NCBI GenBank assembly: GCA_964409475.1
Contig: CAYPDL010000006.1
Coordinates: 242 to 64,241, forward strand
Direction of reading: 5' to 3'
Length of the DNA: 64,000 nucleotides
Source of the DNA: an uncultured Desulfobacteraceae bacterium
GTDB lineage: Bacteria > Desulfobacterota > DSM-4660 > Desulfatiglandales > Desulfatiglandaceae
In this document: in pieces, positions 1-64,000 of the stretch
Layout: the number at the start of each line of letters is the position of its first letter
How positions within the stretch are numbered: the stretch's first letter is position 1
Notes under the pieces: model-generated
Databases searched by the model: none
The model's input: the letters and a program-made list of their open reading frames with translations, nothing else
Told to the model about the DNA's origin: nothing
Made by a program: the position numbers and the translations under genes

Positions 1-139
1 TCTTACAGAAAGGGTCCTGGACCATCTCGTCGACAGATCCGCCCTCGGCAGGCGGTTCGGTCCTTTGACCTGGGGCAAGATATTTCCGCACCAGACGATA
101 TGCAATATAGGCCAGGAATATAAGAATCAGAAGCCGCAT
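1..139 (-). CDS. small membrane protein, 5' part only (gene continues past window start)
   Basis: ATG at 139..137 overlaps the folK stop (TGATG). Translates MRLLILIFLAYIAYRLVRKYLAPGQRTEPPAEGGSVDEMVQDPFCK, one hydrophobic helix followed by a D-P-x-C tail. Missing from the ORF track only because the window edge truncates it. Confidence 0.4.
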   Translation of the reverse strand, partial: MRLLILIFLAYIAYRLVRKYLAPGQRTEPPAEGGSVDEMVQDPFCK

Positions 140-657
140 CAGATGTCACTCAAGGGGATGACGGCCTGCCCTTCTACACTCAGATCGTCCATCAGCTCAG
201 ACATGCTCCTCCTCTGGACCGGATGAAGCAATCCCGGATTCAATTGCACCATCGGCATGAGGACGAACCTTCTTTGATGCATCAACGGGTGCGGAACCTT
301 CAGGTCGCTCTCTTCAATTACGTCATTTCCATAGAGGAGAATATCGAGATCAATGATACGGGGTTCCCATTTCTGCCGTCGAACCCTCCCCATGTCTGAC
401 TCGATAGATAGAAGAGACCTCAGCAGCTCATGCGGGCCAAGGGTCGTTTCAATCCGGATAACCCCATTTACATACCAGTCCTGAAATGTCGCACCCACCG
501 GCTCGGTCCGATAAAACTGGGATATCTCCGCCACTGTGCAATCATCAAGATGATTAATTAAATCAATTGCTTTACGGCAATTATTCAATGTTTTTCCTAC
601 ATTCGAGCCGACCCCGATATAGGCCGTCTCTGCCGCGGATGAAGGCGCTTCAGGCAC
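139..657 (-). CDS. folK: 2-amino-4-hydroxy-6-hydroxymethyldihydropteridine diphosphokinase (HPPK)
   Basis: 172-aa ORF. N-terminal AYIGVGSNVG, then YRTEPVG and RIIDLDILLYG motifs typical of HPPK. Abuts the dapL stop. Confidence 0.85.
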   Translation of the reverse strand: MPEAPSSAAETAYIGVGSNVGKTLNNCRKAIDLINHLDDCTVAEISQFYRTEPVGATFQDWYVNGVIRIETTLGPHELLRSLLSIESDMGRVRRQKWEPRIIDLDILLYGNDVIEESDLKVPHPLMHQRRFVLMPMVQLNPGLLHPVQRRSMSELMDDLSVEGQAVIPLSDI

Positions 658-1827
658 CTAAAACCTCATCCCTTTCACCCTACCCAGGGCCTCTGCCAGT
701 CTTCCCTTCTTCTGGGTCAGCGCGATCCGGAAATACCCCTCTCCGGGTTCTCCAAACCCATTGCCCGGGGTCACCACAACCCCTGCCTCTTCCAAAAACC
801 GGGTGGCCAATTGCGTTGAGGTGTAACCTTGCGGCACAGTTACCCACAAGTAGAAGGTCGCCCTTGGAGACGTCACCTCAAATCCTGCATCTCTGAGACC
901 CCGAACCATCATGTCCCGGCGCCCCTGGTAAACCTGCGTCATCTCTCTCACACAGGAATTATCACCCCTGAGGGCCTCGATCCCGGCCCTCTGAACGGCC
1001 TGAAAGACACCGGAATCGATGTTGCTCTTGATTGCGCCCAGGCCCTCCATCCCTTTTTGATTCCCTACGGCGAACCCGATCCGCCATCCAGTCATGTTGT
1101 AGGTCTTTGAGAGGGAATGGAACTCCATGCCGACCTCTTTGGCACCCTCTGCCTGTAAAAAACTCGGCGCCCGGTAACCATTGAAGGCCATCTCCGTGTA
1201 GGCCGCGTCGTGGCAGACCATGATGTCGAATTTTCGCGCAAAGGCCACCACCTCCTCAAAGAATGAAAGGTCCGCAACCGCAGCAGTCGGGTTATTTGGG
1301 TAGCTGATGAACAGCATCCGAGCACGCTTTGCCACAGATTCGGGAATCTCTTTTAAATCAGGGAGATAATTGTTTTTGCTTACCAACGGCATAAAAAAAG
1401 AGTCACCCCCGGCAAAGAGCGTGGCAATATGGTAGACCGGGTATGCGGGGGTGGGGACCAGGGCAATATCGCCGGGATCGATAAAGGCAAGTGGAAGATG
1501 GGCCAGCCCCTCCTTGCTCCCGATGAGCGAGACCACCTCTCTTTCGGGATCCAGATCGACCCCGAACCGCTCCTGATACCAGCCGGCGACCGCGTCCTTG
1601 AAATCGTTCATGCCGGAATAGGACGGGTACCTGTGGTTTGCCGGGTCATCAACCGCCCGCTTCATCTCCTCAATAATGTGCTGAGGGGTAGGCAGATCGG
1701 GGTCTCCTACGCCCAGATCGATAATGTCGACCCCTTTAGCCCTGATCTCGGCCTTTTTCCGGTCAATCTCCTTGAAAAGATAGGGTGGCACTTGCCGTAA
1801 TCGTTCGGCCTTCTCAAACAATTTCAT
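658..1827 (-). CDS. dapL: LL-diaminopimelate aminotransferase-type class I aminotransferase
   Basis: 389-aa ORF. N-terminus is PPYLFKEIDRKKAE..GVDIIDLGVGDPDLPTP. PLP-lysine motif SLSKTYNMTGWRIG. Lies next to dapB. Confidence 0.75.
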   Translation of the reverse strand: MKLFEKAERLRQVPPYLFKEIDRKKAEIRAKGVDIIDLGVGDPDLPTPQHIIEEMKRAVDDPANHRYPSYSGMNDFKDAVAGWYQERFGVDLDPEREVVSLIGSKEGLAHLPLAFIDPGDIALVPTPAYPVYHIATLFAGGDSFFMPLVSKNNYLPDLKEIPESVAKRARMLFISYPNNPTAAVADLSFFEEVVAFARKFDIMVCHDAAYTEMAFNGYRAPSFLQAEGAKEVGMEFHSLSKTYNMTGWRIGFAVGNQKGMEGLGAIKSNIDSGVFQAVQRAGIEALRGDNSCVREMTQVYQGRRDMMVRGLRDAGFEVTSPRATFYLWVTVPQGYTSTQLATRFLEEAGVVVTPGNGFGEPGEGYFRIALTQKKGRLAEALGRVKGMRF

Positions 1828-1901
1828 ATAATCCTTTCCAAATTTTCACAACTTTAGGCCCTTCGTTTGAATCCTATCACAAAAAACAAGAAATTTTTTT
1901 G

Positions 1902-2004
1902 CCTCTTTGTGGCTCTGTGCCTCTGTGTGAGATATTTTTGGTTGCGGGTATGGCCCGCATTAGACACATTAGCTCACTTTAGTCACTTCACACTTGTCAC
2001 TTCA
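1902..2004. repeat. tandem-word tracts in the dapL/dapB spacer
   Basis: 8-nt period at 1902-1933 (cctctttg tggctctg tgcctctg tgtgagat). 7-nt period at 1984-2004 (cacttca cacttgt cacttca). The last unit overlaps the dapB stop codon. 1969-1981 is the reverse complement of 32495-32507. Confidence 0.85.
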
Positions 2005-2800
2005 ATCCTAACACATCCTGCATGTCATAGAGGCCCCGGGGTTGATGCACCACCCACAGGGCCGCTCTCACGGCCCCCCGGGCAAAATTATCCCGGTTAT
2101 GGGCCCTGTGGATCAGTTCCAGTCGCTCGCCGATCCCGCCGAACATCACCGTGTGCTCGCCGGTAATGTCCCCGGCCCGCCAGGTCTGGATCCCGATCTC
2201 CTCACGGGTCCTTTCACCGATCATCCCCTTCCGTTCGTAGACCCCTACCCTTTCGAGGTCCCTGTTGGAGGCGTCGGCCAGGATCCGGGCCAGACGCATG
2301 GCCGTCCCGCTCGGGGCATCCTTTTTCAGCCGGTGATGCACCTCCAGGATCTCCATATCATAATCGGACCCCAGGATCCGGGCCATCTCCCCGGCTATCT
2401 TGAACATGACGTTGACGCCAACGCTCATGTTGGGGGCCAAGACACACCGGATTTTTCCGGCAAGGGTCTCCACCTCCTTCAGCACGTCTCCGGTGATGCC
2501 GGTAGTCCCGATAACCATGGCAAGGCCCTTATCGGCAGCAATCCTCATATTATCAAGGGTAGCCTGGGGAGAGGTGAAATCTATCAGCACATCCGCCTGC
2601 TCGGCCGATTTCTGCATAGCGCCTGCAATCGTGACGCCGAGCTCACCAACGCCGGCCAAAAGGCCCGCGTCCTGGCCGACACACGGGTGCTCGGGATGTT
2701 CAAATGCACCGCTCAATGTTGTTTCCGGATTCTGATGAATCATATGAATGATTCGTTGCCCCATCCGACCGGCAGCACCGGCAACCGTAACTTGGATCAT
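1997..2800 (-). CDS. dapB: 4-hydroxy-tetrahydrodipicolinate reductase
   Basis: 267-aa ORF. N-terminal VAGAAGRMG dinucleotide fold and the DapB signature EVHHRLKKDAPSGTA. Confidence 0.92.
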   Translation of the reverse strand: MIQVTVAGAAGRMGQRIIHMIHQNPETTLSGAFEHPEHPCVGQDAGLLAGVGELGVTIAGAMQKSAEQADVLIDFTSPQATLDNMRIAADKGLAMVIGTTGITGDVLKEVETLAGKIRCVLAPNMSVGVNVMFKIAGEMARILGSDYDMEILEVHHRLKKDAPSGTAMRLARILADASNRDLERVGVYERKGMIGERTREEIGIQTWRAGDITGEHTVMFGGIGERLELIHRAHNRDNFARGAVRAALWVVHQPRGLYDMQDVLGLK

Positions 2801-3024
2801 ATCTCCCCCCCGTGAAAAAATCAGGGCCAGTTCTCCACCCCTAACATCTGGTCTGAGGCAAGGCCCGGAAAAGAGTCCATGTGGTCACAGGATCTCCGTA
2901 ACGCCATAAGGCCCCCTGTTTTGTCTTTGTACCGAAAATCTCCGTCGTTTTCAACGAAATTCAGAAAGATTTCGAAAGATGCCGATATTACGCCTGACAG
3001 CTTAAGGCCTCCGTGACGTCCTCT

Positions 3025-3171
3025 TCAGTGATGCCCAGGAAATGGAGAATATTTTTCATTATCCACCACTTCAGCCCCGTGCCTTACCAGGACACCTGTC
3101 AGGGTCGCGGTGATTTCGGCCCGATCAGGCCCGGACACGGTCACCATCAGCAGTCTCTTCCTGTCTTCCAT
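3025..3171 (-). pseudogene. truncated ACT-domain ORF (48 codons)
   Basis: Good SD (aaggag, 9 nt upstream) plus ATG. MEDRKRLLMVTVSGPDRAEITATLTGVLVRHGAEVVD looks like the first beta-alpha-beta of an ACT domain, then runs into a stop after about 48 aa. No continuation in the other frames that I could recognise. Confidence 0.35.
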
Positions 3172-3558
3172 CTTCAAGGGCTCCTTATTGTATGGTTAAT
3201 GAAGGAACAGCCTCCGACGGATTGCCGGTATATGATAGTAACCCAGTTTGATTTTCTCGAAAACAAAAAAGTAGCCGACCTTAATCTATTCTCCCGAACA
3301 ATTGCGAAACATCAAAAGGCTTCTAACGAAATCCCACATTTCGAAATCCATATGAAAAAACAGAATTGTTTAAAAACCAGTTCTACCAATCTCGCTTGGC
3401 TCAAGAAGCTGAAAACACTTGGAGCACTTCTGCCAAAGACAGGATCGAGGACCCGCAAACAGCGAACAGCATCCCGCTGCGAGAAGCCAGGAACCGTTTT
3501 TCATTGACTCATAGAGGAGTTAGATATAAACAGCGTAAGGGTTCGCAGGTTCTGGGTT

Positions 3559-3574
3559 TCCCGCTGCAGCGGGA
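3559..3574. promoter_or_regulatory. perfect 16-bp palindrome tcccgctgcagcggga upstream of the Cys-rich ORF
   Basis: Exact dyad read directly from the sequence, about 110 nt upstream of the ATG at 3683. Function unknown. Confidence 0.25.
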
Positions 3575-3682
3575 TTCAAGATTGGAAACTTTGACGATCT
3601 TGAACCCCATATCATCGAGGGTCCCTGCCATTGATGCTGACCCTCGAAAAATGAGTTGTTTTCATAACTCGGGTGAATCGTA

Positions 3683-4186
3683 ATGCAGAAGCAGGATGAA
3701 AACACCGTTTACAATCGCATGGACAGGGCTTTGAGACTCTATCAGGAACATGGAGAGAGCATTCTCGCAACGCCTGAGATGCAGCGGCTCCTGGGCCTCT
3801 ATGATTCTTCCATAGGACATACGCAGGAGACGGTACGACAGGCCGGGATGGCTGCCGCCTGCGGCCTCTGTGCGGAACAGATCGGGAGTTGCTGTTTTGA
3901 GGAGGTGGAGACATGGTACGATCCGATGCTCCTTCTCATCAATCGATTGTTGAGCGCCGATCTCCCCCGATCTCGAGAGATACCGGGCCAGTGCCTCTTC
4001 CTTGGAGAGGAGGGGTGTCGATTGCGGGCCCGCTATTCGTTCTGCCTGAATTATTTCTGCCCCACGCTCAAGCTGCGACTGAGCCCCGGTTTGATGGATA
4101 TCACGCTGGCTGCCATTGGACAGGAGCTTGCCGCTGGATGGGAATTGGAACAGGCGCTGTATCGATGGCTTAAGAAATCGTCCTGA
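3683..4186 (+). CDS. cysteine-cluster protein (YkgJ/CxxCxxCC-like)
   Basis: 167-aa ORF with CGLCAEQIGSCC followed by CLFLGEEGCRL and FCLNYFC. This Cys spacing resembles the putative Zn/Fe-chelating YkgJ family. Confidence 0.5.
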   Translation: MQKQDENTVYNRMDRALRLYQEHGESILATPEMQRLLGLYDSSIGHTQETVRQAGMAAACGLCAEQIGSCCFEEVETWYDPMLLLINRLLSADLPRSREIPGQCLFLGEEGCRLRARYSFCLNYFCPTLKLRLSPGLMDITLAAIGQELAAGWELEQALYRWLKKSS

Positions 4187-4199
4187 AAGGGCGGTCCGA

Positions 4200-4403
4200 A
4201 TGGCCTGCAAATGGTATCATATCTGTCCTCTCAGACGGTTTGAGAGATTGGGTCTGATCGACCGACGCCGGGCAGATGCGTACTGTAAATCCGATGCCCA
4301 TTGGAAGGCATGCAGGCGCTATCAACTTGAGGAAGAGGGAATCCCTCATCCGGACAACCTGTTGCCCGACGGCCGGATATGCCATGAGCTGGTTGCTGAT
4401 TAA
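4200..4403 (+). CDS. small Cys-containing conserved-looking protein (67 aa)
   Basis: Internal ATG of ORF 4116..4403, located 14 nt after the previous stop. MACKWYHICPLRRFERLGLID..YCKSDAHWKACRRY..PHPDNLLPDG. Confidence 0.4.
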   Translation: MACKWYHICPLRRFERLGLIDRRRADAYCKSDAHWKACRRYQLEEEGIPHPDNLLPDGRICHELVAD

Positions 4404-4464
4404 AATGAAACCTCTTGATGAATGTGCCTGATACAAAGCACAACGATCGAACAGCGAGGAATTG

Positions 4465-4689
4465 ATGGAATCTCGTAAAGATCAGGCTTCGGGAGTTTTC
4501 CCACGAAAGCAGACAGTCGCCCTCCTCCTGGCCCTGATTCTGCTCACTGGGTTTGGGTGTTCGGGCGTCCCCCCGGCAGGGGGTAAGCCCCACAATGAAT
4601 CAGCAATCCCGCTGACGGGATTTTCAACCAGCAACCAGAGCGAGTTTCATATGAGTTTCTTGACCTGCTCAGTCAGGGCTGAAGTTTAA
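4465..4689 (+). CDS. possible small secreted/lipoprotein-like ORF
   Basis: Hydrophobic segment VALLLALILLTGFGCSG. Weak start context and no family recognised. Confidence 0.2.
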   Translation: MESRKDQASGVFPRKQTVALLLALILLTGFGCSGVPPAGGKPHNESAIPLTGFSTSNQSEFHMSFLTCSVRAEV

Positions 4690-4708
4690 AAATTTTTCGC
4701 AGTCCCTC

Positions 4709-4737
4709 TTGACAGTTTCGAATTCCGAATTACTTAT
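4709..4737 (+). promoter_or_regulatory. possible promoter upstream of the hsp20 pair
   Basis: TTGACA at 4709-4714, a 17-nt spacer, then a weak -10 (acttat). Followed by a 7-bp hairpin ggacctt/aaggtcc at 4760-4777 in the 115-nt leader. Confidence 0.25.
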
Positions 4738-4853
4738 TTTACAACATTCATGGATCGGTGGACCTTCTGAAAGGTCCTGAAGAGGATGCTGCTTTTGGGG
4801 CTTTTCACCACCAACCAACCTAACCAATTATATAATGAAAGGAGGGATGGTTC

Positions 4854-5321
4854 ATGTTATTGAGAAGAACAGCGAATTCGCCCGCATGGGATTGGACAAG
4901 TCCATTTGAGCAACTGGAACGGTTGAGAAAGCAGATCAACTTGCTTTCTGGCGGGCCCACAGGAGAACGGTTGTGGACTACACCTGCAGCCGGTGTTTTT
5001 CCTCTCATAAACGTCACCGAGGATAAAGACAATTATTACGTCCGTGCCGAGCTTCCCGGTCTCAAGGCAGATGATCTGGAACTCTCTGTGACAGGGGAGA
5101 CCCTCTCCATTTCCGGTGAGAGGAAGATTCCTGCCGAAGACGAGAAGGCCCAATATCATCGAAGGGAAAGGGATGCCGGAAGATTCAGCCGGATTGTCAG
5201 CCTGCCTGCCCAACTGAATACAGGCAAGGTGGAGGCGAGCTGTACGGACGGCGTCCTCGCGGTGACCCTGCCCAAGGCGGAAGAGGCAAAACCCAGGCAG
5301 ATTGCCGTCAAAACATCCTGA
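4854..5321 (+). CDS. Hsp20/alpha-crystallin family small heat-shock protein
   Basis: 155-aa ORF with SD aaggaggg. Alpha-crystallin core YYVRAELPGLKADDLELSV..GVLAVTLPK. Confidence 0.9.
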   Translation: MLLRRTANSPAWDWTSPFEQLERLRKQINLLSGGPTGERLWTTPAAGVFPLINVTEDKDNYYVRAELPGLKADDLELSVTGETLSISGERKIPAEDEKAQYHRRERDAGRFSRIVSLPAQLNTGKVEASCTDGVLAVTLPKAEEAKPRQIAVKTS

Positions 5322-5342
5322 GATGGAAAGGAGGGATATGAC

Positions 5343-5750
5343 ATGACGGATATGGATAGAAAAGCCCTTCAGGCAAAAGAAAAAGCAGAGGTGACCACGC
5401 CTGGCGAGCAGACCCGGCCGGGGCTGGTTTTCACGCCGGCGGTGGATATATTTGAAACCGAAAAGGAGATCACCCTCCTGGCCGATATGCCTGGGGTGAA
5501 ATCCGGAGACCTGGATATTGATCTTCGCGACAATATGCTTACCCTGCACGGCGACGTGAAATCGCCCGAAGGGGCCGACGAGGTCGATGTTATCAGGGAG
5601 TACCGCACAGGCAAATACTACAGACAGTTCACGCTGTCACAGGTCATTGATCAGCCAAAGATAGACGCTGAATTGAAGGACGGGGTCCTTCGTCTGCGGC
5701 TTCCAAAGGTTGAAGCGGCAACCCCCCGCAGGATCGCAATAAAGAGTTGA
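5343..5750 (+). CDS. Hsp20/alpha-crystallin family small heat-shock protein
   Basis: 135-aa ORF, second tandem copy. ITLLADMPGVKSGDLDIDL..GVLRLRLPK. Confidence 0.9.
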   Translation: MTDMDRKALQAKEKAEVTTPGEQTRPGLVFTPAVDIFETEKEITLLADMPGVKSGDLDIDLRDNMLTLHGDVKSPEGADEVDVIREYRTGKYYRQFTLSQVIDQPKIDAELKDGVLRLRLPKVEAATPRRIAIKS

Positions 5751-6045
5751 TCAATCCTGAAATTGCTCAGAGCGGCGAGTTGATGCATAAAAATCAGGCC
5801 AACTCCTTAGCCAATCGCCGCTCTGGGGTCCTCCTCACACATGTAAAATCTTTCCTTTAACTCCTTGGACGATAGTCCGAACTCTTTTCTTCCACGGATC
5901 TGGACATCAGGGATCAGGTTGGCCTTCCCCTCTGGAACTGCTCAAAAATGGAGACAAAGGGCAGGGTTGTACAAGCCTCCCTCGGTGACGGACGGGTGGT
6001 GATCATCGAGATTCAGAGCCTGGTGATTCTCCTTGATAACGTCAA

Positions 6046-6285
6046 TCACTCAGGTAGAACCAGATTCCAATAGGTTGCCGACCTTTCGTCAAGAATACCC
6101 GGAGGTCGTCCATTTAAAGCTTGCCGGAATTGCCGGTCCGAAAAATGCCGGCGCATGGTCGGTATATCTGTGTCGAGACAGTATTGCATGAAATACACAA
6201 GAAACCGGTCTTTGTCGCGAATCAGTTTCTCGGGCGACTCAAACCAATTTACACGCAGGGCGATCTGTCTGAGTTGTTCGTTCAT
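6046..6285 (-). CDS. small hypothetical protein downstream of the AbiEii-like gene
   Basis: Internal ATG (MNEQLRQIALRVNWFESPEKL...) 30 nt after the upstream stop. The longer 107-aa version would overlap the upstream gene by 55 nt. No family recognised. Confidence 0.45.
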   Translation of the reverse strand: MNEQLRQIALRVNWFESPEKLIRDKDRFLVYFMQYCLDTDIPTMRRHFSDRQFRQALNGRPPGILDERSATYWNLVLPE

Positions 6286-6314
6286 GGTCACAAATGGTTG
6301 GGATCCTGCTGAAT

Positions 6315-6980
6315 TTATTGTCCAATAATGCCCGTACAGGCCATTTCGGGGATATTGGCGAGGTCGCATGTTTTCACTTTTAAGATCAAATCCTTTTTGA
6401 TGTCATCAGCCAATGTCATGACGTTGCCGTTTTCAAAAAAGCAGAGCGCCTTCAATGTCAAAATCGAATTGTATTGCCGCCCATAAATCGCCCGCGCGGC
6501 GCCGATGCCGTGCTCCAGGGTCAGATCTGTCTTTGTTATGATCGAATGAATATCAATATAGTCTTTGGCCTCCGCCCGTTGGCTCACCGTAGCACATTTC
6601 ATCCCCAGCAAATCCACAAGGGAAGCGACGGATAATCCATTAGCCGCCTTGTCAGGCCGATGAATCTGTCCAAGTCTCAGTCCGCCGAAAAAACTTAATT
6701 TGACCGGTCGATCAAAACCGGCGACCGTCATCAACAGGGTAAGGGTATTATAACTTTCCTGCAACCGCCTCCCCAGGCCCAGAAAATCCATTTCTCGCAC
6801 CAACTGATCCGTCGTAAAATCAGTGCTGGTGAAAAAGTCAAAGTCAACGGACTCACGATGAGCAATACGCAAGGCAATTGCCGTGCCCCCATATAGCACG
6901 AAACGCGCCGACACCTTCCCCAATAGGGGCCAGAGTTCCTTCTGAACCTGGGATAAGATCGATAATCGAAATATTTCCAT
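6315..6980 (-). CDS. AbiEii/AbiGii-type nucleotidyltransferase (DUF1814-like)
   Basis: FVLYGGTAIALRIAHRESVDFDFF has the GG[TS] plus DxD nucleotidyltransferase motifs in the arrangement typical of AbiEii toxins, with a later AKDYIDIHSI. Start taken at ATG 6980 (MEIFRLS). The ORF track extends to a TTG at 7019. Confidence 0.6.
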   Translation of the reverse strand: MEIFRLSILSQVQKELWPLLGKVSARFVLYGGTAIALRIAHRESVDFDFFTSTDFTTDQLVREMDFLGLGRRLQESYNTLTLLMTVAGFDRPVKLSFFGGLRLGQIHRPDKAANGLSVASLVDLLGMKCATVSQRAEAKDYIDIHSIITKTDLTLEHGIGAARAIYGRQYNSILTLKALCFFENGNVMTLADDIKKDLILKVKTCDLANIPEMACTGIIGQ

Positions 6981-7128
6981 TATGTTATCACCATTGATGA
7001 CACCACGGGCGATGCCCAAAGCCCAACGGTTCCCGAGAATTCATGACGTTCCGATTTCCCGTTGACTGTTTAATCCATCGAAACCATACCACAATCGACA
7101 TTTTTTTCAAACACGAAACAGACAAATA

Positions 7129-7261
7129 CAGCAATTCTCATTTTGCGATTGAATAGTCCGTATCGCGCCGTTTGAAGTGTCGCCGTAAGGCGATTTTTTA
7201 GGGCCTACGGCCCCACTACAAGCCTATCACATCACTGCGGAAGGCAAAATGAGAATTGCTG
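7129..7261. mobile_element. MITE-like element: perfect 18-bp terminal inverted repeats plus a 9-bp flanking direct repeat
   Basis: cagcaattctcattttgc (7129-7146) is the exact reverse complement of 7244-7261. The flanks agacaaata (7120-7128) and aaacaaata (7262-7270) match 8/9. The 97-nt interior has no ORF. Confidence 0.6.
7180..7199 (+). terminator. intrinsic-terminator-like hairpin inside the MITE-like element
   Basis: tcgcc-gtaa-ggcga followed by T6. A second tight GC hairpin gggcc-tac-ggccc lies at 7201-7213. Confidence 0.4.
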
Positions 7262-7545
7262 AAACAAATAGTACGATTCATTGTTTTGATGATATGCAGC
7301 ATGGTGGATCTGAAGTTGGCATAAACGTCACGGAAGGACAGGATGTCGGTCAACAAGAATCTTGTCCAGTTTTTCTTCCCTGAACGGCCCCCTTCCCTAT
7401 CTCCTTGGTTATAAGAAGGGGTTCGACGCTCTCTTAACAGGGATAGATTTGCACTTTCAAACAGATCAGGTTTATGGTATGGTTACACCCGCTACCGGAA
7501 CCGCCCGGGGAGCAAACAGAATGAAACTGGTTTCGAGGACCTAAG

Positions 7546-7710
7546 ATGGAAGTGCCTATTTCAAAAAAAACATTTATTGTTGAGGACGATCCCGATTCAG
7601 TCAACTTTGCCCGGCGGATCCTGGAAGATCATGGCTACCAGGATAAACCGATTGAACCTGACAAACTGATCAGGACGATCAGGAAAATCATAACTGAAGG
7701 AGATATGTAG
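7546..7710 (+). pseudogene. gutted response-regulator receiver domain (54 aa)
   Basis: MEVPISKKTFIVEDDPDSVNFARRILEDHGYQ (beta1-alpha1 of REC) is joined directly to DKPIEPDKLIRTIRKII (the K-P ... alpha5 end of REC). The phospho-accepting Asp region is absent. Confidence 0.5.
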
Positions 7711-7715
7711 AAAAG

Positions 7716-8789
7716 ATGAAGCTAGTAAAACCTACAAAACGTGTACGGAATCGATCCACAACCTCCGAAAACGATTGCGAGAAAGGTCCTGATTTTTTTG
7801 CCAGCCTATTCATTAACTCACCCATCGGCATCTATATTGCCCAGGAGGGAAAATTCACGTTTCTCAACCCAGAATTTCTGAGGATCTCAGGCTATGACGA
7901 GCAGGAACTGCTGGGGGCCAGCTCATTGAATATCGTGCACCCCGAAGACAGGGAGATGGTCAGGAAAAAGTCCATCCAGATGTTGAAGAGAGAACGCATG
8001 AGCCCCTATGAGCACAGGGTGATCACAAAGGATGGCGAGATCCGGTGGATCATTGAAACAGTTACCTCCATTACCTATGAAGGCCGCAGGGCCGCCCTCG
8101 GGTATTTCATGGATAACACCCAGAGTGTCCATACTAAAGAGGCTCTTCAAATCTCAGAGGACAAGTTCAAAAAGGTCTTCCGTTCCAGCCCGGACTGGTT
8201 TGTCATCAGCACTCTCGAAGACGGTTTTTATGTTGATGTGAACGAGGCCTTTTTGCGCACCACCGGTTATGAACGGCATGAGGTGATCGGCAAGCGCTCA
8301 CTGGAACTGGGTATATGGGCAGACCCCGAAAAGCGGTCAGAGATGGTTAAAACCCTCCGGAAGGAAGGCGCGGTACGTAACATGGAGGTTGAATTCCGCA
8401 TGAAATCCGGCGAGATCCGCAATGTGCTCTGGTCTGCGGAAGTGATCGACTATGGCGAAGAAAAATGCCTTATTGCGGTCACCCGCGATATTACCGCCCG
8501 CCATCGGGCCCAGCAGGAGCAACTCAAACGGGAGAAACTCCAGGGGATTTTGGAAATCGCAGGCGCCACATGCCACGAGGTCAACCAACCCCTCCAGTAT
8601 ATGTGCCTGCTTCTCGATGAGCTCTTAAAGGACTATCCGGAAAACGAAAACCTCAAGCAAATCAGAAAACAATGTGATCGACTCACGTCAATTACCCAGA
8701 AAATGGAGGGCATCACCGTCTATGAAAGTATGGATTACGTCAATGGGAAAAAGATTGTAGACATCAATGGGGCGTCAAAAAAGAAATAA
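7716..8789 (+). CDS. PAS-PAS-HisKA(DHp) sensor protein lacking a HATPase domain
   Basis: 357-aa ORF with two PAS modules (FLNPEFLRISGYDEQELLG; VNEAFLRTTGYERHEVIG) and an H-box ATCHEVNQPLQ. The ORF stops about 70 aa after the H-box, with no N/G1/G2 boxes. Confidence 0.8.
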   Translation: MKLVKPTKRVRNRSTTSENDCEKGPDFFASLFINSPIGIYIAQEGKFTFLNPEFLRISGYDEQELLGASSLNIVHPEDREMVRKKSIQMLKRERMSPYEHRVITKDGEIRWIIETVTSITYEGRRAALGYFMDNTQSVHTKEALQISEDKFKKVFRSSPDWFVISTLEDGFYVDVNEAFLRTTGYERHEVIGKRSLELGIWADPEKRSEMVKTLRKEGAVRNMEVEFRMKSGEIRNVLWSAEVIDYGEEKCLIAVTRDITARHRAQQEQLKREKLQGILEIAGATCHEVNQPLQYMCLLLDELLKDYPENENLKQIRKQCDRLTSITQKMEGITVYESMDYVNGKKIVDINGASKKK

Positions 8790-8798
8790 AGGGGTCTC

Positions 8799-9071
8799 TC
8801 AGAAATTATACGGCCGGCCGTCTGACTGGCATCCATAAAACCCTGTTATTTCATCTCCGAGCGATTCAAGGAAATCCTTCAGTTCATGTTCGTCGTCAAA
8901 TTTCATGACACCCACATGGCCGGTCGCATGTCCTACGGAGCGATAGGCCGCTGAATCGGCGCATTCACTGGAAAAGGCCTCCAGGTCGCCCTGGTATTTC
9001 TCGCATAGTTCCGTCTCACTGACAACCGCTGTTGCATGCCCCTAACTATCAAAATAGACATAGTAGATCAT
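8799..9071 (-). pseudogene. small ORF interrupted by an in-frame TAG at codon 10
   Basis: The frame reads MIYYVYFDS-TAG-GHATAVVSETELCEKYQGDLEAFSSECADSAAYRSVGHATGHVGVMKFDDEHELKDFLESLGDEITGFYGCQSDGRPYNF-stop. No alternative start lies just after the TAG (9042-9044 on the + strand). Confidence 0.3.
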
Positions 9072-9076
9072 TAATG

Positions 9077-9181
9077 TTGATGCATTTGTAAAAAGTCAAA
9101 AAAGCGAGATTCGTACTTAATGATTTCAATAGGTTATCCATGCCAAAAAGGCCGAATTCGGACTTTTTACGAGACCATCAA
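9077..9181 (+). repeat. 105-nt dispersed element, copy 1 (hairpin-forming, about 21-nt terminal inverted repeats)
   Basis: Aligns without gaps to the reverse complement of 61074-61178, with 13 mismatches by hand count. Ends are TTGATGCATTTGTAAAAAGTC ... GGACTTTTTACGAGACCATCAA. Confidence 0.85.
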
Positions 9182-9419
9182 TGTTTACCCCCAACAGATT
9201 CAGAATGAATGGCGGCCATGGTTAGCCCCTTCAGAATTTTCAATATATCAGGAGTGGGGGACTGATGCCAGAGAATTCCATGGGCTGGATATTGGATACT
9301 GGTTTCTGGTTGAAACGGGGGTGCGGGTGTGTTAAAGGTTTTGACAGAAAATTCATGAAACGCCAATGAGGACCTCACCCAACAGAAGATATGTTTATAA
9401 AGAAAGGAAGAACATACGG

Positions 9420-9839
9420 ATGAAGAAACGTTCGATCAGGATAATGTGGCCATGTTTAGCGGTATTTCTGTTTTTTTTGACCGGATGCGGCGCCATGATC
9501 GTGGCCGGCGCCGGCGCAGCAGCCGGCATTGCAGGCTACAAGTATTACCAGGGGTCCTTGACCGTCCTTTACAAGGCCCCTTTCCAGAAAACCTGGGATG
9601 CGTCCCTGACGGCCCTGAAGCGAATGGACTGCAAGATCGAAAGTTCCAAAAACGACATCACCTCAGGGACCATCTGGGGCAAATTCAGCGATGACAAGGT
9701 AATCAGCCTCTCGCTGACATACAAATCCGTGAACGAGACGGAGGCTGTGATCAGGGTGGGCGCCTTGGGTGAAAAGGAGGCCGCCGTGATTGTCAAAGAT
9801 GAGATCGGAAAGGCCCTTTCAGAGGCAGGGGGGAAATAA
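9420..9839 (+). CDS. putative lipoprotein
   Basis: Internal ATG gives MKKRSIRIMWPCLAVFLFFLTGCGA, a signal peptide plus LTGC lipobox. 139 aa. Confidence 0.7.
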   Translation: MKKRSIRIMWPCLAVFLFFLTGCGAMIVAGAGAAAGIAGYKYYQGSLTVLYKAPFQKTWDASLTALKRMDCKIESSKNDITSGTIWGKFSDDKVISLSLTYKSVNETEAVIRVGALGEKEAAVIVKDEIGKALSEAGGK

Positions 9840-9843
9840 TCCC

Positions 9844-10176
9844 TTATGTGTGGATCTTCAGTTGCTCGATGATTCCGTCGGCAAACCTGAATATATAGTC
9901 TCGCTGGCTGGGTGTGCAATAGGCCGGGCAGTCGCACCGCATGCTGTTCAAGGTGCGCACAAATAGTTCCAGCTTGATCCAGTCCAGGCCCAGTTCCACG
10001 GCAAAGACATGGGGTCGGCATTGGGAGTGCAGATACTGGGTTTCGTTGAGGAGATCATCGGGTATCCGGACCCAGAAGATCTGGTCGAGACTGGAGCGGA
10101 TGGCGTGCTTTTTAAGAAACTCCCTGATTTCCTCCATCTCCTGGACCGGGATTTCATCGATCAGGTACGCCCTCAT
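9844..10176 (-). CDS. hypothetical protein
   Basis: 110-aa ORF that overlaps the upstream membrane-protein gene by 4 nt (coupled). No family recognised. Confidence 0.55.
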   Translation of the reverse strand: MRAYLIDEIPVQEMEEIREFLKKHAIRSSLDQIFWVRIPDDLLNETQYLHSQCRPHVFAVELGLDWIKLELFVRTLNSMRCDCPAYCTPSQRDYIFRFADGIIEQLKIHT

Positions 10177-10520
10177 GGTGCGAGATTCTCCTCTTCCATC
10201 TCATCGATTCTCCTGCCTCCGACGTAAGCATCAACCACGGAATAGACCCAGAGGAGGACGAACAGCACGGCCATCGCCCACAGGAGGGTCAGGTCTTCCG
10301 CCCTGAGCCTAGCCATTATCGTCTCAGGATCTGCGATGTCGATGTTCCCTGATCTGAAGATGGAATGGATCAGGTATACCAGCTTGATGATCCCTGCAAT
10401 AAAAAGGAGAAAAACTCCGCTTAAAAGCAGGCCCCCTTTTTTCAGGTCCTGATTCATAATCTGCCCCAACCCCGGAATGATGAGGCCGGAACATAGTGGT
10501 GACATGATTGCCTTTTTCAT
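10173..10520 (-). CDS. small membrane protein
   Basis: 115-aa ORF with an N-terminal SGLIIPGLGQIMN motif and two or three hydrophobic helices. Confidence 0.6.
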   Translation of the reverse strand: MKKAIMSPLCSGLIIPGLGQIMNQDLKKGGLLLSGVFLLFIAGIIKLVYLIHSIFRSGNIDIADPETIMARLRAEDLTLLWAMAVLFVLLWVYSVVDAYVGGRRIDEMEEENLAP

Positions 10521-10616
10521 CAGGTAAGACCCTCAAAAAATTGGTTAACAAGGTTATGACGCACCATCCTTATATCCAAATACGCCCGCAGTGTCAATGC
10601 GGATAGAGGACTTTGT

Positions 10617-11408
10617 ATGATGCACCCGCTGACTGACCTGCTTCAGGTCAATATCCCTTTCACCATGCTCTCTGAATCGTACCTGGATCATTTCATCGCG
10701 AACCGGCTCAACCCCGAAATAGGGTTTGACGCCGAGGCCCTCGACACCTGCCCCCTTTCCCATATGGAGGCGGTGGCAGAGCGACTCCGGGAGGCAGGGC
10801 TTGCCATCACGTTTCACGCCCCCTTCATGGATCTCTCTCCCGGCTCACCGGACCCCAAGATCAGGGACCTTACCCGACAGCGGCTGGGGCAACTCATCGG
10901 GCTTATACCCCTTTTCAGACCCAGGACCGTTGTCTGCCATACCGGATATGATCACAGGCGATACTGGCACATCCAGGACCTCTGGCTCAAAAACAGCCTT
11001 GACATATGGTCCGAGATCGCCGGAGACATACAGTCCGGGGGCGCCGCGATAATGATGGAAAATGTCTATGAACAGTCACCGGATGAAATGATCGACCTCT
11101 TGGAGAATCTAAGGGATTACGGGGTCGGTTTCTGTCTGGATTCCGGGCACCAGGCTGTTTTCGGCAAAGGCCCCATGGACGCATGGATCGCCTCCCTGGG
11201 GCCGTACCTGAGACAACTGCACCTGCACGACAACTCCGGCAAACAAGATGAGCACCTGGCCCTGGGACGGGGGTGCATCGACTTTCAGCATTTATTCAAA
11301 CTCCTTATGGCTGTCTCGCCCGCCCGGCCGGTCATCACCCTTGAACCGCACAGAGAGGAGGAATTGTGGCCCAGCCTGAGATACCTTGAGAAAATATGGC
11401 CCTGGTGA
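10617..11408 (+). CDS. sugar phosphate isomerase/epimerase family (xylose-isomerase-like TIM barrel) protein
   Basis: 263-aa ORF. Pattern HAPF...CHTGY...MENVYE...LDSGH...HLHDN is typical of the AP-endonuclease-2/TIM-barrel family. Confidence 0.7.
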   Translation: MMHPLTDLLQVNIPFTMLSESYLDHFIANRLNPEIGFDAEALDTCPLSHMEAVAERLREAGLAITFHAPFMDLSPGSPDPKIRDLTRQRLGQLIGLIPLFRPRTVVCHTGYDHRRYWHIQDLWLKNSLDIWSEIAGDIQSGGAAIMMENVYEQSPDEMIDLLENLRDYGVGFCLDSGHQAVFGKGPMDAWIASLGPYLRQLHLHDNSGKQDEHLALGRGCIDFQHLFKLLMAVSPARPVITLEPHREEELWPSLRYLEKIWPW

Positions 11409-11467
11409 CCGCCGCGTCTTCCCGGTTTTTCATTGAAATTTTATGGATGTTTGCGGTAGTATCTTCA

Positions 11468-11587
11468 GGCACAAGGCACAAGGCATGAGGCAAAGAAGTG
11501 TGGAGTGTAGCGTGTGGAGTTAGAAATTGAAATCGGAATTTTTCATTTTTAAACTTTAGGCACTCCAAACTCGTAACTTCAAACTTG
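11468..11587. repeat. heptamer tracts plus an about 75-nt composite repeat (copy A)
   Basis: ggcacaa ggcacaa ggcatga ggcaaag (11468-11495) and gtgtgga gtgtagc gtgtgga (11498-11518). 11512-11587 is homologous to the reverse complement of 46180-46252. Confidence 0.85.
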
Positions 11588-11700
11588 AAAACCAGTATCC
11601 AGAATTGAGTACCAATAACCCGTTTCATGCAGGTTCCGGGAACTGAGAATGCCTCAATTCCTGAATCTCTCAATTCCTAAATTGGAAATTATCACAAAGC

Positions 11701-12726
11701 ATGGATCACCCATTCCCCAAATCGGTTACCTCGGCGGAAAAATGCAAGCGGCTGATGGAAATCCTGTCTCCGGAAGAGACGTGGGGCATCATCATGAACG
11801 CCGATCCCGATGCCATTGCCAGCGCCCTGGCCCTCAAGCGGTTGTTCTGGCGGAAGGTGAGAAGGGTAATGATTTTTCATATCAATCCTATTGAACGCGC
11901 CGATAATCTGGCCTTGATCAGTCTCCTCAAAATCAACATGCAGCTTATACGCTCCATGAGAGGGAGAAAGATCCACCGGTGGGCTATTGTAGACTCCCAG
12001 CCGCACCATCATACACGGTTCATGAACCATCGCTTTGACATCATCATCGATCATCACCCCTTAGGACCCCCATCGGAGGCGGCCTTCATCGACATAAAGG
12101 AGGATTACGGCGCCAATGCAACGATCCTGACCGAGTACCTGAGGGCGTCCAGAATCACCCCTTCCCCGCGCTTGGCCACCGCCCTCTTCTACGGCATCAA
12201 GACAGACACCGACAACTTTGTCAGAGAATCTTCGCCCAATGACATGAACGCATTCCGGTATCTCTATCCCCTTGCAAATATGAATACGATTAAAAAAATC
12301 GAATTTTCGGAGATGAGCAGGGAGACGCTGAAAGACTTCCGGTTTGCCATGGAACAGGTTGTTTTCATAAAAGATATCGTCTACGTCAACATGGAAGAAA
12401 TAACCCGCCCTGATGTCCTGGTCATCATTGCGGATTTTTTCATGAAACTGGCTGAGACCGAGTGGAGCATCGCCGCCGGCATATATGAGGACAGGTTGAT
12501 CGTCATCCTGAGAAATGCGGGATTCAGGGGCGACGCGGGAAAGACGGCCCAGAGACTCTTCAAACCATGGGGGGGGTCGGCCGGCGGCCATAAGAGCGCT
12601 GCACGGGCTGAGATCCCATTGAAGAATATGATGGGTGAAACAGAAGACCGGTCCCTGCCAAACCGACTGGTTATGAAGGAATTGAAGCGGCTGAGACACG
12701 TCGCATCTGAAGGAGACCAATCGTGA
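11701..12726 (+). CDS. DHH-family phosphoesterase (NrnA-like)
   Basis: 341-aa ORF with DPDAIASALAL, IIIDHHP (DHH motif) and GGHKSAA (DHHA1 GGGH-like motif). Confidence 0.8.
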   Translation: MDHPFPKSVTSAEKCKRLMEILSPEETWGIIMNADPDAIASALALKRLFWRKVRRVMIFHINPIERADNLALISLLKINMQLIRSMRGRKIHRWAIVDSQPHHHTRFMNHRFDIIIDHHPLGPPSEAAFIDIKEDYGANATILTEYLRASRITPSPRLATALFYGIKTDTDNFVRESSPNDMNAFRYLYPLANMNTIKKIEFSEMSRETLKDFRFAMEQVVFIKDIVYVNMEEITRPDVLVIIADFFMKLAETEWSIAAGIYEDRLIVILRNAGFRGDAGKTAQRLFKPWGGSAGGHKSAARAEIPLKNMMGETEDRSLPNRLVMKELKRLRHVASEGDQS

Positions 12727-14090
12727 CCGTTTTTGAAGCGAGGACTGTCGACGGCAAACTGCTGGAAGAAGTCAAAGACCTCATTGATCAGCAGAACAGC
12801 ACGTCGCTGAAAAAGCTGATCGATCTAATGAAGCCCGCTGATGTGGCCGATCTTATCGAGCATTCGGGCAAGGATGAAGGTCTCTTCATCTTCCGTATCC
12901 TGGAGCCCGAAGAGGCCGGCGAGGTCCTCATGGAGATTGAGGCCCCCATGCGAGAACGCATCCTGGAAGATCTTGACAGCGAGGCCATCTCCCAGATTGT
13001 CGAGGAACTTGATTCTGATGATGCGGCCGACGTGGTGGGCGATCTACCAGCCGACCGGGCAAAAGAGGTTATTGAAGCGGTCGGAGATCAGGTCACGGCG
13101 GAGCTTGAAAAGCTCCTCCCCTACCCTGAAGACACGGCCGGCGGCATCATGGCCCTGGAGTTCGTGGCGGTCAAGGCCGGCGCCACCGTACGGGACGCCA
13201 TCGAATCCATCAGAGAAAAGCGAGAAAAGGTGGAAAATCTCTACTATATCTGGGTCACAGACAACTATCACAAACTGGTAGGGGTCATCTCCCTGAAAGA
13301 CCTGGTGTTGGAACCCCCTGACACGCAGATCAGCGAAATCATGAATCCGGAGGTCATATCCGTCAATGTGAAGGCGGATCAGGAAGAGGTCATTCATCTG
13401 GTCAGGCGGTATGGCCTTGTCAATATACCGGTGGTGGACGATCGTTACCGACTGCTGGGCCGGATCACCTACGATGACATTATCGAGGCGATCGAAGACG
13501 AGGTGGATGAGGATATCTCTCTCATGGCCGGGGTCATCGATCAGGAAATTACAGAACAATCCGCCATAAAGATCTCAAGGGCAAGGCTTCCCTGGCTGAT
13601 TACGGCTCTGTTTGGGGGCATTCTTGCCGCATCTGTCATCAACCAGTTCGAGTCTTCCCTGGAAAAAGTTATTGCCCTGTCATTTTTTTTCCCTGTAATC
13701 ATGGCCATGGGGGGGAACACAGGCATCCAGACATCCACGGTGGTGATAAGGGGTCTCGCTACAGGTGACATCAGTCTCGTGAATGTGGGAAGGCGGCTCT
13801 GGATGGAAATGCGGGTCGCACTCATCAATGGACTCATATGCGGGGTAATCCTCGGCCTGATCGTGGGCCTCTGGCTCGACAACTACAGGCTGGCCTCCAT
13901 TGTTTCCATAGCCCTCATATTGATTATCCTGATTTCAGGTTTGGTCGGGTCTGCCGTCCCTTTAGCCCTTAAGAAACTTAATATCGACCCTGCCCTTGCT
14001 GCAGGACCCTTTATAACCACCTATAACGATGTCCTCAGTCTCCTGATCTATCTGAGCCTTGTAACGCTCTTCCTCCGCGCTCCCATCTAA
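12723..14090 (+). CDS. mgtE: magnesium transporter MgtE
   Basis: 455-aa ORF with an MgtE N-domain, a CBS pair and the C-terminal FFFPVIMAMGGNTGIQ membrane domain. GTG start overlaps the DHH gene stop. Confidence 0.9.
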   Translation: MTVFEARTVDGKLLEEVKDLIDQQNSTSLKKLIDLMKPADVADLIEHSGKDEGLFIFRILEPEEAGEVLMEIEAPMRERILEDLDSEAISQIVEELDSDDAADVVGDLPADRAKEVIEAVGDQVTAELEKLLPYPEDTAGGIMALEFVAVKAGATVRDAIESIREKREKVENLYYIWVTDNYHKLVGVISLKDLVLEPPDTQISEIMNPEVISVNVKADQEEVIHLVRRYGLVNIPVVDDRYRLLGRITYDDIIEAIEDEVDEDISLMAGVIDQEITEQSAIKISRARLPWLITALFGGILAASVINQFESSLEKVIALSFFFPVIMAMGGNTGIQTSTVVIRGLATGDISLVNVGRRLWMEMRVALINGLICGVILGLIVGLWLDNYRLASIVSIALILIILISGLVGSAVPLALKKLNIDPALAAGPFITTYNDVLSLLIYLSLVTLFLRAPI

Positions 14091-14170
14091 GCCTGCAAGC
14101 TATTTTGCTATTTAAATATCGCTTACATATCTATTATTATTAACATTTTACATGTCTTTTATACATCGAC

Positions 14171-16039
14171 TCAAGCGCTGCGAAAATACGAAAATACGGC
14201 CTCTGCCAGTGCCCGGCCAATACCGGGCGCCCGCTCCAGGTCTTCTGCCGTGGCCTGGGCGATATCGTCGATCCCCTTGAATTGGCGGAGCAACAGCGCC
14301 TTTTTCTTCCTGCCGATGCCGGGGATATTGTCCAATTCAGAACGTGTCAGATGTTTCTCCCTCATACTCCGGTGGTAGGTAACCGCCCGCCGGTGTGCCT
14401 CATCTCTGATCCGCATCATCAGAAGGAGTACCGGATGACCGGCCTTCAGTATGAGAGGATTTTTCCTCCCCGGGAGATAGATCTTATCGCGAGGGTCCTG
14501 GGAAGGGTTGTCCGGCTTGGCAATGGATATAACCTCGGGCATGGCGAAATCGTCATGCATTCCCTTGGAACCGGCCGCCTGGCTCCCGGGATGGCCCCGC
14601 GCCTCCAGGACACGCCGGACCGTGGCAAGATGCCCTTTGCCCCCGTCCACCAAAAAGAGATCGGGCAGTGCCCCTTTGGCGAGTCTCCTTTCCACCATCT
14701 CGGCCATCATGCCGTAATCGTCGATGATCCCCTCCTGCCTGATCCTGAAATTCCGGTATCCGGCCCGGTGAGGCGCTCCCTCTACAAAAGAGACGATGGT
14801 CCCAACAGCCAACCCCCCCTGGAAATTGGAGATGTCGAGACCTTCGATCCTCCTCGGGGTCCGCGAAAGCCCCAAGACAGATCTGGCGGTGGTCAAGAGG
14901 TCCTCTTTTTGAGACGCTGCATAGCCGACCAGGAGATTTTCGGCATTTGCCACGGCCATTCCGGTAAGCTTTCGCTTTTCCCCCCGCCGGGGGTTTTGGA
15001 TCACCACCCGCTTTTCCGCCAGGCCGGACAGCCATTGCATCATCGGCATGAGGTCATCGACCGGCTCGGAAATCAGGATCTTCTTTGGGATAAAGGCCTC
15101 GGGGCCGTAATGTTGTTTCAGGAAGGCCTCCATGACCTCAGAAGGAAGCGCACTCGGTTCTTTGACGAAAAGGTTGCGGGTCCCTGTCAGATATCCCCTG
15201 CGAATAAAGAGGATGACCACCTGATAGACCCCTTCTCTTTGCGCCAGGCCGATCACATCCTGGTCCTCCATCCGGGGAGACACCACGTGTTGCCGTTCAA
15301 TGGTCTTTTGAATGGCCCTGATCTGGTCCCGTATGCCGGCCGCCTTCTCGAAATCCAGATTCCGGGCCGCCGTCTCCATCTCTCTCTCCAAACCCGAAAT
15401 GAGTTCCTGACTGCGGCCTTCCAGAAAAAGACGGACCTGTTGAACGATCTCCCGGTATCCCTCCACGGGGATCTCGTGCGCGCAGGGACCGAGGCAGTGA
15501 TTCATCTGAAAGTTGAGACAGGGCCGGTTCCGCTTCCGCAGGTCCTGGCTCTTGCATTTGCGCAGCTTGAAAACCCGGTCAATCAGCTTCTTGGTGGTCC
15601 GCACCGAGTTGGCGGAGGAAAAGGGACCGAAATAGAGGGCCCCGTCTTTTTTGATCTTTCTGACAATGGCAAGCCGCGGAAACGGCTCTCTCACATCCAG
15701 GCAGAGACAGGGATACTGTTTGTCGTCGCGCAGGATGATGTTGTAGCGGGGCATGTGTTTCTTGATGAGATGGCCTTCAAGGATGAATGCCTCCTGTTCC
15801 GTATCGGTCAGGATGAAGTCCAGGCCCCCGGCCCGCTTCATCATCCGGCCGGTCTTGCTGGTGGACTCGCCATTGGTCCTGAAATAGGAGAGGACCCGCT
15901 TCCGAAGGCTCTTGGCCTTGCCCGCATAGATCACCCTCCCCCCCGGGTCAACGAAGAGATAGACCCCCGGGGCATCGGGAAGCGTGTTCCGCAATACCCT
16001 GGGGTCCAGTTCATATTGGGCGTGACCGGTAGATGTCAT
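14171..16039 (-). CDS. uvrC: excinuclease ABC subunit C
   Basis: 622-aa ORF with the GIY-YIG motif (GVYLFVD..IYAGKAKSLRKR), a UVR domain and a C-terminal HhH pair. Confidence 0.93.
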   Translation of the reverse strand: MTSTGHAQYELDPRVLRNTLPDAPGVYLFVDPGGRVIYAGKAKSLRKRVLSYFRTNGESTSKTGRMMKRAGGLDFILTDTEQEAFILEGHLIKKHMPRYNIILRDDKQYPCLCLDVREPFPRLAIVRKIKKDGALYFGPFSSANSVRTTKKLIDRVFKLRKCKSQDLRKRNRPCLNFQMNHCLGPCAHEIPVEGYREIVQQVRLFLEGRSQELISGLEREMETAARNLDFEKAAGIRDQIRAIQKTIERQHVVSPRMEDQDVIGLAQREGVYQVVILFIRRGYLTGTRNLFVKEPSALPSEVMEAFLKQHYGPEAFIPKKILISEPVDDLMPMMQWLSGLAEKRVVIQNPRRGEKRKLTGMAVANAENLLVGYAASQKEDLLTTARSVLGLSRTPRRIEGLDISNFQGGLAVGTIVSFVEGAPHRAGYRNFRIRQEGIIDDYGMMAEMVERRLAKGALPDLFLVDGGKGHLATVRRVLEARGHPGSQAAGSKGMHDDFAMPEVISIAKPDNPSQDPRDKIYLPGRKNPLILKAGHPVLLLMMRIRDEAHRRAVTYHRSMREKHLTRSELDNIPGIGRKKKALLLRQFKGIDDIAQATAEDLERAPGIGRALAEAVFSYFRSA

Positions 16040-16630
16040 ATTTTGAAGTGCCTATCTCCCTGACCCGTCAAAAGTGCTGTGGCACGATGCTTTCCATGAG
16101 ATATTCCCTATCTCAACCAGAACCTAAATCGCGCTCTCGATGATATCACAAACATTCGGTGTCAAGAAAACGTTGTGAGATGCCTTGCACGTTTTTAAAT
16201 ACTTCTTCTCAACATCCCTCCCCTTTTTCTTAGCCATGGTTACACCCCCTGTTTCTGACCGGATCGATTTTCATGAAAGATTTGGTTCGCGGCCGGCAGA
16301 CGAAGCTGAGTGTCTTCGTGCGGAAGCGCTCAGGCAGACGCCTACGACCAAAACAGGGTACACTCATAACAAAAGGCCTGCAACATCAAAAGCGACTTTC
16401 CATGTGCCCCTGACCCTCTATTAATATAGATCCGGATGCATATATCCCTGCCGGAGTGTCGATCCATGGCCATTGTTCGGTGAAAGGCCTATTATCTCGT
16501 TGAACTCTGAACCGTTTTACGATATCTTTCCCGCGAATCTGAATGACAAAAACGATCCCTGAATCCCGCTTTTAAACCGGAAAAACCATGAACCGGGGAA
16601 CGCTGCCGCCCTTCTTACGGAGGAACAACC

Positions 16631-18046
16631 ATGGAGTTTTTTTTCAGGCCGCGCGGCGTGGCCATTGCCGGGGCCACCGCCAACCCTCAAAAGGGGGGCT
16701 ATCACATAGTGTACAATGCCAGGAAGGGATTCAAGGGCCGGATCTATCCCGTGAACCCCCGTTACCGGGAGATCGACGGGATTCCCTGTTTCCCATCCAT
16801 CATGGATGTCCCGGACCCAGTGGACATGGCCATCCTCTTTGTCCCGGCCCCCGCGGTCCCGGACCTGGCGGCCCAGTGCGCCCGCCGGGGCATCCGGGGC
16901 ATTATTGTGGAGTCAGGCGGTTTTTCAGAGGTGGGACCGGAGGGAGAATCCCTCCAGAAAGCATTGCGCCGCATCGCCGCGGACACCGGGCTCCGGGTGT
17001 GGGGTCCCAACTGCATGGGCATTATCGATACAGCCACTCAAACGGTCTTTTCCTTTGTCTCCCCCTCAATATGGGATGACCGGCTGGTCCCGGGCGGCGT
17101 CTCTCTGGTGGTTCAGAGCGGCATGCTCTCGGGCGGGTTTCTCATGGATGCCATGACCCATGGGGATGCGGGTTTCAGCAAGGTGTGCTCTCTGGGCAAC
17201 AAGGTCGATGTGAACGAATGCGACATACTCCCCTTTCTTCTCGACGACCCGGACACGGAGACCGTGGGCCTCTATCTGGAATCCTTTGTGGACGGACGTC
17301 GCTTTATGGAAATCTGCGCCGCATCGGACAAGCCGGTGGTAGTGCTGAAAGGGGGAAAGAGCGCAGGCGGGTCCCGGGCCGCCATGAGCCATACGGCCAG
17401 CCTTGCAGGAAATCAATCGGTGGTAAGCGGGGCCCTGGCCCAGGCCGGGGTGATAGAGGCCACAGACTTCAAGGAGATGATCGATCTCTGCAGGGGCCTT
17501 GTCGGCGCCTCTCAATGGAAGGCGGGCCACGGGGGCCGCATTGCCGTGGTCACCTATACAGGGGCCGGCGGGATCCTGTCTGCGGATTTCATGGAAGGGA
17601 TGGGGCTGACCCTGGCAAACCTGTCCCCCGGCACCATCGAGGCGCTGAAAGCCATCTACCCGCCCTGGATGCCGCCGGGCAATCCTTTGGATCTCTGGCC
17701 GGCCATGGAACGACAGGGGCCCCTGAAGGCCTTGAGCGTTGCATTGAAGGCGGCCTGTGCCGATCCCAACGTGGACGGGGTCCTGCTGCACACCTTTGTG
17801 GGGGGCGTCATCTCCTACCTGGACCTGGCAGAGGCCTCCGAATCGGCCCGTTCCGCTGGAAAACCCCTCTTCTGCTGGCTCCTCGGGAGGAGGGAAGCGG
17901 TCCGGGAGTTCAAGGAGGCGGCCCGCTGGCACCGAATTCCCGTATATGGCGAGCTTTATCGGGCCGTGGAATGTATGGCGGCCCTCTTCAGATACAGAAA
18001 GAGATGGGAGGGGCCCTCAAGCTGGGCTGCCTCCTTATCGCCCTGA
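16631..18046 (+). CDS. CoA-binding protein, ADP-forming acyl-CoA synthetase alpha-like
   Basis: 471-aa ORF. VAIAGATANPQKGGY CoA-binding start and succinyl-CoA-ligase-like flavodoxin domains with the MSHTASLAG phosphohistidine loop. No ATP-grasp beta partner adjacent. Confidence 0.7.
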   Translation: MEFFFRPRGVAIAGATANPQKGGYHIVYNARKGFKGRIYPVNPRYREIDGIPCFPSIMDVPDPVDMAILFVPAPAVPDLAAQCARRGIRGIIVESGGFSEVGPEGESLQKALRRIAADTGLRVWGPNCMGIIDTATQTVFSFVSPSIWDDRLVPGGVSLVVQSGMLSGGFLMDAMTHGDAGFSKVCSLGNKVDVNECDILPFLLDDPDTETVGLYLESFVDGRRFMEICAASDKPVVVLKGGKSAGGSRAAMSHTASLAGNQSVVSGALAQAGVIEATDFKEMIDLCRGLVGASQWKAGHGGRIAVVTYTGAGGILSADFMEGMGLTLANLSPGTIEALKAIYPPWMPPGNPLDLWPAMERQGPLKALSVALKAACADPNVDGVLLHTFVGGVISYLDLAEASESARSAGKPLFCWLLGRREAVREFKEAARWHRIPVYGELYRAVECMAALFRYRKRWEGPSSWAASLSP

Positions 18047-18214
18047 TCCGCATACCCCGTGAGTCTTGGGCCCATCGAGAGGCTCAATTCAGCGACCCCC
18101 CTGGCATCGGGATGCACGACGTCTGCCTGTCCGCCCCACATACGCCTTGACATTTTCACGGGATCATAGCAAATATTCGCAAAACCACCGCAACAACGAA
18201 AGAGGTGAGAAAAG

Positions 18215-18466
18215 ATGAAAGATGAGCGGGGGACATATTACTACCCCTTTCCACAGAACAAGAAGGTGCGGATGTACGTCCAGGACAAAGACGACATGAT
18301 CTACTTCAGGCTCTGGAACGCCGACGACCCGGAACTCTGGGCACAGCACGGGTGGGTCCCCTACGACGCCATTATACAGGCCCAGGCCATGTATAAACAG
18401 AAAAATGATTTCAATCCCAGACAGGCCTATGATCCGCAAGTCGCCAGGGCCGTATTGAAGGAATAA
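18215..18466 (+). CDS. hypothetical protein
   Basis: 83-aa ORF with SD gaaagaggtgag. No family recognised. Confidence 0.5.
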   Translation: MKDERGTYYYPFPQNKKVRMYVQDKDDMIYFRLWNADDPELWAQHGWVPYDAIIQAQAMYKQKNDFNPRQAYDPQVARAVLKE

Positions 18467-18529
18467 CCCATCTGATTTGGCTGCTCAACCGGTTATCAAC
18501 CGTTATGGAAAATTGGCGGAGGTGAGCCC

Positions 18530-19810
18530 ATGAAAAAGGCCCTGCTTCTCATATTCATGGCTTTGTTCATCGGTATGCCGATCTTTATGTGGTCCCGCAC
18601 GCTGACCGGCGGTTTACCCTGGCCAGTCTATCTTTACGATGCGGCGCGGCTCTTTGCACTCACGGGATTCGTCCTCCTTGTCTTTCAATACGTGCTCAGT
18701 TTCAGGATCAAATGGATTGAAAAGGGGATCGGGCTTGATCGTCTGTTTGGCATCCACAGGGTATGTGGAGGACTCATCTTGGCACTGATAACGGCACATC
18801 CCCTGCTGATCCTCCTCTCAGAGAGACTTCAGGGATATGCCGCGCCCATCGGATTTTTGAAGGTCCTTGGCCTGATCGCGCTTGTGTTGGTCTGGGCGAC
18901 CGCAGGCGCAGCCCTGCTTTACGGCAGGATTCCCATGGCCTACGAACGCTGGAAAGGAATACATCGGGTCGGCTACTTCATCCTGCCCCTGGCCTTTATT
19001 CACAGTTTCCTTATGGGAAGCACCTTGTATCGAGCGCCTATGAAGGGATTCTGGGTGATCCTGGCCCTGATCTACGTGGCGGTTGTGGTCAACAAGATCC
19101 GGCAGCACACTGTATTGAGAAGCCATCCCCTGTGGGTGAGCAATGTAACGCAGGAGGCAGACGATATCTGGCGCCTTGATTTTGAAGGGGATCACCCGGA
19201 CTATGCCCCGGGGCAGTTCATGTTTGTTCGGCTCGAGAGAGAGGGGAGTATATCGGCGTCTCACCCCTTTACCATCGCGTCAAGCCCCACACAGAAAGGG
19301 CTTTCCATTTGCGCCAAGGCAGTGGGAGACTTTACATCCGGCCTACGGGAGACAAAGTCCTCTGATCCGGCCTATGTGGACATGCCCTACGGGGTGTTTA
19401 GTTTCGTCTACCATAACGCGGATCGCATGATATTCATTGCCGGAGGGATCGGCATCACCCCTTTTCTGAGCATGCTGAGGTACATGAAGGACCGGGATCT
19501 CAGTAAAGAGGTCATCCTGCTGTGGGGGAACAAAACGGAAAAGGACATCACCTTCAGGGCCGAACTGAACAGAATGGCCTCTGAAATGCCTCATTTGAAG
19601 GTCCGTTACGTCCTGTCCAGGCAGAAAGGCGGGCCGGGTGAAAAGGGCCGCATCGACAGGGAGATACTGAAAAAGCATGTGGGGGACCTCACAAGAGGAG
19701 AGTATTTTATCTGTGGCCCCAGGCCAATGATGGAAGACGTCGGGAAGGCCCTTTCCGGCCTGGGGGTCCCGAGAAGGCGTATCCATACAGAGCGCTTTGC
19801 CTTGCGCTGA
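18530..19810 (+). CDS. ferric-reductase-like transmembrane protein fused to an FNR-type FAD/NAD(P)-binding domain
   Basis: 426-aa ORF with six N-terminal helices carrying conserved His residues, then HPFTIAS (FAD) and IAGGIGITP (NAD) motifs. Confidence 0.8.
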
Positions 19811-19936
19811 TAAAACTCTCATCAGTCTGATTTGGGGTAGTCTGTTTCTTCTTTACCAGACTGGCCTTCAGAGTATTCAAGTAGAAGTTTTTGGGGTTTC
19901 GGATGTACATCATGTTGTTTTGAAGCCGTTATTCAA

Positions 19937-19964
19937 TCGACAATCACAAATCGACAATCACAAA
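19937..19964. repeat. tandem tcgacaatcacaaa x2 (two 7-nt words)
   Basis: Exact 14-nt direct repeat. The reverse complement shares the GATTGnn word with the 38405-38425 and 45376-45396 tracts. Confidence 0.85.
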
Positions 19965-20087
19965 TCCTATAGCACGTTACGGCAATTGCAGATCGATCAT
20001 CGATCATTTCCCAGGGGTGCACCCCCAAGGCCTGCACGGGATGGTGGAACCCACAGCACACAACATACACAGATCGGAGGAGTAACC

Positions 20088-22376
20088 ATGATGCTCCATG
20101 ATGAAGCACTTCGGTATCACAAGGAACCTCGACCCGGCAAGATAGAGGTGACGCCCACAAAGCCCTGCCTCTCTCAATCGGATCTGAGTCTGGCCTACAC
20201 GCCGGGCGTTGCCGTCCCCTGTCTCGAAATCCAGAAAAACGGGGAGCTTTCATTTGATTACACCTCCCGGGGCAACCTGGTCGGCGTCATCTCAAACGGC
20301 ACGGCCGTCCTCGGCCTGGGCAATATCGGGGCCCTGGCAGGAAAGCCCGTGATGGAGGGGAAGGCCGTTCTCTTCAAACGGTTTGCAGACATCGATGTCT
20401 TTGACATCGAAATAGATACCACCGATCCGGATGAGTTTATCCGCACGGTTGCGCTCCTGGAACCCACATTCGGCGGCATCAATCTTGAGGACATCAAGGC
20501 CCCGGACTGCTTCTATATCGAGGAGGAACTCAAGAAACAGATGGCCATCCCCGTACTCCACGATGATCAGCACGGCACCGCTATCATCTCCGCCGCGGCC
20601 CTCCTCAATGCCTGTGAGCTGACCGGACGGCGCATGGAAGATCTGCGGGTCGTGGTCAATGGCGCCGGCGCTGCGGCCATGGCCTCTGCCCGGATGTATA
20701 TTACGCTGGGCGTCAAAAGAGAAAATCTCTTTCTCGTGGATTCCAAGGGGGTCATCTACAAAGGCCGCACCCAGGGCATGAACCCTTACAAAGAAAAATT
20801 TGCCATGGAAACGGAGAGGCGCACCCTTGAAGATGCGGTCAGGGGGGCGAACGTCCTCATCGGTCTTTCGGTGAAGGGGGCATTTACACCCGAGCTTCTT
20901 TCATTGATGGCCGAAAAACCGATCATCTTTCCGTTGGCCAATCCGGAGCCGGAGATCGGCTACGAGGAGGCCAAGGCCGCACGCCCGGATGCGATCGTGG
21001 CGACAGGCCGCTCTGACTATCCAAACCAGGTCAACAACGTCCTCGGGTTCCCTTTTATCTTCCGGGGGGCCCTGGATGTTCGGGCCAGGGCCATCAACCA
21101 GGAGATGAAGACTGCGGCGGTCACCGCCCTGGCCCATTTGACAAGGGAGGATGTCCCCGATTCGGTCATCCGGGCCTACGGGGGAAAACCGATTCAATTC
21201 GGACCGGAATACATCATTCCAAAGCCACTGGATACCCGGGTCCTGCTTACCGTAGCCCCAGCAGTGGCAAAGGCCGCCATGGAAAGCGGTGTGGCAAGGA
21301 CCCCATTGAAGGACGAGATCAGGTACATCCAGGAACTGGAGGCACGGCTGGGTCCGGAACGGGAAATCATGCGCAAGGTCATCATCCGGGCCCAGCTCAA
21401 TCCCAAACGCGTCGTGCTGCCCGAAGGGAACCACCCCGTTATCCTGCGCGCGGCCCATCAGGCCGTGCGCCATGGGATATGCACGCCCGTGCTGCTTGGA
21501 AACGAGGAGGACATCCGACGTCTCGCGGAATCACTGCACGTATCCCTTGACGGCATCGAGATCGAGGACAACCTGAAAAGTCCACACCTGGAGCGTTTTG
21601 CAGAAAGCCTGTTTCGCCTCCGTTGCCGCAAGGGATGGTCCATGACCGAGACCCGGCGTCAGTTACGCACACGGTATGTTTTTGGCGCCATGATGGTTCA
21701 CGAAGGCCTGGTGGACGGACAGGTGCACGGCGTTGCCCGCTCATACCCTGACGCCATTCGCCCCGTGCTTCAGGTGATCCCGCGGAGGGGAGACGTTTCA
21801 AAGGTTTCCGGGGTCTATCTCATGATCTCGAAGGGTCGCACCCTCCTTTTTGCAGACCCGACAGTGAACATAACCCCCTCTGCCGGCGACCTGGCGGAAA
21901 TCGCCGTGCTGGCGGCTGAAATGGCCAGGTTCTTTGACATAAGCCCACGGGTGGCCATGATCTCTTTTTCCAACTTCGGAAATACGCGCCACCCCGATGC
22001 CGAAAGGGTCAAAGAGGCCGTCCGCATAGCCCGAGAGAAGAACCCCGACCTGATCATCGACGGCGAGATGCAGGCGGATACCGCTCTGGTCGCTGAAATC
22101 CTGCAGAAGGAGTATCCCTTCAACCGTTTGGGAGGTACGGCCAATGTCCTGGTTTTTCCTGAACTGGCCGCCGCCAATGTCGCCTACAAGCTCCTGGAAA
22201 GGCTGGGCGGCGCCAAGGCGGTAGGCCCCCTCCTGATGGGGATCAGCAAGCCATTCAATGTCCTTCAACGGGGCGCAGACATGGAAAACGTCCTCAATGT
22301 GATCGCCATCACCGTAGCCCAGGCCCAACATATGGAGATAAAACAAGAATCAGGAACCACTCAGTTAGACCCATAG
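20088..22376 (+). CDS. maeB: NADP-dependent malic enzyme with a C-terminal phosphotransacetylase-like domain
   Basis: Start at ATG 20088 (ggagg 7 nt upstream), [36 protein letters not shown] malic-enzyme motif, 762 aa. The upstream part of ORF 19797.. runs through repeat DNA. Confidence 0.9.
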
Positions 22377-22518
22377 AAACGCCTGACCCCCGACATCGCC
22401 AACCGGCAGATGCCTGTCATATTGTTGATAGAGCGAATAGGGAATAAGTCGAATCAAGGATATCGGAATATAACGAATATATTGAAACGATATCAAAACG
22501 GACTTCAATTTATTTTCC

Positions 22519-22547
22519 TTGACTTAGGCAAACATTAATTGCAGAAT
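22519..22547 (+). promoter_or_regulatory. possible sigma-70 promoter for the ParA/MinD-like gene
   Basis: TTGACT, a 17-nt spacer, then CAGAAT. Preceded by five CGAATA-like words at 22434-22493. Confidence 0.3.
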
Positions 22548-22722
22548 GATGTTTGTGCGCAGCCTTTTTCTATGTGCGGTTGGTGACTCCATTAGGCGTG
22601 GCAGGAGCCGGGCCCGACCTGCGCAAGAATCAGCGCATGAAACGATAAGGACAGGTCGCACGAATAAGCCACAGCCACTTATGCCTCTATCAATTGGGGG
22701 ACATAGGGGAGGCAGGCAGGCA

Positions 22723-23655
22723 ATGGCACATATATGCGCAATCGGCGGTGGAAAGGGAGGGAGCGGGAAGACCTTTATCTGTGCGAACCTTGGTGTTATA
22801 CTTGCCATGCACGGTAAAAAGGTGATACTGATTGATCTGGACCTTGGCGCTTCCAATCTCCATACCCTGGTGGGGCAGAACCATCCAAAGACAGGCCTGC
22901 ACAGTTTTCTAAACAAGTCCGTGAAGGACCTGTCGCTCACCGCTGAACCGACCGCCATTCCGGGTCTTTTCTTTATCGGCTCACTGCAATGTTCCATCGA
23001 GGCAGCCAACCTGTTTTATGCGCAGAAACAGAAGATCCTCAAGGCGATCCACCAACTCCCGGCCGACTTTGTGTTGCTTGACCTCGGCGCGGGAACAACC
23101 TATAACGCCCTGGATTTCTTCCTGGTCGCCCATCAAGGCCTGTTCGTCATTACGCCCGAGCCTACCTCCATCCAGAATACCGTTCAATTCATCAAGGCGA
23201 TCTACCTGCGGAAGTTGAAACACATTCTCAAACAGGCTGCCTTCACGACCATCGCGAAAGAGGTCGCAGAAACATCCACCGACAAGGTGGTACCATCGCC
23301 GCTCGACATAGTGGACAAGGTGATGAAAAGCAATCCCGAAAGGGCCAGATACCTGGAGGGGGAGCTAAACAAGTTTACCTTCAGGATCATCCTGAACCAG
23401 CATCGCAGCCACATCGATAAGAATCTTGGAAAAAAGATTGAAAAGGTATGCAACCGGCACTTCTATTCCCAGTTCAAATTCATGGGGAATATCGCTTATG
23501 ATGAACGGGTATGCGAATCCATCATAGCCCAGAAGATATTTGTTGTGAAATATCCCTACACCCCCACGTCAACCGATTTAAAAAACCTCGCGAACCGTAT
23601 AGCGGCGACCAGCGCGACACAACCCGCGATCAAGGAGAAATATGCGGAAATTTGA
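22723..23655 (+). CDS. MinD/ParA-family P-loop ATPase
   Basis: Start at MAHICAIGGGKGGSGKT, a deviant Walker A (KGGxGKT), followed by ILIDLDLGASNLH. 310 aa. Confidence 0.8.
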   Translation: MAHICAIGGGKGGSGKTFICANLGVILAMHGKKVILIDLDLGASNLHTLVGQNHPKTGLHSFLNKSVKDLSLTAEPTAIPGLFFIGSLQCSIEAANLFYAQKQKILKAIHQLPADFVLLDLGAGTTYNALDFFLVAHQGLFVITPEPTSIQNTVQFIKAIYLRKLKHILKQAAFTTIAKEVAETSTDKVVPSPLDIVDKVMKSNPERARYLEGELNKFTFRIILNQHRSHIDKNLGKKIEKVCNRHFYSQFKFMGNIAYDERVCESIIAQKIFVVKYPYTPTSTDLKNLANRIAATSATQPAIKEKYAEI

Positions 23656-24295
23656 TGATCTGAATTACTACGAAATCTTCGAAATCCCGGCCAACGCCTC
23701 TGACTTTGAAATCAGGCAGGCTTACCGTAACGCCCTCTCCATCTACGACGATGATTCAACCATCGCCTGCTCCTTTTTTACCAGTGAAGAAAGGACTAAG
23801 ATATTGCGGCGGATCGAAGAGGCCTTTTCCACGCTGATTAAAGACGCCAAGAGAGAGCAATATGATAAGACCCTCGTAGCCAAGAAAATTATCGATTCAT
23901 CCTCTCTTATAAAAAAACGGAAAAAGGCCCCGACACCCCTGTTCTCGTCCAAGAGCCCCGGAGGGGACACCGTTTCCAAGAAGATAAAGAGGGCGATCAA
24001 GGAAAAAAATCTGCGAGAAATCGTAGATGAAGTCCTTTCATCGGAGGCTGTTTCTGGAAATCATCTCAAGAGGTTGAGGACTGCCGTGGGTATACAGATC
24101 GAAGATGTGTTCGAGGTAACCCGGATCAGTGTGGCGACACTGGAGGCCATTGAAAATGACCACATCGAGGACCTCCCCCCGACCGTCTATCTTCGTAACT
24201 TTTTAAAGGCCTATGCAGAACTCTTCGAGGCAGACCCCCCGAAGATCATTGCCGGATACCTGAAAAACCTCGATCGTATCCGTGCGTCTTCGTGA
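23642..24295 (+). CDS. J-like domain (no HPD) plus RodZ-type HTH protein
   Basis: 217-aa ORF that overlaps the ParA-like stop by 14 nt. The N-terminus LNYYEIFEIPANASDFEIRQAYRNALSIYDDDS resembles a J domain but has YDD where HPD is expected. The C-terminus LKRLRTAVGIQIEDVFEVTRISVATLEAIENDHIEDLP..YLRNFLKAYA resembles the RodZ HTH. Confidence 0.7.
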   Translation: MRKFDDLNYYEIFEIPANASDFEIRQAYRNALSIYDDDSTIACSFFTSEERTKILRRIEEAFSTLIKDAKREQYDKTLVAKKIIDSSSLIKKRKKAPTPLFSSKSPGGDTVSKKIKRAIKEKNLREIVDEVLSSEAVSGNHLKRLRTAVGIQIEDVFEVTRISVATLEAIENDHIEDLPPTVYLRNFLKAYAELFEADPPKIIAGYLKNLDRIRASS

Positions 24296-24318
24296 ATGCT
24301 GCACATCCCCCGATTGCG

Positions 24319-25377
24319 TCACATCTCCCAATCCCTGCATTTCTCTGACAGGCGCGACAGGAGGTTCATGGCCGAGGTTGCTGCATCCCGGGCCATTGTA
24401 CCCATGCCGCATGAAGGCGTGAGAATAGATCGGCGGGCGACCTGATCCAGATCCAGGCCCCACTGATGGACGTGCATGAGACCCTCTTTGAGCCTTGAAG
24501 ACAGGGTGTCCACCGATTCTTCCCCGGTAAAGTCGGCAGTGGGGATAATACCCCACGCAATGACCCCGCCCCCTTCAATGAACCGTACCACCGGATCCTT
24601 GTACAGAAGGAAATGGTCCATATACTCCACCGCATCAAAATTGATGATGTCCAGGCCTGTTTCAAGAACCATAGACCAGTCTGTATTCCCGCAGCAGTGA
24701 ATTCCTATCAGGACGTCACAGTGTTCCCTGAGGTAATCGATCATCATCCGAAGCATATCAATGACCTCGTGGCGTTGAACCGGAGAGAAGGCCGAGCCAA
24801 ATCCCGACAGATAGGGCTCATCCAGAAAAAGGACCGGCCTTTTTCCTGAACCAGCCAGTGTTCTGACCTGCCAGAGGGCCTTGATGGCCAGCCCTTTTGT
24901 CATGGCCTCTGAAAGCTCCGGGTCATACAGGATCGGCTTGCCGTTCGGGTCTTTCACGCCCGCCGTGAAGGTGACAGGGCCGACCGTCTGCCCTTTGATA
25001 TAGGGACCACACTTCCCCTTATCTTCCTTCATCATCTCCAGGAGTGCATAGAGACCGGGGGCAACCTCCCGGCTGACGGCAAAGGACTCCACGTCCTCGG
25101 CAAAAAACCGTTCATAGAATGCCACCAGTTCGGTTTCCCTGGTGTCCGAACACGATATGGATAAGGACCTTTGTTCTGCGTTCACCGTTAGGAGGGGCAG
25201 ACCCTCGCTGTACTGAATGATCATATCCTCTAAGTGACTGCGTTGCACAAACTGGGGCCAGAACGGCATGAAAGGCGCCCATCGACATATCTCCCGGCAG
25301 GTCCCCTCAATATCTTGAAATGGGACACTCCCGATGCCGGTGGCCATAAATCTCAAATCGGGCCAACTATCAGGCAT
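24319..25377 (-). CDS. MetE-C-terminal-like / URO-D-fold protein
   Basis: 352-aa ORF. FLDEPYL and IHCCGNTDW resemble the IQIDEPAL and HMCYG metal-site motifs of cobalamin-independent methionine synthase family proteins. Confidence 0.5.
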   Translation of the reverse strand: MPDSWPDLRFMATGIGSVPFQDIEGTCREICRWAPFMPFWPQFVQRSHLEDMIIQYSEGLPLLTVNAEQRSLSISCSDTRETELVAFYERFFAEDVESFAVSREVAPGLYALLEMMKEDKGKCGPYIKGQTVGPVTFTAGVKDPNGKPILYDPELSEAMTKGLAIKALWQVRTLAGSGKRPVLFLDEPYLSGFGSAFSPVQRHEVIDMLRMMIDYLREHCDVLIGIHCCGNTDWSMVLETGLDIINFDAVEYMDHFLLYKDPVVRFIEGGGVIAWGIIPTADFTGEESVDTLSSRLKEGLMHVHQWGLDLDQVARRSILTPSCGMGTMARDAATSAMNLLSRLSEKCRDWEM

Positions 25378-26113
25378 ATCTTATCTCCCTGATCTTGGGG
25401 AGCCAACGCTCCAACATCGTGATCATCCTTTCCTTTTGGCCGCGGACAGGCTCTGGTCCCTTCTCCTCGATGCCCGGCGATTCACTCAACATCCCTTTCA
25501 ATTGGTTCAAACGTCTGACGGACTCGCCGTCCTCAGAGTTGCTGCTCAGGATCTTTTCGTACGTATGGATGGCAGCGTCTATCCGGCCCTGGGAATAGTA
25601 GAGCTCGGCAATGGTGGGGGTCGCGAAATCCACCAGTGCATCCTCGGATTCGTCCTCTGATGAGGCAAGATCCTCGGCAGGGCCTTCCATCTCAAATAAA
25701 ACCTCCTCCGGAAGCAGGGCCGTTTCCATTCGCCTCAAGAATTCCAGTGCTTCGATCTGGCCCGGATAATGGGCCAGATAGCGCCTGAGCATATCAGCCG
25801 CCTCTGAATGTCTCTGCTGCCTTGCGTAAATGTCGGCCAACAAACGGTAGGCGGGGGCCAAGTCGTCGATCATAGCGGCAACTTTTTCGAACTCGGTCCC
25901 GGCCAGGGTGATAAACCCCATCTCGGCATACGATTCCGCCAGCAGGGTTCTGAGACGAACGTCATCCGGATAGAGCGTCAGGAACCGGAGGCACGCCTGG
26001 ACCACCTCATTGAGACGTCCCTCACCCTTCATCCTTGTAAGGATAAGGACAAGGGACCCTGCAGAGGGCCCATGGCTCAAGATCTTTTCAACAAAATTAT
26101 CATTTTCTGCCAT
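25370..26113 (-). CDS. TPR-repeat protein
   Basis: Start chosen at MAENDNF (aaggag 11 nt upstream). Repeated A/Y/L-rich 34-aa TPR-like units. Confidence 0.6.
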   Translation of the reverse strand: MAENDNFVEKILSHGPSAGSLVLILTRMKGEGRLNEVVQACLRFLTLYPDDVRLRTLLAESYAEMGFITLAGTEFEKVAAMIDDLAPAYRLLADIYARQQRHSEAADMLRRYLAHYPGQIEALEFLRRMETALLPEEVLFEMEGPAEDLASSEDESEDALVDFATPTIAELYYSQGRIDAAIHTYEKILSSNSEDGESVRRLNQLKGMLSESPGIEEKGPEPVRGQKERMITMLERWLPKIREIRYA

Positions 26114-26462
26114 CTGGATCGACACTCCTTTCCGGACGTTCGTTTTCATCAACGGCTCCACTCGACTCGTTATCGAATCTGTAGACGACCTCATTCTCCT
26201 TTATGAGATTCAAGTTTCTCCTGGCCACTGATTCCAGATATTGCATATCCGTGCGCAGGAGATGGACCTCATTCAAGAGCTCCTGGTTCTCTGCTGCAAG
26301 ATTGTGGATCCTCTCGATGCAGGCCTGGCGCTCCGCCTCGCTTCGATACAGACGCACAAACCCACCCTCACCAAACCAAAGCCAGGCGCCGCTGAGCGCC
26401 GCCAGCAAAAGGACAATGACCGGTATTTTAAGGAGCTTTTTGATGTTGGGACTCAGACTCAC
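26100..26462 (-). CDS. ftsB: septum formation initiator FtsB/DivIC family
   Basis: 120-aa ORF with a single N-terminal helix, then a coiled coil ending in ...ARRNLNLIKENEVVYRF. Confidence 0.75.
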   Translation of the reverse strand: MSLSPNIKKLLKIPVIVLLLAALSGAWLWFGEGGFVRLYRSEAERQACIERIHNLAAENQELLNEVHLLRTDMQYLESVARRNLNLIKENEVVYRFDNESSGAVDENERPERSVDPDGRK

Positions 26463-26775
26463 TGCTGCCTCCGTCAGTCACTTTCCTTCCTGGATCGACC
26501 TTCCCCACCCGTTTCTCGACCTCTTTCTTGGTGAAACCCTCCACCGACATGAATTGCGCATTGTCCACCATAAGCTCAGTGCGAAACCAGGCCCGCAGTC
26601 GGATCTCATTTTATGTAGCGCTGGACACGCCTTTTTCAACAGGGCTTTTGACGCTTCAAGTTGATTACTCTGAAGAATGAGGTTGCCAAGGTTCAGGGTT
26701 CAAGGTCCGATAAAGGCATAGTCAACAAATCATATATCAAAGGAAGGTGTGACTCAAGCGGAATTAATGCACAAT

Positions 26776-26802
26776 AAAAAAAGCCCCGCCGATAGCAGGG
26801 CT
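26776..26802 (-). terminator. intrinsic terminator after the ABC/ligase operon
   Basis: On the minus strand, agccc-N11-gggct is followed by T7. It lies 27 nt downstream of the ligase stop. Confidence 0.6.
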
Positions 26803-26828
26803 TTCAATCTTGAGCAAAATGTCTTCTT

Positions 26829-28352
26829 TTACGCCTTGTCGCCGTACAACTCCTTAGCCTTGGTCCGATCAATAGACCCATCCTCAAGACTCGGCAACTC
26901 AGCTACAAATTCCACATACTGGGGCTTCTTGTATCTGGCGATCCGTTCCCCCACAAAATCCTTGAGTTCCTGTTCGCCAAGGGACTCCCCCTCTTTGAGT
27001 TGGCAGACCGCCTTGATGCCCTCTTTCCATTTGGGGTCCGGGACCCCGAACACCACGGTCTTCAAGACCGCGGGATGCTCCAGAATCGCCTTTTCCACCT
27101 CTGCCGGATAGACATTCTCCCCGCCCGGCTTGATGAGTTCTTTTTCCGCCTTGCGGCCCGCATACCAGAGGAAGCCCTCCTCATCGAATCGCCCCTGATC
27201 GCCGGTATGATGCCAGCCCTCCCTGAAGGTATAGGCGTTATCTTCCGGAAGGTTCCAGTAGCCCTTGAAGACCATGGGGCCTTTCACCGTGATCTCTCCG
27301 ACGGCTCCCCCCGGGACCGGCTGATCATAATCGTCCACAAGCCTCACCTCTGCCATGGGCAGCACCCTGCCGGCCGATCCCGGTCGATCGCTGTAGGGCC
27401 CGAAGGTGGCCAGGCACGAGGTCTCGGTCTGGCCGTACAGGACATAGAATTTGCCGCCGGTAATTTTCTGGTATTTTTCAATGGTCTCAGGGGATTCAAG
27501 CCCGGCCACCGCTCTCAGGGAACGGATGTCGGCGCCGGTCTTCTCATGCTGCTCCAGGATAGATGCGAGGATGGGGGGAAACTCAATCAGCACGGAGGCC
27601 TTTTTCTCTGCGATGAGCCTTACCGCCTGCTCCGCATCAAACTTGCTCACATTGAGATTCAGTGCCCCTGCATGAAAGGTCGCCGTCGCCATAAAGAGTC
27701 CGCCCACATGAAACAGGGGAAGGATATTGAGATGGACATCCTGCGGGGCCAGTCCACACAGATAGTCTATGTGCATATCCGCACAGAGCACATTGCCGTG
27801 GCTCAGCAAGGCCCCCCTGGGCCGTCCCGCAACGGCCGCAGTGTGGATAATCACAAATCCGTCATCCGTATGGACCTCCACGGCTTCAAATTCATCTCCC
27901 TGATCCAGCAATGACTGGAAATCTGAAAAATCCCCTGATTCAGGGCCTAAATTGAAATATTTCTCCACCGAGGGAAGCTTGTCAGTTAATCCCTTGATAG
28001 ATGTTTGAAATTCCTTGTCTGCAAACACCACCCTCGGCTGACAGTCATTCAGGTTATATCTCACCTCATCGGCGGAGAGCCGCCAGTTGATGGGAAGCAT
28101 GATGGCCCCCAGGGCCGCGGCTGCACCATACAGAAGAAAATATTCAAGGCTGTTCTTTCCAACGGCCCCGATCCGCTCCCCTTTCTGGATCCCGGATTTC
28201 TGAAGGCCGCAGGCAAGGCGGTCCACCCTCTCTTTGTACTGAGAAAAGGTCAGGGTCCGGCCGTCATCCACCTCGAACCATGCCTTCTTGCCGCCAAAGG
28301 CAGTGGCATTGCGGCTGATCAGGTCATAAAACGTAAAGTCATATAATCCCAT
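26829..28352 (-). CDS. AMP-dependent acyl-CoA ligase
   Basis: Start at MGLYDFTFYDL (gaggaag SD). AMP-binding motifs IIHTAAVAGRPRGALLSH, YGQTE and HTGD. Confidence 0.85.
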   Translation of the reverse strand: MGLYDFTFYDLISRNATAFGGKKAWFEVDDGRTLTFSQYKERVDRLACGLQKSGIQKGERIGAVGKNSLEYFLLYGAAAALGAIMLPINWRLSADEVRYNLNDCQPRVVFADKEFQTSIKGLTDKLPSVEKYFNLGPESGDFSDFQSLLDQGDEFEAVEVHTDDGFVIIHTAAVAGRPRGALLSHGNVLCADMHIDYLCGLAPQDVHLNILPLFHVGGLFMATATFHAGALNLNVSKFDAEQAVRLIAEKKASVLIEFPPILASILEQHEKTGADIRSLRAVAGLESPETIEKYQKITGGKFYVLYGQTETSCLATFGPYSDRPGSAGRVLPMAEVRLVDDYDQPVPGGAVGEITVKGPMVFKGYWNLPEDNAYTFREGWHHTGDQGRFDEEGFLWYAGRKAEKELIKPGGENVYPAEVEKAILEHPAVLKTVVFGVPDPKWKEGIKAVCQLKEGESLGEQELKDFVGERIARYKKPQYVEFVAELPSLEDGSIDRTKAKELYGDKA

Positions 28353-28459
28353 GGTCTTCCTCGCAAAAAAATGCCCCCACCCTGTGTTCCCGCTTGAAGG
28401 GGTGGGTGGGGGCAAGAAAATAGATCCGTCATTTTGACGGCTCATGATTATTAATTTTC

Positions 28460-29056
28460 TTACTGGGCCTGGACCTCATACGGATACACCCGTGTCACGC
28501 CGTCTGCAGCAAACGTGAATGCACACTCGGTCAGGGTCACAGGCGTTGTTCCCTCGGGCACGCCTTTCCACCATTTTTCAAGGGTCGCCCACGCGTCCCA
28601 ACCCTTCGCCTTCAGCTCCATCGCATTGGCAAGGAGCAAACCAACAAGGGCAGAACGGGCAGTGATCATGGTCGTGACCTTCACCTCGTCGGATTTTCCC
28701 GGCGGGATCCAGTTGGACACCTGATCCGCCGCGGTGATCATGACAAATCCCTTATCAAAGACAACTGAATATTTAATTTCCTTAAGATTTATCGCATACT
28801 GGTTCGGGTTTGTAATCTTGAATGTAAACGTCATCGGCAGAAATGCGCCACGGTCGCCCGCATCCCCCTTGGTGGGCTTGACGCCTTTCGCTATATACCA
28901 ATATCCATCATAGAAGGGGACCTCAAAGGCCTCCAGTTCGATCTTCGGGGCAATAAAATTGCTCTCATTGGGTTTGACCTGCGTGGTGACACAGGACATC
29001 AAAGCGACACTCAAACCAAAAATGAGCACGGTCAATAAAATCAGTCTTTTCTTCAT
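28460..29056 (-). CDS. lipoprotein, LEA14/LEA_2-like beta-sandwich
   Basis: MKKRLILLTVLIFGLSVALMSC has a signal peptide plus lipobox. The body resembles water-stress/LEA_2 domains (a guess from composition and pattern). Confidence 0.6.
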   Translation of the reverse strand: MKKRLILLTVLIFGLSVALMSCVTTQVKPNESNFIAPKIELEAFEVPFYDGYWYIAKGVKPTKGDAGDRGAFLPMTFTFKITNPNQYAINLKEIKYSVVFDKGFVMITAADQVSNWIPPGKSDEVKVTTMITARSALVGLLLANAMELKAKGWDAWATLEKWWKGVPEGTTPVTLTECAFTFAADGVTRVYPYEVQAQ

Positions 29057-29078
29057 AATAGACCTCCATATTTATGGT

Positions 29079-29885
29079 TCAGCTCAGCCATCTCTTTCTT
29101 CGCTTATAATGCTTTACATCGCGAAAACTCTTTTTTCCTCCGGCGCCCATACCGAGGTAGAAATCCTTAATATCTTCGTTCTGGCTCAATTTCTCAGAGG
29201 CATCATCCATCACAATCCTGCCGGTCTCCATGACATAGGCATAGGGCGCCACCCTCAGGGCAAGCTTGACATTCTGCTCCACAAGGAGGATGGAAATCTT
29301 CTGATCTTGATTAAGCTTTGTGACGATATTGAAGATTTCATGGATGAGCATCGGGGCCAGGCCCATGGAAGGCTCATCCAGCAACACCAGTTTGGGCTCG
29401 GTCATCAAGGCCCTTCCCACCACGGTCATCTGCTGCTCGCCGCCGCTCACAAATCCGGCAATTTCGCTCCGTTTTTCCACAAGCCTCGGAAAATAGTGGT
29501 ACACCATCTGAAGCTTGTCTTTTACGGACCCGGTCTTTCTCAGGTGGGCCCCCACCTTGAGGTTCTCCTCAACGGTCAGGTGTTCGAAGACCTTTCGCCC
29601 TTCGATGACCTGGACGATCCCGGCCTTGGCGATCTTTGCGGCCCTTTCGTGATGGATATACTTTCCTTCATACAGGATGCCGCCATCGCTCACCTCGCCA
29701 TCTTCGGTCTTCAAGAGGCCGGAAATGGCCTTGAGGGTCGTGCTTTTGCCAGCGCCATTGGCCCCAAGCAGCGCAACGATGCCCCCTCGGGGCACCTCGA
29801 TGGAGACCCCTTTGAGCACCAGGATGACCTCATGGTACTTGACCTCGATATTATTAATCTTCAGTATTGCCTCTGCGTTCTCCAA
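29079..29885 (-). CDS. branched-chain-type (HAAT) ABC transporter ATP-binding protein, LivF-like
   Basis: 268-aa ORF with Walker A GANGAGKST, signature VSGGEQQM and Walker B LVLLDEPS. TTG start with GGAGG 7 nt upstream. Confidence 0.85.
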   Translation of the reverse strand: MENAEAILKINNIEVKYHEVILVLKGVSIEVPRGGIVALLGANGAGKSTTLKAISGLLKTEDGEVSDGGILYEGKYIHHERAAKIAKAGIVQVIEGRKVFEHLTVEENLKVGAHLRKTGSVKDKLQMVYHYFPRLVEKRSEIAGFVSGGEQQMTVVGRALMTEPKLVLLDEPSMGLAPMLIHEIFNIVTKLNQDQKISILLVEQNVKLALRVAPYAYVMETGRIVMDDASEKLSQNEDIKDFYLGMGAGGKKSFRDVKHYKRRKRWLS

Positions 29886-29918
29886 GACCCTACCTCCATG
29901 GGTGATGTTTCCGGTTGC

Positions 29919-31178
29919 CTACCATCCTAACCACTTGGTTTCCCACAATTCAGGCCACCGTTTCTTGAGATCCACATTTTCCACCACCTGGAATTTTCCT
30001 CCCTTCCATTCCTGTACAATACACCCGGTGGCCGGCCTGTGGTCGGTTGCCGTAAAGCTGATCGGGGCAGCGCCGAGCCCGATGTCAAAATTTCTGAGGG
30101 TTTCAAACCCCTCCTTCATAATGGCAGGGCCGGACCCTATCGCCGTAATATCGACCCCCTTCTTATCAGCCCGTTTCAGGGCCTCCCAGGTAATCAGGGC
30201 GTCTCCCCAGGCCTGGATGGTCCGGTTGAGACGTTTTCCCAGGGGTACGCCCGGGCTGTATGTCTCGGCTGAAGAAACCACCAGATCCATATTTTTCACG
30301 TTTTCTCCAAAAAAGGCACACGGCGTGGCGCCCATGACCCCTTCTGCCGCCTCTCCGGCCAGGCGGGGCAGGTTTTCGTCAAACCCCCAGTTATTGATGA
30401 TCCAGGCCGCGCCGAGCCCGAGGGCATAAGCATCCCGTACCGTAGCCGCCACCGACATGGTGGTATTTCCGTGCCAGAGGAGATCCGGCTTGAAATCCTT
30501 CAGGCCCATGACCTGGCTCTTGGTATCCAGGGCAAAGAGCGAAATGTCCTGGTCCGGGCCAATTTCAAAACCCAGGAGCGTCGCCTGGTCCTTTATGGCC
30601 TTGATCGGCGCCGAGCAGTAGGGAGAGGCGAACATGTAACAGCAGGCAAATCTCGGCTTTCTCTTGCCGAAATCCGGATGGTTACTCCATTTTTTGTCAA
30701 ACCAGGCTGTAATGGCGGCCCTGGCATTGGTGGAATAGTCGGATGAAAAGAAGAGGTTATAGGGTGTCTTTGCAGGGTTAGTTAAATGCGCCGAATAGGA
30801 TGCAGACACATAAGGAATCTGGTCTTTGTTGACCGTGGGAGAGAGGGCCTCGGTATCCCCGGTCCCCCATCCCATAATGGCAACGTTTCCAATCCGTTTC
30901 AACATCTTATACTTAGTGATGGCCTCTGGAATCCGATACCCGTAATCAAACCACGTATACTTGATCTCCTTGCCGTTGACGCCCCCCTGAGAATTAATGT
31001 ATTTATAGGCGTCCGACATGCCGATGGCATAATCCTTTCCCACGTCCGAGGTAGCCCCGGTCGTATCCATAATCCCGCCGATCTTGATCTGTTTGGCCGC
31101 AGCGATCGTCGAGAATCCTGCCAGGAAAACCACACCCAGCAACACTACCAACACCTTCAGACAAATGCTTTTCTTCAT
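29919..31178 (-). CDS. HAAT-family ABC transporter substrate-binding protein
   Basis: 419-aa ORF with a signal peptide and the type-I periplasmic-binding fold pattern (IKIGGIMDTTGATSDVGKDY). Confidence 0.85.
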   Translation of the reverse strand: MKKSICLKVLVVLLGVVFLAGFSTIAAAKQIKIGGIMDTTGATSDVGKDYAIGMSDAYKYINSQGGVNGKEIKYTWFDYGYRIPEAITKYKMLKRIGNVAIMGWGTGDTEALSPTVNKDQIPYVSASYSAHLTNPAKTPYNLFFSSDYSTNARAAITAWFDKKWSNHPDFGKRKPRFACCYMFASPYCSAPIKAIKDQATLLGFEIGPDQDISLFALDTKSQVMGLKDFKPDLLWHGNTTMSVAATVRDAYALGLGAAWIINNWGFDENLPRLAGEAAEGVMGATPCAFFGENVKNMDLVVSSAETYSPGVPLGKRLNRTIQAWGDALITWEALKRADKKGVDITAIGSGPAIMKEGFETLRNFDIGLGAAPISFTATDHRPATGCIVQEWKGGKFQVVENVDLKKRWPELWETKWLGW

Positions 31179-31360
31179 AGGTCTTACCCCCTTCGCTAAT
31201 GTGAAAACATCCTGTTAACCTCTGTCGCCGAATGAAACGATTAAGTGTTTTCACCTCCTTTCGAGTCTTGGTTGAGTTGTCAAAACGTCGATCAGCCATG
31301 CCATGGTGGATATCGGATGTTTTCGAGCTCCGTTTCAAACAGAACCCAAATCCCTCCGTA

Positions 31361-32461
31361 CTAATATGAAAACGGCCATAGGTTAAAGTAGTTCTTTGCC
31401 TGCCACCAGCGGTAGGCCAGCCCGTTGGGCTCGTAGATGAGAAAGGCGCAGATGGCCAGCCCGAATGCCATATCCTTGATATAGGCAAAATCCATAAGAA
31501 TCTGGGGGTAAAAATCGGACAATGGAATAACCGACATCTGGAGCAATTCCATAACCACCACCATAAAGATGGACCCGAAGATGGCCCCCTGGATCGAACC
31601 GACCCCGCCGATCAGGATCACGCCCACCAGCCAGAGGGACAAAAACCACTGGAAATGTTCAGGGCTCAGGGCCGCGGTGTTGCAAACCCAGAAGGCCCCG
31701 GCAATGCCTGCCATGAACCCGGCCACAAAGAAGGATAGGAGCTTGTACCAGACGATATTGATGCCCAGGGTCTCGGCCGCGATATCATTGTCCCGGATGG
31801 CCACCCAGGCGCGACCCGCCTTGGAGCGGAGCAGGTTGGCCAGGACGATCACCATCAACGTCAGCAAAACCGCCATGAGATAATAGACGCTCCGTTCATT
31901 ATCAACGACCCAAGGTCCTATCTTGATGGTGCCGGGGGGGAGGGAAAAGGCCTGGCCCCTGCCGCCGATCTGGCTGACATACTGGGTCAGGATGAAGTCC
32001 ACGGTAATGAACTGGGCCGCCATGGTGGTCAGAATAAGGTAGAAGCCTTTGACCTTTACAGAAGGGAGGCCGAAGAGGACGCTCCACAGCCCCGCGACAA
32101 CCCCGGCAACAACGATGCTGACCGGATAGGCAAGTCCCGAGTCAAGAAGGGACTGGGGCCAGGGGAACTGCAGGATCATCATGGTGCTGGTGTAGGCCCC
32201 CACCGCAATAAATGCGGCATGGCCCAGGGTGAGAAGACCGGAATACCCGATGAGGAGTTGGACCCCCAGGGCGCCCATGGCGGTATATCCGACCATGGTC
32301 CCCACACTCATCCAGTATTCACCGGCAAACAGCGGAATGCCGACAAAGACCACAAGCAGGAGCAACAACATTTTTCCCTTGACAAATCGAGTCTGCCACC
32401 ACCCCTGATCCTCAGCATAATCCTGGTGGTAATCCCCACATGGCAACCATACACTGGACAT
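31361..32461 (-). CDS. HAAT-family ABC permease, LivM-like
   Basis: 366-aa polytopic ORF with the typical LLTLGHAAFIAVGAY motif. Confidence 0.85.
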   Translation of the reverse strand: MSSVWLPCGDYHQDYAEDQGWWQTRFVKGKMLLLLLVVFVGIPLFAGEYWMSVGTMVGYTAMGALGVQLLIGYSGLLTLGHAAFIAVGAYTSTMMILQFPWPQSLLDSGLAYPVSIVVAGVVAGLWSVLFGLPSVKVKGFYLILTTMAAQFITVDFILTQYVSQIGGRGQAFSLPPGTIKIGPWVVDNERSVYYLMAVLLTLMVIVLANLLRSKAGRAWVAIRDNDIAAETLGINIVWYKLLSFFVAGFMAGIAGAFWVCNTAALSPEHFQWFLSLWLVGVILIGGVGSIQGAIFGSIFMVVVMELLQMSVIPLSDFYPQILMDFAYIKDMAFGLAICAFLIYEPNGLAYRWWQAKNYFNLWPFSY

Positions 32462-32637
32462 AGGCCAAACCTCGCTTAAGTGATCTAAAATGCCTAAAGT
32501 GAGCTAAAGTTTAAATTTGGATTTTTTATTTCCACAACTTTAGTCACTTCAAACTTCACACTTCAAACTGCCATTTCAAGAGAGTTAAAGTGCCTAAAGT
32601 TTAAGCGCAGTGCCATTGTTTGGACTACGCCGACTGC
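32462..32637. repeat. repeat-filled 176-nt spacer between the livH-like and livM-like genes
   Basis: cacttca aacttca cacttca aactg (32545-32570). gcctaaagt/gagctaaagt (32492-32510). gtgcctaaagttt (32590-32602) is the reverse complement of 11551-11563. Confidence 0.85.
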
Positions 32638-33528
32638 CTACACGCGCTCGATCCGCTCCCAGCCCCAGAGGCCGTACGGCTTGAACAGGAGGAACACCGC
32701 CATAAAGGCAAAGGGGACGATCTCCTTGACGCCGCCAGGGAAATATTGGTCGAGATAGGTCCCTGCAAAATTCTGGAGCAGGCCGATGAGGATGCCTCCG
32801 ACAATAGCGCCCGGCACGGAGTTGAGCCCGCCCAGGACCACGGCGGGCAACACCAGCAACCCCAGATAACCGACAGAGACATTGATGCCGTTGATGTTTC
32901 CGAGCAGGGCCCCGCCCACGCCCGCGCTCATGAATGCAATGGCCCATGCCGCGGCATACACAAACCGGGCGCTTACCCCCAGGGAAAGTGCGGCCGTTTC
33001 ATCATCGGCCGTGGCCTGCATGGAAAGGCCCCATCGGGTGTACTTGAAAAAGCAGACAAAGACGATCAAGAGGACAATCGACAGGATAAAAGACCAGAGA
33101 TAGACCGGGGATATCTGGAGGAATCCGACCGCGATCGGATGAATGCTGAAAACAGGAGGATCAAAAACCCGGGTATCGTTTTGCCATATATATCCTACAA
33201 GGCCTTTTAAGAAAAAAGAAAGCCCAACCGTCACCATGATGACAGCCAGAATCGGCTCGCCGATGAGTTTGTCCAAGAAGATACGTTCCGTCAGGATACC
33301 TAAGACAATCCCCACCATCAGGGTCAACAACACAGCAGGGACAAAGGGAATGCCGATGCTGTGAAAGGTATAGCTCACATAGGCCCCGATTATGGTCAAC
33401 TCGCCCATGGCCAGGTTGAGGACGCCCGAGCACTTGTAGATAAGGACCCAACCTAATGCCACCAAGGCATAGATGCCCCCCACCATGATGCCTGTCGTCA
33501 ACGTCATAAAAAAGAGCTCCATTCTCAA
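32638..33528 (-). CDS. HAAT-family ABC permease, LivH-like
   Basis: 296-aa polytopic ORF with GVLNLAMGEL and GGLNSVPGAIVGG motifs. Confidence 0.85.
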   Translation of the reverse strand: MRMELFFMTLTTGIMVGGIYALVALGWVLIYKCSGVLNLAMGELTIIGAYVSYTFHSIGIPFVPAVLLTLMVGIVLGILTERIFLDKLIGEPILAVIMVTVGLSFFLKGLVGYIWQNDTRVFDPPVFSIHPIAVGFLQISPVYLWSFILSIVLLIVFVCFFKYTRWGLSMQATADDETAALSLGVSARFVYAAAWAIAFMSAGVGGALLGNINGINVSVGYLGLLVLPAVVLGGLNSVPGAIVGGILIGLLQNFAGTYLDQYFPGGVKEIVPFAFMAVFLLFKPYGLWGWERIERV

Positions 33529-33570
33529 CTTCCTCCCTGTTTAATTTCCCTACTCCCTGCTCTTCGCGGC

Positions 33571-35502
33571 CTACTCTTTTACCTTCTGGATATGCAGATC
33601 GGTCTTGATCCGCTGCTCTCTTCCATCCTCATAAGTGATCTTCGTGTCCATATGAATGGTGTCATCATCCGAATAGAGTCCGTTTACGATATTTTTATAC
33701 CGATTTTCCACAAAGGCCCGTTTCAATTTGGACGTCCGTGTCAACTCTTCATCATCGGCATCGAATACCTTGTAAAGGTTGACGAATTTCCGGATCTTGG
33801 CAGGTGCAGGCAGGTCCCTGTTGGCCTCTTCAATCTGTTTCTGGACGAGGTCGTAGACCTCCGGTTTCTGGGAGAGCTCCGGATAGCTGGTATAGTTGAG
33901 CTTCTTATCATCCGCCCATTTCCCCACCACGGCATAATCAATGCACATGACAGCCGTTATATATTCCCTCTTGTCGCCGATGGCCCAGGCCTCCCCAATA
34001 AAGGGGCTGAATTTCAGGCGCGTTTCAAGGTATTGGGGCGAGAACGGCCTGCCGTCGGAAAGGGTCATCACGTCCTTGGACCGGTCAAATACCACCAGGT
34101 GCCCGTCTTCATCGATAAACCCCCTGTCCCCGGAATAGAGCCACCCATCCACAAGGGTCTTCTTTGTAGCCTCCTCGTTTTTGTAATAGCCGATAAATAC
34201 GGAGGGACTCTTGGATATGATCTCCCCTTCTTCAGTGATCCGGACCTCCGTTTCAGGGATCGGGGTCCCTACGGTATCGAACTTGACATCCCCGTCCCTG
34301 TGCACAATGGATATGCCCGCGATCTCGGTCTGGCCGTAGATCTGTTTCAGGTTGACGCCGAGGGCGTGAAAAAACCGGAAATGGTCCGGTCCCATGGCCG
34401 CCCCCCCGGTGTAGCAGTGTCTCAGTCGCGACAGGCCCAGATGGTCCTTCAACTTCTTCTGCATGGTGATGGAGGCGATCCAGTTCAAAAATTTAACGCC
34501 CAGGGGTACCGGCTTTTTGTCAAATTTGAGGTTGGCGGCCTTATATCCGGCGTTGGTGGCGAATTCGTACACCTTTCTCTTGATCCAGGTGGAATCGATA
34601 TACTTGACCTGGACCTGACGCGTCATCCCCTCGTACAGCCTGGGCGGCGCAAACATCACATGGGGGCCGATCTCTCGAATGTTTTCCTGGGCGGTCGTAG
34701 GTTCTTCCGGGAAATTGAGGGTGTACCCTATCTGGAGACCGCACGATATGGACATCATCTGCTCGCCGATCCAGGCAAAGGGGAGATAGGAGACGAAATC
34801 GTCGGTGTCGTAACAGGGATCAACGGCCATGAGATTTCTTCCCATGGTCAGCATGTTCCAGTGGGTCAGGAGTGCCCCTTTGGGCAGGGCCGTGGTCCCG
34901 GATGTATAAAAGAGGAGACAGACATCGTCGCCCGTCCCTTCATTGACCATTTTTTCAAAGAGGTCCGGATCTTTCTGATCCATGGCCTTTCCCAGTTCCT
35001 GGACCCTTTTGATGCTGATGAGGTATTCCTGGTGGTAGTTTCTCATCCCCTTGGGATCATCCCAGACGATGGTTTGGAGCTTGGGGCAATCATCCTTGAT
35101 CAACAGGGCCTTGTCCACCTCTTCCTGGGTCTCGCCCACAAAGAACTTGGAATCGGAATGGTCAATAATATATTTGACCTCCTCCATCATACAGTCCTGA
35201 AACAACCACACGGCAACGCCGCCCGCGCAGATGGCGGCCATCTCTGACCAGAGGCCCTCGGGGCGATTATCACCGATCATTGCCACCTTGTCGCCCCGTT
35301 TCAAACCAAGGCTGACCATGCCGAGGGAGAGATATTTCACATTGTCGTAATAGTCCTGCCAGGTAAAGGGCATCCAGATGCCGAACTCCTTCTCCCGCAT
35401 GGCGACCTTGCTGTTGCCGTACTTTTTACACTGGCTGACAAAAAGCCGGGGGATCGTGAGGTCTTTGGTGATTTCAATCCCGTTTCCACCCATCGTCTTC
35501 AT
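33571..35502 (-). CDS. long-chain-type AMP-dependent acyl-CoA ligase
   Basis: 643-aa ORF with LFYTSGTTALPKGALLTH, YGQTE and YSGDRG. Its start overlaps the livG-like stop. Confidence 0.85.
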   Translation of the reverse strand: MKTMGGNGIEITKDLTIPRLFVSQCKKYGNSKVAMREKEFGIWMPFTWQDYYDNVKYLSLGMVSLGLKRGDKVAMIGDNRPEGLWSEMAAICAGGVAVWLFQDCMMEEVKYIIDHSDSKFFVGETQEEVDKALLIKDDCPKLQTIVWDDPKGMRNYHQEYLISIKRVQELGKAMDQKDPDLFEKMVNEGTGDDVCLLFYTSGTTALPKGALLTHWNMLTMGRNLMAVDPCYDTDDFVSYLPFAWIGEQMMSISCGLQIGYTLNFPEEPTTAQENIREIGPHVMFAPPRLYEGMTRQVQVKYIDSTWIKRKVYEFATNAGYKAANLKFDKKPVPLGVKFLNWIASITMQKKLKDHLGLSRLRHCYTGGAAMGPDHFRFFHALGVNLKQIYGQTEIAGISIVHRDGDVKFDTVGTPIPETEVRITEEGEIISKSPSVFIGYYKNEEATKKTLVDGWLYSGDRGFIDEDGHLVVFDRSKDVMTLSDGRPFSPQYLETRLKFSPFIGEAWAIGDKREYITAVMCIDYAVVGKWADDKKLNYTSYPELSQKPEVYDLVQKQIEEANRDLPAPAKIRKFVNLYKVFDADDEELTRTSKLKRAFVENRYKNIVNGLYSDDDTIHMDTKITYEDGREQRIKTDLHIQKVKE

Positions 35503-36323
35503 TACCTCCTTGTGGAATACAAATCCTCTTCACCCAGATAGGCCTTTACTACCTCGGGATTCGCCTGGACCTCCTCAGGTGGACCGTCCATAATCTGGTT
35601 GCCGAAATTGAGCACATTGACACGATCGGAGATATCCATGACCACGCCCATGTCGTGCTCGACCAGGACGCAGGTGACCTTCCAGCGCTCCTCTTCATTG
35701 ATGTCGAGGATAAAGCGGGCCATATCCTCCACCTCTTCCAGGTTCAACCCGGCCAGCGGCTCGTCCAGCAGCAGCAGTTCCGGATTAAGGGCCAATGCCC
35801 TCCCCAGTTCCACCCGCTTCTGGAGCCCGTAGGGAAGCATGTGGGCAGGCTTGTCCCGAATGCTCTCTATCTCAAGGAGATCGATGATCTCCTCCTCAAT
35901 AAACTGCCTGGAGGCGATCTCTTCCTTCCTGGTCTTGCCGACATATACGGAACCGCTCAAAATGCCGCTCTTAAGGTGGATATGCCGTCCCAAGCGGATA
36001 TTGTCGAGGACCGACATCCCGCCGAAAAGCTCCAGTTTCTGAAACGTACGTGAAATGCCCCGCTCGGCCCTATGATGGGGCCTCAGATGGGTGACTCGCT
36101 CGCCCTTGAAATAGATCTCTCCCTTCTGGGGTTTATACAGCCCGTTGATGCAATTCATCATGACGGTCTTTCCAGCCCCGTTGGGACCGATGATCGAATG
36201 AATCTCTCCCTTTCTGACATTCAGGTTTACCCCGGCCAGGGCGGCCACCCTGCCAAAATACATGTGGACATCTTCAAGCTTCAGAATGGTCTCGCCTTCT
36301 TTGAGTCCCCCCCCCTGAACCAT
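35502..36323 (-). CDS. HAAT-family ABC transporter ATP-binding protein, LivG-like
   Basis: Start at MVQGGG (ggagg 8 nt upstream). Walker A GPNGAGKTV and Walker B LLLLDEPLAG. Confidence 0.85.
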   Translation of the reverse strand: MVQGGGLKEGETILKLEDVHMYFGRVAALAGVNLNVRKGEIHSIIGPNGAGKTVMMNCINGLYKPQKGEIYFKGERVTHLRPHHRAERGISRTFQKLELFGGMSVLDNIRLGRHIHLKSGILSGSVYVGKTRKEEIASRQFIEEEIIDLLEIESIRDKPAHMLPYGLQKRVELGRALALNPELLLLDEPLAGLNLEEVEDMARFILDINEEERWKVTCVLVEHDMGVVMDISDRVNVLNFGNQIMDGPPEEVQANPEVVKAYLGEEDLYSTRR

Positions 36324-36959
36324 ATTACGGGCCTCCATTTTGCAGTTAGGATTTTGTTTCACTCGGCTGTTACAAAAAAGAATTGGCCACGCTATCGTCA
36401 CTGGTCAGCAACGCTCATCGGGCTCGGCTGTTCACCGCAGTAGATGCGACATGCGCCATTAAGGACATGGCGCCTTGTTGATCATTCGGATTTCTGCAAT
36501 CTCCACGGTTTCGTCCGCTCATGGGTTTGCGCAGTTCATCAGATATTTGAACCGCTGCTTGTCGGCAGCGTCTCATCGATTATGGATCGGGCCATGAAAA
36601 AAATCGGTTCTGCCTTCGTTCGGTCTAAACAGATATAGGATCTTAAATAATATTTCACGTATGCAGTGTATCTTATGCCTCAATGGAAACGGCAGCGATG
36701 ATGACGTGTTTCACGTAAGCGGATTTAGAAACGACCGGTTGCCTATTTTCATGGTATTTGATTTGAGACTCTTTATTCAAAGCCAGTATCTGAGATAGGA
36801 ATCTTTTATGCCTTAACTCAAATGTCTTATATTTCTTTACAAAACGGACAATGGGCTCCGAAATGCGATTACACAATTAATCGGTCGTTCTCCTTTTGTC
36901 AACAAAATTTATCAAAAAATAGTCCTCCTATTCCATTCCGGAGCCGATGCCTGCGGGCT

Positions 36960-38132
36960 TCACGGGGAAAAGGTCGGCCTCATCTCCGGAATAAGTTTTT
37001 TCCGGCACTGCCCCAGAAAATATTCATCCGTCATGCCAGCAATAAAATCGCGTACGATCGCTGCGGACGCTGTTTGCTCTATATATTGTTGAGACATCCC
37101 CGATAGAAAACCCTTGAAGATGTCTGAGTTAAAATTGCTCATTTCAAGGTCCTCGAGATATTTTTGAAACAGCAGTTCAAACATGAGATATATCTTGTCT
37201 GTCTGTGCCTTGACCCTGGGATCCTTATAGATAAATTCTTCATTGAAACGCTTCAATTTCTTCAACGCCGATCCCACATCGCCACTGAAGCTTAAATACG
37301 GCTTATCCAGACTGTTTGCAATAAGATCCTCCACAAGGGTATAGACGATCGTTCCATTGGTGTCTCCCATAACCTGCCGGCAATCGTCCGGGATATCCCG
37401 ACGTTTGATTAAGCCGAGTCTAATGGCATCTTCGATGTCCCGTCCGATATAGCTGATGGTATCGGCCATCCTGACCACGCACCCCTCCAATGTCATGGGC
37501 CGGAGATCGATGGAGGGGTCTTGCGCCTTTTGCCTCATTTCCTCGGTCAGGGTATCAAATGACTTTTCTCTTTTGGGTTCGAGAAGCTGGGAGTGAATCT
37601 CCCCATCGTGACAAAGAATCCCGTCCAGGACCTGCAATGTCAGGTTCCACCCCTTCCCCTTCCTCTCGATCTTCTGCAGGAAGCGGACGCCCTGGATATT
37701 ATGAAGAAATCGGCCGATATGGTGGGATTGACACAGTCTGGAGAGAAATTTCTCCCCATCATGGCCAAACGGCGTGTGCCCGATATCGTGTCCAAGGGCC
37801 ATCGCCTCGATCAGGTCTTCATTCAGACGGAGAAGACGCCCGGCTGTCCTTGCGATTTTGGACACGAGCTGTACGTGAAGGACCCTGTGGGTAATGTGAT
37901 CGTTCTTGATGAGATAAAAGACCTGGGTCTTGTCGATATAACGGGAATAGGCCAACGAATGGAGTATCCGATCAGAATCGACTGAGAAACTCTGTCTGTG
38001 TCCCTGGTCGATGTCAGGATCGTTCCTTTTCCTCACGGCGTCCCGGCTGAGACAGGCCCATGGAGAGAACCTCTCCCCCTCGGCCTCGTCCAGATCTTTT
38101 CTGACGTCAAGGAGTCGGCTGCTGTAGATCAC
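36960..38132 (-). CDS. dgt: dGTP triphosphohydrolase-like HD-domain protein
   Basis: 390-aa ORF with the HD motif LGHDIGHTPFGHDGE. Confidence 0.85.
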   Translation of the reverse strand: MIYSSRLLDVRKDLDEAEGERFSPWACLSRDAVRKRNDPDIDQGHRQSFSVDSDRILHSLAYSRYIDKTQVFYLIKNDHITHRVLHVQLVSKIARTAGRLLRLNEDLIEAMALGHDIGHTPFGHDGEKFLSRLCQSHHIGRFLHNIQGVRFLQKIERKGKGWNLTLQVLDGILCHDGEIHSQLLEPKREKSFDTLTEEMRQKAQDPSIDLRPMTLEGCVVRMADTISYIGRDIEDAIRLGLIKRRDIPDDCRQVMGDTNGTIVYTLVEDLIANSLDKPYLSFSGDVGSALKKLKRFNEEFIYKDPRVKAQTDKIYLMFELLFQKYLEDLEMSNFNSDIFKGFLSGMSQQYIEQTASAAIVRDFIAGMTDEYFLGQCRKKLIPEMRPTFSP

Positions 38133-38380
38133 TTGCCTGGTTCCTCCTTGATCCCGGATTTGGCGTAGACCTTTTTGAACTCGTTCCAGACGTTTTTTCC
38201 CCTCTCTGAAATCACGCCACGGGCCGTGTCAGCGACCCTTCGAGACTGGCTTTCGAGATCATCATCCCCGGGGGGTGAGACGCCCTCCTTTTTGTATTTC
38301 CAGCGCAGTATGGAGCGAGCGATGCGTGCCTCAGCATCTTCGGCCAGCCGTCTGATACTTTTTCTGGTGTTTTCATCCAT
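38129..38380 (-). CDS. small hypothetical protein
   Basis: Overlaps the dgt start by 4 nt. Charged 83-aa product starting MDENTRKSIRRLAEDAEARI. No family recognised. Confidence 0.4.
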   Translation of the reverse strand: MDENTRKSIRRLAEDAEARIARSILRWKYKKEGVSPPGDDDLESQSRRVADTARGVISERGKNVWNEFKKVYAKSGIKEEPGK

Positions 38381-38404
38381 GACAACGCCTCTCAATTATG
38401 TATT

Positions 38405-38425
38405 GACGATTGATGATTGTCGATT
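38405..38425. repeat. heptamer tract gacgatt gatgatt gtcgatt
   Basis: 7-nt period read directly from the sequence. Same GATTG word as 45376-45396 and the reverse complement of 19937-19964. Confidence 0.8.
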
Positions 38426-38985
38426 GAAAACCCTGCAAGCCATCTACGGTTTCCAAATCCCACAGCAGGTTCCCTGTTTCCCCCTGCTACAGGGCAGGCA
38501 AGGTCATGAACCCATGAACCTTTGAAACGCCTTGAACGGTTCCCCATTTTTTTCTTGCAAATCAAAACTGCCGGTGTTATATGTTACGGCTTATGAATTT
38601 TTGAGCCTCATCAGCGAATCCGAGGCTCTTTAGGCCCGGGCGTGTTCATTGGCCGATCCTGACCGGGCGCCTGCACGTATTCACTCTGAAAGTGGCGTTT
38701 TTCAGGTTTTGCGTTCTCCATCAATAACAGAAACAAGCCCCTGTTATTGCCGAACGATGGACCTGGCAACGCTATTAAAAGCCTTTAAACGGGCCCATGG
38801 CCCATGCTGGCGGCTCTTGTCGGAGGATACCAGATCGGGTGGATGATTTCAAGGGTCAATGAACCAAAAAACACAGGTTTGGACTTTTGCCAGGTGCTCT
38901 GCCGCCTTATGGGTATGAGAGTCTCCGAACCGAGGAAAAACCGGCATCGAGATCTGAATCGATCTCACTATCTAAGGAGGATTGA

Positions 38986-39855
38986 ATGGCAGCAATTATC
39001 AACATGAAGCAACTTCTGGAATCAGGTGTCCATTTTGGTCACCAGACAAGGCGCTGGAATCCCAAAATGAAGCCATACATTTTCGGGGCGCGAAACGGGA
39101 TCCACATCATTGACCTTCAGAAAACGGTCAGACTTATTAAAATCGCTTATGATTTCATTGTCAGGACAGTCTCTGAAGGATACCCCGTCCTTTTTGTCGG
39201 AACCAAAAAACAGGCACATGAATCTGTTGTGGAGGAGAGTGAACGTTGCGGCATGTTCTATGTGGTCAACCGATGGCTGGGGGGCACCCTCACCAATTTC
39301 CAGACGATCAAGAAAAGCATCTCTCGCCTTAAAGAACTCGAACGGATGAAAGAAGATGGCTCCATCAACCGCTATACGAAAAAAGAAATCCTCAAGATGA
39401 ACAAGGAGTTGGAAAAACTGGAAAAGAATCTCGGGGGGATCAAAAATATGGATGAACTGCCGGGGGCATTGTTCATTGTCGATCCCAAAAGAGAAAAAAT
39501 TGCCGTCAAAGAGGCCAAAAAACTTGGCATCCCTGTTGTTGCGATCGCCGACTCCAATTGTGATCCGGATGAAATCGATTTCCTTATACCGGGGAATGAC
39601 GATGCCATACGGGCCATCAGGCTCATCTGCTCCAAGATTGCAGACGCCTGCATCGAAGGACACAATCTTGCGGAGCAGCGGTTAAGAGAAGAAGATGCGT
39701 TAAGAAAAGAACAGGAGACCGCTGAAGCTGACGCCGCTGAAACCCCTCGAGTTGCTGAGGGGGAAGAAGGGGGACCTGAAATTATTATCCTTCCAAAAGC
39801 CGACGTTTCTGAAACGCGCGAAGCGACGGACGACCAACACGTCCTGTCTGTGTAA
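38986..39855 (+). CDS. rpsB: 30S ribosomal protein S2
   Basis: 289-aa [25 protein letters not shown], with an acidic C-terminal extension. Confidence 0.95.
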
Positions 39856-39922
39856 GGATGAGCGGGCCTATTGACCATCGCGCATCAAAGAATACAAAAC
39901 ATCCATCAAGTGGGGGTATAAA

Positions 39923-40525
39923 TTGACGATATCGACTTCAACGATCAAAGAGCTGAGAGAAAAAACCGGCGTTGGAATAATGGATTGCAAGACAGCACTT
40001 TCGGAATGTAATGGGGATATTGACAAGGCCATCGATTATCTGAGAAAAAAGGGTATCGCAACGGCCAAAAAGCGAGGGGGACGGGTCACCTCCCAGGGTC
40101 AGGTGCAGTCCTATATCCATGCAGGGGGAAAAATCGGGGTCCTGGTGGAGGCGAATTGTGAAACAGACTTCACGGGCAAGACGGAAGATTTCACAGACTT
40201 CGTAAAGGACATCGCAATTCAGGTTGCCGCGACCAGCCCGGTCGCTATCGATCGCGAAAGCGTACCTGCCGATCTTCTGGAAAGGGAGAAAGAAATTTAT
40301 GCATCCCAGGCCAAGGCATCGGGAAAACCTGAAAAAGTCTTAGACAAAATCGTGGAAGGGAAACTTACCAAGTTTTATTCCGAGGCATGCCTCCTGGAAC
40401 AGCCTTTTGTAAAGAACCCTGACATCACGGTTCAGGACCTGTTAAACGGATTGATCGCCAAGACAGGAGAAAACATCGTCATCAGACGGTTTGTCCGATT
40501 TCAGTTAGGTGAATCCGAGGGTTGA
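39923..40525 (+). CDS. tsf: translation elongation factor Ts
   Basis: 200-aa ORF (TTG start) with IKELREKTGVGIMDCKTAL, the UBA-like N-domain. Confidence 0.92.
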   Translation: MTISTSTIKELREKTGVGIMDCKTALSECNGDIDKAIDYLRKKGIATAKKRGGRVTSQGQVQSYIHAGGKIGVLVEANCETDFTGKTEDFTDFVKDIAIQVAATSPVAIDRESVPADLLEREKEIYASQAKASGKPEKVLDKIVEGKLTKFYSEACLLEQPFVKNPDITVQDLLNGLIAKTGENIVIRRFVRFQLGESEG

Positions 40526-40727
40526 TCGTTTCCGTGTCGAGCCATGCCCGCCCGTTAGCGTCGCCTTTTTTGATGTTACCGGGGCTCAATTTCTGAATTC
40601 GCACCGCCGGTCTACCCGGGTTGCACAGGTATCCATGCAAAGCCACCCCAACGAAACAATAGAAAAGGGTTTCACGGGGAAGGAAGAGCCACGCATTAAA
40701 AGTCCAGCAAAAGTTTTTTCAAGAAAA

Positions 40728-40759
40728 TCTCCATGTCTCTGTGTCTCCGTGTGAGACCT
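40728..40759. repeat. octamer tract tctccatg tctctgtg tctccgtg tgagacct
   Basis: 8-nt period resembling the 1902-1933 tract. It generates the spurious N-terminal extension of ORF 40733. Confidence 0.8.
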
Positions 40760-40795
40760 TTTTCGTTCCGGCTTGTCCGGATAAGGAGCAGTGCC

Positions 40796-41353
40796 ATGAA
40801 GGACGAAATCCTTTCCGAAATGCGTCAGAAAATGAACAAGACTGCGGAGGCCCTTGAAAGGGATTTCAGAAGAATCCGGACAGGGCGGGCCTCTACCGCC
40901 CTTTTAGAAGGGATCAAGGTCGACTGCTATGACACTCAGATGCCCTTGGAACAGGTGGCATCCATCGCTGTCCCGGAGAGCCGGCTTATCAGCATTCAAC
41001 CCTGGGACCTGTCCATTATCGGAGATATCGAAAAGGCCATCCTGAAATCCGAGCTGGGGCTCACCCCTGCAAATGACGGCAAGATCATCCGGATCTCGAT
41101 CCCGCCGCTGACTGAGGAAAGAAGAAAGGAGTTGGCAAGACTGGCAAAGAAGATGGCCGAGGAGAACCGTATCTCGATACGTAATCTCAGACGGGAAGCC
41201 AACGAAATGTTTAAGGAACTGAAAACCGAAAAAGAAATTTCGGAAGATGAGTTCTTCAAGTCTCAGGACGACGTACAGAAGATAACAGACGAGTTCATTA
41301 AAAAAATCGATGAGATAACCTCCCGCAAGGAAAAGGAGATCATAGAATTCTGA
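40796..41353 (+). CDS. frr: ribosome recycling factor
   Basis: Start at MKDEILSEMRQKMNKT (aaggag 8 nt upstream). 185 aa, with the typical RTGRAS..LEGIKVDCYD. Confidence 0.93.
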   Translation: MKDEILSEMRQKMNKTAEALERDFRRIRTGRASTALLEGIKVDCYDTQMPLEQVASIAVPESRLISIQPWDLSIIGDIEKAILKSELGLTPANDGKIIRISIPPLTEERRKELARLAKKMAEENRISIRNLRREANEMFKELKTEKEISEDEFFKSQDDVQKITDEFIKKIDEITSRKEKEIIEF

Positions 41354-41411
41354 TCTTCCGCCTCTCTCTTCTTTACACAATGTCCTGACCGGCGCTTTTA
41401 GACGAAACACC

Positions 41412-42146
41412 ATGACATCCATTGATTCCAGACGATTGCCTGATCATGTAGCCATTATTATGGACGGCAATGGCCGGTGGGCCAAAAAGAAAGGTCTCAG
41501 CCGCATCCTGGGACACCAGCAGGGCGCCGACGCTGTCAGAGAAATCGTGACGCTGAGCCGTGAAATAGGGATCCGCTGGCTCACCCTCTATGCCTTTTCC
41601 GAAGAAAACTGGAAGAGACCTGCACACGAAGTCCAGGCGCTCATGAGACTCCTCAACCGATTCCTAAAGAACGAACTGGGAGAGATGCAGAAAAACGGAA
41701 TCAGGCTCAAAACCATCGGCAGGACCTCAAGGCTTCCGAAACGCACCAGAGATATCCTTCTAGACACCATGGAAAAGACCTCCTCCAACAGCCGGATGAC
41801 CTTGACCTTGGCCCTCAGCTACGGGGGGAGGCAGGAGATCCTGGATGCCATCCTGAAGATTGTAGCGCGGGTGCAACAGGGTGAAATGGCTGCGGATGAG
41901 GTAACCGAGCAGGTGGTCTCGGATGCCCTCTATACATCAGGGATGCCGGACCCTGATCTGCTGATCCGGACCAGCGGTGAATACCGAATCAGCAACTTTC
42001 TTCTGTGGCAGATTTCATACAGCGAGATTTTTATCACCCCTACCCTGTGGCCCGATTTCGGCAAGAACGAGTACCTGGCTGCGATCCGGGACTATCAGAA
42101 GCGGGACAGGCGGTTCGGGGGCATAGGTACGGGGGGCAGAAGTTAA
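41412..42146 (+). CDS. uppS: isoprenyl transferase (undecaprenyl diphosphate synthase)
   Basis: 244-aa ORF with HVAIIMDGNGRWA and FLLWQISYSE. Confidence 0.92.
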   Translation: MTSIDSRRLPDHVAIIMDGNGRWAKKKGLSRILGHQQGADAVREIVTLSREIGIRWLTLYAFSEENWKRPAHEVQALMRLLNRFLKNELGEMQKNGIRLKTIGRTSRLPKRTRDILLDTMEKTSSNSRMTLTLALSYGGRQEILDAILKIVARVQQGEMAADEVTEQVVSDALYTSGMPDPDLLIRTSGEYRISNFLLWQISYSEIFITPTLWPDFGKNEYLAAIRDYQKRDRRFGGIGTGGRS

Positions 42147-42192
42147 GAAGCCAAAGGAGGCTCCGGGTTAAGAGCAACACCGGTGAAGGACT

Positions 42193-42996
42193 ATGCATCT
42201 GAAAAGATGGCTGACAGCCATAATCGCCGTACCCATCCTGATCTTTCTGATAGGCCCCGGACCCAGATGGTTGTTCTATTCGGTCATCTGTGCCGCCTCC
42301 CTGGCAGGTCTTATGGAATATTATGCTGTGACCTCTGCACGCCTCCCAAAACCTGTCCTATGGCTCACCGGTCTTTTGACGTTTCTCCTGTTCGCTGCCA
42401 TATACCTTCGCCAGATCATGTTTGTGCCGGCCATTATTCTGTTATGGGCACTCGTACCGATGACATCGTTCATGGTAGCGGGTCCCCAAAGACTCGCGGC
42501 TGATGATCTTGGCAAGGCCCTGTTCGGCCCCGTTTATGCGGCGCTCCCGCTTGCGCTGCTCATACTCATCGACATGCGGCCGAAGGGACCGATCTGGATA
42601 TTTTTCCTGCTGATCGTTGTCTTTGCCGGCGATACGGGCGCCTTCTATTTCGGCAGACTCCTGGGAAGGCATAAACTGTATGAAGCCGTCAGCCCGAACA
42701 AGACCTGGGAGGGGGCCATTGGCGGGCTGGTCGCCAGCATCATGGCCGCATCCCTCTTCTTTCGTCTGATCGGTCCCTGCACCCTTGATCTGAAGGTGCT
42801 GATCCTTGTGGTGATCCTGTCCATAGCAGGCCAGGTCGGCGATCTGTGCGAATCGATGTTGAAGCGAAACCATGGCGTAAAGGACTCAGGTCGTCTTCTC
42901 CCCGGACACGGGGGCATACTCGACAGAATAGACGGCCTTCTCTTTGCCATCCCCGTTCTTTATGTCTATCTTTGTCTTGACCTTGGGTTGCCATAG
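42193..42996 (+). CDS. cdsA: phosphatidate cytidylyltransferase
   Basis: 267-aa polytopic ORF with the CDS signature SMLKRNHGVKDSGRLLPGHGGILDRID. Confidence 0.9.
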   Translation: MHLKRWLTAIIAVPILIFLIGPGPRWLFYSVICAASLAGLMEYYAVTSARLPKPVLWLTGLLTFLLFAAIYLRQIMFVPAIILLWALVPMTSFMVAGPQRLAADDLGKALFGPVYAALPLALLILIDMRPKGPIWIFFLLIVVFAGDTGAFYFGRLLGRHKLYEAVSPNKTWEGAIGGLVASIMAASLFFRLIGPCTLDLKVLILVVILSIAGQVGDLCESMLKRNHGVKDSGRLLPGHGGILDRIDGLLFAIPVLYVYLCLDLGLP

Positions 42997-43052
42997 TTGA
43001 AGATGAATAAACATCACCGTTACTCACGATTCATTTTGACTGGAGCATAGGT

Positions 43053-44207
43053 ATGAAGAATATCTCCCTCTTAGGCGCCACCGGGTCCATCGGCGTCTGC
43101 GTCCTTGAGGTAGCCAGGACCCACCCCGAGGAATACAAAATCGTGGCCCTTTCAGCCGGCAGGAACGGGGATCTCCTCTTGGCCCAGATAGAAGCCTTCC
43201 GTCCCGCAGCCGTGGCTGTATTAAACGAATCCGTCGCGGCCGAGGTACGCTCCCGCCTGCCTGCGGGGAACGCTCCCGAGGTCTTCTTCGGCGTCGAGGG
43301 GTTCGTGCGCCTGGCAACCCTTGAAGGCGTGGATACCGTCGTCTCCGCCATGACCGGTGCAGCGGGCCTGGTACCTACCTATGAGGCCATCAAGGCCGGG
43401 AAGAATATCGGCCTTGCCAACAAGGAAACCATGGTCATGGCCGGGCCCCTGGTAATGGCGGAAGCGCGAAAGAGGGGCGTAACCATCCTGCCAATCGACA
43501 GTGAACACAGCGCAATCCTTCAATCCCTTCAAGGGCACCTGAGAGAAGATCTGAAACGGGTGATCCTGACCGCCTCAGGAGGACCGTTCAGGGACCTTTC
43601 CGTTGAGGAAATGCGCCATGTTACGGCCGCCCAGGCCCTCAAGCACCCCAACTGGCACATGGGCCCCAAGATCACCATTGATTCAGCGACCATGATGAAT
43701 AAGGGTCTCGAGGTCATCGAGGCCAAATGGTTGTTCGATCTGGAAATAGATCAGATAGATATCCTGATACATCCCCAGAGCATCGTGCACTCCATGGTGG
43801 AATACAGGGACGGCTCTTTTATCGGCCAAATGGGGATTCCCGATATGACCATTCCGATTTCCTATGCGTTGTCCTATCCACGACATCTCGGCAATGGTCT
43901 TCCGCCACTGGATCTGGAAATGATCGGGGACCTCAGTTTCAGGAAACCGGACATGAAACGATTCAGATGCCTGGAACTGGCCTTGAGGGCCGCGACAACA
44001 GGGGGAAGCATGCCTGCCGTCTTAAACGGCGCCAATGAAATTGCCGTTGACGCCTTCCTGGAGGGAACGATCGGTTTCCTGGAAATCCCGGATTTGATAG
44101 AAAAGACCATGGACGCCCACACCCATTCTTCTGTCGAAACCATTGAAGCGGTTATGTCTGCCGACAAGTGGGCAAGGGACACGGCCAGGGGGCAGCTGAG
44201 CAGTTGA
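43053..44207 (+). CDS. dxr: 1-deoxy-D-xylulose 5-phosphate reductoisomerase
   Basis: 384-aa ORF with LLGATGSIG, LANKE and PIDSEHSA. Confidence 0.94.
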   Translation: MKNISLLGATGSIGVCVLEVARTHPEEYKIVALSAGRNGDLLLAQIEAFRPAAVAVLNESVAAEVRSRLPAGNAPEVFFGVEGFVRLATLEGVDTVVSAMTGAAGLVPTYEAIKAGKNIGLANKETMVMAGPLVMAEARKRGVTILPIDSEHSAILQSLQGHLREDLKRVILTASGGPFRDLSVEEMRHVTAAQALKHPNWHMGPKITIDSATMMNKGLEVIEAKWLFDLEIDQIDILIHPQSIVHSMVEYRDGSFIGQMGIPDMTIPISYALSYPRHLGNGLPPLDLEMIGDLSFRKPDMKRFRCLELALRAATTGGSMPAVLNGANEIAVDAFLEGTIGFLEIPDLIEKTMDAHTHSSVETIEAVMSADKWARDTARGQLSS

Positions 44208-44261
44208 TTTGTCAAATCCCGCCTAAGGCGGGATTGAGTAGGTTAAGTCTGGAGAACTCCC

Positions 44262-45362
44262 ATGCACTTAGATCAATCCATACACTTTTTTCTATACTAC
44301 ATACTCCCTTTTCTCGTGGTCCTTGGCGTCTTGATATTTTTCCACGAGTTGGGTCATTTTCTGGCTGCCAAATATTTCGGTGTAAAGGTCCTGAAATTCT
44401 CCTTGGGTTTCGGCCCGAAACTGGTAGGCAAACAGGTAGGAGAAACAGAGTATCTTATCTCCGCTCTTCCCTTGGGCGGCTATGTGAAGATGTTGGGAGA
44501 AAGCCCCGATGAAGAGGACGAACCCCTCTCACCTGAAGACGAAGAAAAATCCTTCAGCAACAAACACGTGGCCAAACGGATCGGTATCGTAGCCGCAGGT
44601 CCCATATTCAACCTGCTTCTGGCCCTGGTCATCTTCTGCGGTTTCTATATGGTGGCAGGAGTCCATGTCATGACCCCGGAAATCGGGCAGGTAAGAGAAG
44701 ATTCGCCAGCCAGCAAGGGGGGTTTGCTGAAAGGGGACATCATCGTGACCGTGGACGGCCAGACCACAGAAAACTGGCCTCAGATCAAAGAAATCATACA
44801 GGGAAATACAGGGCAACCCGTTGATGTGAAGGTAAAAAGAGGGGATGGATATGTTACGCTCACGGTGGTGCCGGAAATCTCGGTGACCCAAAACATCTTT
44901 GGCGAGGAGATCCGATCGCCCCTGATCGGGATCGTCGCGGCCGGTACATTCGAAAAGGTGAACCTTGGGCCTGTGGGCGCCATCGCGGAAGGGTTCCGAA
45001 AGACCTGGGAAATCATTGAGCTGACCTGTTTGACCGTTATAAAGCTTATCCAGAGAGTCATTCCGATGGAGACCGTTGGGGGACCGATCCTTATCGGCCA
45101 GATGACCGGCCAACTGGCCCAGGAAAGCTGGATCCATCTGATCCCTTTCACGGCCGTTATCAGCATCAACCTGGGCATCTTGAATCTCCTTCCGGTGCCG
45201 GTCCTGGATGGCGGGTTCATTGTTCTGCTCCTGATAGAGCTGATCATGGGAAAGCCGATCCATATCAAGAAGCGTGAGCTTCTCCAGAAAATGGGGATCT
45301 TTCTCCTGGTGCTGCTGATGGTGTTCGTCGTCTATAACGACATCAAACGGCTCATAGGATAA
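44262..45362 (+). CDS. rseP: RIP site-2 metalloprotease RseP
   Basis: 366-aa ORF with HELGH, a PDZ domain and NLLPVPVLDGG. Confidence 0.9.
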   Translation: MHLDQSIHFFLYYILPFLVVLGVLIFFHELGHFLAAKYFGVKVLKFSLGFGPKLVGKQVGETEYLISALPLGGYVKMLGESPDEEDEPLSPEDEEKSFSNKHVAKRIGIVAAGPIFNLLLALVIFCGFYMVAGVHVMTPEIGQVREDSPASKGGLLKGDIIVTVDGQTTENWPQIKEIIQGNTGQPVDVKVKRGDGYVTLTVVPEISVTQNIFGEEIRSPLIGIVAAGTFEKVNLGPVGAIAEGFRKTWEIIELTCLTVIKLIQRVIPMETVGGPILIGQMTGQLAQESWIHLIPFTAVISINLGILNLLPVPVLDGGFIVLLLIELIMGKPIHIKKRELLQKMGIFLLVLLMVFVVYNDIKRLIG

Positions 45363-45375
45363 ACCATGTGTCATT

Positions 45376-45490
45376 GATGATTGTTGATTGCTGATTGGAA
45401 AGATTAAACAAATGACGACCCATGACCCCGTAATTTTTGGCGCCCAACCTGCAACTCGCAACTTTTAACTCGTAACTCCCAACTCGTAAC
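45376..45490. repeat. two heptamer tracts in the rseP/tsaB spacer
   Basis: gatgatt gttgatt gctgatt (45376-45396) and aactcgc aactttt aactcgt aactccc aactcgt aac (45453-45490). Confidence 0.9.
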
Positions 45491-45503
45491 GTGTCACTCT
45501 CAT

Positions 45504-46202
45504 ATGATCTTGGCCATCAACACGTCTACCGTCCAATTCTCCCTTGCCCTTCTCTCTGAAAGCGGCGGCCTCGTAGCAGAGCACCTGATGTCTGAGGGAA
45601 AGGGACATTTCGGGAGCCTGATGCCGACCCTTCACTTTCTGCTTAATTCCTCAGAACGGGAGATCCGTGAGGTAAAATGCATTTCAGTTGCAACCGGCCC
45701 GGGAAGCTTTACCGGTCTAAGGATAGGACTCTCTCTTTCAAAAGGATTGTGCCAGGCCCTTCGGGTCCCCATTGTCGGCATATCGACCCTTGAGGCCATG
45801 GCGGTTCAAGCCCCATGTGCGGGTCTGCCCGTAGTCCCCATTCTCCATTCGAGGAAAGGCGAGGTCTTTACTGCCCGATTTATCTGGGAAAATGAAAGAG
45901 GCCTCAAAAGGACAGGCGAAGATACCTGGGTCCGATTTGATGATGCCCCTCTCCTGTTCCAGGAGCCGTCCCTGTTTGTAGGGAACGATTACCCGACCCA
46001 GGGGACACGGCTGAAGGATCTCCTGGGAGAGCGCGCCCTGCTGGCGCCGCTTCACTGCTGGTCTCTGAGGGCCTCTGCCGTCGGATCACTGGCGCTTGAG
46101 AGATTCCTTCAGGGTGACCTGGATGATCCCTGTGCCCTCAACCCGGTCTATCTCCGTCCCCCCGATATCCGACCCAATCCAAGTTTGAAGTTACGAGTTT
46201 GA
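45504..46202 (+). CDS. tsaB: tRNA t6A biosynthesis protein TsaB
   Basis: 232-aa ORF with ILAINTST and ATGPGSFTGLRIG. The last 7 codons are encoded by the heptamer repeat. Confidence 0.82.
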   Translation: MILAINTSTVQFSLALLSESGGLVAEHLMSEGKGHFGSLMPTLHFLLNSSEREIREVKCISVATGPGSFTGLRIGLSLSKGLCQALRVPIVGISTLEAMAVQAPCAGLPVVPILHSRKGEVFTARFIWENERGLKRTGEDTWVRFDDAPLLFQEPSLFVGNDYPTQGTRLKDLLGERALLAPLHCWSLRASAVGSLALERFLQGDLDDPCALNPVYLRPPDIRPNPSLKLRV

Positions 46203-46252
46203 AGTGCCGAAGTTAAGAAAAAAATTCCGACTTAAACTTTTTAACTCCACAC
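46180..46252. repeat. about 75-nt composite repeat (copy B, inverted relative to 11512-11587)
   Basis: Its reverse complement, gtgtggagttaaaaagtttaagtcggaatttttttcttaacttcggcacttcaaactcgtaacttcaaacttg, aligns to 11512-11587 with small indels. The block caaactcgtaacttcaaacttg is identical. Confidence 0.85.
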
Positions 46253-46409
46253 TTTGTTGCCCTGCCGAAGGGGATTGACAAAGAGGCTCAAAATGATGTA
46301 AAGTCTCGAACCGTCAGCCGGTTGATTCGCTTTGCCGAGAAAGCTCATGCACCATCCGCCTGAAACGCCGAATCCCGGGCAAGAAAGGTAAAGGTCCTTA
46401 AGTTGTAAA

Positions 46410-47072
46410 TTGGATAATTCACGCATTAACAACACATGGCCGGTGGCTAAGGAAGGGGTCCCCTTTATTGTTGTCAGTAGCGGACTGACTATCCTCCTTG
46501 CCTGTCTCGGCCACTTTTTTGTCTCTATGCTCCTTGGGGTCGTTGCTCTTTTCATCATCTTCTTTTTCAGGGACCCTGAACGCAGACACGACCCTGGTGA
46601 GGAGGGGGCCGTCCTCACGCCTGCTGACGGCACGATCCTGGAGGTGATCCATCTCAACGGGAAGGACAACCCCATCGGCCGGTCAGCGGTCAAGGTGAGC
46701 ATCTTCATGTCGATCTTTAATGTCCATGTCAACCGGGTCCCCATCGGCGGAATCATTGAGGCGATCGTCTATCACCCCGGAAAATTCTTTTCCGCAAACC
46801 TGGACAAGGCCTCAAACGAAAACGAAAGCAACGTGATCACCTTGAAGACCGGGCATGCTGAAAGAATTGCCTTTGTGCAGATTGCGGGTCTTATTGCAAG
46901 GCGAATCGCATGCTGGATCGAAAAGGGAGATCATGTAACCAGGGGACAGCGATTCGGACTTATCAGATTTGGTTCCCGCTTGGAAGTATATCTTCCCGGC
47001 GAGAGCAGAATCGCTGTTCAGGTCCGGCAGAAGGTCAAAGCAGGCATAACCGCTATCGGGTATCTGCCATGA
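46410..47072 (+). CDS. psd: phosphatidylserine decarboxylase proenzyme (short form)
   Basis: 220-aa ORF (TTG start, uncertain) with FFRDPER, FMSIFNVHVNR and a FGSR processing site. Confidence 0.82.
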   Translation: MDNSRINNTWPVAKEGVPFIVVSSGLTILLACLGHFFVSMLLGVVALFIIFFFRDPERRHDPGEEGAVLTPADGTILEVIHLNGKDNPIGRSAVKVSIFMSIFNVHVNRVPIGGIIEAIVYHPGKFFSANLDKASNENESNVITLKTGHAERIAFVQIAGLIARRIACWIEKGDHVTRGQRFGLIRFGSRLEVYLPGESRIAVQVRQKVKAGITAIGYLP

Positions 47073-47215
47073 CGTCGACGCGAAAGAATCGATCCAAGTG
47101 GAGCGGGAAAATTGGTACGAAATATGACTCCTTGCCAGATCGGATCCCATCCGGAGATATCGGGGCTTGGCCGGCCCTCTTCTGTCAGAGACGGTTGTGA
47201 TTGAAAAGGAGTAGT

Positions 47216-47773
47216 ATGAGAATCACCGGCGGCCGGTCAAGGGGAAGGACCCTCTTAGGTCCGAAGGGTCGCCTCATCCGGCCGACCGCTGATCGCGTTC
47301 GCGAAGCGGTTTTCAATATACTGGGCCAGGATCTATCGGGGTATCACGTTCTGGATCTCTTTTCAGGCACGGGGAGTCTAGGCCTGGAGGCCCTGAGCAG
47401 GGGCGCCATATATGCAGTTTTTATTGATAACCTGGATGAATCCATCGACCTGATAAAAAAAAATGTTGAGCGATGTGGGCAGCGGCGTTCGAGCAGGATC
47501 CTCATGAGAGACCTCACGAGAGGAATTCCCTGGCGACATGCCTTCCTGAAAAAAAAATTTGATCTTGTCTTCCTGGATCCGCCTTACTCCAGAGACATCG
47601 CGCCGACATTGGTCGCGGAGATCGCTACAGAAGAAAGCCTTTCAGCCATGGCAAGGGTCGTTGTTGAGACAGGCAAAATCAACGACCTGCCAGTCTCTTT
47701 TTCAGGACTTTCAAGGGTTCATGCTCGAATCTATGGAGATACAAAGATCAGTATTTATGAATTGACGCGTTGA
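47216..47773 (+). CDS. rsmD: 16S rRNA (guanine966-N2)-methyltransferase
   Basis: Start at MRITGGRSRGR. LDLFSGTGSLGLEALSRGA SAM motif and FLDPPY. Confidence 0.85.
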   Translation: MRITGGRSRGRTLLGPKGRLIRPTADRVREAVFNILGQDLSGYHVLDLFSGTGSLGLEALSRGAIYAVFIDNLDESIDLIKKNVERCGQRRSSRILMRDLTRGIPWRHAFLKKKFDLVFLDPPYSRDIAPTLVAEIATEESLSAMARVVVETGKINDLPVSFSGLSRVHARIYGDTKISIYELTR

Positions 47774-47961
47774 GAAATACTGGAATGCTGGAATTGGGGA
47801 ATTGGTATCCGTGAATTCTGCGCCTGCCCCATGAAATGCCTTTTGTGTTCTATTTCATCGGGGTAATCTGTGGATGGGATTGAGGAATTCAGAAATTCAG
47901 CCGCCGACTTTAGGCATTTTAGGCACTTCCATCTAACCACTTACCAGGAGTCGAACGAGGA
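47774..47961. repeat. repeat-filled 188-nt spacer between rsmD and coaD
   Basis: Words ctggaatg/ctggaatt/gggaatt, gaattcag/aaattcag and ctttaggca/ttttaggca, plus hairpin atgaaat-N14-atttcat. These two genes are normally adjacent. Confidence 0.8.
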
Positions 47962-48465
47962 ATGGAAATTTGTAGAAAAACCGCCATTTACCCCGGCTTT
48001 TTTGACCCTATCACCAACGGGCATCTGAGCATTGTGTCACGGGGTCTCGAAATATTTGACCGCTTGATCATTGCCATCTTGAACAACCCCAAAAAGGAAC
48101 CCCTTTTTTCCATACACGAAAGGATAGGGATGATCCAGGAGGCCTTGAAAGGCAACCCGAATATTGAGGTAGAGACCTTTGACGGATTATTGGTTGATTA
48201 TGTGATCCATAAGAAATCAAATATCATCCTGAGAGGACTCCGGGCCCTCTCAGACTTTGAATATGAATTCCAGATGGCACTCATGAACCGGAAATTGAAC
48301 CGTGATGTCCAGTCTGTATTTCTGATGACCGACTATAAATGGTTCTACATCAGTTCCACCATTATCAAAGAAGCGGCAAGCTTTGGCGGAGACGTGAGCG
48401 GTCTCGTTCCGAAATTCGTCAACAACAAACTGAAAGAAAAATTTTTGAAGAGAAAAAATGCTTGA
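47962..48465 (+). CDS. coaD: phosphopantetheine adenylyltransferase
   Basis: 167-aa ORF with AIYPGFFDPITNGH (the T/HxGH motif). Confidence 0.93.
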   Translation: MEICRKTAIYPGFFDPITNGHLSIVSRGLEIFDRLIIAILNNPKKEPLFSIHERIGMIQEALKGNPNIEVETFDGLLVDYVIHKKSNIILRGLRALSDFEYEFQMALMNRKLNRDVQSVFLMTDYKWFYISSTIIKEAASFGGDVSGLVPKFVNNKLKEKFLKRKNA

Positions 48466-48553
48466 CACATCTGTCAGCAGGAGTATATTTCTCTCTAAAA
48501 ATTTGAGACTTAGGTGGTTTTCACCCTGTGGTACAAATGAGGAGGATCATAAG

Positions 48554-48835
48554 GTGGCCCTGACCAAAGAAAAGATCATTGACACTATTTATCATCAGGT
48601 CGGACTCAGTAAGAGCCAATCCCGGACTGTAGCGGAAGGACTCCTTGAGCTCATTAAAGGGACCTTGGAGAAGGGGGAAAACCTCCTGATCAGCGGTTTC
48701 GGCAAACTTGTTGTTAAAGAAAAATCCGCACGGCGGGGGAGAAATCCTCAAACCACTGAAGATCTCCAGCTACGGGCAAGGCGGGTCGTCGTATTCAAGA
48801 CCTCCGGCGTTCTTCGCGACAAGATAAACAAATGA
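48554..48835 (+). CDS. integration host factor / HU family DNA-binding protein
   Basis: GTG start 8 nt after aggagg. LTKEKIIDTIYHQVGLSKSQ..GFGKLVVKEKSARRGRNPQT..VVFKTS. 93 aa. Confidence 0.8.
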   Translation: MALTKEKIIDTIYHQVGLSKSQSRTVAEGLLELIKGTLEKGENLLISGFGKLVVKEKSARRGRNPQTTEDLQLRARRVVVFKTSGVLRDKINK

Positions 48836-48878
48836 CAGGTGCGGAGAACCCGCTTCGGGGGCAACCGGCACAAAGCAC

Positions 48879-49205
48879 CTACCTGAGCACCTCCAGTATC
48901 TTGTGCAGTTCTCCCTTTATCTCTTCGAAAAAAGGGTGCCCAAGGTTTGGCGGCTCGTTCTTTTCCTTTTTGAGGCGTAACTTGGCGCCCTCAAGGGTCA
49001 TTCGTTCCTCATAGAGGAGTCTCTTGATCTCAAGAAGGGTCTCTAGATCTTTTCTTTGGTAGGTCCTCTGCCTGGAATCGGCCCTCCGGGGTCTCAATTG
49101 GGGGAATTCGTTTTCCCAATATCTCAATACATAAGGTTCCACGCCCACGATGCGGCTGGCCTCCCCGATACGAAAGTATCGCCTGTCATCAGGAATCTGG
49201 ACCAT
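48879..49205 (-). CDS. MerR-family transcriptional regulator
   Basis: 108-aa ORF with YFRIGEASRIVGVEPYVLRYWE (MerR HTH). Starts 4 nt after the pheT stop. Confidence 0.8.
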   Translation of the reverse strand: MVQIPDDRRYFRIGEASRIVGVEPYVLRYWENEFPQLRPRRADSRQRTYQRKDLETLLEIKRLLYEERMTLEGAKLRLKKEKNEPPNLGHPFFEEIKGELHKILEVLR

Positions 49206-49208
49206 TTT

Positions 49209-51623
49209 TCAGCCCTCCCTCAATCTGCCTCCGGTCTCTTCTCTGATCTTTTCAACAATCGCCCAGTGCAAACGGTTGATCCGTTCGCCCTCAAGGGTCT
49301 CGTGCGCAGATCTGTAAGATATCCTAAATGCTATGGCCTTCTCCGAAGGATCGATCTTCTCTCCTTCGTAAAGATCGAATATACGAACCGACTCCAGCAG
49401 ATCGCCCCCCTCTCTTCGAATAATCTCTATGAGTCTGGCGCTCTCTATCCGCCGCTCTACCAAAAGCGAGAGATCTCTGAAGACAGCGGGAAATCTGGGA
49501 AAGGGCCGAAATTTGTTTGTTCCGGACCGCAGCGTCAGGATCGGCTTGACATCCAGTTCGAAAAGATAGGCATCTTCATCTTTTAGACCGTATGCCCCCA
49601 TCACACTCAAAGCGACCTTTCCCAACTGCCCGATGCGTCTGTCTGAGCAATAAATCCCTGCTAAAACCTCATTATCGTATCCTGGCGCGTCTTGCTCCCT
49701 TTTGAAACGAATCTCATGGAGACCGATCCCCTTCAAAATGGCCTCCACCGCTCCCTTCAGGTCATAGTAATCGCAATCTCTCTCATCATGATACCACAAT
49801 TTCTCCTGGTACGGTCCGATCATTACCCCCGCTATAAAGATCATCTCTGAAGGGAGTTGATCCTCGCCGTTTTGAACAAATGTCTTGCCCCATTCGAAGA
49901 GTCTCAAGCCTTTCTGGTCATGCACCATGTTGGTCTTCACCGCACCCATGAGCCCTGGGATGAGCGATGTTCGCAACACCGACTGATCGACCGTCAGCGG
50001 GTTCAAGAGGGGGACAAAGGACCTTAGCGGGCTGCCCCTTTCTGCGCCAAGTATATCCGCAGATTCAGGGGCGATAAAGCTGTAGGTAATGATTTCGGCA
50101 AAACCGAGGCCTGTCATGATCGATCTTATCTGATCCCGAAGAAAGAGTTCCGGCGAGTCCCCCTCCTCCGACGGCCTGATGCTGGGGTAGGTGAGAGGTA
50201 TCTGGTCGAAGCCGTAGCATCTCGCCACCTCTTCTATCAGATCCACTTCCCTGGTGACATCCACCCGGAATGACGGCGGTTGGACGACCAGTTCATTTTC
50301 ATTCACATCACGGACCTCCATCTCGAGTGCTTCGAAATAGCCTTTCATAGCCGCCCGTGACAGGGAGGTGCCCAGAATGCGGTTGACATGGTCTGTCCGG
50401 AGTTGAATGAGGGGAGGATCCCAGGGTTTGGGGTAATTGTCCACGAGGCCTTTCGCAATGGTTCCCCCTGACAATCGGCACATGAGAGAGAGCGCCCGCC
50501 TCAGAGCAGATCCAACGCCCCCGATATCGGCCCCTCTTTCAAAACGATAGGAGGCCTCTGTGGAAAGCCCCATGCGCTTGGAGCCCCTTCGAATGGTTAC
50601 GGGATCAAAAAAGGCGCTTTCTATCAGGATATTCTCCGTATTGGCAAAGATCTCGGAATTGAGCCCTCCCATAATCCCGGCCAGTGCCACGGCCCGCTCT
50701 CCATCACAGATCATAAGGTTTTCACGACTCATGGTGCGGGTCTGCCCGTCCAACGTCGTAAAGGCCTCCCCCTCTTCCGCTCTCCTGACCACAATCCTGT
50801 TCTCTCTTAGACGATCATAGTCAAAGGCATGGAGCGGCTGTCCCATCTCCAACATCACATAATTGGTCACATCCACCAGGTTGCTGATGCTCCGGACCTC
50901 GGACTGATGCAACCGGTATCTCATCCAGAAGGGGGATGGACCCGGTTTTACGCCCCGAATCATGCCTGCGGCGTAACGGGGACACCCGTCAGGGTCCAGA
51001 ATTGTGACGCTCGTGAGTCCTTCAATCGAGGGCCCACCCTCATTCATCCGAATATCAGGCATCTTGACGGCCTTTCCGGTAGCCGCCGCAATCTCCCTCG
51101 CTATACCCAATACATTGGCGCAATCAGGCCGGTTCGGCGTGATGGCTATATCAAAGACCCAGTCAGGAAACCGGAGGGCCGAGGAAAATTTAGTGCCAGG
51201 AATCAGGTCCGGACCAAGAATCATGATGCCGGCATGGTCATCCGTAAGACCCATTTCATCTTCGGCCAGGAGCATCCCTGTTGACAGCTCCTCCCTGATT
51301 CGGGTTTCCTCTATCAGCTTGCCGTCCGGGAGTCTGCCACCGGGGAGAACCAGCGGCGCTAACGCGCTTTCGACAACATTGGGTGCGCCGCAGACGACAT
51401 CGACCCTTTCCCGGCCGGCATCTACGGTGCAGACGGAGAGACGCTCCGAACGGGGATGGGGCTTCACACGCACGATCCGTCCCACAATAATATCATCGAG
51501 GGATTGACCGATCGGCTCCATCCCTTCCACTTCCAGGCCCGTCATGGTCAGGAGGTGGGCCAGATCATCGGGCGACATCTCGATATCGACGTATTCGCTT
51601 ATCCAGTTCAGACTTACTTTCAT
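49209..51623 (-). CDS. pheT: phenylalanine--tRNA ligase beta subunit
   Basis: 804-aa ORF starting MKVSLNWISEYV, with B3/4, B5 and FDX-ACB domains. Confidence 0.95.
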   Translation of the reverse strand: MKVSLNWISEYVDIEMSPDDLAHLLTMTGLEVEGMEPIGQSLDDIIVGRIVRVKPHPRSERLSVCTVDAGRERVDVVCGAPNVVESALAPLVLPGGRLPDGKLIEETRIREELSTGMLLAEDEMGLTDDHAGIMILGPDLIPGTKFSSALRFPDWVFDIAITPNRPDCANVLGIAREIAAATGKAVKMPDIRMNEGGPSIEGLTSVTILDPDGCPRYAAGMIRGVKPGPSPFWMRYRLHQSEVRSISNLVDVTNYVMLEMGQPLHAFDYDRLRENRIVVRRAEEGEAFTTLDGQTRTMSRENLMICDGERAVALAGIMGGLNSEIFANTENILIESAFFDPVTIRRGSKRMGLSTEASYRFERGADIGGVGSALRRALSLMCRLSGGTIAKGLVDNYPKPWDPPLIQLRTDHVNRILGTSLSRAAMKGYFEALEMEVRDVNENELVVQPPSFRVDVTREVDLIEEVARCYGFDQIPLTYPSIRPSEEGDSPELFLRDQIRSIMTGLGFAEIITYSFIAPESADILGAERGSPLRSFVPLLNPLTVDQSVLRTSLIPGLMGAVKTNMVHDQKGLRLFEWGKTFVQNGEDQLPSEMIFIAGVMIGPYQEKLWYHDERDCDYYDLKGAVEAILKGIGLHEIRFKREQDAPGYDNEVLAGIYCSDRRIGQLGKVALSVMGAYGLKDEDAYLFELDVKPILTLRSGTNKFRPFPRFPAVFRDLSLLVERRIESARLIEIIRREGGDLLESVRIFDLYEGEKIDPSEKAIAFRISYRSAHETLEGERINRLHWAIVEKIREETGGRLREG

Positions 51624-51635
51624 ATATTCTTGTGT

Positions 51636-51729
51636 AATTGAGGAATTGCGAATTCAGGGATTCAGGAATTAAAACCAGTTCTCATCCATTCATTCCTCAA
51701 TCCCTTAATCCCTAAATTCCTAAATTCAT
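51636..51729. repeat. repeat-filled pheS/pheT spacer (GGAAT/ATTCC words, imperfect hairpin)
   Basis: aattgagg aattgcg aattcaggg attcagg aatt ... cattcctc aatccctt aatccct aaattcct aaattc. The left and right halves are roughly complementary. Confidence 0.85.
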
Positions 51730-52737
51730 CTAAAATTGTCTCAAAAACCGCATATCGTTTTTGAAAAAGAGCTGAATGTCATCGATCCCGAATTTGAGCA
51801 TGGCAATCCTCTCGATCCCCATCCCGAATGCAAAACCGGAGTAGAGATCCGGGTCGTAATCCACGAATCGGTACACCTCAGGATCAACCATCCCGGATCC
51901 CAATATCTCCAGCCAGCCTGTGTGGGAACAGGTCCTGCACCCGGCTCCTTTGCACATAACGCAGCGGATATCCACCTCAGCGCTCGGCTCTGTAAAGGGG
52001 AAAAAGCTGGGTCTGAAACGAAGGCTGGTATCGCTGCCGAACATCTGGTGGACAAAACTCGTAAGGGTCCCCTTCAGATCGCCAAAGGTAACCCCTTTGT
52101 CCACCAGGAGGCCTTCCACCTGATGGAACATGGGGGTATGTGTCACGTCTGAATCGCGTCGATAGACCTTGCCGGGGGCAATAATGCTGACAGGCGGCTT
52201 GTGGGATTCCATCACGCGGACCTGCATGGGCGAGGTGTGGGTTCGCAGGACGACATTGTCAGAAATGTAAAAGGTATCCTGCATATCCCGGGCAGGATGG
52301 TCTTTGGGTATGTTGAGCGCCTCGAAATTGTAATAGTCCAGCTCTACATTGGGTCCTTTCACCACCCTGAATCCCATTCTCGAAAAGATCCTGCAGACAT
52401 CTTGTATGACTGACGTGATGGGGTGATGGTGTCCACGAAGAGGCTCTCTTCCCGGCAGGGTCAGGTCCATAAAACCGGCCCCGCTTCCCTTTCTGGAACC
52501 CAGAAGCTCCTTTGCCTGCTGAAAGCGTTCTGAGAGACTTTTTTTGATAAGGTTTGCTAACTTCCCGATCTCAGGACGTTCTTCGGCCGTCAGGCTGCCG
52601 ACACCCTTCATGAACGACGTAAGCTGACCCTTTTTGCCTAAATATTTGATCCGGAATTGCTCGAGCGCCGGGAGATCCGTAATCGCGTCAATTTCCTTCA
52701 GGGCGCGTGCTTCCAGTTCAAGGAGTTGCTCTTTCAT
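51730..52737 (-). CDS. pheS: phenylalanine--tRNA ligase alpha subunit
   Basis: 335-aa ORF with class II motifs (HPARDMQDTF; FRPSFFPFTEPS; GFAFGMGIERI). Confidence 0.95.
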   Translation of the reverse strand: MKEQLLELEARALKEIDAITDLPALEQFRIKYLGKKGQLTSFMKGVGSLTAEERPEIGKLANLIKKSLSERFQQAKELLGSRKGSGAGFMDLTLPGREPLRGHHHPITSVIQDVCRIFSRMGFRVVKGPNVELDYYNFEALNIPKDHPARDMQDTFYISDNVVLRTHTSPMQVRVMESHKPPVSIIAPGKVYRRDSDVTHTPMFHQVEGLLVDKGVTFGDLKGTLTSFVHQMFGSDTSLRFRPSFFPFTEPSAEVDIRCVMCKGAGCRTCSHTGWLEILGSGMVDPEVYRFVDYDPDLYSGFAFGMGIERIAMLKFGIDDIQLFFKNDMRFLRQF

Positions 52738-52766
52738 CAGATTGTCTGTTGGAGATGTGAGGTGGG

Positions 52767-53111
52767 CTACTGGGCCATGCTCACTAACCGGGAAAAGGCC
52801 GCGGGATCATGGACCGCCATATCGGCGATCGCCTTACGATCCAAAAGGATCCCCGCCCTCTGAAGGCCTCCGATGAACCGGCTGTAGGAGAGCCCATGCT
52901 CTCTGGCAGCGGCGTTGATCCTGACAATCCAGAGACTGCGGAAATCCCGTTTCCGCGTCTTCCGATCCCGGTAGGCGTACACGCCGGCCCTCATGACCGT
53001 CGTCGCGGCTGTCCTGAGCTGTTTACTGTGCCCTCCCCGGTAGCCTTTCGCAGCCTTCAATATCTTATTTCTTCTTCTCCTGGCCTTAAAGCCTCTTTTT
53101 ACCCTTGGCAT
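52767..53111 (-). CDS. rplT: 50S ribosomal protein L20
   Basis: 114-aa ORF starting [19 protein letters not shown]. Confidence 0.95.
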
Positions 53112-53388
53112 GGTTAAACCTCTTTTATGGTATTAGCGAAACTCTGTCTCATGTCACACCTGAGCCATTACTTCACGATGCAGTTTATGGTTGCCCGGTG
53201 CCGGATACAATGATGAATAGGCTCTGTTGCAAATTCCAATATCCAGTACAGGACATCCCCTACCCGTTTACTGCCGATGCAATACATCGGCTCAACATTC
53301 ACGATCTTGGCCCACAGCGCCAACTGTCAGATTTCAAGTTTATCAATAAATAGCCTCAAAAAGGCACAAAACGCACAGAAACCAAAAT

Positions 53389-53436
53389 CTGATTCCTGAA
53401 TTCCTCAGTTCCTCAATCGCTGAATTCCCGATTCCG
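53389..53436. repeat. octamer tract in the rpmI/rplT spacer
   Basis: ctgattcc tgaattcc tcagttcc tcaatcgc tgaattcc cgattccg, a strict 8-nt phase. Confidence 0.9.
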
Positions 53437-53474
53437 TATAGAAAGGCCTTTTTGCGCGGGCCTCAATAAAAGGA

Positions 53475-53672
53475 TCATAGATATGGCATCAATCTGGCCA
53501 CGTGTCTCAGGTTGGTGGCATCCACGAGACTCGACTTCCTGAGATTCCGTTTCCGTTTTGAACTCTTTTTCGTGAGGATATGGCTAGAAAACGCCTTATT
53601 TCTTGAGATCTTACCCGAACCAGTGGCCTTAAACCGCTTGGCGGCCCCACGGTTCGTCTTCATCTTGGGCAT
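53475..53672 (-). CDS. rpmI: 50S ribosomal protein L35
   Basis: 65-aa ORF starting [21 protein letters not shown]. Confidence 0.93.
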
Positions 53673-53788
53673 TTTTTACCTCCATCTGCGTAAGTGAGAC
53701 CCGGTCCGATGGACGTTCCCCCTTGCCGGCAAGCATCTGCACGTCGGCAGGAACCGCATCCATCCACAAGGTCTCACCCCGCTGTCTT

Positions 53789-54313
53789 TTATTTCGGGAT
53801 AATGACCATTGTCATTCTGTTTCTCGCCTCTCTGGTAGGCGGCTGTTCTATGGCGCCGTCTTCCGAGACCTCTTCAGCGACCCGCTTCAGTATCTCTTCG
53901 CCGGCATTCATGTAGGCCATCTCTCTCCCCCTGAAAAAAACAGTGACCTTCACCCGATTCTTCTTCTCAAGAAACTTCTTGAGGTTCTTGATCTTGAATG
54001 CGAGGTCGTGATCCTCTGTGTGGGGGCGGAGTTTGATCTCCTTCATCTGGCCGCCTCGGCTCTTCTTTCGAGCCTCCTGGACCTTCTTGCTTGTCTGGTA
54101 TCTGAACTTACCGTAGTCCATGACCCGACAGACCGGGGGGTCTGAATTGGGTGCAACCTCCACAAGATCAAACCCTTCATTCCTGGCTGCTTCCAAGGCA
54201 TCACGCAAGGATACGATGCCTAATTGATCACCTTCAGCAGAGATCAATCGAACCTCCCTTGAACGGATATGTTCATTTATCCTGACGTCATCAGATTTTT
54301 TTACTATGGTCAT
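53789..54313 (-). CDS. infC: translation initiation factor IF-3
   Basis: 174-aa ORF with RINEHIRSREVRLI. ATG 54313 sits only 2 nt after the GGAGG. The in-frame ATA at 54307 has 8-nt spacing and may be the true non-canonical start. Confidence 0.9.
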   Translation of the reverse strand: MTIVKKSDDVRINEHIRSREVRLISAEGDQLGIVSLRDALEAARNEGFDLVEVAPNSDPPVCRVMDYGKFRYQTSKKVQEARKKSRGGQMKEIKLRPHTEDHDLAFKIKNLKKFLEKKNRVKVTVFFRGREMAYMNAGEEILKRVAEEVSEDGAIEQPPTREARNRMTMVIIPK

Positions 54314-56229
54314 TACCTCCTTTGTTCGGATTCTCCTCTAATTAGGTCAATAAATGCCTTCGCATTCATCAGCGAAAGATTCTGACCGTTCCTCTGCCTT
54401 GGGGTTACCCCGTCATTATCGCATTCATTGTCCCCGATGATCAGCATATAGGGGACCTTGTTCAGTTGCGCCTCTCTCACCTTGTGACCCAGTTTCTCGT
54501 TTCTGAAATCGGCCTCCACCCGGATATCCGCATCTCTCAGTGCCTGATACACCTTCTCGGCATGGGGGATATTCCTGTCCGTTACCGTAAGGATGACAGA
54601 CTGCACCGGCGCCAGCCATGTGGGAAATGCACCCGCATAATGTTCGATCAAGACCCCGATGAATCTCTCAATGGCACCCAAAATCACCCGGTGAAGCATC
54701 ACAGGCCGGTGCTTTTCATTATCTTTGCCAATATACGTGAGATCAAACTTTTCGGGAAGCGTAAAATCACACTGGATGGTAGCGCACTGCCATTTCCTCC
54801 CCAGTGCGTCTTTCAGCTTGACGTCGATCTTGGGACCATAGAACGCCCCGTCTCCTTCATTTATCTCATACTCCAGACGCTCATCTTCCATGGCCTTGAT
54901 AAGGGCCTGCGTAGCGAGTTCCCAGTCCGCATCCGACCCGATCGATTTTTCAGGCCGCGTACTTATCTCCAGATCATACTCAAACCCAAAGATGCCCATG
55001 ACCTCTTTGACAAAATTGAGCACGCCCTTTATCTCGCCGTTGAGCTGATCCGGCGTGCAGATGATGTGGGCGTCATCCTGGGTAAACTCCCGGACCCGGA
55101 AAAGGCCGTTCAAAACACCGGAACGCTCGTGCCGATGGACCGTGCCCAATTCAAAGTATCGTTTGGGAAGATCCCGGTAACTCCTTAACTTGGAACCGTA
55201 AATGAGCATGTGCGACAGGCAGTTCATCGGCTTGATGCCGTAGGACTGCTTATCGATCTCGGTAAAATACATGTTCTCCCGGTAATTCTCGAAGTGACCC
55301 GACTTTTTCCACAGCTCCGTCTTCAGGATCTCCGGACCTCTCGCCAACTCGTACCCCCTCCTCAGATGTTCGCGTATCTCAAATTCCTCAAGGATGTGCC
55401 GCAACATGGCGCCCTTGGGATGCCAGACGATCATTCCGGCCCCGATCTCTTCATAGGTGCTGAAGAGTTCGAGCTGAGGACCCAGTTTGACGTGGTTTCT
55501 CTTTTTGGCCTCTTCGAGCCAGTGAAGATGCTTTTTCAGGCCCTTCTGGTCGGGGAATGCCACCCCATAGATCCGACTCAGCATGGGCCGGTTTTCATCG
55601 CCCCGCCAGTAGGCCCCGGCAACCCGGGTCAGATGAAAGGCCTGGATCATCCCTGTGGACGGGATATGCGGCCCCCGGCACAGGTCCGTGAAGCTCCCCT
55701 GGGTATAGAGGGAGACATGATTCACGCCCAGGTCTTGGATCAGTTCGATCTTGTAATCCTCGTCCTGATCCTTGAAAAAACCGATCGCATCCTGACTCCC
55801 CATCTCTTTTCTGGCGAAGGAAAGGTCTGCCTGGATGATCTCTTTCATCTTCTCTTCAATGGCAGGGAGATCATCCTCCCTGAACGGACGTTCATAATCA
55901 AAATCATAATAGAATCCGTTTTCAATGGCCGGGCCGATCGTGACCTTTACCCCCGGGAAGAGCTCCTTGACGGCCATTGCCATGACATGGGAGGTGCTGT
56001 GCCGGAGGATTTCGACGCCCTCCTCGGACTGCAGATAGACAGGCGCCAGTTCGGCCCCGTCTTCTAAAGCCGAAGACAGGTCCTGCAACACCCCGTTCAC
56101 CTTTGCGGCCACCACCCTGTCGAGCCCGCCCACCTTCAGATGTTCAAGGGCCTCCCGCGCTGACAGGGATTCCGCCTCTACCTTCTCTGCCGGATCTTCC
56201 TTCAAATGGATCGAAAACATTTTCATCAT
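54313..56229 (-). CDS. thrS: threonine--tRNA ligase
   Basis: Start taken at MMKMFSIHL (uncertain). TGS, editing (HSTSHVMA), class II core and anticodon-binding domains. 638 aa. Confidence 0.93.
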
Positions 56230-56789
56230 AGAATGTCCATCAAAGAAAACAAGGCATCCGAAGTACACAACCACTTCTCAAGATGCCTCATAAAATCTTC
56301 ACTTAACGAATCAACGCACTTGGGTATCTTGTGTTATAAGGAACAGATTCAGAGGTTATCGTCTTGATGATTCAGGATCTCTTCTCCGACACTACCAGGC
56401 TGGGCCCATCTCCCTGTAAAGCCCCCTCGCCGCGCCTGTCTCTGCCGGGTGGCGATTCAACCATATGTGTTCTCGCAAGCCCCCGCCCAGTGATGTCAGG
56501 CGACCGGATTGGCAAATTTTGTCTTTATAAACAATAACGTAATGAAATGCAAGCAAAAAGTGACGGCATGGCCGATTCCATGCCCCCCGGCCCTCCCGAG
56601 GCCATGGGATTTTCGGAAATTCGGTCCCTAACGATTGAAAACTATTTGAAAAACGTCCTGTAAAAGGCTAAGCTTGTTTCATACGTTCATGGGTTCCTGC
56701 TTCATCGGTTTACCGCTGCATATCGGGATTCAGGGCTTGTCTGGTTATATCCGGCAGTCCCTCCGAAGGCCCATCCATCATCAGGTATT

Positions 56790-57698
56790 ATGGCAATGAA
56801 ACAGATCCGTTACATTCTGTTTTTAATAACTGTTTGGAGCCTGTTTTTCTCCTCAGGACCATCGGCCGCAAGAATGGCGACAGATGAAACGGGCCGGCCA
56901 GTGACAGTGCCGGATGATCCAAGGCGCATCGTTTCGTTTGCCCCGAGCATCACCGAGATCATATTTGCATTGGGCAGGGAAGATCGTTTGAAGGGGGTAA
57001 GCCGGTTCAGCGACTTCCCCCCCGAGGCGACCCGACTGCCCTCTGTCGGGTCCTATATCCGCCTGGACCTGGAAAAAATCGTGGCCTTGAGGCCTGATCT
57101 CTGTTTTGCCACCAAGGACGGCAACCCGAAGGATGTGGTCACTCGGCTGAGCGCCCTGGGCATACCCGTCTATGTGGTGGACCCGAATAATCTGGAAGCG
57201 GTCTTGAAAACCATTCACCGCATAGGGGATGTCCTCAACGCCGGACCGAAGGCCGACGCCATTATCCAACAGATGCATTCCCGGATCAGCCATGTCAAAT
57301 CGGTGGTCGCAAAGGCCTCCCGCCGGCCGGGGGTCTTCTTTCAGATCGGAATCTCCCCCATTGTCTCTTTGGGTGAATCGACCCTTATCAACGAACTGAT
57401 AGAGATTGCCGGCGGAATAAACCTTGCGAAGGGCCCCACCCCGTACCCGCGATTCAGCCGCGAACAGGTCCTGGCCCTCGCGCCGGACGTGCTCATCATT
57501 ACCTCCATGGCGCGGGGGGGCAGATTTGAGCAGGTCAAGAGGGAGTGGAGCAGGTGGTCCTCTATCCCTGCCGTTCGAAACCATCGCATCCTGATGGTGG
57601 ACTCCAATATCTTTGACCGGCCCAGTCCCCGACTGGTTGACGCCCTTGAAATCCTTGCCCGGCTCATCCACCCTGGGCTTTTCGAAGGAGAGAAGTGA
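56790..57698 (+). CDS. BtuF/FecB-type periplasmic substrate-binding protein
   Basis: 302-aa ORF with a signal peptide, then RIVSFAPSITEIIFALG..DRLKGVS, typical of cobalamin/siderophore-binding proteins. Confidence 0.8.
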   Translation: MAMKQIRYILFLITVWSLFFSSGPSAARMATDETGRPVTVPDDPRRIVSFAPSITEIIFALGREDRLKGVSRFSDFPPEATRLPSVGSYIRLDLEKIVALRPDLCFATKDGNPKDVVTRLSALGIPVYVVDPNNLEAVLKTIHRIGDVLNAGPKADAIIQQMHSRISHVKSVVAKASRRPGVFFQIGISPIVSLGESTLINELIEIAGGINLAKGPTPYPRFSREQVLALAPDVLIITSMARGGRFEQVKREWSRWSSIPAVRNHRILMVDSNIFDRPSPRLVDALEILARLIHPGLFEGEK

Positions 57699-58750
57699 GT
57701 AAAGAATCTGAGCCCAAGGGATCTATACCCCTGCGAATGGACCTAAAAAGGCCTCTCCTACTGAGACGCCTTTCCATGGTATCCCTGTTGCTGCTCTGTT
57801 TTCTGATCGCGGCCGTATACTTCGGGATCTCCATCGGATCGACCGGGAGCGGCATCGGCGAAAGCCTGGCAACCCTGTTTGACGGGAAGGATACAGCAGA
57901 CTCCATGCGCCATGCCATCATCTGGCAGATACGGTTTCCCCGCGTCCTCTTGGCGATCCTGGTAGGCGCCACCCTTTCCTTGGGGGGGCTGGTCTTTCAG
58001 GCCCTCCTCCGGAACCCCCTGGCCGAGCCCTACATCCTGGGGATTTCAAGCGGATCGGGGATCGGCGCCATCATCGGCATTCTCGCAGGACTTTCCCGCT
58101 TCCCCGGAGTCAGCGCAACCGCCTTCGCAGGAAGCATGGGTACCCTCCTCCTTCTCTTCGTCATGTCTTCGGGACAGACCATGCTGAAAAAGGACACCCT
58201 CCTTCTCTCCGGGGTGATGGTCAACGCCTTCTGTGCGGCCTTGATCATGTTCCTGATGTCCATTACGCAGGATTCCAGGCTCCACAACATTATCTTCTGG
58301 CTTATGGGAGATCTCTCTACCGCGGATCTCTACCAGGTCGGCATACTCGCCGGCCTGCTGATCCCAGGCTTTATCCTCCTTTTCTTCCTGTCAAACGCCA
58401 TGAATCTCTTACTCATGGGGAAAGAACTGGCTCAGACCATGGGGCTCAACATCAAGGCTGCGACCGTCACCCTTCTCGTGGCGACCTCGTTTATGGTCAG
58501 TCTGACGGTTTCGTATTGCGGTCCGATCGGATTTGTAGGGCTTGTGATGCCGCACGTGCTCAGGCTCGCCTTTGGCCCGGATCACAGGGTGCTCGTGCCG
58601 GCGTGCATATTCGGCGGGGGCACGTATATGGTCCTGTGCGATCTTCTGGCGAGGACCCTGCCCGACCAGGGGGAAATGCCTGCAGGCGTGATCACCGCCA
58701 TGATCGGTGTGCCGCTGTTTATCATCCTGTTAAGAAAGTCCGGACGATGA
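57695..58750 (+). CDS. FecCD/BtuC-family ABC permease
   Basis: 351-aa polytopic ORF with IRFPRVLLAILVGA and the C-terminal GVITAMIGVPLFI. Confidence 0.85.
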   Translation: MSKESEPKGSIPLRMDLKRPLLLRRLSMVSLLLLCFLIAAVYFGISIGSTGSGIGESLATLFDGKDTADSMRHAIIWQIRFPRVLLAILVGATLSLGGLVFQALLRNPLAEPYILGISSGSGIGAIIGILAGLSRFPGVSATAFAGSMGTLLLLFVMSSGQTMLKKDTLLLSGVMVNAFCAALIMFLMSITQDSRLHNIIFWLMGDLSTADLYQVGILAGLLIPGFILLFFLSNAMNLLLMGKELAQTMGLNIKAATVTLLVATSFMVSLTVSYCGPIGFVGLVMPHVLRLAFGPDHRVLVPACIFGGGTYMVLCDLLARTLPDQGEMPAGVITAMIGVPLFIILLRKSGR

Positions 58751-59571
58751 AAGACGCCATACATACCAGACAACTGGGCTATTCCTACGGGGACCTCCAC
58801 GTGCTCAAGGATCTTTCCTTTTCCGTTCACCAGGGCGATTTTTTTATCATCATCGGACCCAACGGCTCTGGGAAGACCACCCTTTTGAAATGTATTTCAG
58901 GGATTTTACGGCCCCAGACAGGCAATCTGGAGATCTTGGGCGCCCCGGTCCATGCCTACTCCCGGAAATCCCTGGCACGGTCCATTGCCCTGGTACAGCA
59001 GACAGCCCCGGTCGATTTTCCCTTCACGGTGACCGAGGTGGTCCTCATGGGCCGGTCCCCCCATCTGGGGATACTGGGGGTGGAACACGAAAAGGACCTA
59101 TCCATTGCACACCGGGCCATGGAGTTTACCGGCGTTGCATCTCTGGCCCGCCGAAAACTGGATCAGTTAAGCGGGGGCGAACGTCAGAGGGTCATGATTG
59201 CCAGGGCCATCTGTCAGGACCCGGAGATTATTCTCCTCGACGAACCCACCGCATCCCTTGATCTCGCACACCAGGTCAGGGTCATGGACCTGATGGAAAG
59301 GCTGAGGGACGAAAAGAAGGTGACCATCCTGATGGTGTCCCACGACATCAATCTTGCCGCCCTCTACGGCAACCGGTTGATGCTCCTCAAAGAAGGTCAA
59401 ATCCTGAGCCTCGGTCCCCCGTCCGAGGTCCTGACCTTTCAGACCCTCGAAGAGGCCTATGGATGTCCCCTGCTGGTGGACAAAAGCCCGCTAGGGGATT
59501 TTCAGAGGGTCACCCTCGTTCCCCAAAAATTCGTCGATCCAGGCATCAAAGGAGACACCCGGAGGTCCTGA
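58747..59571 (+). CDS. ABC transporter ATP-binding protein (BtuD/FepC-like)
   Basis: Start at MKDAIHTRQL, overlapping the permease stop (ATGA). GPNGSGKTT, LSGGERQR and ILLDEPTASLD. Confidence 0.85.
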   Translation: MKDAIHTRQLGYSYGDLHVLKDLSFSVHQGDFFIIIGPNGSGKTTLLKCISGILRPQTGNLEILGAPVHAYSRKSLARSIALVQQTAPVDFPFTVTEVVLMGRSPHLGILGVEHEKDLSIAHRAMEFTGVASLARRKLDQLSGGERQRVMIARAICQDPEIILLDEPTASLDLAHQVRVMDLMERLRDEKKVTILMVSHDINLAALYGNRLMLLKEGQILSLGPPSEVLTFQTLEEAYGCPLLVDKSPLGDFQRVTLVPQKFVDPGIKGDTRRS

Positions 59572-59615
59572 TTCCCCACACGCCGCCAGCGCCTCGTAAC
59601 TTGGGCCCAGCCTTT

Positions 59616-60533
59616 TTATACAGGCCTGGCCAGGGGGCGCACCGAAAGGACAGGGCATTGGGCCTGACGGATCACGCGGTCCGTGGTCGAACCCACCAAC
59701 AATGTCTCAACCAGCCCGTGGCCCCTTATCCCCAGGACGATCAAATCAATATCATTGACCAAAGCGTACTGAGTCAGCTCCTCGTGTGGCTGGCCGGCCA
59801 ACAGGGCCGTCGTATGCCGGCACCAATGACCGGCCTCTTCAGAGATCATTTTGTTGAGCATGGCATCCAGTGGTTCTCGCATACGCTCCCGAAGATCTTC
59901 CGACGGCTTCACGTCCTGCTTGAATAGATTTTTGTAGAGGGGCGGTTCAATCACGTGGGCCAGGTGAAGCTCGGATTCAAATTCCTGGGCAAGGCTGAGC
60001 GCATATTCAAAGGCCAGGAGGGAGTCTGCCGAAAAGTCGCATCCCACAAGGATCTTCTTGATCCGGATCTCCTGGTCGGAAGGGGCCCCGATCTCTTTTT
60101 CCGGACTTCGAATCGACATCAACGGGCAGGGAAGGGTCTGGATGAGTCGCTCGGTCACAGACCCCAGAATCACCCGTTTCAACCCCGATCGGCCATGGGT
60201 TGCAGCGATGGCAAGATCGATCTGCTTCTCCCCGGCAAATCGCGTGATCTCGTCCACCGGATGGCCCACGACGACAAGCTGCTCCACATCCAGCGATTGT
60301 TCCCCCATCAGTTGATTGAGTTGTTCCTGGGCATATTCTGTGACCGCCTTCTGCTCGTCCACCCAGTGTACCACCGCCTCATCGTATGCCGCGATCGGGG
60401 TGATATCGACCACATGGCAGACATAGAGCTTTGCATTGAATTCCTTGGCCATTCGAATGGCATATGGGATAGCGTAGTTGGAGAAATCCGAGAAGTCTGT
60501 GGTACACAAAATGTTCTTCAATTGAATTCTCAT
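59616..60533 (-). CDS. tandem universal stress protein (2 x UspA domain)
   Basis: Start at MRIQLKNILCTTDFS (aaggaggg SD). Two USP units, each ending in G..GHG...LGS(V/T)T..V. Confidence 0.8.
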   Translation of the reverse strand: MRIQLKNILCTTDFSDFSNYAIPYAIRMAKEFNAKLYVCHVVDITPIAAYDEAVVHWVDEQKAVTEYAQEQLNQLMGEQSLDVEQLVVVGHPVDEITRFAGEKQIDLAIAATHGRSGLKRVILGSVTERLIQTLPCPLMSIRSPEKEIGAPSDQEIRIKKILVGCDFSADSLLAFEYALSLAQEFESELHLAHVIEPPLYKNLFKQDVKPSEDLRERMREPLDAMLNKMISEEAGHWCRHTTALLAGQPHEELTQYALVNDIDLIVLGIRGHGLVETLLVGSTTDRVIRQAQCPVLSVRPLARPV

Positions 60534-60675
60534 AAGATAAACCCTCCTTTCCTTAAACCCTGTCCCCTGATATCGCGCCCCTGCGGCCGGCAGCGCAATC
60601 ACTGGAGACAATTCACATTATGAGCGCGCTTCCCAAGACCCGGAAAACAGAAAATCGGATTCTTGGTTGAAAAGT

Positions 60676-60691
60676 TGCAACTTGAATGCCA
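60676..60691 (-). promoter_or_regulatory. sigma-54 (-24/-12) promoter candidate for the USP gene
   Basis: The minus strand reads TGGCATTCAAGTTGCA against the consensus TGGCACG-N4-TTGCW. The GG and GC are at the correct spacing. It lies about 140 nt upstream of the USP ATG. Confidence 0.55.
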
Positions 60692-60899
60692 AAAATCCAT
60701 ACTCAATCTCTGTACGGGCAACACGCCAGGATCACGATAAAAAATGGAAATCTGCATATTGAGCTAGAATGCCGATGAACATTTCCCGTCAACTATTTTT
60801 TCATACTGTAAGCCCTCCGGTCGTACGCCTTTCCATCATTTTTCAATCCTGTCGTTTCCGATTCCCAGCCCGGCGACAGGCCCATGGGAACTTACCTAA

Positions 60900-61046
60900 C
60901 TCAAGTTTCGCACCCTTCATTAGGCTATCATTTCAATAAATTTGGCATGATACGTCTATACGGGACGACTAAAACTCAATTTGGAAATAGCCAGCCCCGG
61001 ACCTGATACCTCCCGGTCTGGAACGCGAAGGGGTGCGAAACTTGAG
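60900..61046. mobile_element. MITE-like element: perfect 16-bp terminal inverted repeats plus an 8-bp target-site-like duplication
   Basis: CTCAAGTTTCGCACCC (60900-60915) is the exact reverse complement of 61031-61046. It is flanked on both sides by TTACCTAA (60892-60899 and 61047-61054). The 115-nt interior has no ORF and several hairpins (for example ccggacc-N11-ggtctgg). Confidence 0.65.
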
Positions 61047-61073
61047 TTACCTAATATTATGCGGCTCCAAGTT

Positions 61074-61178
61074 TTGATGGTCTCGTAAAAAGTGCGAGTT
61101 CGGCTCTTTTAGCATGGATAACCTGGTAAAATCATCAGGTGCGAATTTCGCTTTTTTGACTTTTTACGAATGCATCAA
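61074..61178 (-). repeat. 105-nt dispersed element, copy 2
   Basis: Its reverse complement aligns gap-free to 9077-9181 (13 mismatches in 105 by hand count). It lies 27 nt from the MITE-like element. Confidence 0.85.
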
Positions 61179-61370
61179 TATTCAGACAATACAAATCCAG
61201 GAGGGGGAGCAGAATTTGCCTTATCGGACATCCCTTGATTGTCCCTTTTAACGCCGCTACCAAAAAAATGTCTTGACAATACAATCAGGGCGTGATCACA
61301 TATTAAGCGTCTCCATAACGTGGCGCAATAAGAAATTGCGCTTTCAAGATAAACCGAATAGTGACAAAAA

Positions 61371-61423
61371 GCCAAGAAGGCGGGCCTGGGTGTATCCCGG
61401 GATTGTTTTCTTGGCTTTTTTTT
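61371..61423 (+). terminator. strong intrinsic terminator in the leader of the DUF4198-porin-cbiM operon
   Basis: gccaagaa ... ttcttggc outer stem, cctggg/cccggg inner stem, then T8. A5 precedes the stem. Located 132 nt upstream of the ATG at 61555. Confidence 0.7.
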
Positions 61424-61554
61424 GCTGTTTTCAGGAAGGCATGCTCATGCGTACTGAGAGTCGAACCGGTCGGATCGTTTCAAAACACGGAGGTCGCGTG
61501 AGATCGGCGTTAACTCATCATAATTGAAGCGGATATATAAACGGAGGCATCACA

Positions 61555-62331
61555 ATGAAAAAAGCGCTATTTGGTTTGATATTGGGATTATCTTTTCTGT
61601 GCACCGACCATATGGCCATGGCCCACTTCGGAATGCTCATTCCATCGGACACCATGATCATGCAGGGGGACCCAAAGACCGTTTCAGTGGTCTTGTCTTT
61701 CTCACATCCCTTTGAAGGCGTCGGGATGGAGCTGGCAAAGCCACAGGTGTTTGGCGTTATGGGGAATGGCAGCAAGCAGAATCTCCTAGGCGATCTCAAG
61801 GAGACAAAGGTAATGGGTCATTCTGCCTGGATGGCGGCCTATGCCATCAAACGGCCCGGTGTTTATATGTTCTACATGGTTCCCAAGCCCTACTGGGAGC
61901 CGGCTGAAGACTGCTTCATTGTGCATTATACCAGGACCGTCGTGGCCGCCTTCGGGGACGACGAAGGCTGGGATCAGGAGATCGGCCTCAAGACCGAGAT
62001 CGTTCCCCTGTCAAAACCCTTCGGCCTTTATGCCGGAAATGTCTTTCAGGGGATCGTCAAGCTGAACGGAAAGCCTGTTCCCTATGCCGAGGTAGAGGTG
62101 GAATATTACAACCAGGGAAACAAGGCAGAGGCCCCCACCGAATATATGATCACCCAGACCATTAAGGCAGACGGCAACGGGGTCTTTACCTATGCGGCAC
62201 CCAAGGCCGGCTGGTGGGGATTTGCGGCCTTGAGCACCTCGGACGAGAAGATGATCCATGACGGCCAGAAAAAAGACGTGGAACTGGGCGCGGTGATCTG
62301 GGTGCAATTTCTGGATTGGAAGGAAAAATAG
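61555..62331 (+). CDS. DUF4198/CbiK-like periplasmic Ni/Co uptake component
   Basis: 258-aa ORF with a signal peptide ending AMAHFGMLIP and a beta-rich body. This type of protein accompanies CbiM/NikM transporters. Confidence 0.7.
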   Translation: MKKALFGLILGLSFLCTDHMAMAHFGMLIPSDTMIMQGDPKTVSVVLSFSHPFEGVGMELAKPQVFGVMGNGSKQNLLGDLKETKVMGHSAWMAAYAIKRPGVYMFYMVPKPYWEPAEDCFIVHYTRTVVAAFGDDEGWDQEIGLKTEIVPLSKPFGLYAGNVFQGIVKLNGKPVPYAEVEVEYYNQGNKAEAPTEYMITQTIKADGNGVFTYAAPKAGWWGFAALSTSDEKMIHDGQKKDVELGAVIWVQFLDWKEK

Positions 62332-62355
62332 AAAACCCGATGAGGAACCAGACGC

Positions 62356-63493
62356 ATGAGAGTAATCAGAAAACACGTTTGCAGTTGCCTGTTGGCGATC
62401 TGCGGGATTATATTGCTGGCAGGCAGTGGATGGACATATGAAATCAACGATAAATTCTCCATCGGTGGCGTCATAGCCGGGATCTACCAATATCAGAGCT
62501 TATCAGATGCTCCAGGCTATGAGAGCGAGGGCCGGGGGACCCTTGTTTTTCGGCCTGAGGTCAGCTTCACTCCAACGGAAAACGACGAGCTTTTTGCCAA
62601 GTTCGGGTTTGGTGCGGGAAACGGGCTGATGGAAGAAGGCAAATCCCCATTTGTGCTTGCCCCGTGGGGCGGTGATGTACAGGACGACTGTAAGGACATC
62701 AACGGCCGGAACCGCGACTACCTGCTCACGGCCTGGTACAAACATACCTTCAAGTTTGGCGAGGACCACACCCTGGGACTTACGGGCGGCATCATTGACG
62801 CAACCGACTACTTGAATGAAAACGCCTTTGCCCATGATGAGTACACCCAGTTCATGAATGAGGCATTGGTGAACAGCCCCAACGCCTTTTTGCCTTCCTA
62901 CGACATCGGCGGGGCGGTCGAATGGGAGCTCGGCGCCTTTTCGATCAAAGGAGCGGCCATGGCAATGGGAACCAATGGTGAAAAAGGGGAGTTCGAAGAA
63001 CCCTATAATTTCTATGGGATCCAGTTCGGTTATACGGTGGACTTTGGATTGGGCGAAGGGAATTACCGCCTGCTCGTGGACACCACCAGCAGCGACTTCA
63101 CCAACGTGGCTGGAACCAAGAAAGAGCGGATGACCTGCACGTTAATCTCCTTTGACCAACAATTGGGGGAAATTCTGGGGGCGTGGATCCGTTTCGGCTG
63201 GCACCTGGACGATAAGGCAGCCCTGGTTTGCAAGGACCTCTATTCAGGAGGACTGAACATCGGCGGCAACCTCTGGGGCCGTGAGAACGACAACATCGGC
63301 ATCGGTTACGCCCATCTGCGGGGGGGGTAATCTGGATCTGGACCACACGGACGTATTCGAGTTCTATGGACGGTTCGCCCTGAACGATATCTTCGCCATA
63401 ACGGGCGACATTCAGTATATGAAGGATTCCATGAAGGAAGGCAACAGCCCGAATGGCTGGATTTTCGGGTTGCGGGCAACCGCGGAATTCTAA
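62356..63493 (+). pseudogene. outer-membrane porin-like gene split by a frameshift at a G8 run
   Basis: ORF 62356-63330 (signal peptide, alternating beta pattern) stops right after G8 (63320-63327). ORF 63281-63493 in the +1 frame continues ...NLDLDHTDVFEFYGRF...GLRATAEF and ends in the C-terminal Phe typical of OM beta-barrels. Removing one G joins the two. Confidence 0.65.
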
Positions 63494-63605
63494 AGCTTTT
63501 ACAAATGGCCCAGAACTCTCTCCTCCCGGGCCTTATGAGAAGCAGGGCCGTTTGGTCGGTTTCGGCGAAACGACTTTGCTTCTCCCTGATGATGAAGGTA
63601 ACATT

Positions 63606-64000
63606 ATGCATATTTCCGAAGGCGTCCTGTCCGGTCCGGTTCTGGTTTCAGGGATTGTCCTGGCTGCGGCAGGCATTGCCATGGGGCTCAAAAAACTGGA
63701 TTACGATCGCATCCCGCGTGCCGCGATTCTTTCCGCCTCCTTTTTTGTGGCCTCCCTGATTCACGTTCCCATCGGCCCCTCCAGCGTTCATCTGATTTTG
63801 AACGGGATTGTGGGCCTCATTCTCGGCTGGGGGGCCTTTCCCGTCATCCTTGTGGCTCTGGCACTGCAGGCATTGTTCTTTCAGTTCGGCGGCATCACAA
63901 CCCTCGGGGTCAACACTGTGATCATGGCACTGCCCGCCGTTTTATGTTACTATCTATTCGGCAGTCTGGTGGGGAAGGGACCTCGGATTGCACTGCTGGC
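63606..64000 (+). CDS. cbiM: cobalt/nickel ECF-type transporter component CbiM/NikM (5' part, runs off window)
   Basis: MHISEGVLSGPVLVSG.. is the characteristic CbiM N-terminus (M-H-I-x-E-G). The frame stays open to the window end. Confidence 0.85.
   Translation, partial: MHISEGVLSGPVLVSGIVLAAAGIAMGLKKLDYDRIPRAAILSASFFVASLIHVPIGPSSVHLILNGIVGLILGWGAFPVILVALALQALFFQFGGITTLGVNTVIMALPAVLCYYLFGSLVGKGPRIALL

Follow-up and report, generated by a model that had tools for sequence, protein, structure and literature searches.

The window, a 64-kb stretch of DNA from an uncultured Desulfobacteraceae bacterium, carries tracts of phased 7- and 8-nt tandem words in the spacers between its genes (Table 1). 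All tracts listed by an earlier note on this DNA were found where it placed them. Its gene identities also hold at the tract-bearing junctions, where spacers separate a dapL-type aminotransferase gene from dapB (169 nt), livH from livM (176 nt), rseP from tsaB (141 nt), rsmD from coaD (188 nt), pheS from pheT (106 nt), rpmI from rplT (363 nt), and tsf from frr (about 270 nt, without an intervening pyrH). Tracts supply stop codons as well, as had been claimed: dapB (1997-2800, minus strand; translated C-terminus ...LGLK*) and tsaB (...SLKLRV*) both terminate within them.

Table 1. Tandem-word tracts and foldbacks in the window. nhmmer E values come from a model of which the copies themselves are part.
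Feature	Coordinates	Strand	Details
F3 copy	1900..1932	+	octamers TCTTTGTG GCTCTGTG CCTCTGTG, then TGAGA; TRF row
F1 copy D, right arm	1958..2008	+	words ACTTTAG / CACTTCA / CACACTT; overlaps dapB stop codon; nhmmer match 1925-2009, E = 1.7e-18
AGGCACA heptamer tract (x4)	11467..11495	+	7-nt variant, reverse complement, of F3 word TGTGCCTC; assigned to F3 by reading the sequence only
F1 copy A, complete foldback	11498..11586	+	left arm AGTGTGG/AGTGTAG heptamers, loop, right arm ACTTTAGGCACTCCAAACTCGTAACTTCAAACTTG; nhmmer E = 1.6e-19
F2 tract	11652..11685	+	CCTCAATT CCTGAATC TCTCAATT CCTAAATT; aligned with other F2 tracts
F4 tract	19934..19967	+	AATCGAC AATCACA, 14-nt unit x2.3; TRF score 64
F5 word tract	26686..26708	+	GGTTCAG GGTTCAA GGT; TRF
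F1 copy C, livH-livM spacer	32478..32607	+	inverted repeat; nhmmer E = 1.4e-13
F4 tract	38402..38426	+	ATTGACG ATTGATG ATTGTCG ATTG
F5 word tract	38505..38539	+	CATGAACC CATGAACC TTTGAAAC GCCTTGAACGG
F3 copy, tsf-frr spacer	40728..40756	+	TCTCCATG TCTCTGTG TCTCCGTG, then TGAGA
F4 tract, rseP-tsaB spacer	45372..45398	+	ATTGATG ATTGTTG ATTGCTG ATTGG
F1-like heptamer tract	45452..45490	+	CAACTCG CAACTTT TAACTCG TAACTCC CAACTCG TAAC; TRF rows of period 7, 14, 21; ends 14 nt 5' of tsaB start codon
F1 copy B	46181..46252	-	overlaps tsaB stop codon; nhmmer E = 2.7e-15
F2 tract, rsmD-coaD spacer	47780..47805	+	CTGGAATG CTGGAATT GGGGAATT GG
Hairpin between two F2 tracts, rsmD-coaD spacer	47826..47863	+	CCCCATGAAAT...ATTTCATCGGGG
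F2 tract and F1-like 9-mers	47876..47930	+	GGGATTGA GGAATTCA GAAATTCA G, then ACTTTAGGC ATTTTAGGC
F2 foldback filling pheS-pheT spacer	51637..51727	.	octamer arms 51637-51670 (GGAATTNN) and 51692-51727 (NNAATTCC); significant DNA and RNA folds
F2 tract, solitary arm, rpmI-rplT spacer	53391..53435	+	GATTCCTG AATTCCTC AGTTCCTC AATCGCTG AATTCCCG ATTCC
Weak F5 word tract, upstream of thrS	56678..56698	-	GAACCCATGAACGTATGAA on minus strand

Phased 7-8-mer tracts exceed chance by a wide margin in this intergenic DNA. Autocorrelation of the window's 10.2 kb of intergenic sequence, compared with 200 dinucleotide shuffles, was in excess at lags 7 (z = 7.0), 8 (z = 4.7), 9 (z = 4.0) and 16 (z = 3.4), and non-significant at the remaining lags. 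Of the intergenic bases, 79 fall in local tracts of period 7 and 190 in local tracts of period 8; shuffles give about 1, and the 54 kb of coding DNA gives 0. Tandem Repeats Finder (TRF) returned 22 rows of period 7-9, compared with 0.71 +/- 0.84 rows (maximum 3) in 100 shuffles and five rows in the coding DNA, two of them of period 7 or 8. The excess over shuffled sequence that the earlier note had proposed to look for is confirmed on the window by both methods, and the tracts are non-random and restricted to spacers. Its statement that they fill almost every spacer went too far, as TRF rows occur in 12 of 42 spacers when the minimum length is set at 30 nt and in about 12 of 29 when it is set at 100 nt. 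Assembly artefacts can be set aside, since independent assemblies of at least 10 samples contain the same tract sequences.

The many words listed are not independent, nor are they separate products of local slippage: they fall into about five dispersed families (F1-F5), in which strings of several units, together with their flanks, return in spacers that are not linked and on either strand. Inverted arms are formed by some copies. Dispersed copies share both the order of their degenerate units and non-repetitive flanking sequence. F1 has four copies in the 64 kb of genome to which all our copy numbers refer (nhmmer E of 1e-13 to 1e-19, with a model built from these copies). Copies A and B are 84% identical over 77 nt (11512-11587 against 46252-46180 on the opposite strand), and 30 nt of copy D are 90% identical to 32537-32566. 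Copy C consists of a left arm of CTAAAGTG-type words (32478-32512), a right arm AACTTTAGTCACTTCAAACTTCACACTTCAAACT (32536-32569) and an extra CTAAAGT segment (32583-32607), with outer ends CGCTTAA...TTAAGCG. No clear target-site duplication could be read from the alignment around the four F1 copies. In F3, for which the pattern gave four matches against 0.07 expected, the region of 1900..1932 is 79% identical to 40700-40790 over about 85 nt, reaching past the tract into the flanks; the element there covers about 1880-1965, taking in a small hairpin and flanking sequence that is conserved. Shorter matches link the F2 tract at 11652..11685 to 51695-51726 (32 nt, 87.5% identity) and the F4 tract at 19934..19967, which is GATTGNT in reverse-complement orientation, to 38428-38402 on the other strand (27 nt, 89% identity).

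Close strains differ in these spacers both by whole elements and by single units. Among strains 98-99.9% identical to the window, tract length changes by precisely one unit (7, 8 or 9 nt) in three independent events: L166 has one octamer more (+8 nt) in one arm of the pheS-pheT foldback, L162 has three 9-mer units in tract 47876..47930 where the window has two (+9 nt), and L172 has exactly one heptamer fewer (7 nt) in the F4 tract 38402..38426. L162, about 98% identical, additionally carries a 237-nt foldback inserted within F1 copy B, with inverted arms of about 40 nt made of GGTTCAN heptamers and a fold of -90.8 kcal/mol. CGAGTT stands on both sides of this insertion, a single case within repetitive sequence, and its interior occurred only once in the 2.3 Mb searched. 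The F5 tract at 26686..26708, which stands alone as an arm in a spacer between convergent genes, shares a 15-nt exact match with an arm of the insertion, and the tract at 38505..38539, judged by reading, resembles its right arm. Compared with L162, about 85 nt of the rsmD-coaD spacer, including the hairpin at 47826..47863, are present in the window only, and around the F5 tract upstream of thrS, L162 swaps 76 nt for 110 unrelated nt with TGAACC words of their own. Four of the five breakpoints of BLAST blocks between the two strains fall inside tract-bearing spacers. The F4 tract in the rseP-tsaB spacer shows unit-level substitutions relative to L162; the solitary F2 arm in the rpmI-rplT spacer is kept in both L162 and L166. 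Substitutions affect 5.4% of tract sites (19/354) against 3.5% in other intergenic DNA, a small excess on few sites.

Among relatives, orthologous junctions are occupied in a lineage-specific manner. The junctions concerned are tight elsewhere, as the earlier note had held: pheS-pheT measures 1-23 nt in five relatives (L002, L067, L082, L088 and L091), and rpmI-rplT about 95 nt in L001. The pheS-pheT spacers of L085, L083, L003 and the window span 72-151 nt and hold tracts or hairpins of differing words. The earlier note would have read unrelated orthologous spacers in relatives as a sign of local noise. These spacers are indeed unrelated in sequence, but that verdict does not follow, because real elements turn over rapidly. 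Across 2.2 Mb of related loci, an inverted partner array lies 10-210 nt away from 82 of 189 period-7/8 tracts (43%), about seven-fold above background; the partner is direct for 31 tracts, and 12-13 have one at control distance (about 6%). Inverted-arm architecture is thus shown to be general for tracts of this kind in related genomes, although only about 4 of 16 tracts in the window itself have an inverted partner. Thermodesulfobacteriota and Nitrospirota are the groups in which tracts are enriched, and the words vary from genome to genome.

On balance, the tracts are probably parts of about five families of dispersed non-autonomous elements of the REP, MITE or foldback type that later evolve by slippage. 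Such elements would be small (about 30-240 nt) and non-coding, with arms of degenerate tandem 7-8-nt, sometimes 9-nt, units. A copy would enter a spacer in either orientation, often into or beside an existing tract, and would sometimes trim the 3' end of a gene, giving it a new stop codon. Quick change in place would follow, with whole units won or lost through replication slippage, point substitutions building up, and partial deletion leaving solitary arms. Normally tight gene pairs would be pushed apart because operon junctions tolerate the elements. We infer that the families spread by transposition; a hairpin-recognising single-strand transposase, as in REP/RAYT or IS200/IS605, is a speculative candidate for the enzyme, and Pfam and NCBIfam scans over most ORFs found no transposase or RAYT-like gene in the window. 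Sequence could also have been dispersed by another route, through recombination or gene conversion from one spacer to another.

Comparable arrays have been annotated before, although the earlier note was aware of none for this kind of genome. Papers on Geobacter metallireducens and G. bemidjiensis, of the same phylum, describe paired arrays of 3-5 tandem 7-9-mers, among them TCTCCGTS in the 2009 annotation of G. metallireducens, with one array pair between proB and proA. Some of these paired multicopy sequences in G. metallireducens lie a fixed distance from ISGme8, an element of the IS110 family, and the G. bemidjiensis paper remarks that 'insertion is not random'. For near-identical architectures, the G. 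metallireducens paper hypothesized binding of a 'global regulator' such as IHF/HU. Arrays in the window could likewise be phased binding sites for nucleoid or regulatory proteins of the host, with pairs of arrays bending DNA or bridging it and thereby adjusting expression, but we consider this doubtful. The F3 word TCTCCGTG equals the class-2 consensus TCTCCGTS, while ATTCCTGA is similar to class 3 and GATTGCT to class 1; however, the probability of such a word match by chance is about 0.02-0.25 (a rough estimate), and TCTCNGTS arrays occurred in 0 of 170 related loci. Cooperative binding typically shows phased arrays and inverted pairs, and the window encodes IHF-alpha (48458-48835), probably a coincidence. 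Against this, at least five unrelated words in 64 kb would require several binding proteins, and the sites lie mostly within operons or past stop codons rather than at promoters. With a period of 7-8 nt, successive sites do not fall on one face of B-DNA. Moreover, arrays differ or are absent at the orthologous junctions of close relatives, and their units vary between strains.

The tracts might instead act in RNA, as hairpins or single-strand protein-binding arrays in polycistronic transcripts that serve processing, 3'-end protection or translational uncoupling. E. coli REP/BIME hairpins perform some RNA roles of this kind. In most cases a tract is flanked by genes of a conserved operon that run in the same direction, and some sense strands fold better, with more G-U pairs, as in the livH-livM (-50.8 against -37.5 kcal/mol antisense) and rpmI-rplT (-106 against -81 kcal/mol) spacers. 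RNA folding also favours the sense strand in F1 copies A (z = -3.34 against -2.01) and C (z = -2.24 against -0.70), and the last unit of the F3 copy after tsf forms a small terminator-like hairpin with a T run. For the TAACTGA repeats of Beggiatoaceae, a translational role and an RNA-binding protein have been proposed (PMC4679880). Nevertheless, an RNA role, including the processing function raised by the earlier note, seems unlikely here. Across 35 inverted pairs between co-directional genes, the sense strand folded better in 15 and the antisense strand in 19-20, with no sense-strand advantage (Wilcoxon p = 0.57-0.95). The two F3 copies face opposite ways relative to transcription, and the four F1 copies have no common orientation relative to flanking genes. 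The pheS-pheT hairpin is equally significant on either strand (-32.2 kcal/mol, z = -3.39 sense; -24.0 kcal/mol, z = -3.42 antisense), and relatives manage with 1-23 nt at this junction. As DNA, it folds with z = -3.30; most F1 and F3 copies fold no better than shuffles (z +0.8 to -2; copy A -0.95, copy C -1.1). Terminator-like sites were not enriched (29 against 21 +/- 5), and Rfam gave zero matches, even at E <= 1.

The earlier note's likening of the tracts to STRR sequences is a fair analogy, and heptanucleotide repeats are reported to be the commonest long simple-sequence class in prokaryotes, explained by slippage (Mrazek 2007 as summarised in PMC4679880). Purely local repeats, generated spacer by spacer through 7-nt-favouring polymerase slippage with neither dispersal nor function, would fit the one-unit polymorphisms and the words that differ between genomes, but are the least probable reading and largely contradicted already: unlinked spacers share the order of degenerate variants and non-repetitive flanks over 27-85 nt and so did not slip independently, inverted partner arrays are over-represented, and strains differ in whether they carry an entire 237-nt element.

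As dispersed elements, the tracts would be mostly neutral or selfish rather than host-serving, and probably represent intergenic DNA of a selfish kind. They are real and belong to a little-studied kind of spacer sequence that earlier annotations of Geobacter genomes had recorded.

We compared the window with itself and found that segments of its tracts, the phased runs of 7-8-nt words in spacers, recur in unlinked spacers with degenerate unit order and with non-repetitive parts in common. The strings and flanks common to unlinked spacers extend over 27-85 nt. About five dispersed families, F1-F5, could be distinguished (see table), and the words of F1 take in several categories that the earlier note had kept separate. 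The four F1 copies show no single orientation relative to their flanking genes, and the two F3 copies point in opposite directions with respect to transcription. Arrays of TCTCCGTG and TCTCTGTG occupy two window sites; TCTCNGTS arrays were absent from 170 related loci. Recurring words are also found in relatives, such as GCCTAAAGT in locus L083 and AATTCCTCAATTC in locus L082. Additionally, when words were clustered across loci with one mismatch, rotation and strand equivalence allowed, GTTCAAA and GGTTCAG recurred, at a level not clearly above chance.

Repeat families and other features of the window, with positions in nt
Feature	Position	Description
F1	11498-11586, 1925-2009, 32493-32570, 46252-46181	Words ACTTTAG, CACTTCA, AACTCGT; complements AGTGTGG, CTAAAGTG, AAGTTTG; four copies of ~85 nt
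F2		Word GGAATTNN; four spacers
F3		Word TCTCNGTG; two copies, 79% identity over ~85 nt with flanks
F4		Word GATTGNT; three spacers
F5		Word GGTTCAN; three weak sites
20-nt unit AGATATAGGATCTTAAATAA	36626	Single in the window, tandemly duplicated in strain contig L172
dxr/rseP spacer	44208-44261	Small hairpin AAATCCCGC...GCGGGATT; loop 25 nt longer in strain contig L162
Short spacer	59572-59615	Only 44 nt; site of a CBS-domain gene in L162
rpmI/rplT spacer	53112-53474	363 nt, against ~95 nt in locus L001; tract only ~45 nt
tsf/frr spacer	40526-40795	~270 nt; frr directly after tsf
109-nt element	9073-9181, 61074-61182	Present once on each strand, with 87% identity between the two copies; ends in inverted repeats of ~20 nt, TTGATG..GTAAAAAGT / ACTTTTTAC..CATCAA; no tandem words
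Two hairpin elements	60892-61054, 7129-7261	In long spacers; one with 24-nt arms, 92% complementary, 115 nt apart, the other with perfect 18-nt arms, 97 nt apart
AbiEii-type gene	6046-7019	Nucleotidyltransferase toxin gene with an overlapping small ORF upstream
Four adjoining ORFs	3013-5549	No Pfam match in any

The window is a chromosomal segment of 52% G+C, in which Pfam and NCBIfam identify folK, a dapL-type aminotransferase gene, dapB, uvrC, maeB and a liv-type ABC transporter, together with rpsB-tsf-frr-uppS-cdsA-dxr-rseP-tsaB-psd-rsmD-coaD-ihfA and thrS-infC-rpmI-rplT-pheS-pheT. Within a one-genome-per-species collection, pheS has its best relatives among uncultured Desulfobacteraceae/Desulfobacterales MAGs, at 78% identity or less, and JGI metagenome contigs reach 84-87%; these relatives indicate that the host is an uncultured Desulfobacterales-like member of the Thermodesulfobacteriota.

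All the tracts listed in the earlier note are present where it placed them, and its spacer lengths and both stop-codon overlaps are correct. Its statement that tracts fill almost every spacer was too strong, as they occur in 12 of the 42 spacers that reach 30 nt (together 10.2 kb) and in about 12 of the 29 that reach 100 nt. The autocorrelation check that it proposed revealed an intergenic excess over 200 dinucleotide shuffles of the 10.2 kb of spacer DNA, with values raised only at lags 7, 8, 9 and 16 (z = 7.0, 4.7, 4.0 and 3.4). Tandem Repeats Finder (TRF) detected 22 arrays of period 7-9 across 12 spacers, compared with 0.71 +/- 0.84 in shuffles; its arrays in coding DNA have periods mainly of 9 or 12, and the 54 kb of coding DNA contains no local period-7 or period-8 tracts. 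By TRF and lag analysis, the tracts have periods of 7, 8 and 9 with 2.4-5.7 unit copies per array. The same tract sequences were found again in independent assemblies from many samples. Samples in which the species occurs include ERZ27248920, ERZ27248937, JGI 3300057055 and SRR35817941. Enrichment of GAATTC-type hexamers was only 3-4-fold and uninformative.

Contigs of close strains, found through exact matches to the window L20 and EF-Ts proteins, are 97.8-100% identical to the window, and their differences from it cluster in the tracts. One of them, L166, carries one octamer more in one arm of the pheS/pheT foldback (+8 nt); L162 has three TTTAGGCAC 9-mers where the window has two (+9 nt); and in L172 the F4 tract at 38402 is shorter by one heptamer (7 nt). 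Larger changes also occur. About 85 nt with a hairpin, between two F2 tracts, is found only in the window, and L162 carries a 237-nt insertion inside F1 copy B, the copy that overlaps the tsaB stop codon, at that codon. This insertion has ~40-nt inverted arms of GGTTCAN heptamers and a folding energy of -90.8 kcal/mol; no further copy was found in 2.3 Mb. CGAGTT flanks it on both sides but lies inside a repetitive tract, and F1 copies A-C have no target-site duplication in common. The window and L162 mismatch at 5.4% of tract positions, a figure resting on few sites, against 3.5% for the remaining intergenic DNA and 1.7% for coding DNA. Exact-protein look-ups with dapB and livH returned no informative strain variants.

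Other differences between these strains were also noted. The duplication of a 20-nt unit in L172 is likewise a slippage polymorphism, although not one of the 7-8-nt class. At 2808-3497, L162 carries an additional 188-aa CBS-domain gene between the Usp and ABC-transporter genes, and its collinearity with the window ends past window position 60883.

The pheS/pheT junction is 1-23 nt long in five relatives, one of them at 84% pheS identity. In the window and in loci L085, L083 and L003 from other genomes it measures 72-151 nt and contains tracts, or hairpins built from tracts, that are unrelated to one another. Such short or unrelated junctions indicate that the elements were added in particular lineages rather than being conserved components of operons. 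The closest GTDB relative, L001 (78% pheS identity), has AT-rich, tract-free spacers and is therefore too distant for spacer alignment.

In the window, two mutually complementary octamer arrays make the pheS/pheT spacer a foldback (z of about -3.3 on either strand, whether folded as DNA or as RNA). In a census of the window and ~2.2 Mb around related pheS genes, an inverted partner array lay within 10-210 nt of 82 of the 189 period-7/8 tracts (43%, against a background of ~6%); direct partners accompanied 31 of the 189, and 12-13 had a partner at the control distance. Within the window itself, about a quarter are paired (~4 of 16). Most F1 and F3 copies fold no better than shuffles as DNA, and the F1 arms are imperfect as inverted repeats. 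Taken with the few paired window tracts, this suggests that the foldback is a trait of the class and not of every copy, and we rejected the proposition that all tracts are hairpins, most F1 and F3 copies not being significantly structured with DNA-parameter folding. A gapless inverted-repeat finder missed the degenerate arms and found mostly other elements.

Period-7/8 tracts are concentrated in two phyla, with 4.3 per 100 kb in Thermodesulfobacteriota loci, 10.3 in Nitrospirota loci and 0.6 in other phyla; the window has 15.6. Period-5/6 counts are alike in all groups and mainly reflect chance. Two relatives at 63-64% pheS identity, L003 (1449-6191) and L089, each pack 10 heptamer tracts into 21 kb, a higher density than in the window, with many inverted pairs such as TCAGGTG/CACCTGA and GGGTACA/TGTACCC. 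In the Desulfovibrio MAG locus L051, a G-run element GGGGGTGGGGG... occurs three times (1231-1257, 4578-4601 and 20069-20092) and adjoins a CCCTTTTGCAAAAGGG palindrome; it is a dispersed spacer repeat of a different kind.

The dispersal, architecture and polymorphisms of the elements are directly observed, and the best-supported reading is that the tracts are REP/MITE/foldback-like non-autonomous elements with arms of tandem 7-8-mers, for which we infer a transposition mechanism and neutrality. Such elements would first be dispersed from spacer to spacer and later change by slippage. REP/BIME and REPIN sequences move through RAYT transposases and serve as targets of IS110-family insertion sequences. 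Like the window elements, they are short, non-coding, extragenic and highly repeated, often form inverted doublets with variable spacing, lie between co-directional or convergent genes and belong to species-specific families. However, the REP unit consists of one imperfect palindrome of 20-40 nt that bears a conserved tetranucleotide at its 5' end, whereas the window arms are tandem 7-8-mers with no terminal tetranucleotide in common. MITE and foldback elements resemble those of the window in being non-coding, 50-250 nt long and bounded by inverted terminal arms, which in foldback elements consist of short tandem repeats, and in strain presence/absence (237 nt and ~85 nt, window versus L162) and nested insertion. 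Unlike them, the window elements have no consistent target-site duplication and many copies are solitary arms. Neither a RAYT gene nor, among scanned ORFs, a related autonomous element or transposase was seen within the 64 kb and ~20 kb more of the genome.

The earlier note pointed to the heptameric STRR as the best-known analogue. Mazel et al. are said to have described these cyanobacterial sequences in 1990 as short tandemly repeated repetitive heptamers. Each genome has a few specific heptamer words, confined to non-coding DNA and including within-operon spacers. STRR and window tracts are both tandem heptamers in non-coding DNA whose spacers vary between relatives. STRR, however, are heptamers only, whereas period 8 is equally prominent in the window and period 9 sometimes occurs; the window arrays are shorter and more degenerate, and they form part of longer dispersed elements that also have non-repetitive stretches. 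The STRR words CCCCAGT, TTGGTCA and CAACAGT are not those of the window, and the host phylum differs, STRR being from heterocystous cyanobacteria. As an analogy, STRR explain little. Literature searches on STRR, REPIN and RAYT in Desulfo-/delta-proteobacteria found nothing specific. TAACTGA direct repeats of marine Beggiatoaceae and some Cyanobacteria and Bacteroidetes (MacGregor 2015, PMC4679880) are likewise short heptamer arrays (2-6 copies), plentiful in spacers and in ribosomal-protein operons. They consist of one dominant, strongly oriented word a few nt upstream of start codons, with an inverted repeat in 1 of 170 sets (PMC4679880), whereas the window class has several words, both orientations and frequent inverted pairs in relatives.

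A closer counterpart exists, although the earlier note knew of no equivalent. Near-equivalent tandem 7-9-mer arrays are annotated in Geobacter (PMC2700814, PMC2996986), and they bear on the possible, less supported explanation that the tracts are protein-binding arrays. The multicopy sequences of Geobacter metallireducens were considered putative global-regulator binding sites (Aklujkar et al. 2009, PMC2700814); IHF or HU binding was the authors' guess, made without data. They comprise class 1 (GTTGCTYN octamers, four in tandem), class 2 (TCTCCGTS[Y] units, three in tandem, at 47 sites), class 3 (MTYCTGA heptamers, five in tandem, with one pair between proB and proA) and a GGGACCR x4 family (PMC2700814). 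In G. bemidjiensis, multicopy sequences, including direct repeats of 6-42 nt, occupy 12% of spacers, and their "insertion is not random" in the authors' judgement (PMC2996986). The two sets have much in common: the same phylum, tandem arrays of 3-5 units of 7-9 nt, location in spacers including those within operons (proB/proA in Geobacter), several families per genome, often several elements per spacer, and multiple copies, with tens of BLAST-detectable copies in Geobacter and F1-F4 spread across unlinked window spacers. However, Geobacter sites are mostly opposite-strand pairs at variable distance, whereas most window tracts lack a partner, and strain-level unit slippage and nested insertion are seen between the window and its close strains and not reported for Geobacter. 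The hosts belong to different orders (Geobacterales, as against the Desulfobacterales-like host of the window). The class-2 consensus TCTCCGTS is the F3 word, a likeness of 8-nt word identity only; other Geobacter words are at most similar and most differ. By a rough estimate, the TCTCCGTS match has a chance probability of ~0.02-0.25, so that homology is not established. Moreover, ISGme8 (IS110 family) and ISGme9 (IS481 family) are each separated from some class-1 sites by a fixed distance (PMC2700814), and the former recalls the IS110 targeting of REP.

Purely local slippage is also possible and less supported. The whole-unit length polymorphisms in L166, L162 and L172 fit it, as does the likeness to long simple-sequence repeats, among which heptamers are commonest according to the summary of Mrazek et al. 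2007 given in PMC4679880. The window tracts, unlike such repeats, are degenerate, short and share specific strings between unlinked spacers, and these common strings and flanks of 27-85 nt argue against an independent in-place origin of each array.

Equally, the tracts might act as RNA cis-elements, a possibility with less support than the REP/MITE/foldback-like reading. In a few window spacers the sense strand gives the better fold, with more G-U pairs, which is suggestive of RNA-level selection; yet this is not general, since 35 inverted pairs with co-directional flanks showed no sense-strand advantage (15 vs 19-20). Terminator-like sites (G+C-rich hairpin and T run on the sense strand) were not enriched (29 vs 21 +/- 5 in shuffles) and only 2 touch tracts. 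Promoters were not enriched and few overlap tracts. The window yielded no Rfam match at gathering thresholds or at E <= 1, and a tRNA scan found nothing. The non-tract rest of the rpmI/rplT spacer is conserved in strains without an Rfam match and is predicted to fold much better in sense (-106 vs -81 kcal/mol; 25 vs 7 G-U pairs); this spacer might contain an unrecognised structured rplT leader.

The window also holds elements of other kinds. The 109-nt element looks like a conventional MITE, and the spacer at 60.6-61.5 kb contains several repeats. The gene pyrH, usually found between tsf and frr, is absent from the whole window. The AbiEii-type gene and its small ORF are probably a type IV toxin-antitoxin pair.

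We regard as improbable a further reading, that the arrays are cis-sites of an unrecognised system in Thermodesulfobacteriota and Nitrospirota, for example an oligomeric nucleic-acid-binding protein or recombinase with one unit per subunit. If this were true, the role of paired arrays would be to punctuate operons or to organise the nucleoid, and the identity between TCTCCGTG and G. metallireducens class 2 would mark a conserved partner and not chance. In a related scenario, the arrays might be generated by a dedicated mechanism of templated synthesis or hairpin copying, which would account for the restricted 7-8-nt period. Because G. metallireducens is genetically tractable, the protein-binding and mobility hypotheses are testable there.

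The tracts belong to a known but poorly understood kind, and the finding by itself reveals no new function. Units of 7-8 nt recur in unrelated bacteria, as in cyanobacterial STRR, Beggiatoaceae TAACTGA and the Geobacter sites. In annotation, the elements matter because they can yield spurious ORFs, shift stops and pass for "regulatory" sites; their single-unit polymorphisms provide natural markers for strain typing and metagenome assembly. Our results show or suggest that the elements lengthen operon junctions, rewrite gene 3' ends and stop codons, make hairpins within transcripts and vary even among strains ~98% identical. If the REP/MITE/foldback-like reading is right, little-studied small repeat elements build a sizeable share of the spacer DNA in many sediment and groundwater sulfate reducers and in Nitrospirota.

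Follow-up and report, generated by a model that had tools for sequence, protein, structure and literature searches.

The Correia elements of Neisseria (CREE/NEMIS) are MITEs of ∼100–155 bp, with terminal inverted repeats of ∼20–26 bp and a central IHF-binding site. They occupy intergenic regions at high copy number and duplicate the dinucleotide TA, and experiments have demonstrated that they have promoter and RNase III functions; we know of no parent insertion sequence (IS) for these elements. The RIP/BIME-1 and ERIC/IRU repeats of Escherichia coli are intergenic imperfect palindromes, RIP carrying an IHF site between its palindromic units, and REP units are mobilised by RAYT enzymes. To our knowledge, the RIP/BIME-1 and ERIC/IRU repeats have neither a target-site duplication nor a DDE-transposase partner.

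Here we describe a family of repeats from Desulfobacterota that shares with IS-derived bacterial MITEs a length of ∼100 nt, a lack of coding sequence, terminal inverted repeats, a duplication of fixed length, many intergenic copies per genome and arms that recur unchanged at the ends of an IS with a transposase gene. Its terminal repeats, its central IHF site (here a consensus match) and its intergenic abundance recall the Correia elements, from which it differs in having no sequence in common with them, in duplicating 6 bp (AANNTT) instead of TA and in having an identifiable candidate for its parent IS. RIP/BIME-1 and ERIC/IRU repeats are likewise intergenic imperfect palindromes; the present family, for its part, duplicates its target and has a DDE-transposase partner.

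The starting point was a 64,000-nt stretch of DNA from an uncultured Desulfobacteraceae bacterium (assembly GCA_964409475.1, contig CAYPDL010000006.1, positions 242–64,241), referred to below as the window. A preliminary description had noted that a 105-nt unit occurs in it twice, and had left open whether this was a MITE, a structured small RNA or a shared regulatory cassette. We conclude that both sequences are very probably copies of a MITE, which a DDE transposase acting in trans would mobilise. The target-site duplication and the DDE partner favour the first of the three possibilities; Rfam, the arm spacers and RNAalifold speak against the second, and the lack of any oriented signal against the third.

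Results

Two copies of a 101-nt element in the window

Realignment of 9077–9181 (+) with the reverse complement of 61074–61178 reproduced the reported gap-free match of two oppositely oriented copies, with 13 mismatches in 105 positions (87.6% identity); directly beyond the bounds of this alignment, identity between the two copies falls to background. The terminal 21-mer arm pattern occurs in the window only at these arms, against 0.00 occurrences expected from shuffles of the window. The two 21-nt termini differ from one another at four positions in each copy, and not at three as first counted.

A target-site duplication, which the preliminary description had failed to find, is present: copy 1 is bounded on both sides by a perfect AATGTT, and the hexamers flanking copy 2 match at four of six positions. 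Because of this 6-bp duplication, the outer TT/AA, previously taken as the termini of the unit, are to be counted with the target, which leaves an element of 101 nt rather than 105. It runs from GATG to CATC, has arms of 19 nt of the form GATG-N5-GTAAAAAGTC and has no coding capacity. The features of the two copies are as follows.

9073–9078, no strand: left target-site duplication of copy 1 (AATGTT), identical to 9180–9185
9079–9179, + strand: MITE copy 1, 101 nt (GATG...CATC), orientation set by the central IHF-like motif, GC 35%
9079–9097, + strand: left terminal arm of copy 1, GATGCATTTGTAAAAAGTC (GATG-N5-GTAAAAAGTC), an arm type that also ends the IS1182-like ISs in L242, L244 and L259
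9124–9136, + strand: central IHF-like motif of copy 1, TTTCAATAGGTTA, matching 8 of the 9 specified positions of WATCARNNNNTTR
9161–9179, − strand: right terminal arm of copy 1; its reverse complement, GATGGTCTCGTAAAAAGTC, is the consensus arm of the family
9180–9185, no strand: right target-site duplication of copy 1 (AATGTT), identical to 9073–9078
61070–61075, no strand: left flank hexamer of copy 2 (AGTTTT), decayed target-site duplication, 4/6 match to 61177–61182
61076–61176, − strand: MITE copy 2, 101 nt, orientation opposite to copy 1
61076–61094, + strand: terminal arm of copy 2, GATGGTCTCGTAAAAAGTG
61119–61131, − strand: degraded IHF-like motif of copy 2, TTTTACCAGGTTA, 6/9 match
61158–61176, − strand: terminal arm of copy 2 (reverse complement GATGCATTCGTAAAAAGTC)
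61177–61182, no strand: right flank hexamer of copy 2 (AATATT), decayed target-site duplication, 4/6 match

As had been reported, the copies lie in low-GC non-coding gaps: their GC content is 35–39%, that of the intergenic gaps around them ∼45% and that of the window 52.8%. The flanking genes are also those named before, copy 1 having as neighbours a PAS sensor gene and a DUF3568 lipoprotein gene, and copy 2 a tandem-domain Usp gene and a DUF4198 gene. Promoter and terminator scans found neither a sigma-70-like promoter nor an intrinsic-terminator-like site inside either copy.

The only ORF that touches copy 1 (9120–9335, +; 71 codons) has its ATG inside the element and extends into the flank. 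There is no Pfam hit on record for it, and it is also called as a gene on same-population metagenome contigs, e.g. at 1201–1416 of L251; the insertion probably gave rise to this ORF, whose call as a gene would then be spurious.

Other repeats and a possible toxin–antitoxin module were seen in the window. An unrelated inverted-repeat element at 60892–61054, 20 nt from copy 2, has 24-nt arms (TTACCTAACTCAAGTTTCGCACCC) that are 92% complementary and surround 115 nt; since two same-population metagenome contigs (L246 and L247) begin inside it, this element too seems to be multi-copy, and it is probably another MITE. A nucleotidyltransferase toxin gene of the AbiEii type (6046–7019, −; PF08843, E 1e-11), some 2 kb away from copy 1, overlaps at its 3′ end a small same-strand ORF (6046–6369), with which it possibly forms a type IV toxin–antitoxin module. 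Short A/T-rich repeats with an 8-nt period (ACTTTAGGCAC..., AATTCCTGAATTCCTC...) recur in the window in direct and inverted form, at the following places.

1976–2005: A/T-rich 8-nt-period repeats
11512–11691: the same
32537–32569: the same
45456–45495: the same
46171–46252: the same
51635–51734: the same
53384–53434: the same

Runs of ACTTTAGGCACTTTAG, which resemble these repeats, were found inside long (∼320-nt) relatives of the MITE in L194 and L229.

The element belongs to a family widespread in Desulfobacterota

A search for further copies, as the preliminary description had recommended, was productive. When a genome collection was scanned with a pattern consisting of one full arm and the core of the other, at least 120 stretches matched, nearly all of them from Desulfobacterota. 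MAGs and assemblies of Desulfobacterales, Desulfobulbia and Syntrophales predominate among the genome matches listed, which include the named genomes Desulfamplus magnetovallimortis, Candidatus Electrothrix, strain NaphS2 and Desulfobacterium sp. N47. The few matches in other phyla are due to chance or, possibly, to mis-binned contigs. Among the matches listed, MAG S08.Bin136 alone accounts for at least 15 loci, some with two or three copies, and several other genomes for at least four to seven loci each. A metagenome scan with the consensus arm yielded at least 120 further stretches. No match to copy 1 was found by blastn among the plasmids of PLSDB, and among viral contigs the paired-arm pattern matched once (L121) and the consensus arm not at all.

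Lengths in the genome set have modes of 101 and 110 nt; in the metagenome set they range from 71 to 225 nt, with a mode of 133. Interiors are strongly different or unrelated between subfamilies. The subfamily of the window is closest, among the matches listed, to copies in L088, L061 (NaphS2) and L142. Part of the arm sequence was prescribed by the patterns used, so that the conservation of the arm core is to some extent a product of the search; partner arms that were not forced by the search are 79–100% conserved at the specified positions in the metagenome set.

Neither Rfam nor the searchable full-text literature yielded a description of this MITE family, which is apparently undescribed so far.

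Some copies stand in tandem, as head-to-tail pairs with nothing but one shared hexamer or heptamer between them; such pairs occur in L110 (7505–7711; ...CATC AAGATTT GATG...) and in L009, L039, L046, L089 and L120. They could have arisen by insertion beside an existing copy, for which duplication of the target provides a new AANNTT site, or by duplication of whole units. In L089, two family arms also stand 1254 bp apart (3554–4807) with the near-matching hexamers ATATTT and ATACTT, and by eye a PIN-type toxin gene and an antitoxin gene lie between them. This arrangement may represent two neighbouring MITEs or a composite able to move the toxin–antitoxin pair.

Insertion duplicates a 6-bp A/T-rich target

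When the flanks of 126 copies were aligned, the conserved arm was seen to start at GATG, and the six bases that precede it recur after CATC. In the genome set, 60 of 104 copies among the matches listed have a perfect 6-bp duplication, against a mean of 2.4 and a maximum of 7 in shuffled pairings. Duplications of 2–5 bp occur at chance level, and no length between 2 and 10 bp shows an excess comparable to that at 6 bp. Perfect 7-bp matches number 10 (genome set, matches listed); each necessarily contains a 6-bp one, and they may be chance extensions or occasional 7-bp duplications. The result was replicated in the metagenome set, for which the pattern had specified just one of the two arms: a partner arm was present for 82 of 103 arms among the matches listed, and 52 of the 82 pairs have a perfect 6-bp duplication (null expectation, 2.0). 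The consensus of the target is AANNTT.

This duplication also accounts for the odd ‘termini’ of copies that belong to one subfamily within one MAG. Each such terminus equals the opposite flank (AAAGAA in L071, AACTGA in L020 and TATATT in L067) because each belongs to its own, different duplication.

Empty sites were reconstructed for 217 copies and searched against all fetched loci. Two paralogous filled/empty pairs, each from a single metagenome contig, show precise insertion. In L184, ...CTT AAAATT [110-nt element] AAAATT AATAG... stands against ...CTT GAAATT AATAT...; in L203, ...CTT AATTAT [133-nt element] AATTAT GGGATAAG... stands against ...CTT AATTGT GGGATAAA.... No empty counterpart of either window copy came to light: a search of metagenomes with an exact 22-mer of the reconstructed empty site of copy 1 gave no match, and all same-population contigs, recovered by way of the flanking DUF4198 and DUF3568 proteins, are filled at both positions. 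Of six metagenome contigs from the same population, three are broken within copy 2, as a multi-copy repeat would lead one to expect.

The same arms bound insertion sequences with an IS1182-like transposase

The window encodes no homologue of the transposase described below. In the first 120 loci, no transposase adjoins an arm, solitary arms included, and all-against-all clustering of ORFs from these loci revealed no multi-copy transposase. Pairs of arms 300–5000 bp apart with matching hexamers were considered as candidate parent ISs and proved to be neighbouring MITEs around ordinary genes.

A partner was found in L148, a 1.6-kb metagenome contig, in which an ORF ending 10 nt before a right arm encodes the C-terminal part of a DDE transposase, with matches to Pfam DDE_Tnp_1_6 (E 1e-17) and to the IS1182 family of NCBIfam (E 4e-15). 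Homologues of this protein are common in assemblies of Desulfobacteraceae and other Thermodesulfobacteriota. ISs with such arms, complete or partial, stand on the contigs of these homologues and are listed here.

L244, 1964–3864, 1901 bp: arms GATGGTATCGTAAAAAGTA and GATGCTCTCGTAAAAAGTC, perfect AAGGTT duplication
L242, 2742–4430, 1689 bp: family arms, flanks AATAAT/AATATT
L259, 1439–3341, 1903 bp: identical arms, without duplication
L243 and L260: partial ISs, right ends only

The frame of the L242 IS, 489 codons long and interrupted by one in-frame TGA, encodes the domains DUF772, DDE_Tnp_1 and DDE_Tnp_1_6. For the full-length transposase (∼490 aa), the best NCBIfam match is NF033551, the IS1182 family (155 bits, E 2.8e-45), followed by ISNCY_1 with 64 bits. 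We call the partner IS1182-like because its NF033551 score lies below the curated cut-off of 270, and the family assignment should be taken as approximate. In length (1.7–1.9 kb), in having terminal inverted repeats and in its DUF772, DDE_Tnp_1 and DDE_Tnp_1_6 domains, the partner agrees with the IS1182 family; it differs in its score and in a transposase that is often split into overlapping orfA and orfB. A further difference lies in the duplication, since ISPse1, a characterised member of the family, makes 4-bp repeats (PMC3281130), so that a duplication of 6 bp marks a distinct subgroup.

All transposase frames of the ISs inspected are interrupted (L259, 1570–3304; L260, 1–1340; L242, 2874–4343; L244, 2096–3837). 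The orfA frame (DUF772) overlaps orfB (DDE) by 56 nt in L259 and by 52 nt in L260, the L244 gene contains frame changes, and many database homologues are orfB products of 276–280 aa. The split frames could reflect programmed frameshifting or widespread decay. The ISNCY/ISDol1 group of ISfinder (Desulfococcus oleovorans; 1.6–1.9 kb; 6–7-bp repeats) may, we presume, be the same group as these partner ISs.

In L148 (545–1013), the IS1182-like element seems to be inserted into an ISAs1-like transposase gene; the minus-strand ORFs 551–823 and 831–1013 resemble ISAs1 fragments by eye, and the insertion would thus be a nested one.

The arms are probably constrained as DNA and not as a hairpin

Both copies fold, on either strand, into one long hairpin (z −3.5 to −4.3, about −4), as the preliminary description had proposed. 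Strong folding of both strands is what might be expected if the element were a structured small RNA or a cis-regulatory RNA, in which the terminal hairpin and two small internal ones were functional and the copies were paralogous RNA genes. Inspection by eye of the two window copies added two apparently compensatory changes in the internal hairpins (ACUUA/UAGGU versus ACCUG/CAGGU, and GCC/GGC versus GCU/AGC).

The family argues otherwise. Within each arm, GATG at the tip and GTAAAAAGTC are conserved, and the 5-nt spacer between them varies. Selection on the hairpin should make the left and right spacers covary. At spacer positions 5–9, left–right complementarity was observed in 40, 34, 47, 59 and 58 of 105 members (matches listed), against 42.7, 36.6, 47.2, 57.9 and 54.8 expected from shuffled partners; compensatory change in the terminal stem, which the earlier account had suggested looking for, is thus at the level of shuffling. 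No spacer position covaries, which favours a constraint at the level of DNA over one on the hairpin. The pattern suggests that each arm is bound by protein on its own, as double-stranded DNA.

RNAalifold, applied to 29 non-redundant members of 99–102 nt, returned only eight invariant core pairs, with none covarying and no interior helix. Rfam gave no match for the whole window at gathering score, and around copy 1 (8950–9450, E ≤ 10) only unrelated families with best E values of 0.43 to 4.6, in keeping with the earlier statement that the unit resembles no known RNA family. With no covariation, no RNAalifold helix and no Rfam match, the compensatory-looking differences between the window copies are without support at the level of the family. 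The unrelated interiors of the subfamilies and their spread in length, the unbiased orientation relative to genes (see below) and the lack of promoter-like or terminator-like sites in the element also weigh against a functional RNA, which would in addition leave the 6-bp duplication and the empty sites unexplained. We regard this explanation as very improbable.

The same data bear on other kinds of palindromic repeat. A REP/BIME-type palindrome, spread by a RAYT (Y1, IS200/IS605-like) enzyme acting on single-stranded hairpin DNA, would also be short, intergenic and at times in tandem pairs. REP elements are not known to make a duplication, whereas this family has one of 6 bp; its arms do not covary as those of such a hairpin would; and the enzyme encoded by ISs with these arms is of the DDE and not of the Y1 type. 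Contradicted by both the duplication and the DDE partner, a REP/BIME origin has next to no probability. An IS200/IS605-type end is ruled out on the same two grounds. An integron attC site was rejected, its core sites not fitting and the cassette context being absent.

Distribution relative to genes

With genes called simply from ORFs, 98 of 105 copies among the matches listed (93%) are intergenic, as compared with 15% for random placement. A gene was called on both sides of 84 of the intergenic copies, of which 57 lie between tandem, 14 between divergent and 13 between convergent genes; these numbers match the background of intergenic types (488, 114 and 118, respectively). Relative to tandem genes, copies among the matches listed have the same orientation in 21 cases and the opposite in 20. 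A selfish element with A/T-rich targets, eliminated where it lands in genes, would be expected to show this distribution. That both window copies point towards the next gene on their strand, earlier offered as a functional cue, therefore finds no echo in the family, in either orientation or type of intergenic region.

The preliminary description had also linked copy 2 to the Usp gene (59616–60611) by way of a sigma-54 promoter. The promoter-like sequence is real, a sigma-54-type −24/−12 sequence (TGGCAT-N5-TTGCA; 60676–60691, −) standing upstream of the gene; it is separate from the element, ∼385 nt from the nearer end of copy 2 and ∼430 nt from its motif.

A central IHF-like motif at a fixed position

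The IHF-like sequence remarked on in copy 1 proved to be a family-wide feature at a fixed position. Scored as at least eight of the nine specified positions of WATCARNNNNTTR, the motif is present in 77 of 105 members (matches listed), where 19.6 were expected, and at most 30 obtained, after shuffling of the interiors. Of the 44 copies of the 105-nt form that have the motif, 42 share one offset, and a matching offset is found in the 114-nt form. In both full ISs examined, the same motif lies 28–41 nt in from the left end, and the right ends are without it. Binding of IHF at the motif is an inference from the consensus match. On the simplest reading, a host DNA-bending protein would assist assembly of the transposition complex; such help would matter most for a 100-bp element, because its two ends must meet. 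The degradation of the copy 2 motif, to six of nine positions, fits the decay of its duplication.

A motif whose position is fixed across subfamilies with otherwise unrelated interiors might instead reflect exaptation of the MITE by the host as a regulatory cassette, the IHF-like site bending DNA for promoters such as the sigma-54-type one of the Usp gene, or organising the nucleoid in the manner of RIP/BIME-1. The position of copy 2 upstream of a canonical sigma-54-type sequence, and the fixation of both copies in all same-population contigs, would suit such a role. Nevertheless, the parent ISs carry the same motif inside their left end, and transposition would therefore suffice to account for its conservation. 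In copy 2, moreover, the motif is degraded and, at its distance from the promoter, well beyond the usual position of an IHF site, and the family shows neither a preference for promoter-side intergenic regions nor an orientation bias. We consider exaptation as a cassette quite improbable.

Discussion

Judged by sequence, the element is a MITE on every count by which such elements are recognised, and as such it is an ordinary kind of selfish DNA. The sequence signatures lead us to propose that the MITE moves by cut-and-paste, or by copying, with a DDE transposase provided in trans. The likely mobilisers are the 1.7–1.9 kb ISs that have exactly these arms and an IS1182-like transposase. The transposase would bind each arm separately, as double-stranded DNA, and make a staggered 6-bp cut at A/T-rich AANNTT sites, repair of which would give rise to the 6-bp duplication. 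At the IHF-like site, a host bending protein probably folds the ∼100-bp element, so that one transposase complex could hold both arms.

The two copies in the 64-kb window are old, fixed insertions in A/T-rich intergenic DNA, and in copy 2 decay has reached the duplication as well as the IHF-like motif. We see no sign that either copy has been selected to serve the DUF3568 lipoprotein gene or the Usp gene, and the two look-alike sequences need neither an RNA nor a regulatory explanation. The IHF-like site might have been co-opted across Desulfobacterota as a portable bending or regulatory module, or the transcribed hairpin might act as an RNA-processing site, by analogy with the Correia elements; we think this improbable. 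Were it true, expression would be rewired by insertions of this kind, examples being the two fixed copies that lie upstream of the lipoprotein gene (DUF3568) and of the Usp gene.

The MITE family is very widespread in Desulfobacterota, extending over sulfate reducers, cable bacteria and the magnetotactic Desulfamplus. Recognising it removes recurrent spurious calls of small ORFs and explains some of the assembly breaks in these genomes, and its copies are a ready marker for strain typing and for the dating of insertions. In this family, a MITE can be tied to an IS1182-like transposase whose target, AANNTT, is defined and 6 bp long, and the conserved IHF-like site may mark a dependence on a host factor.
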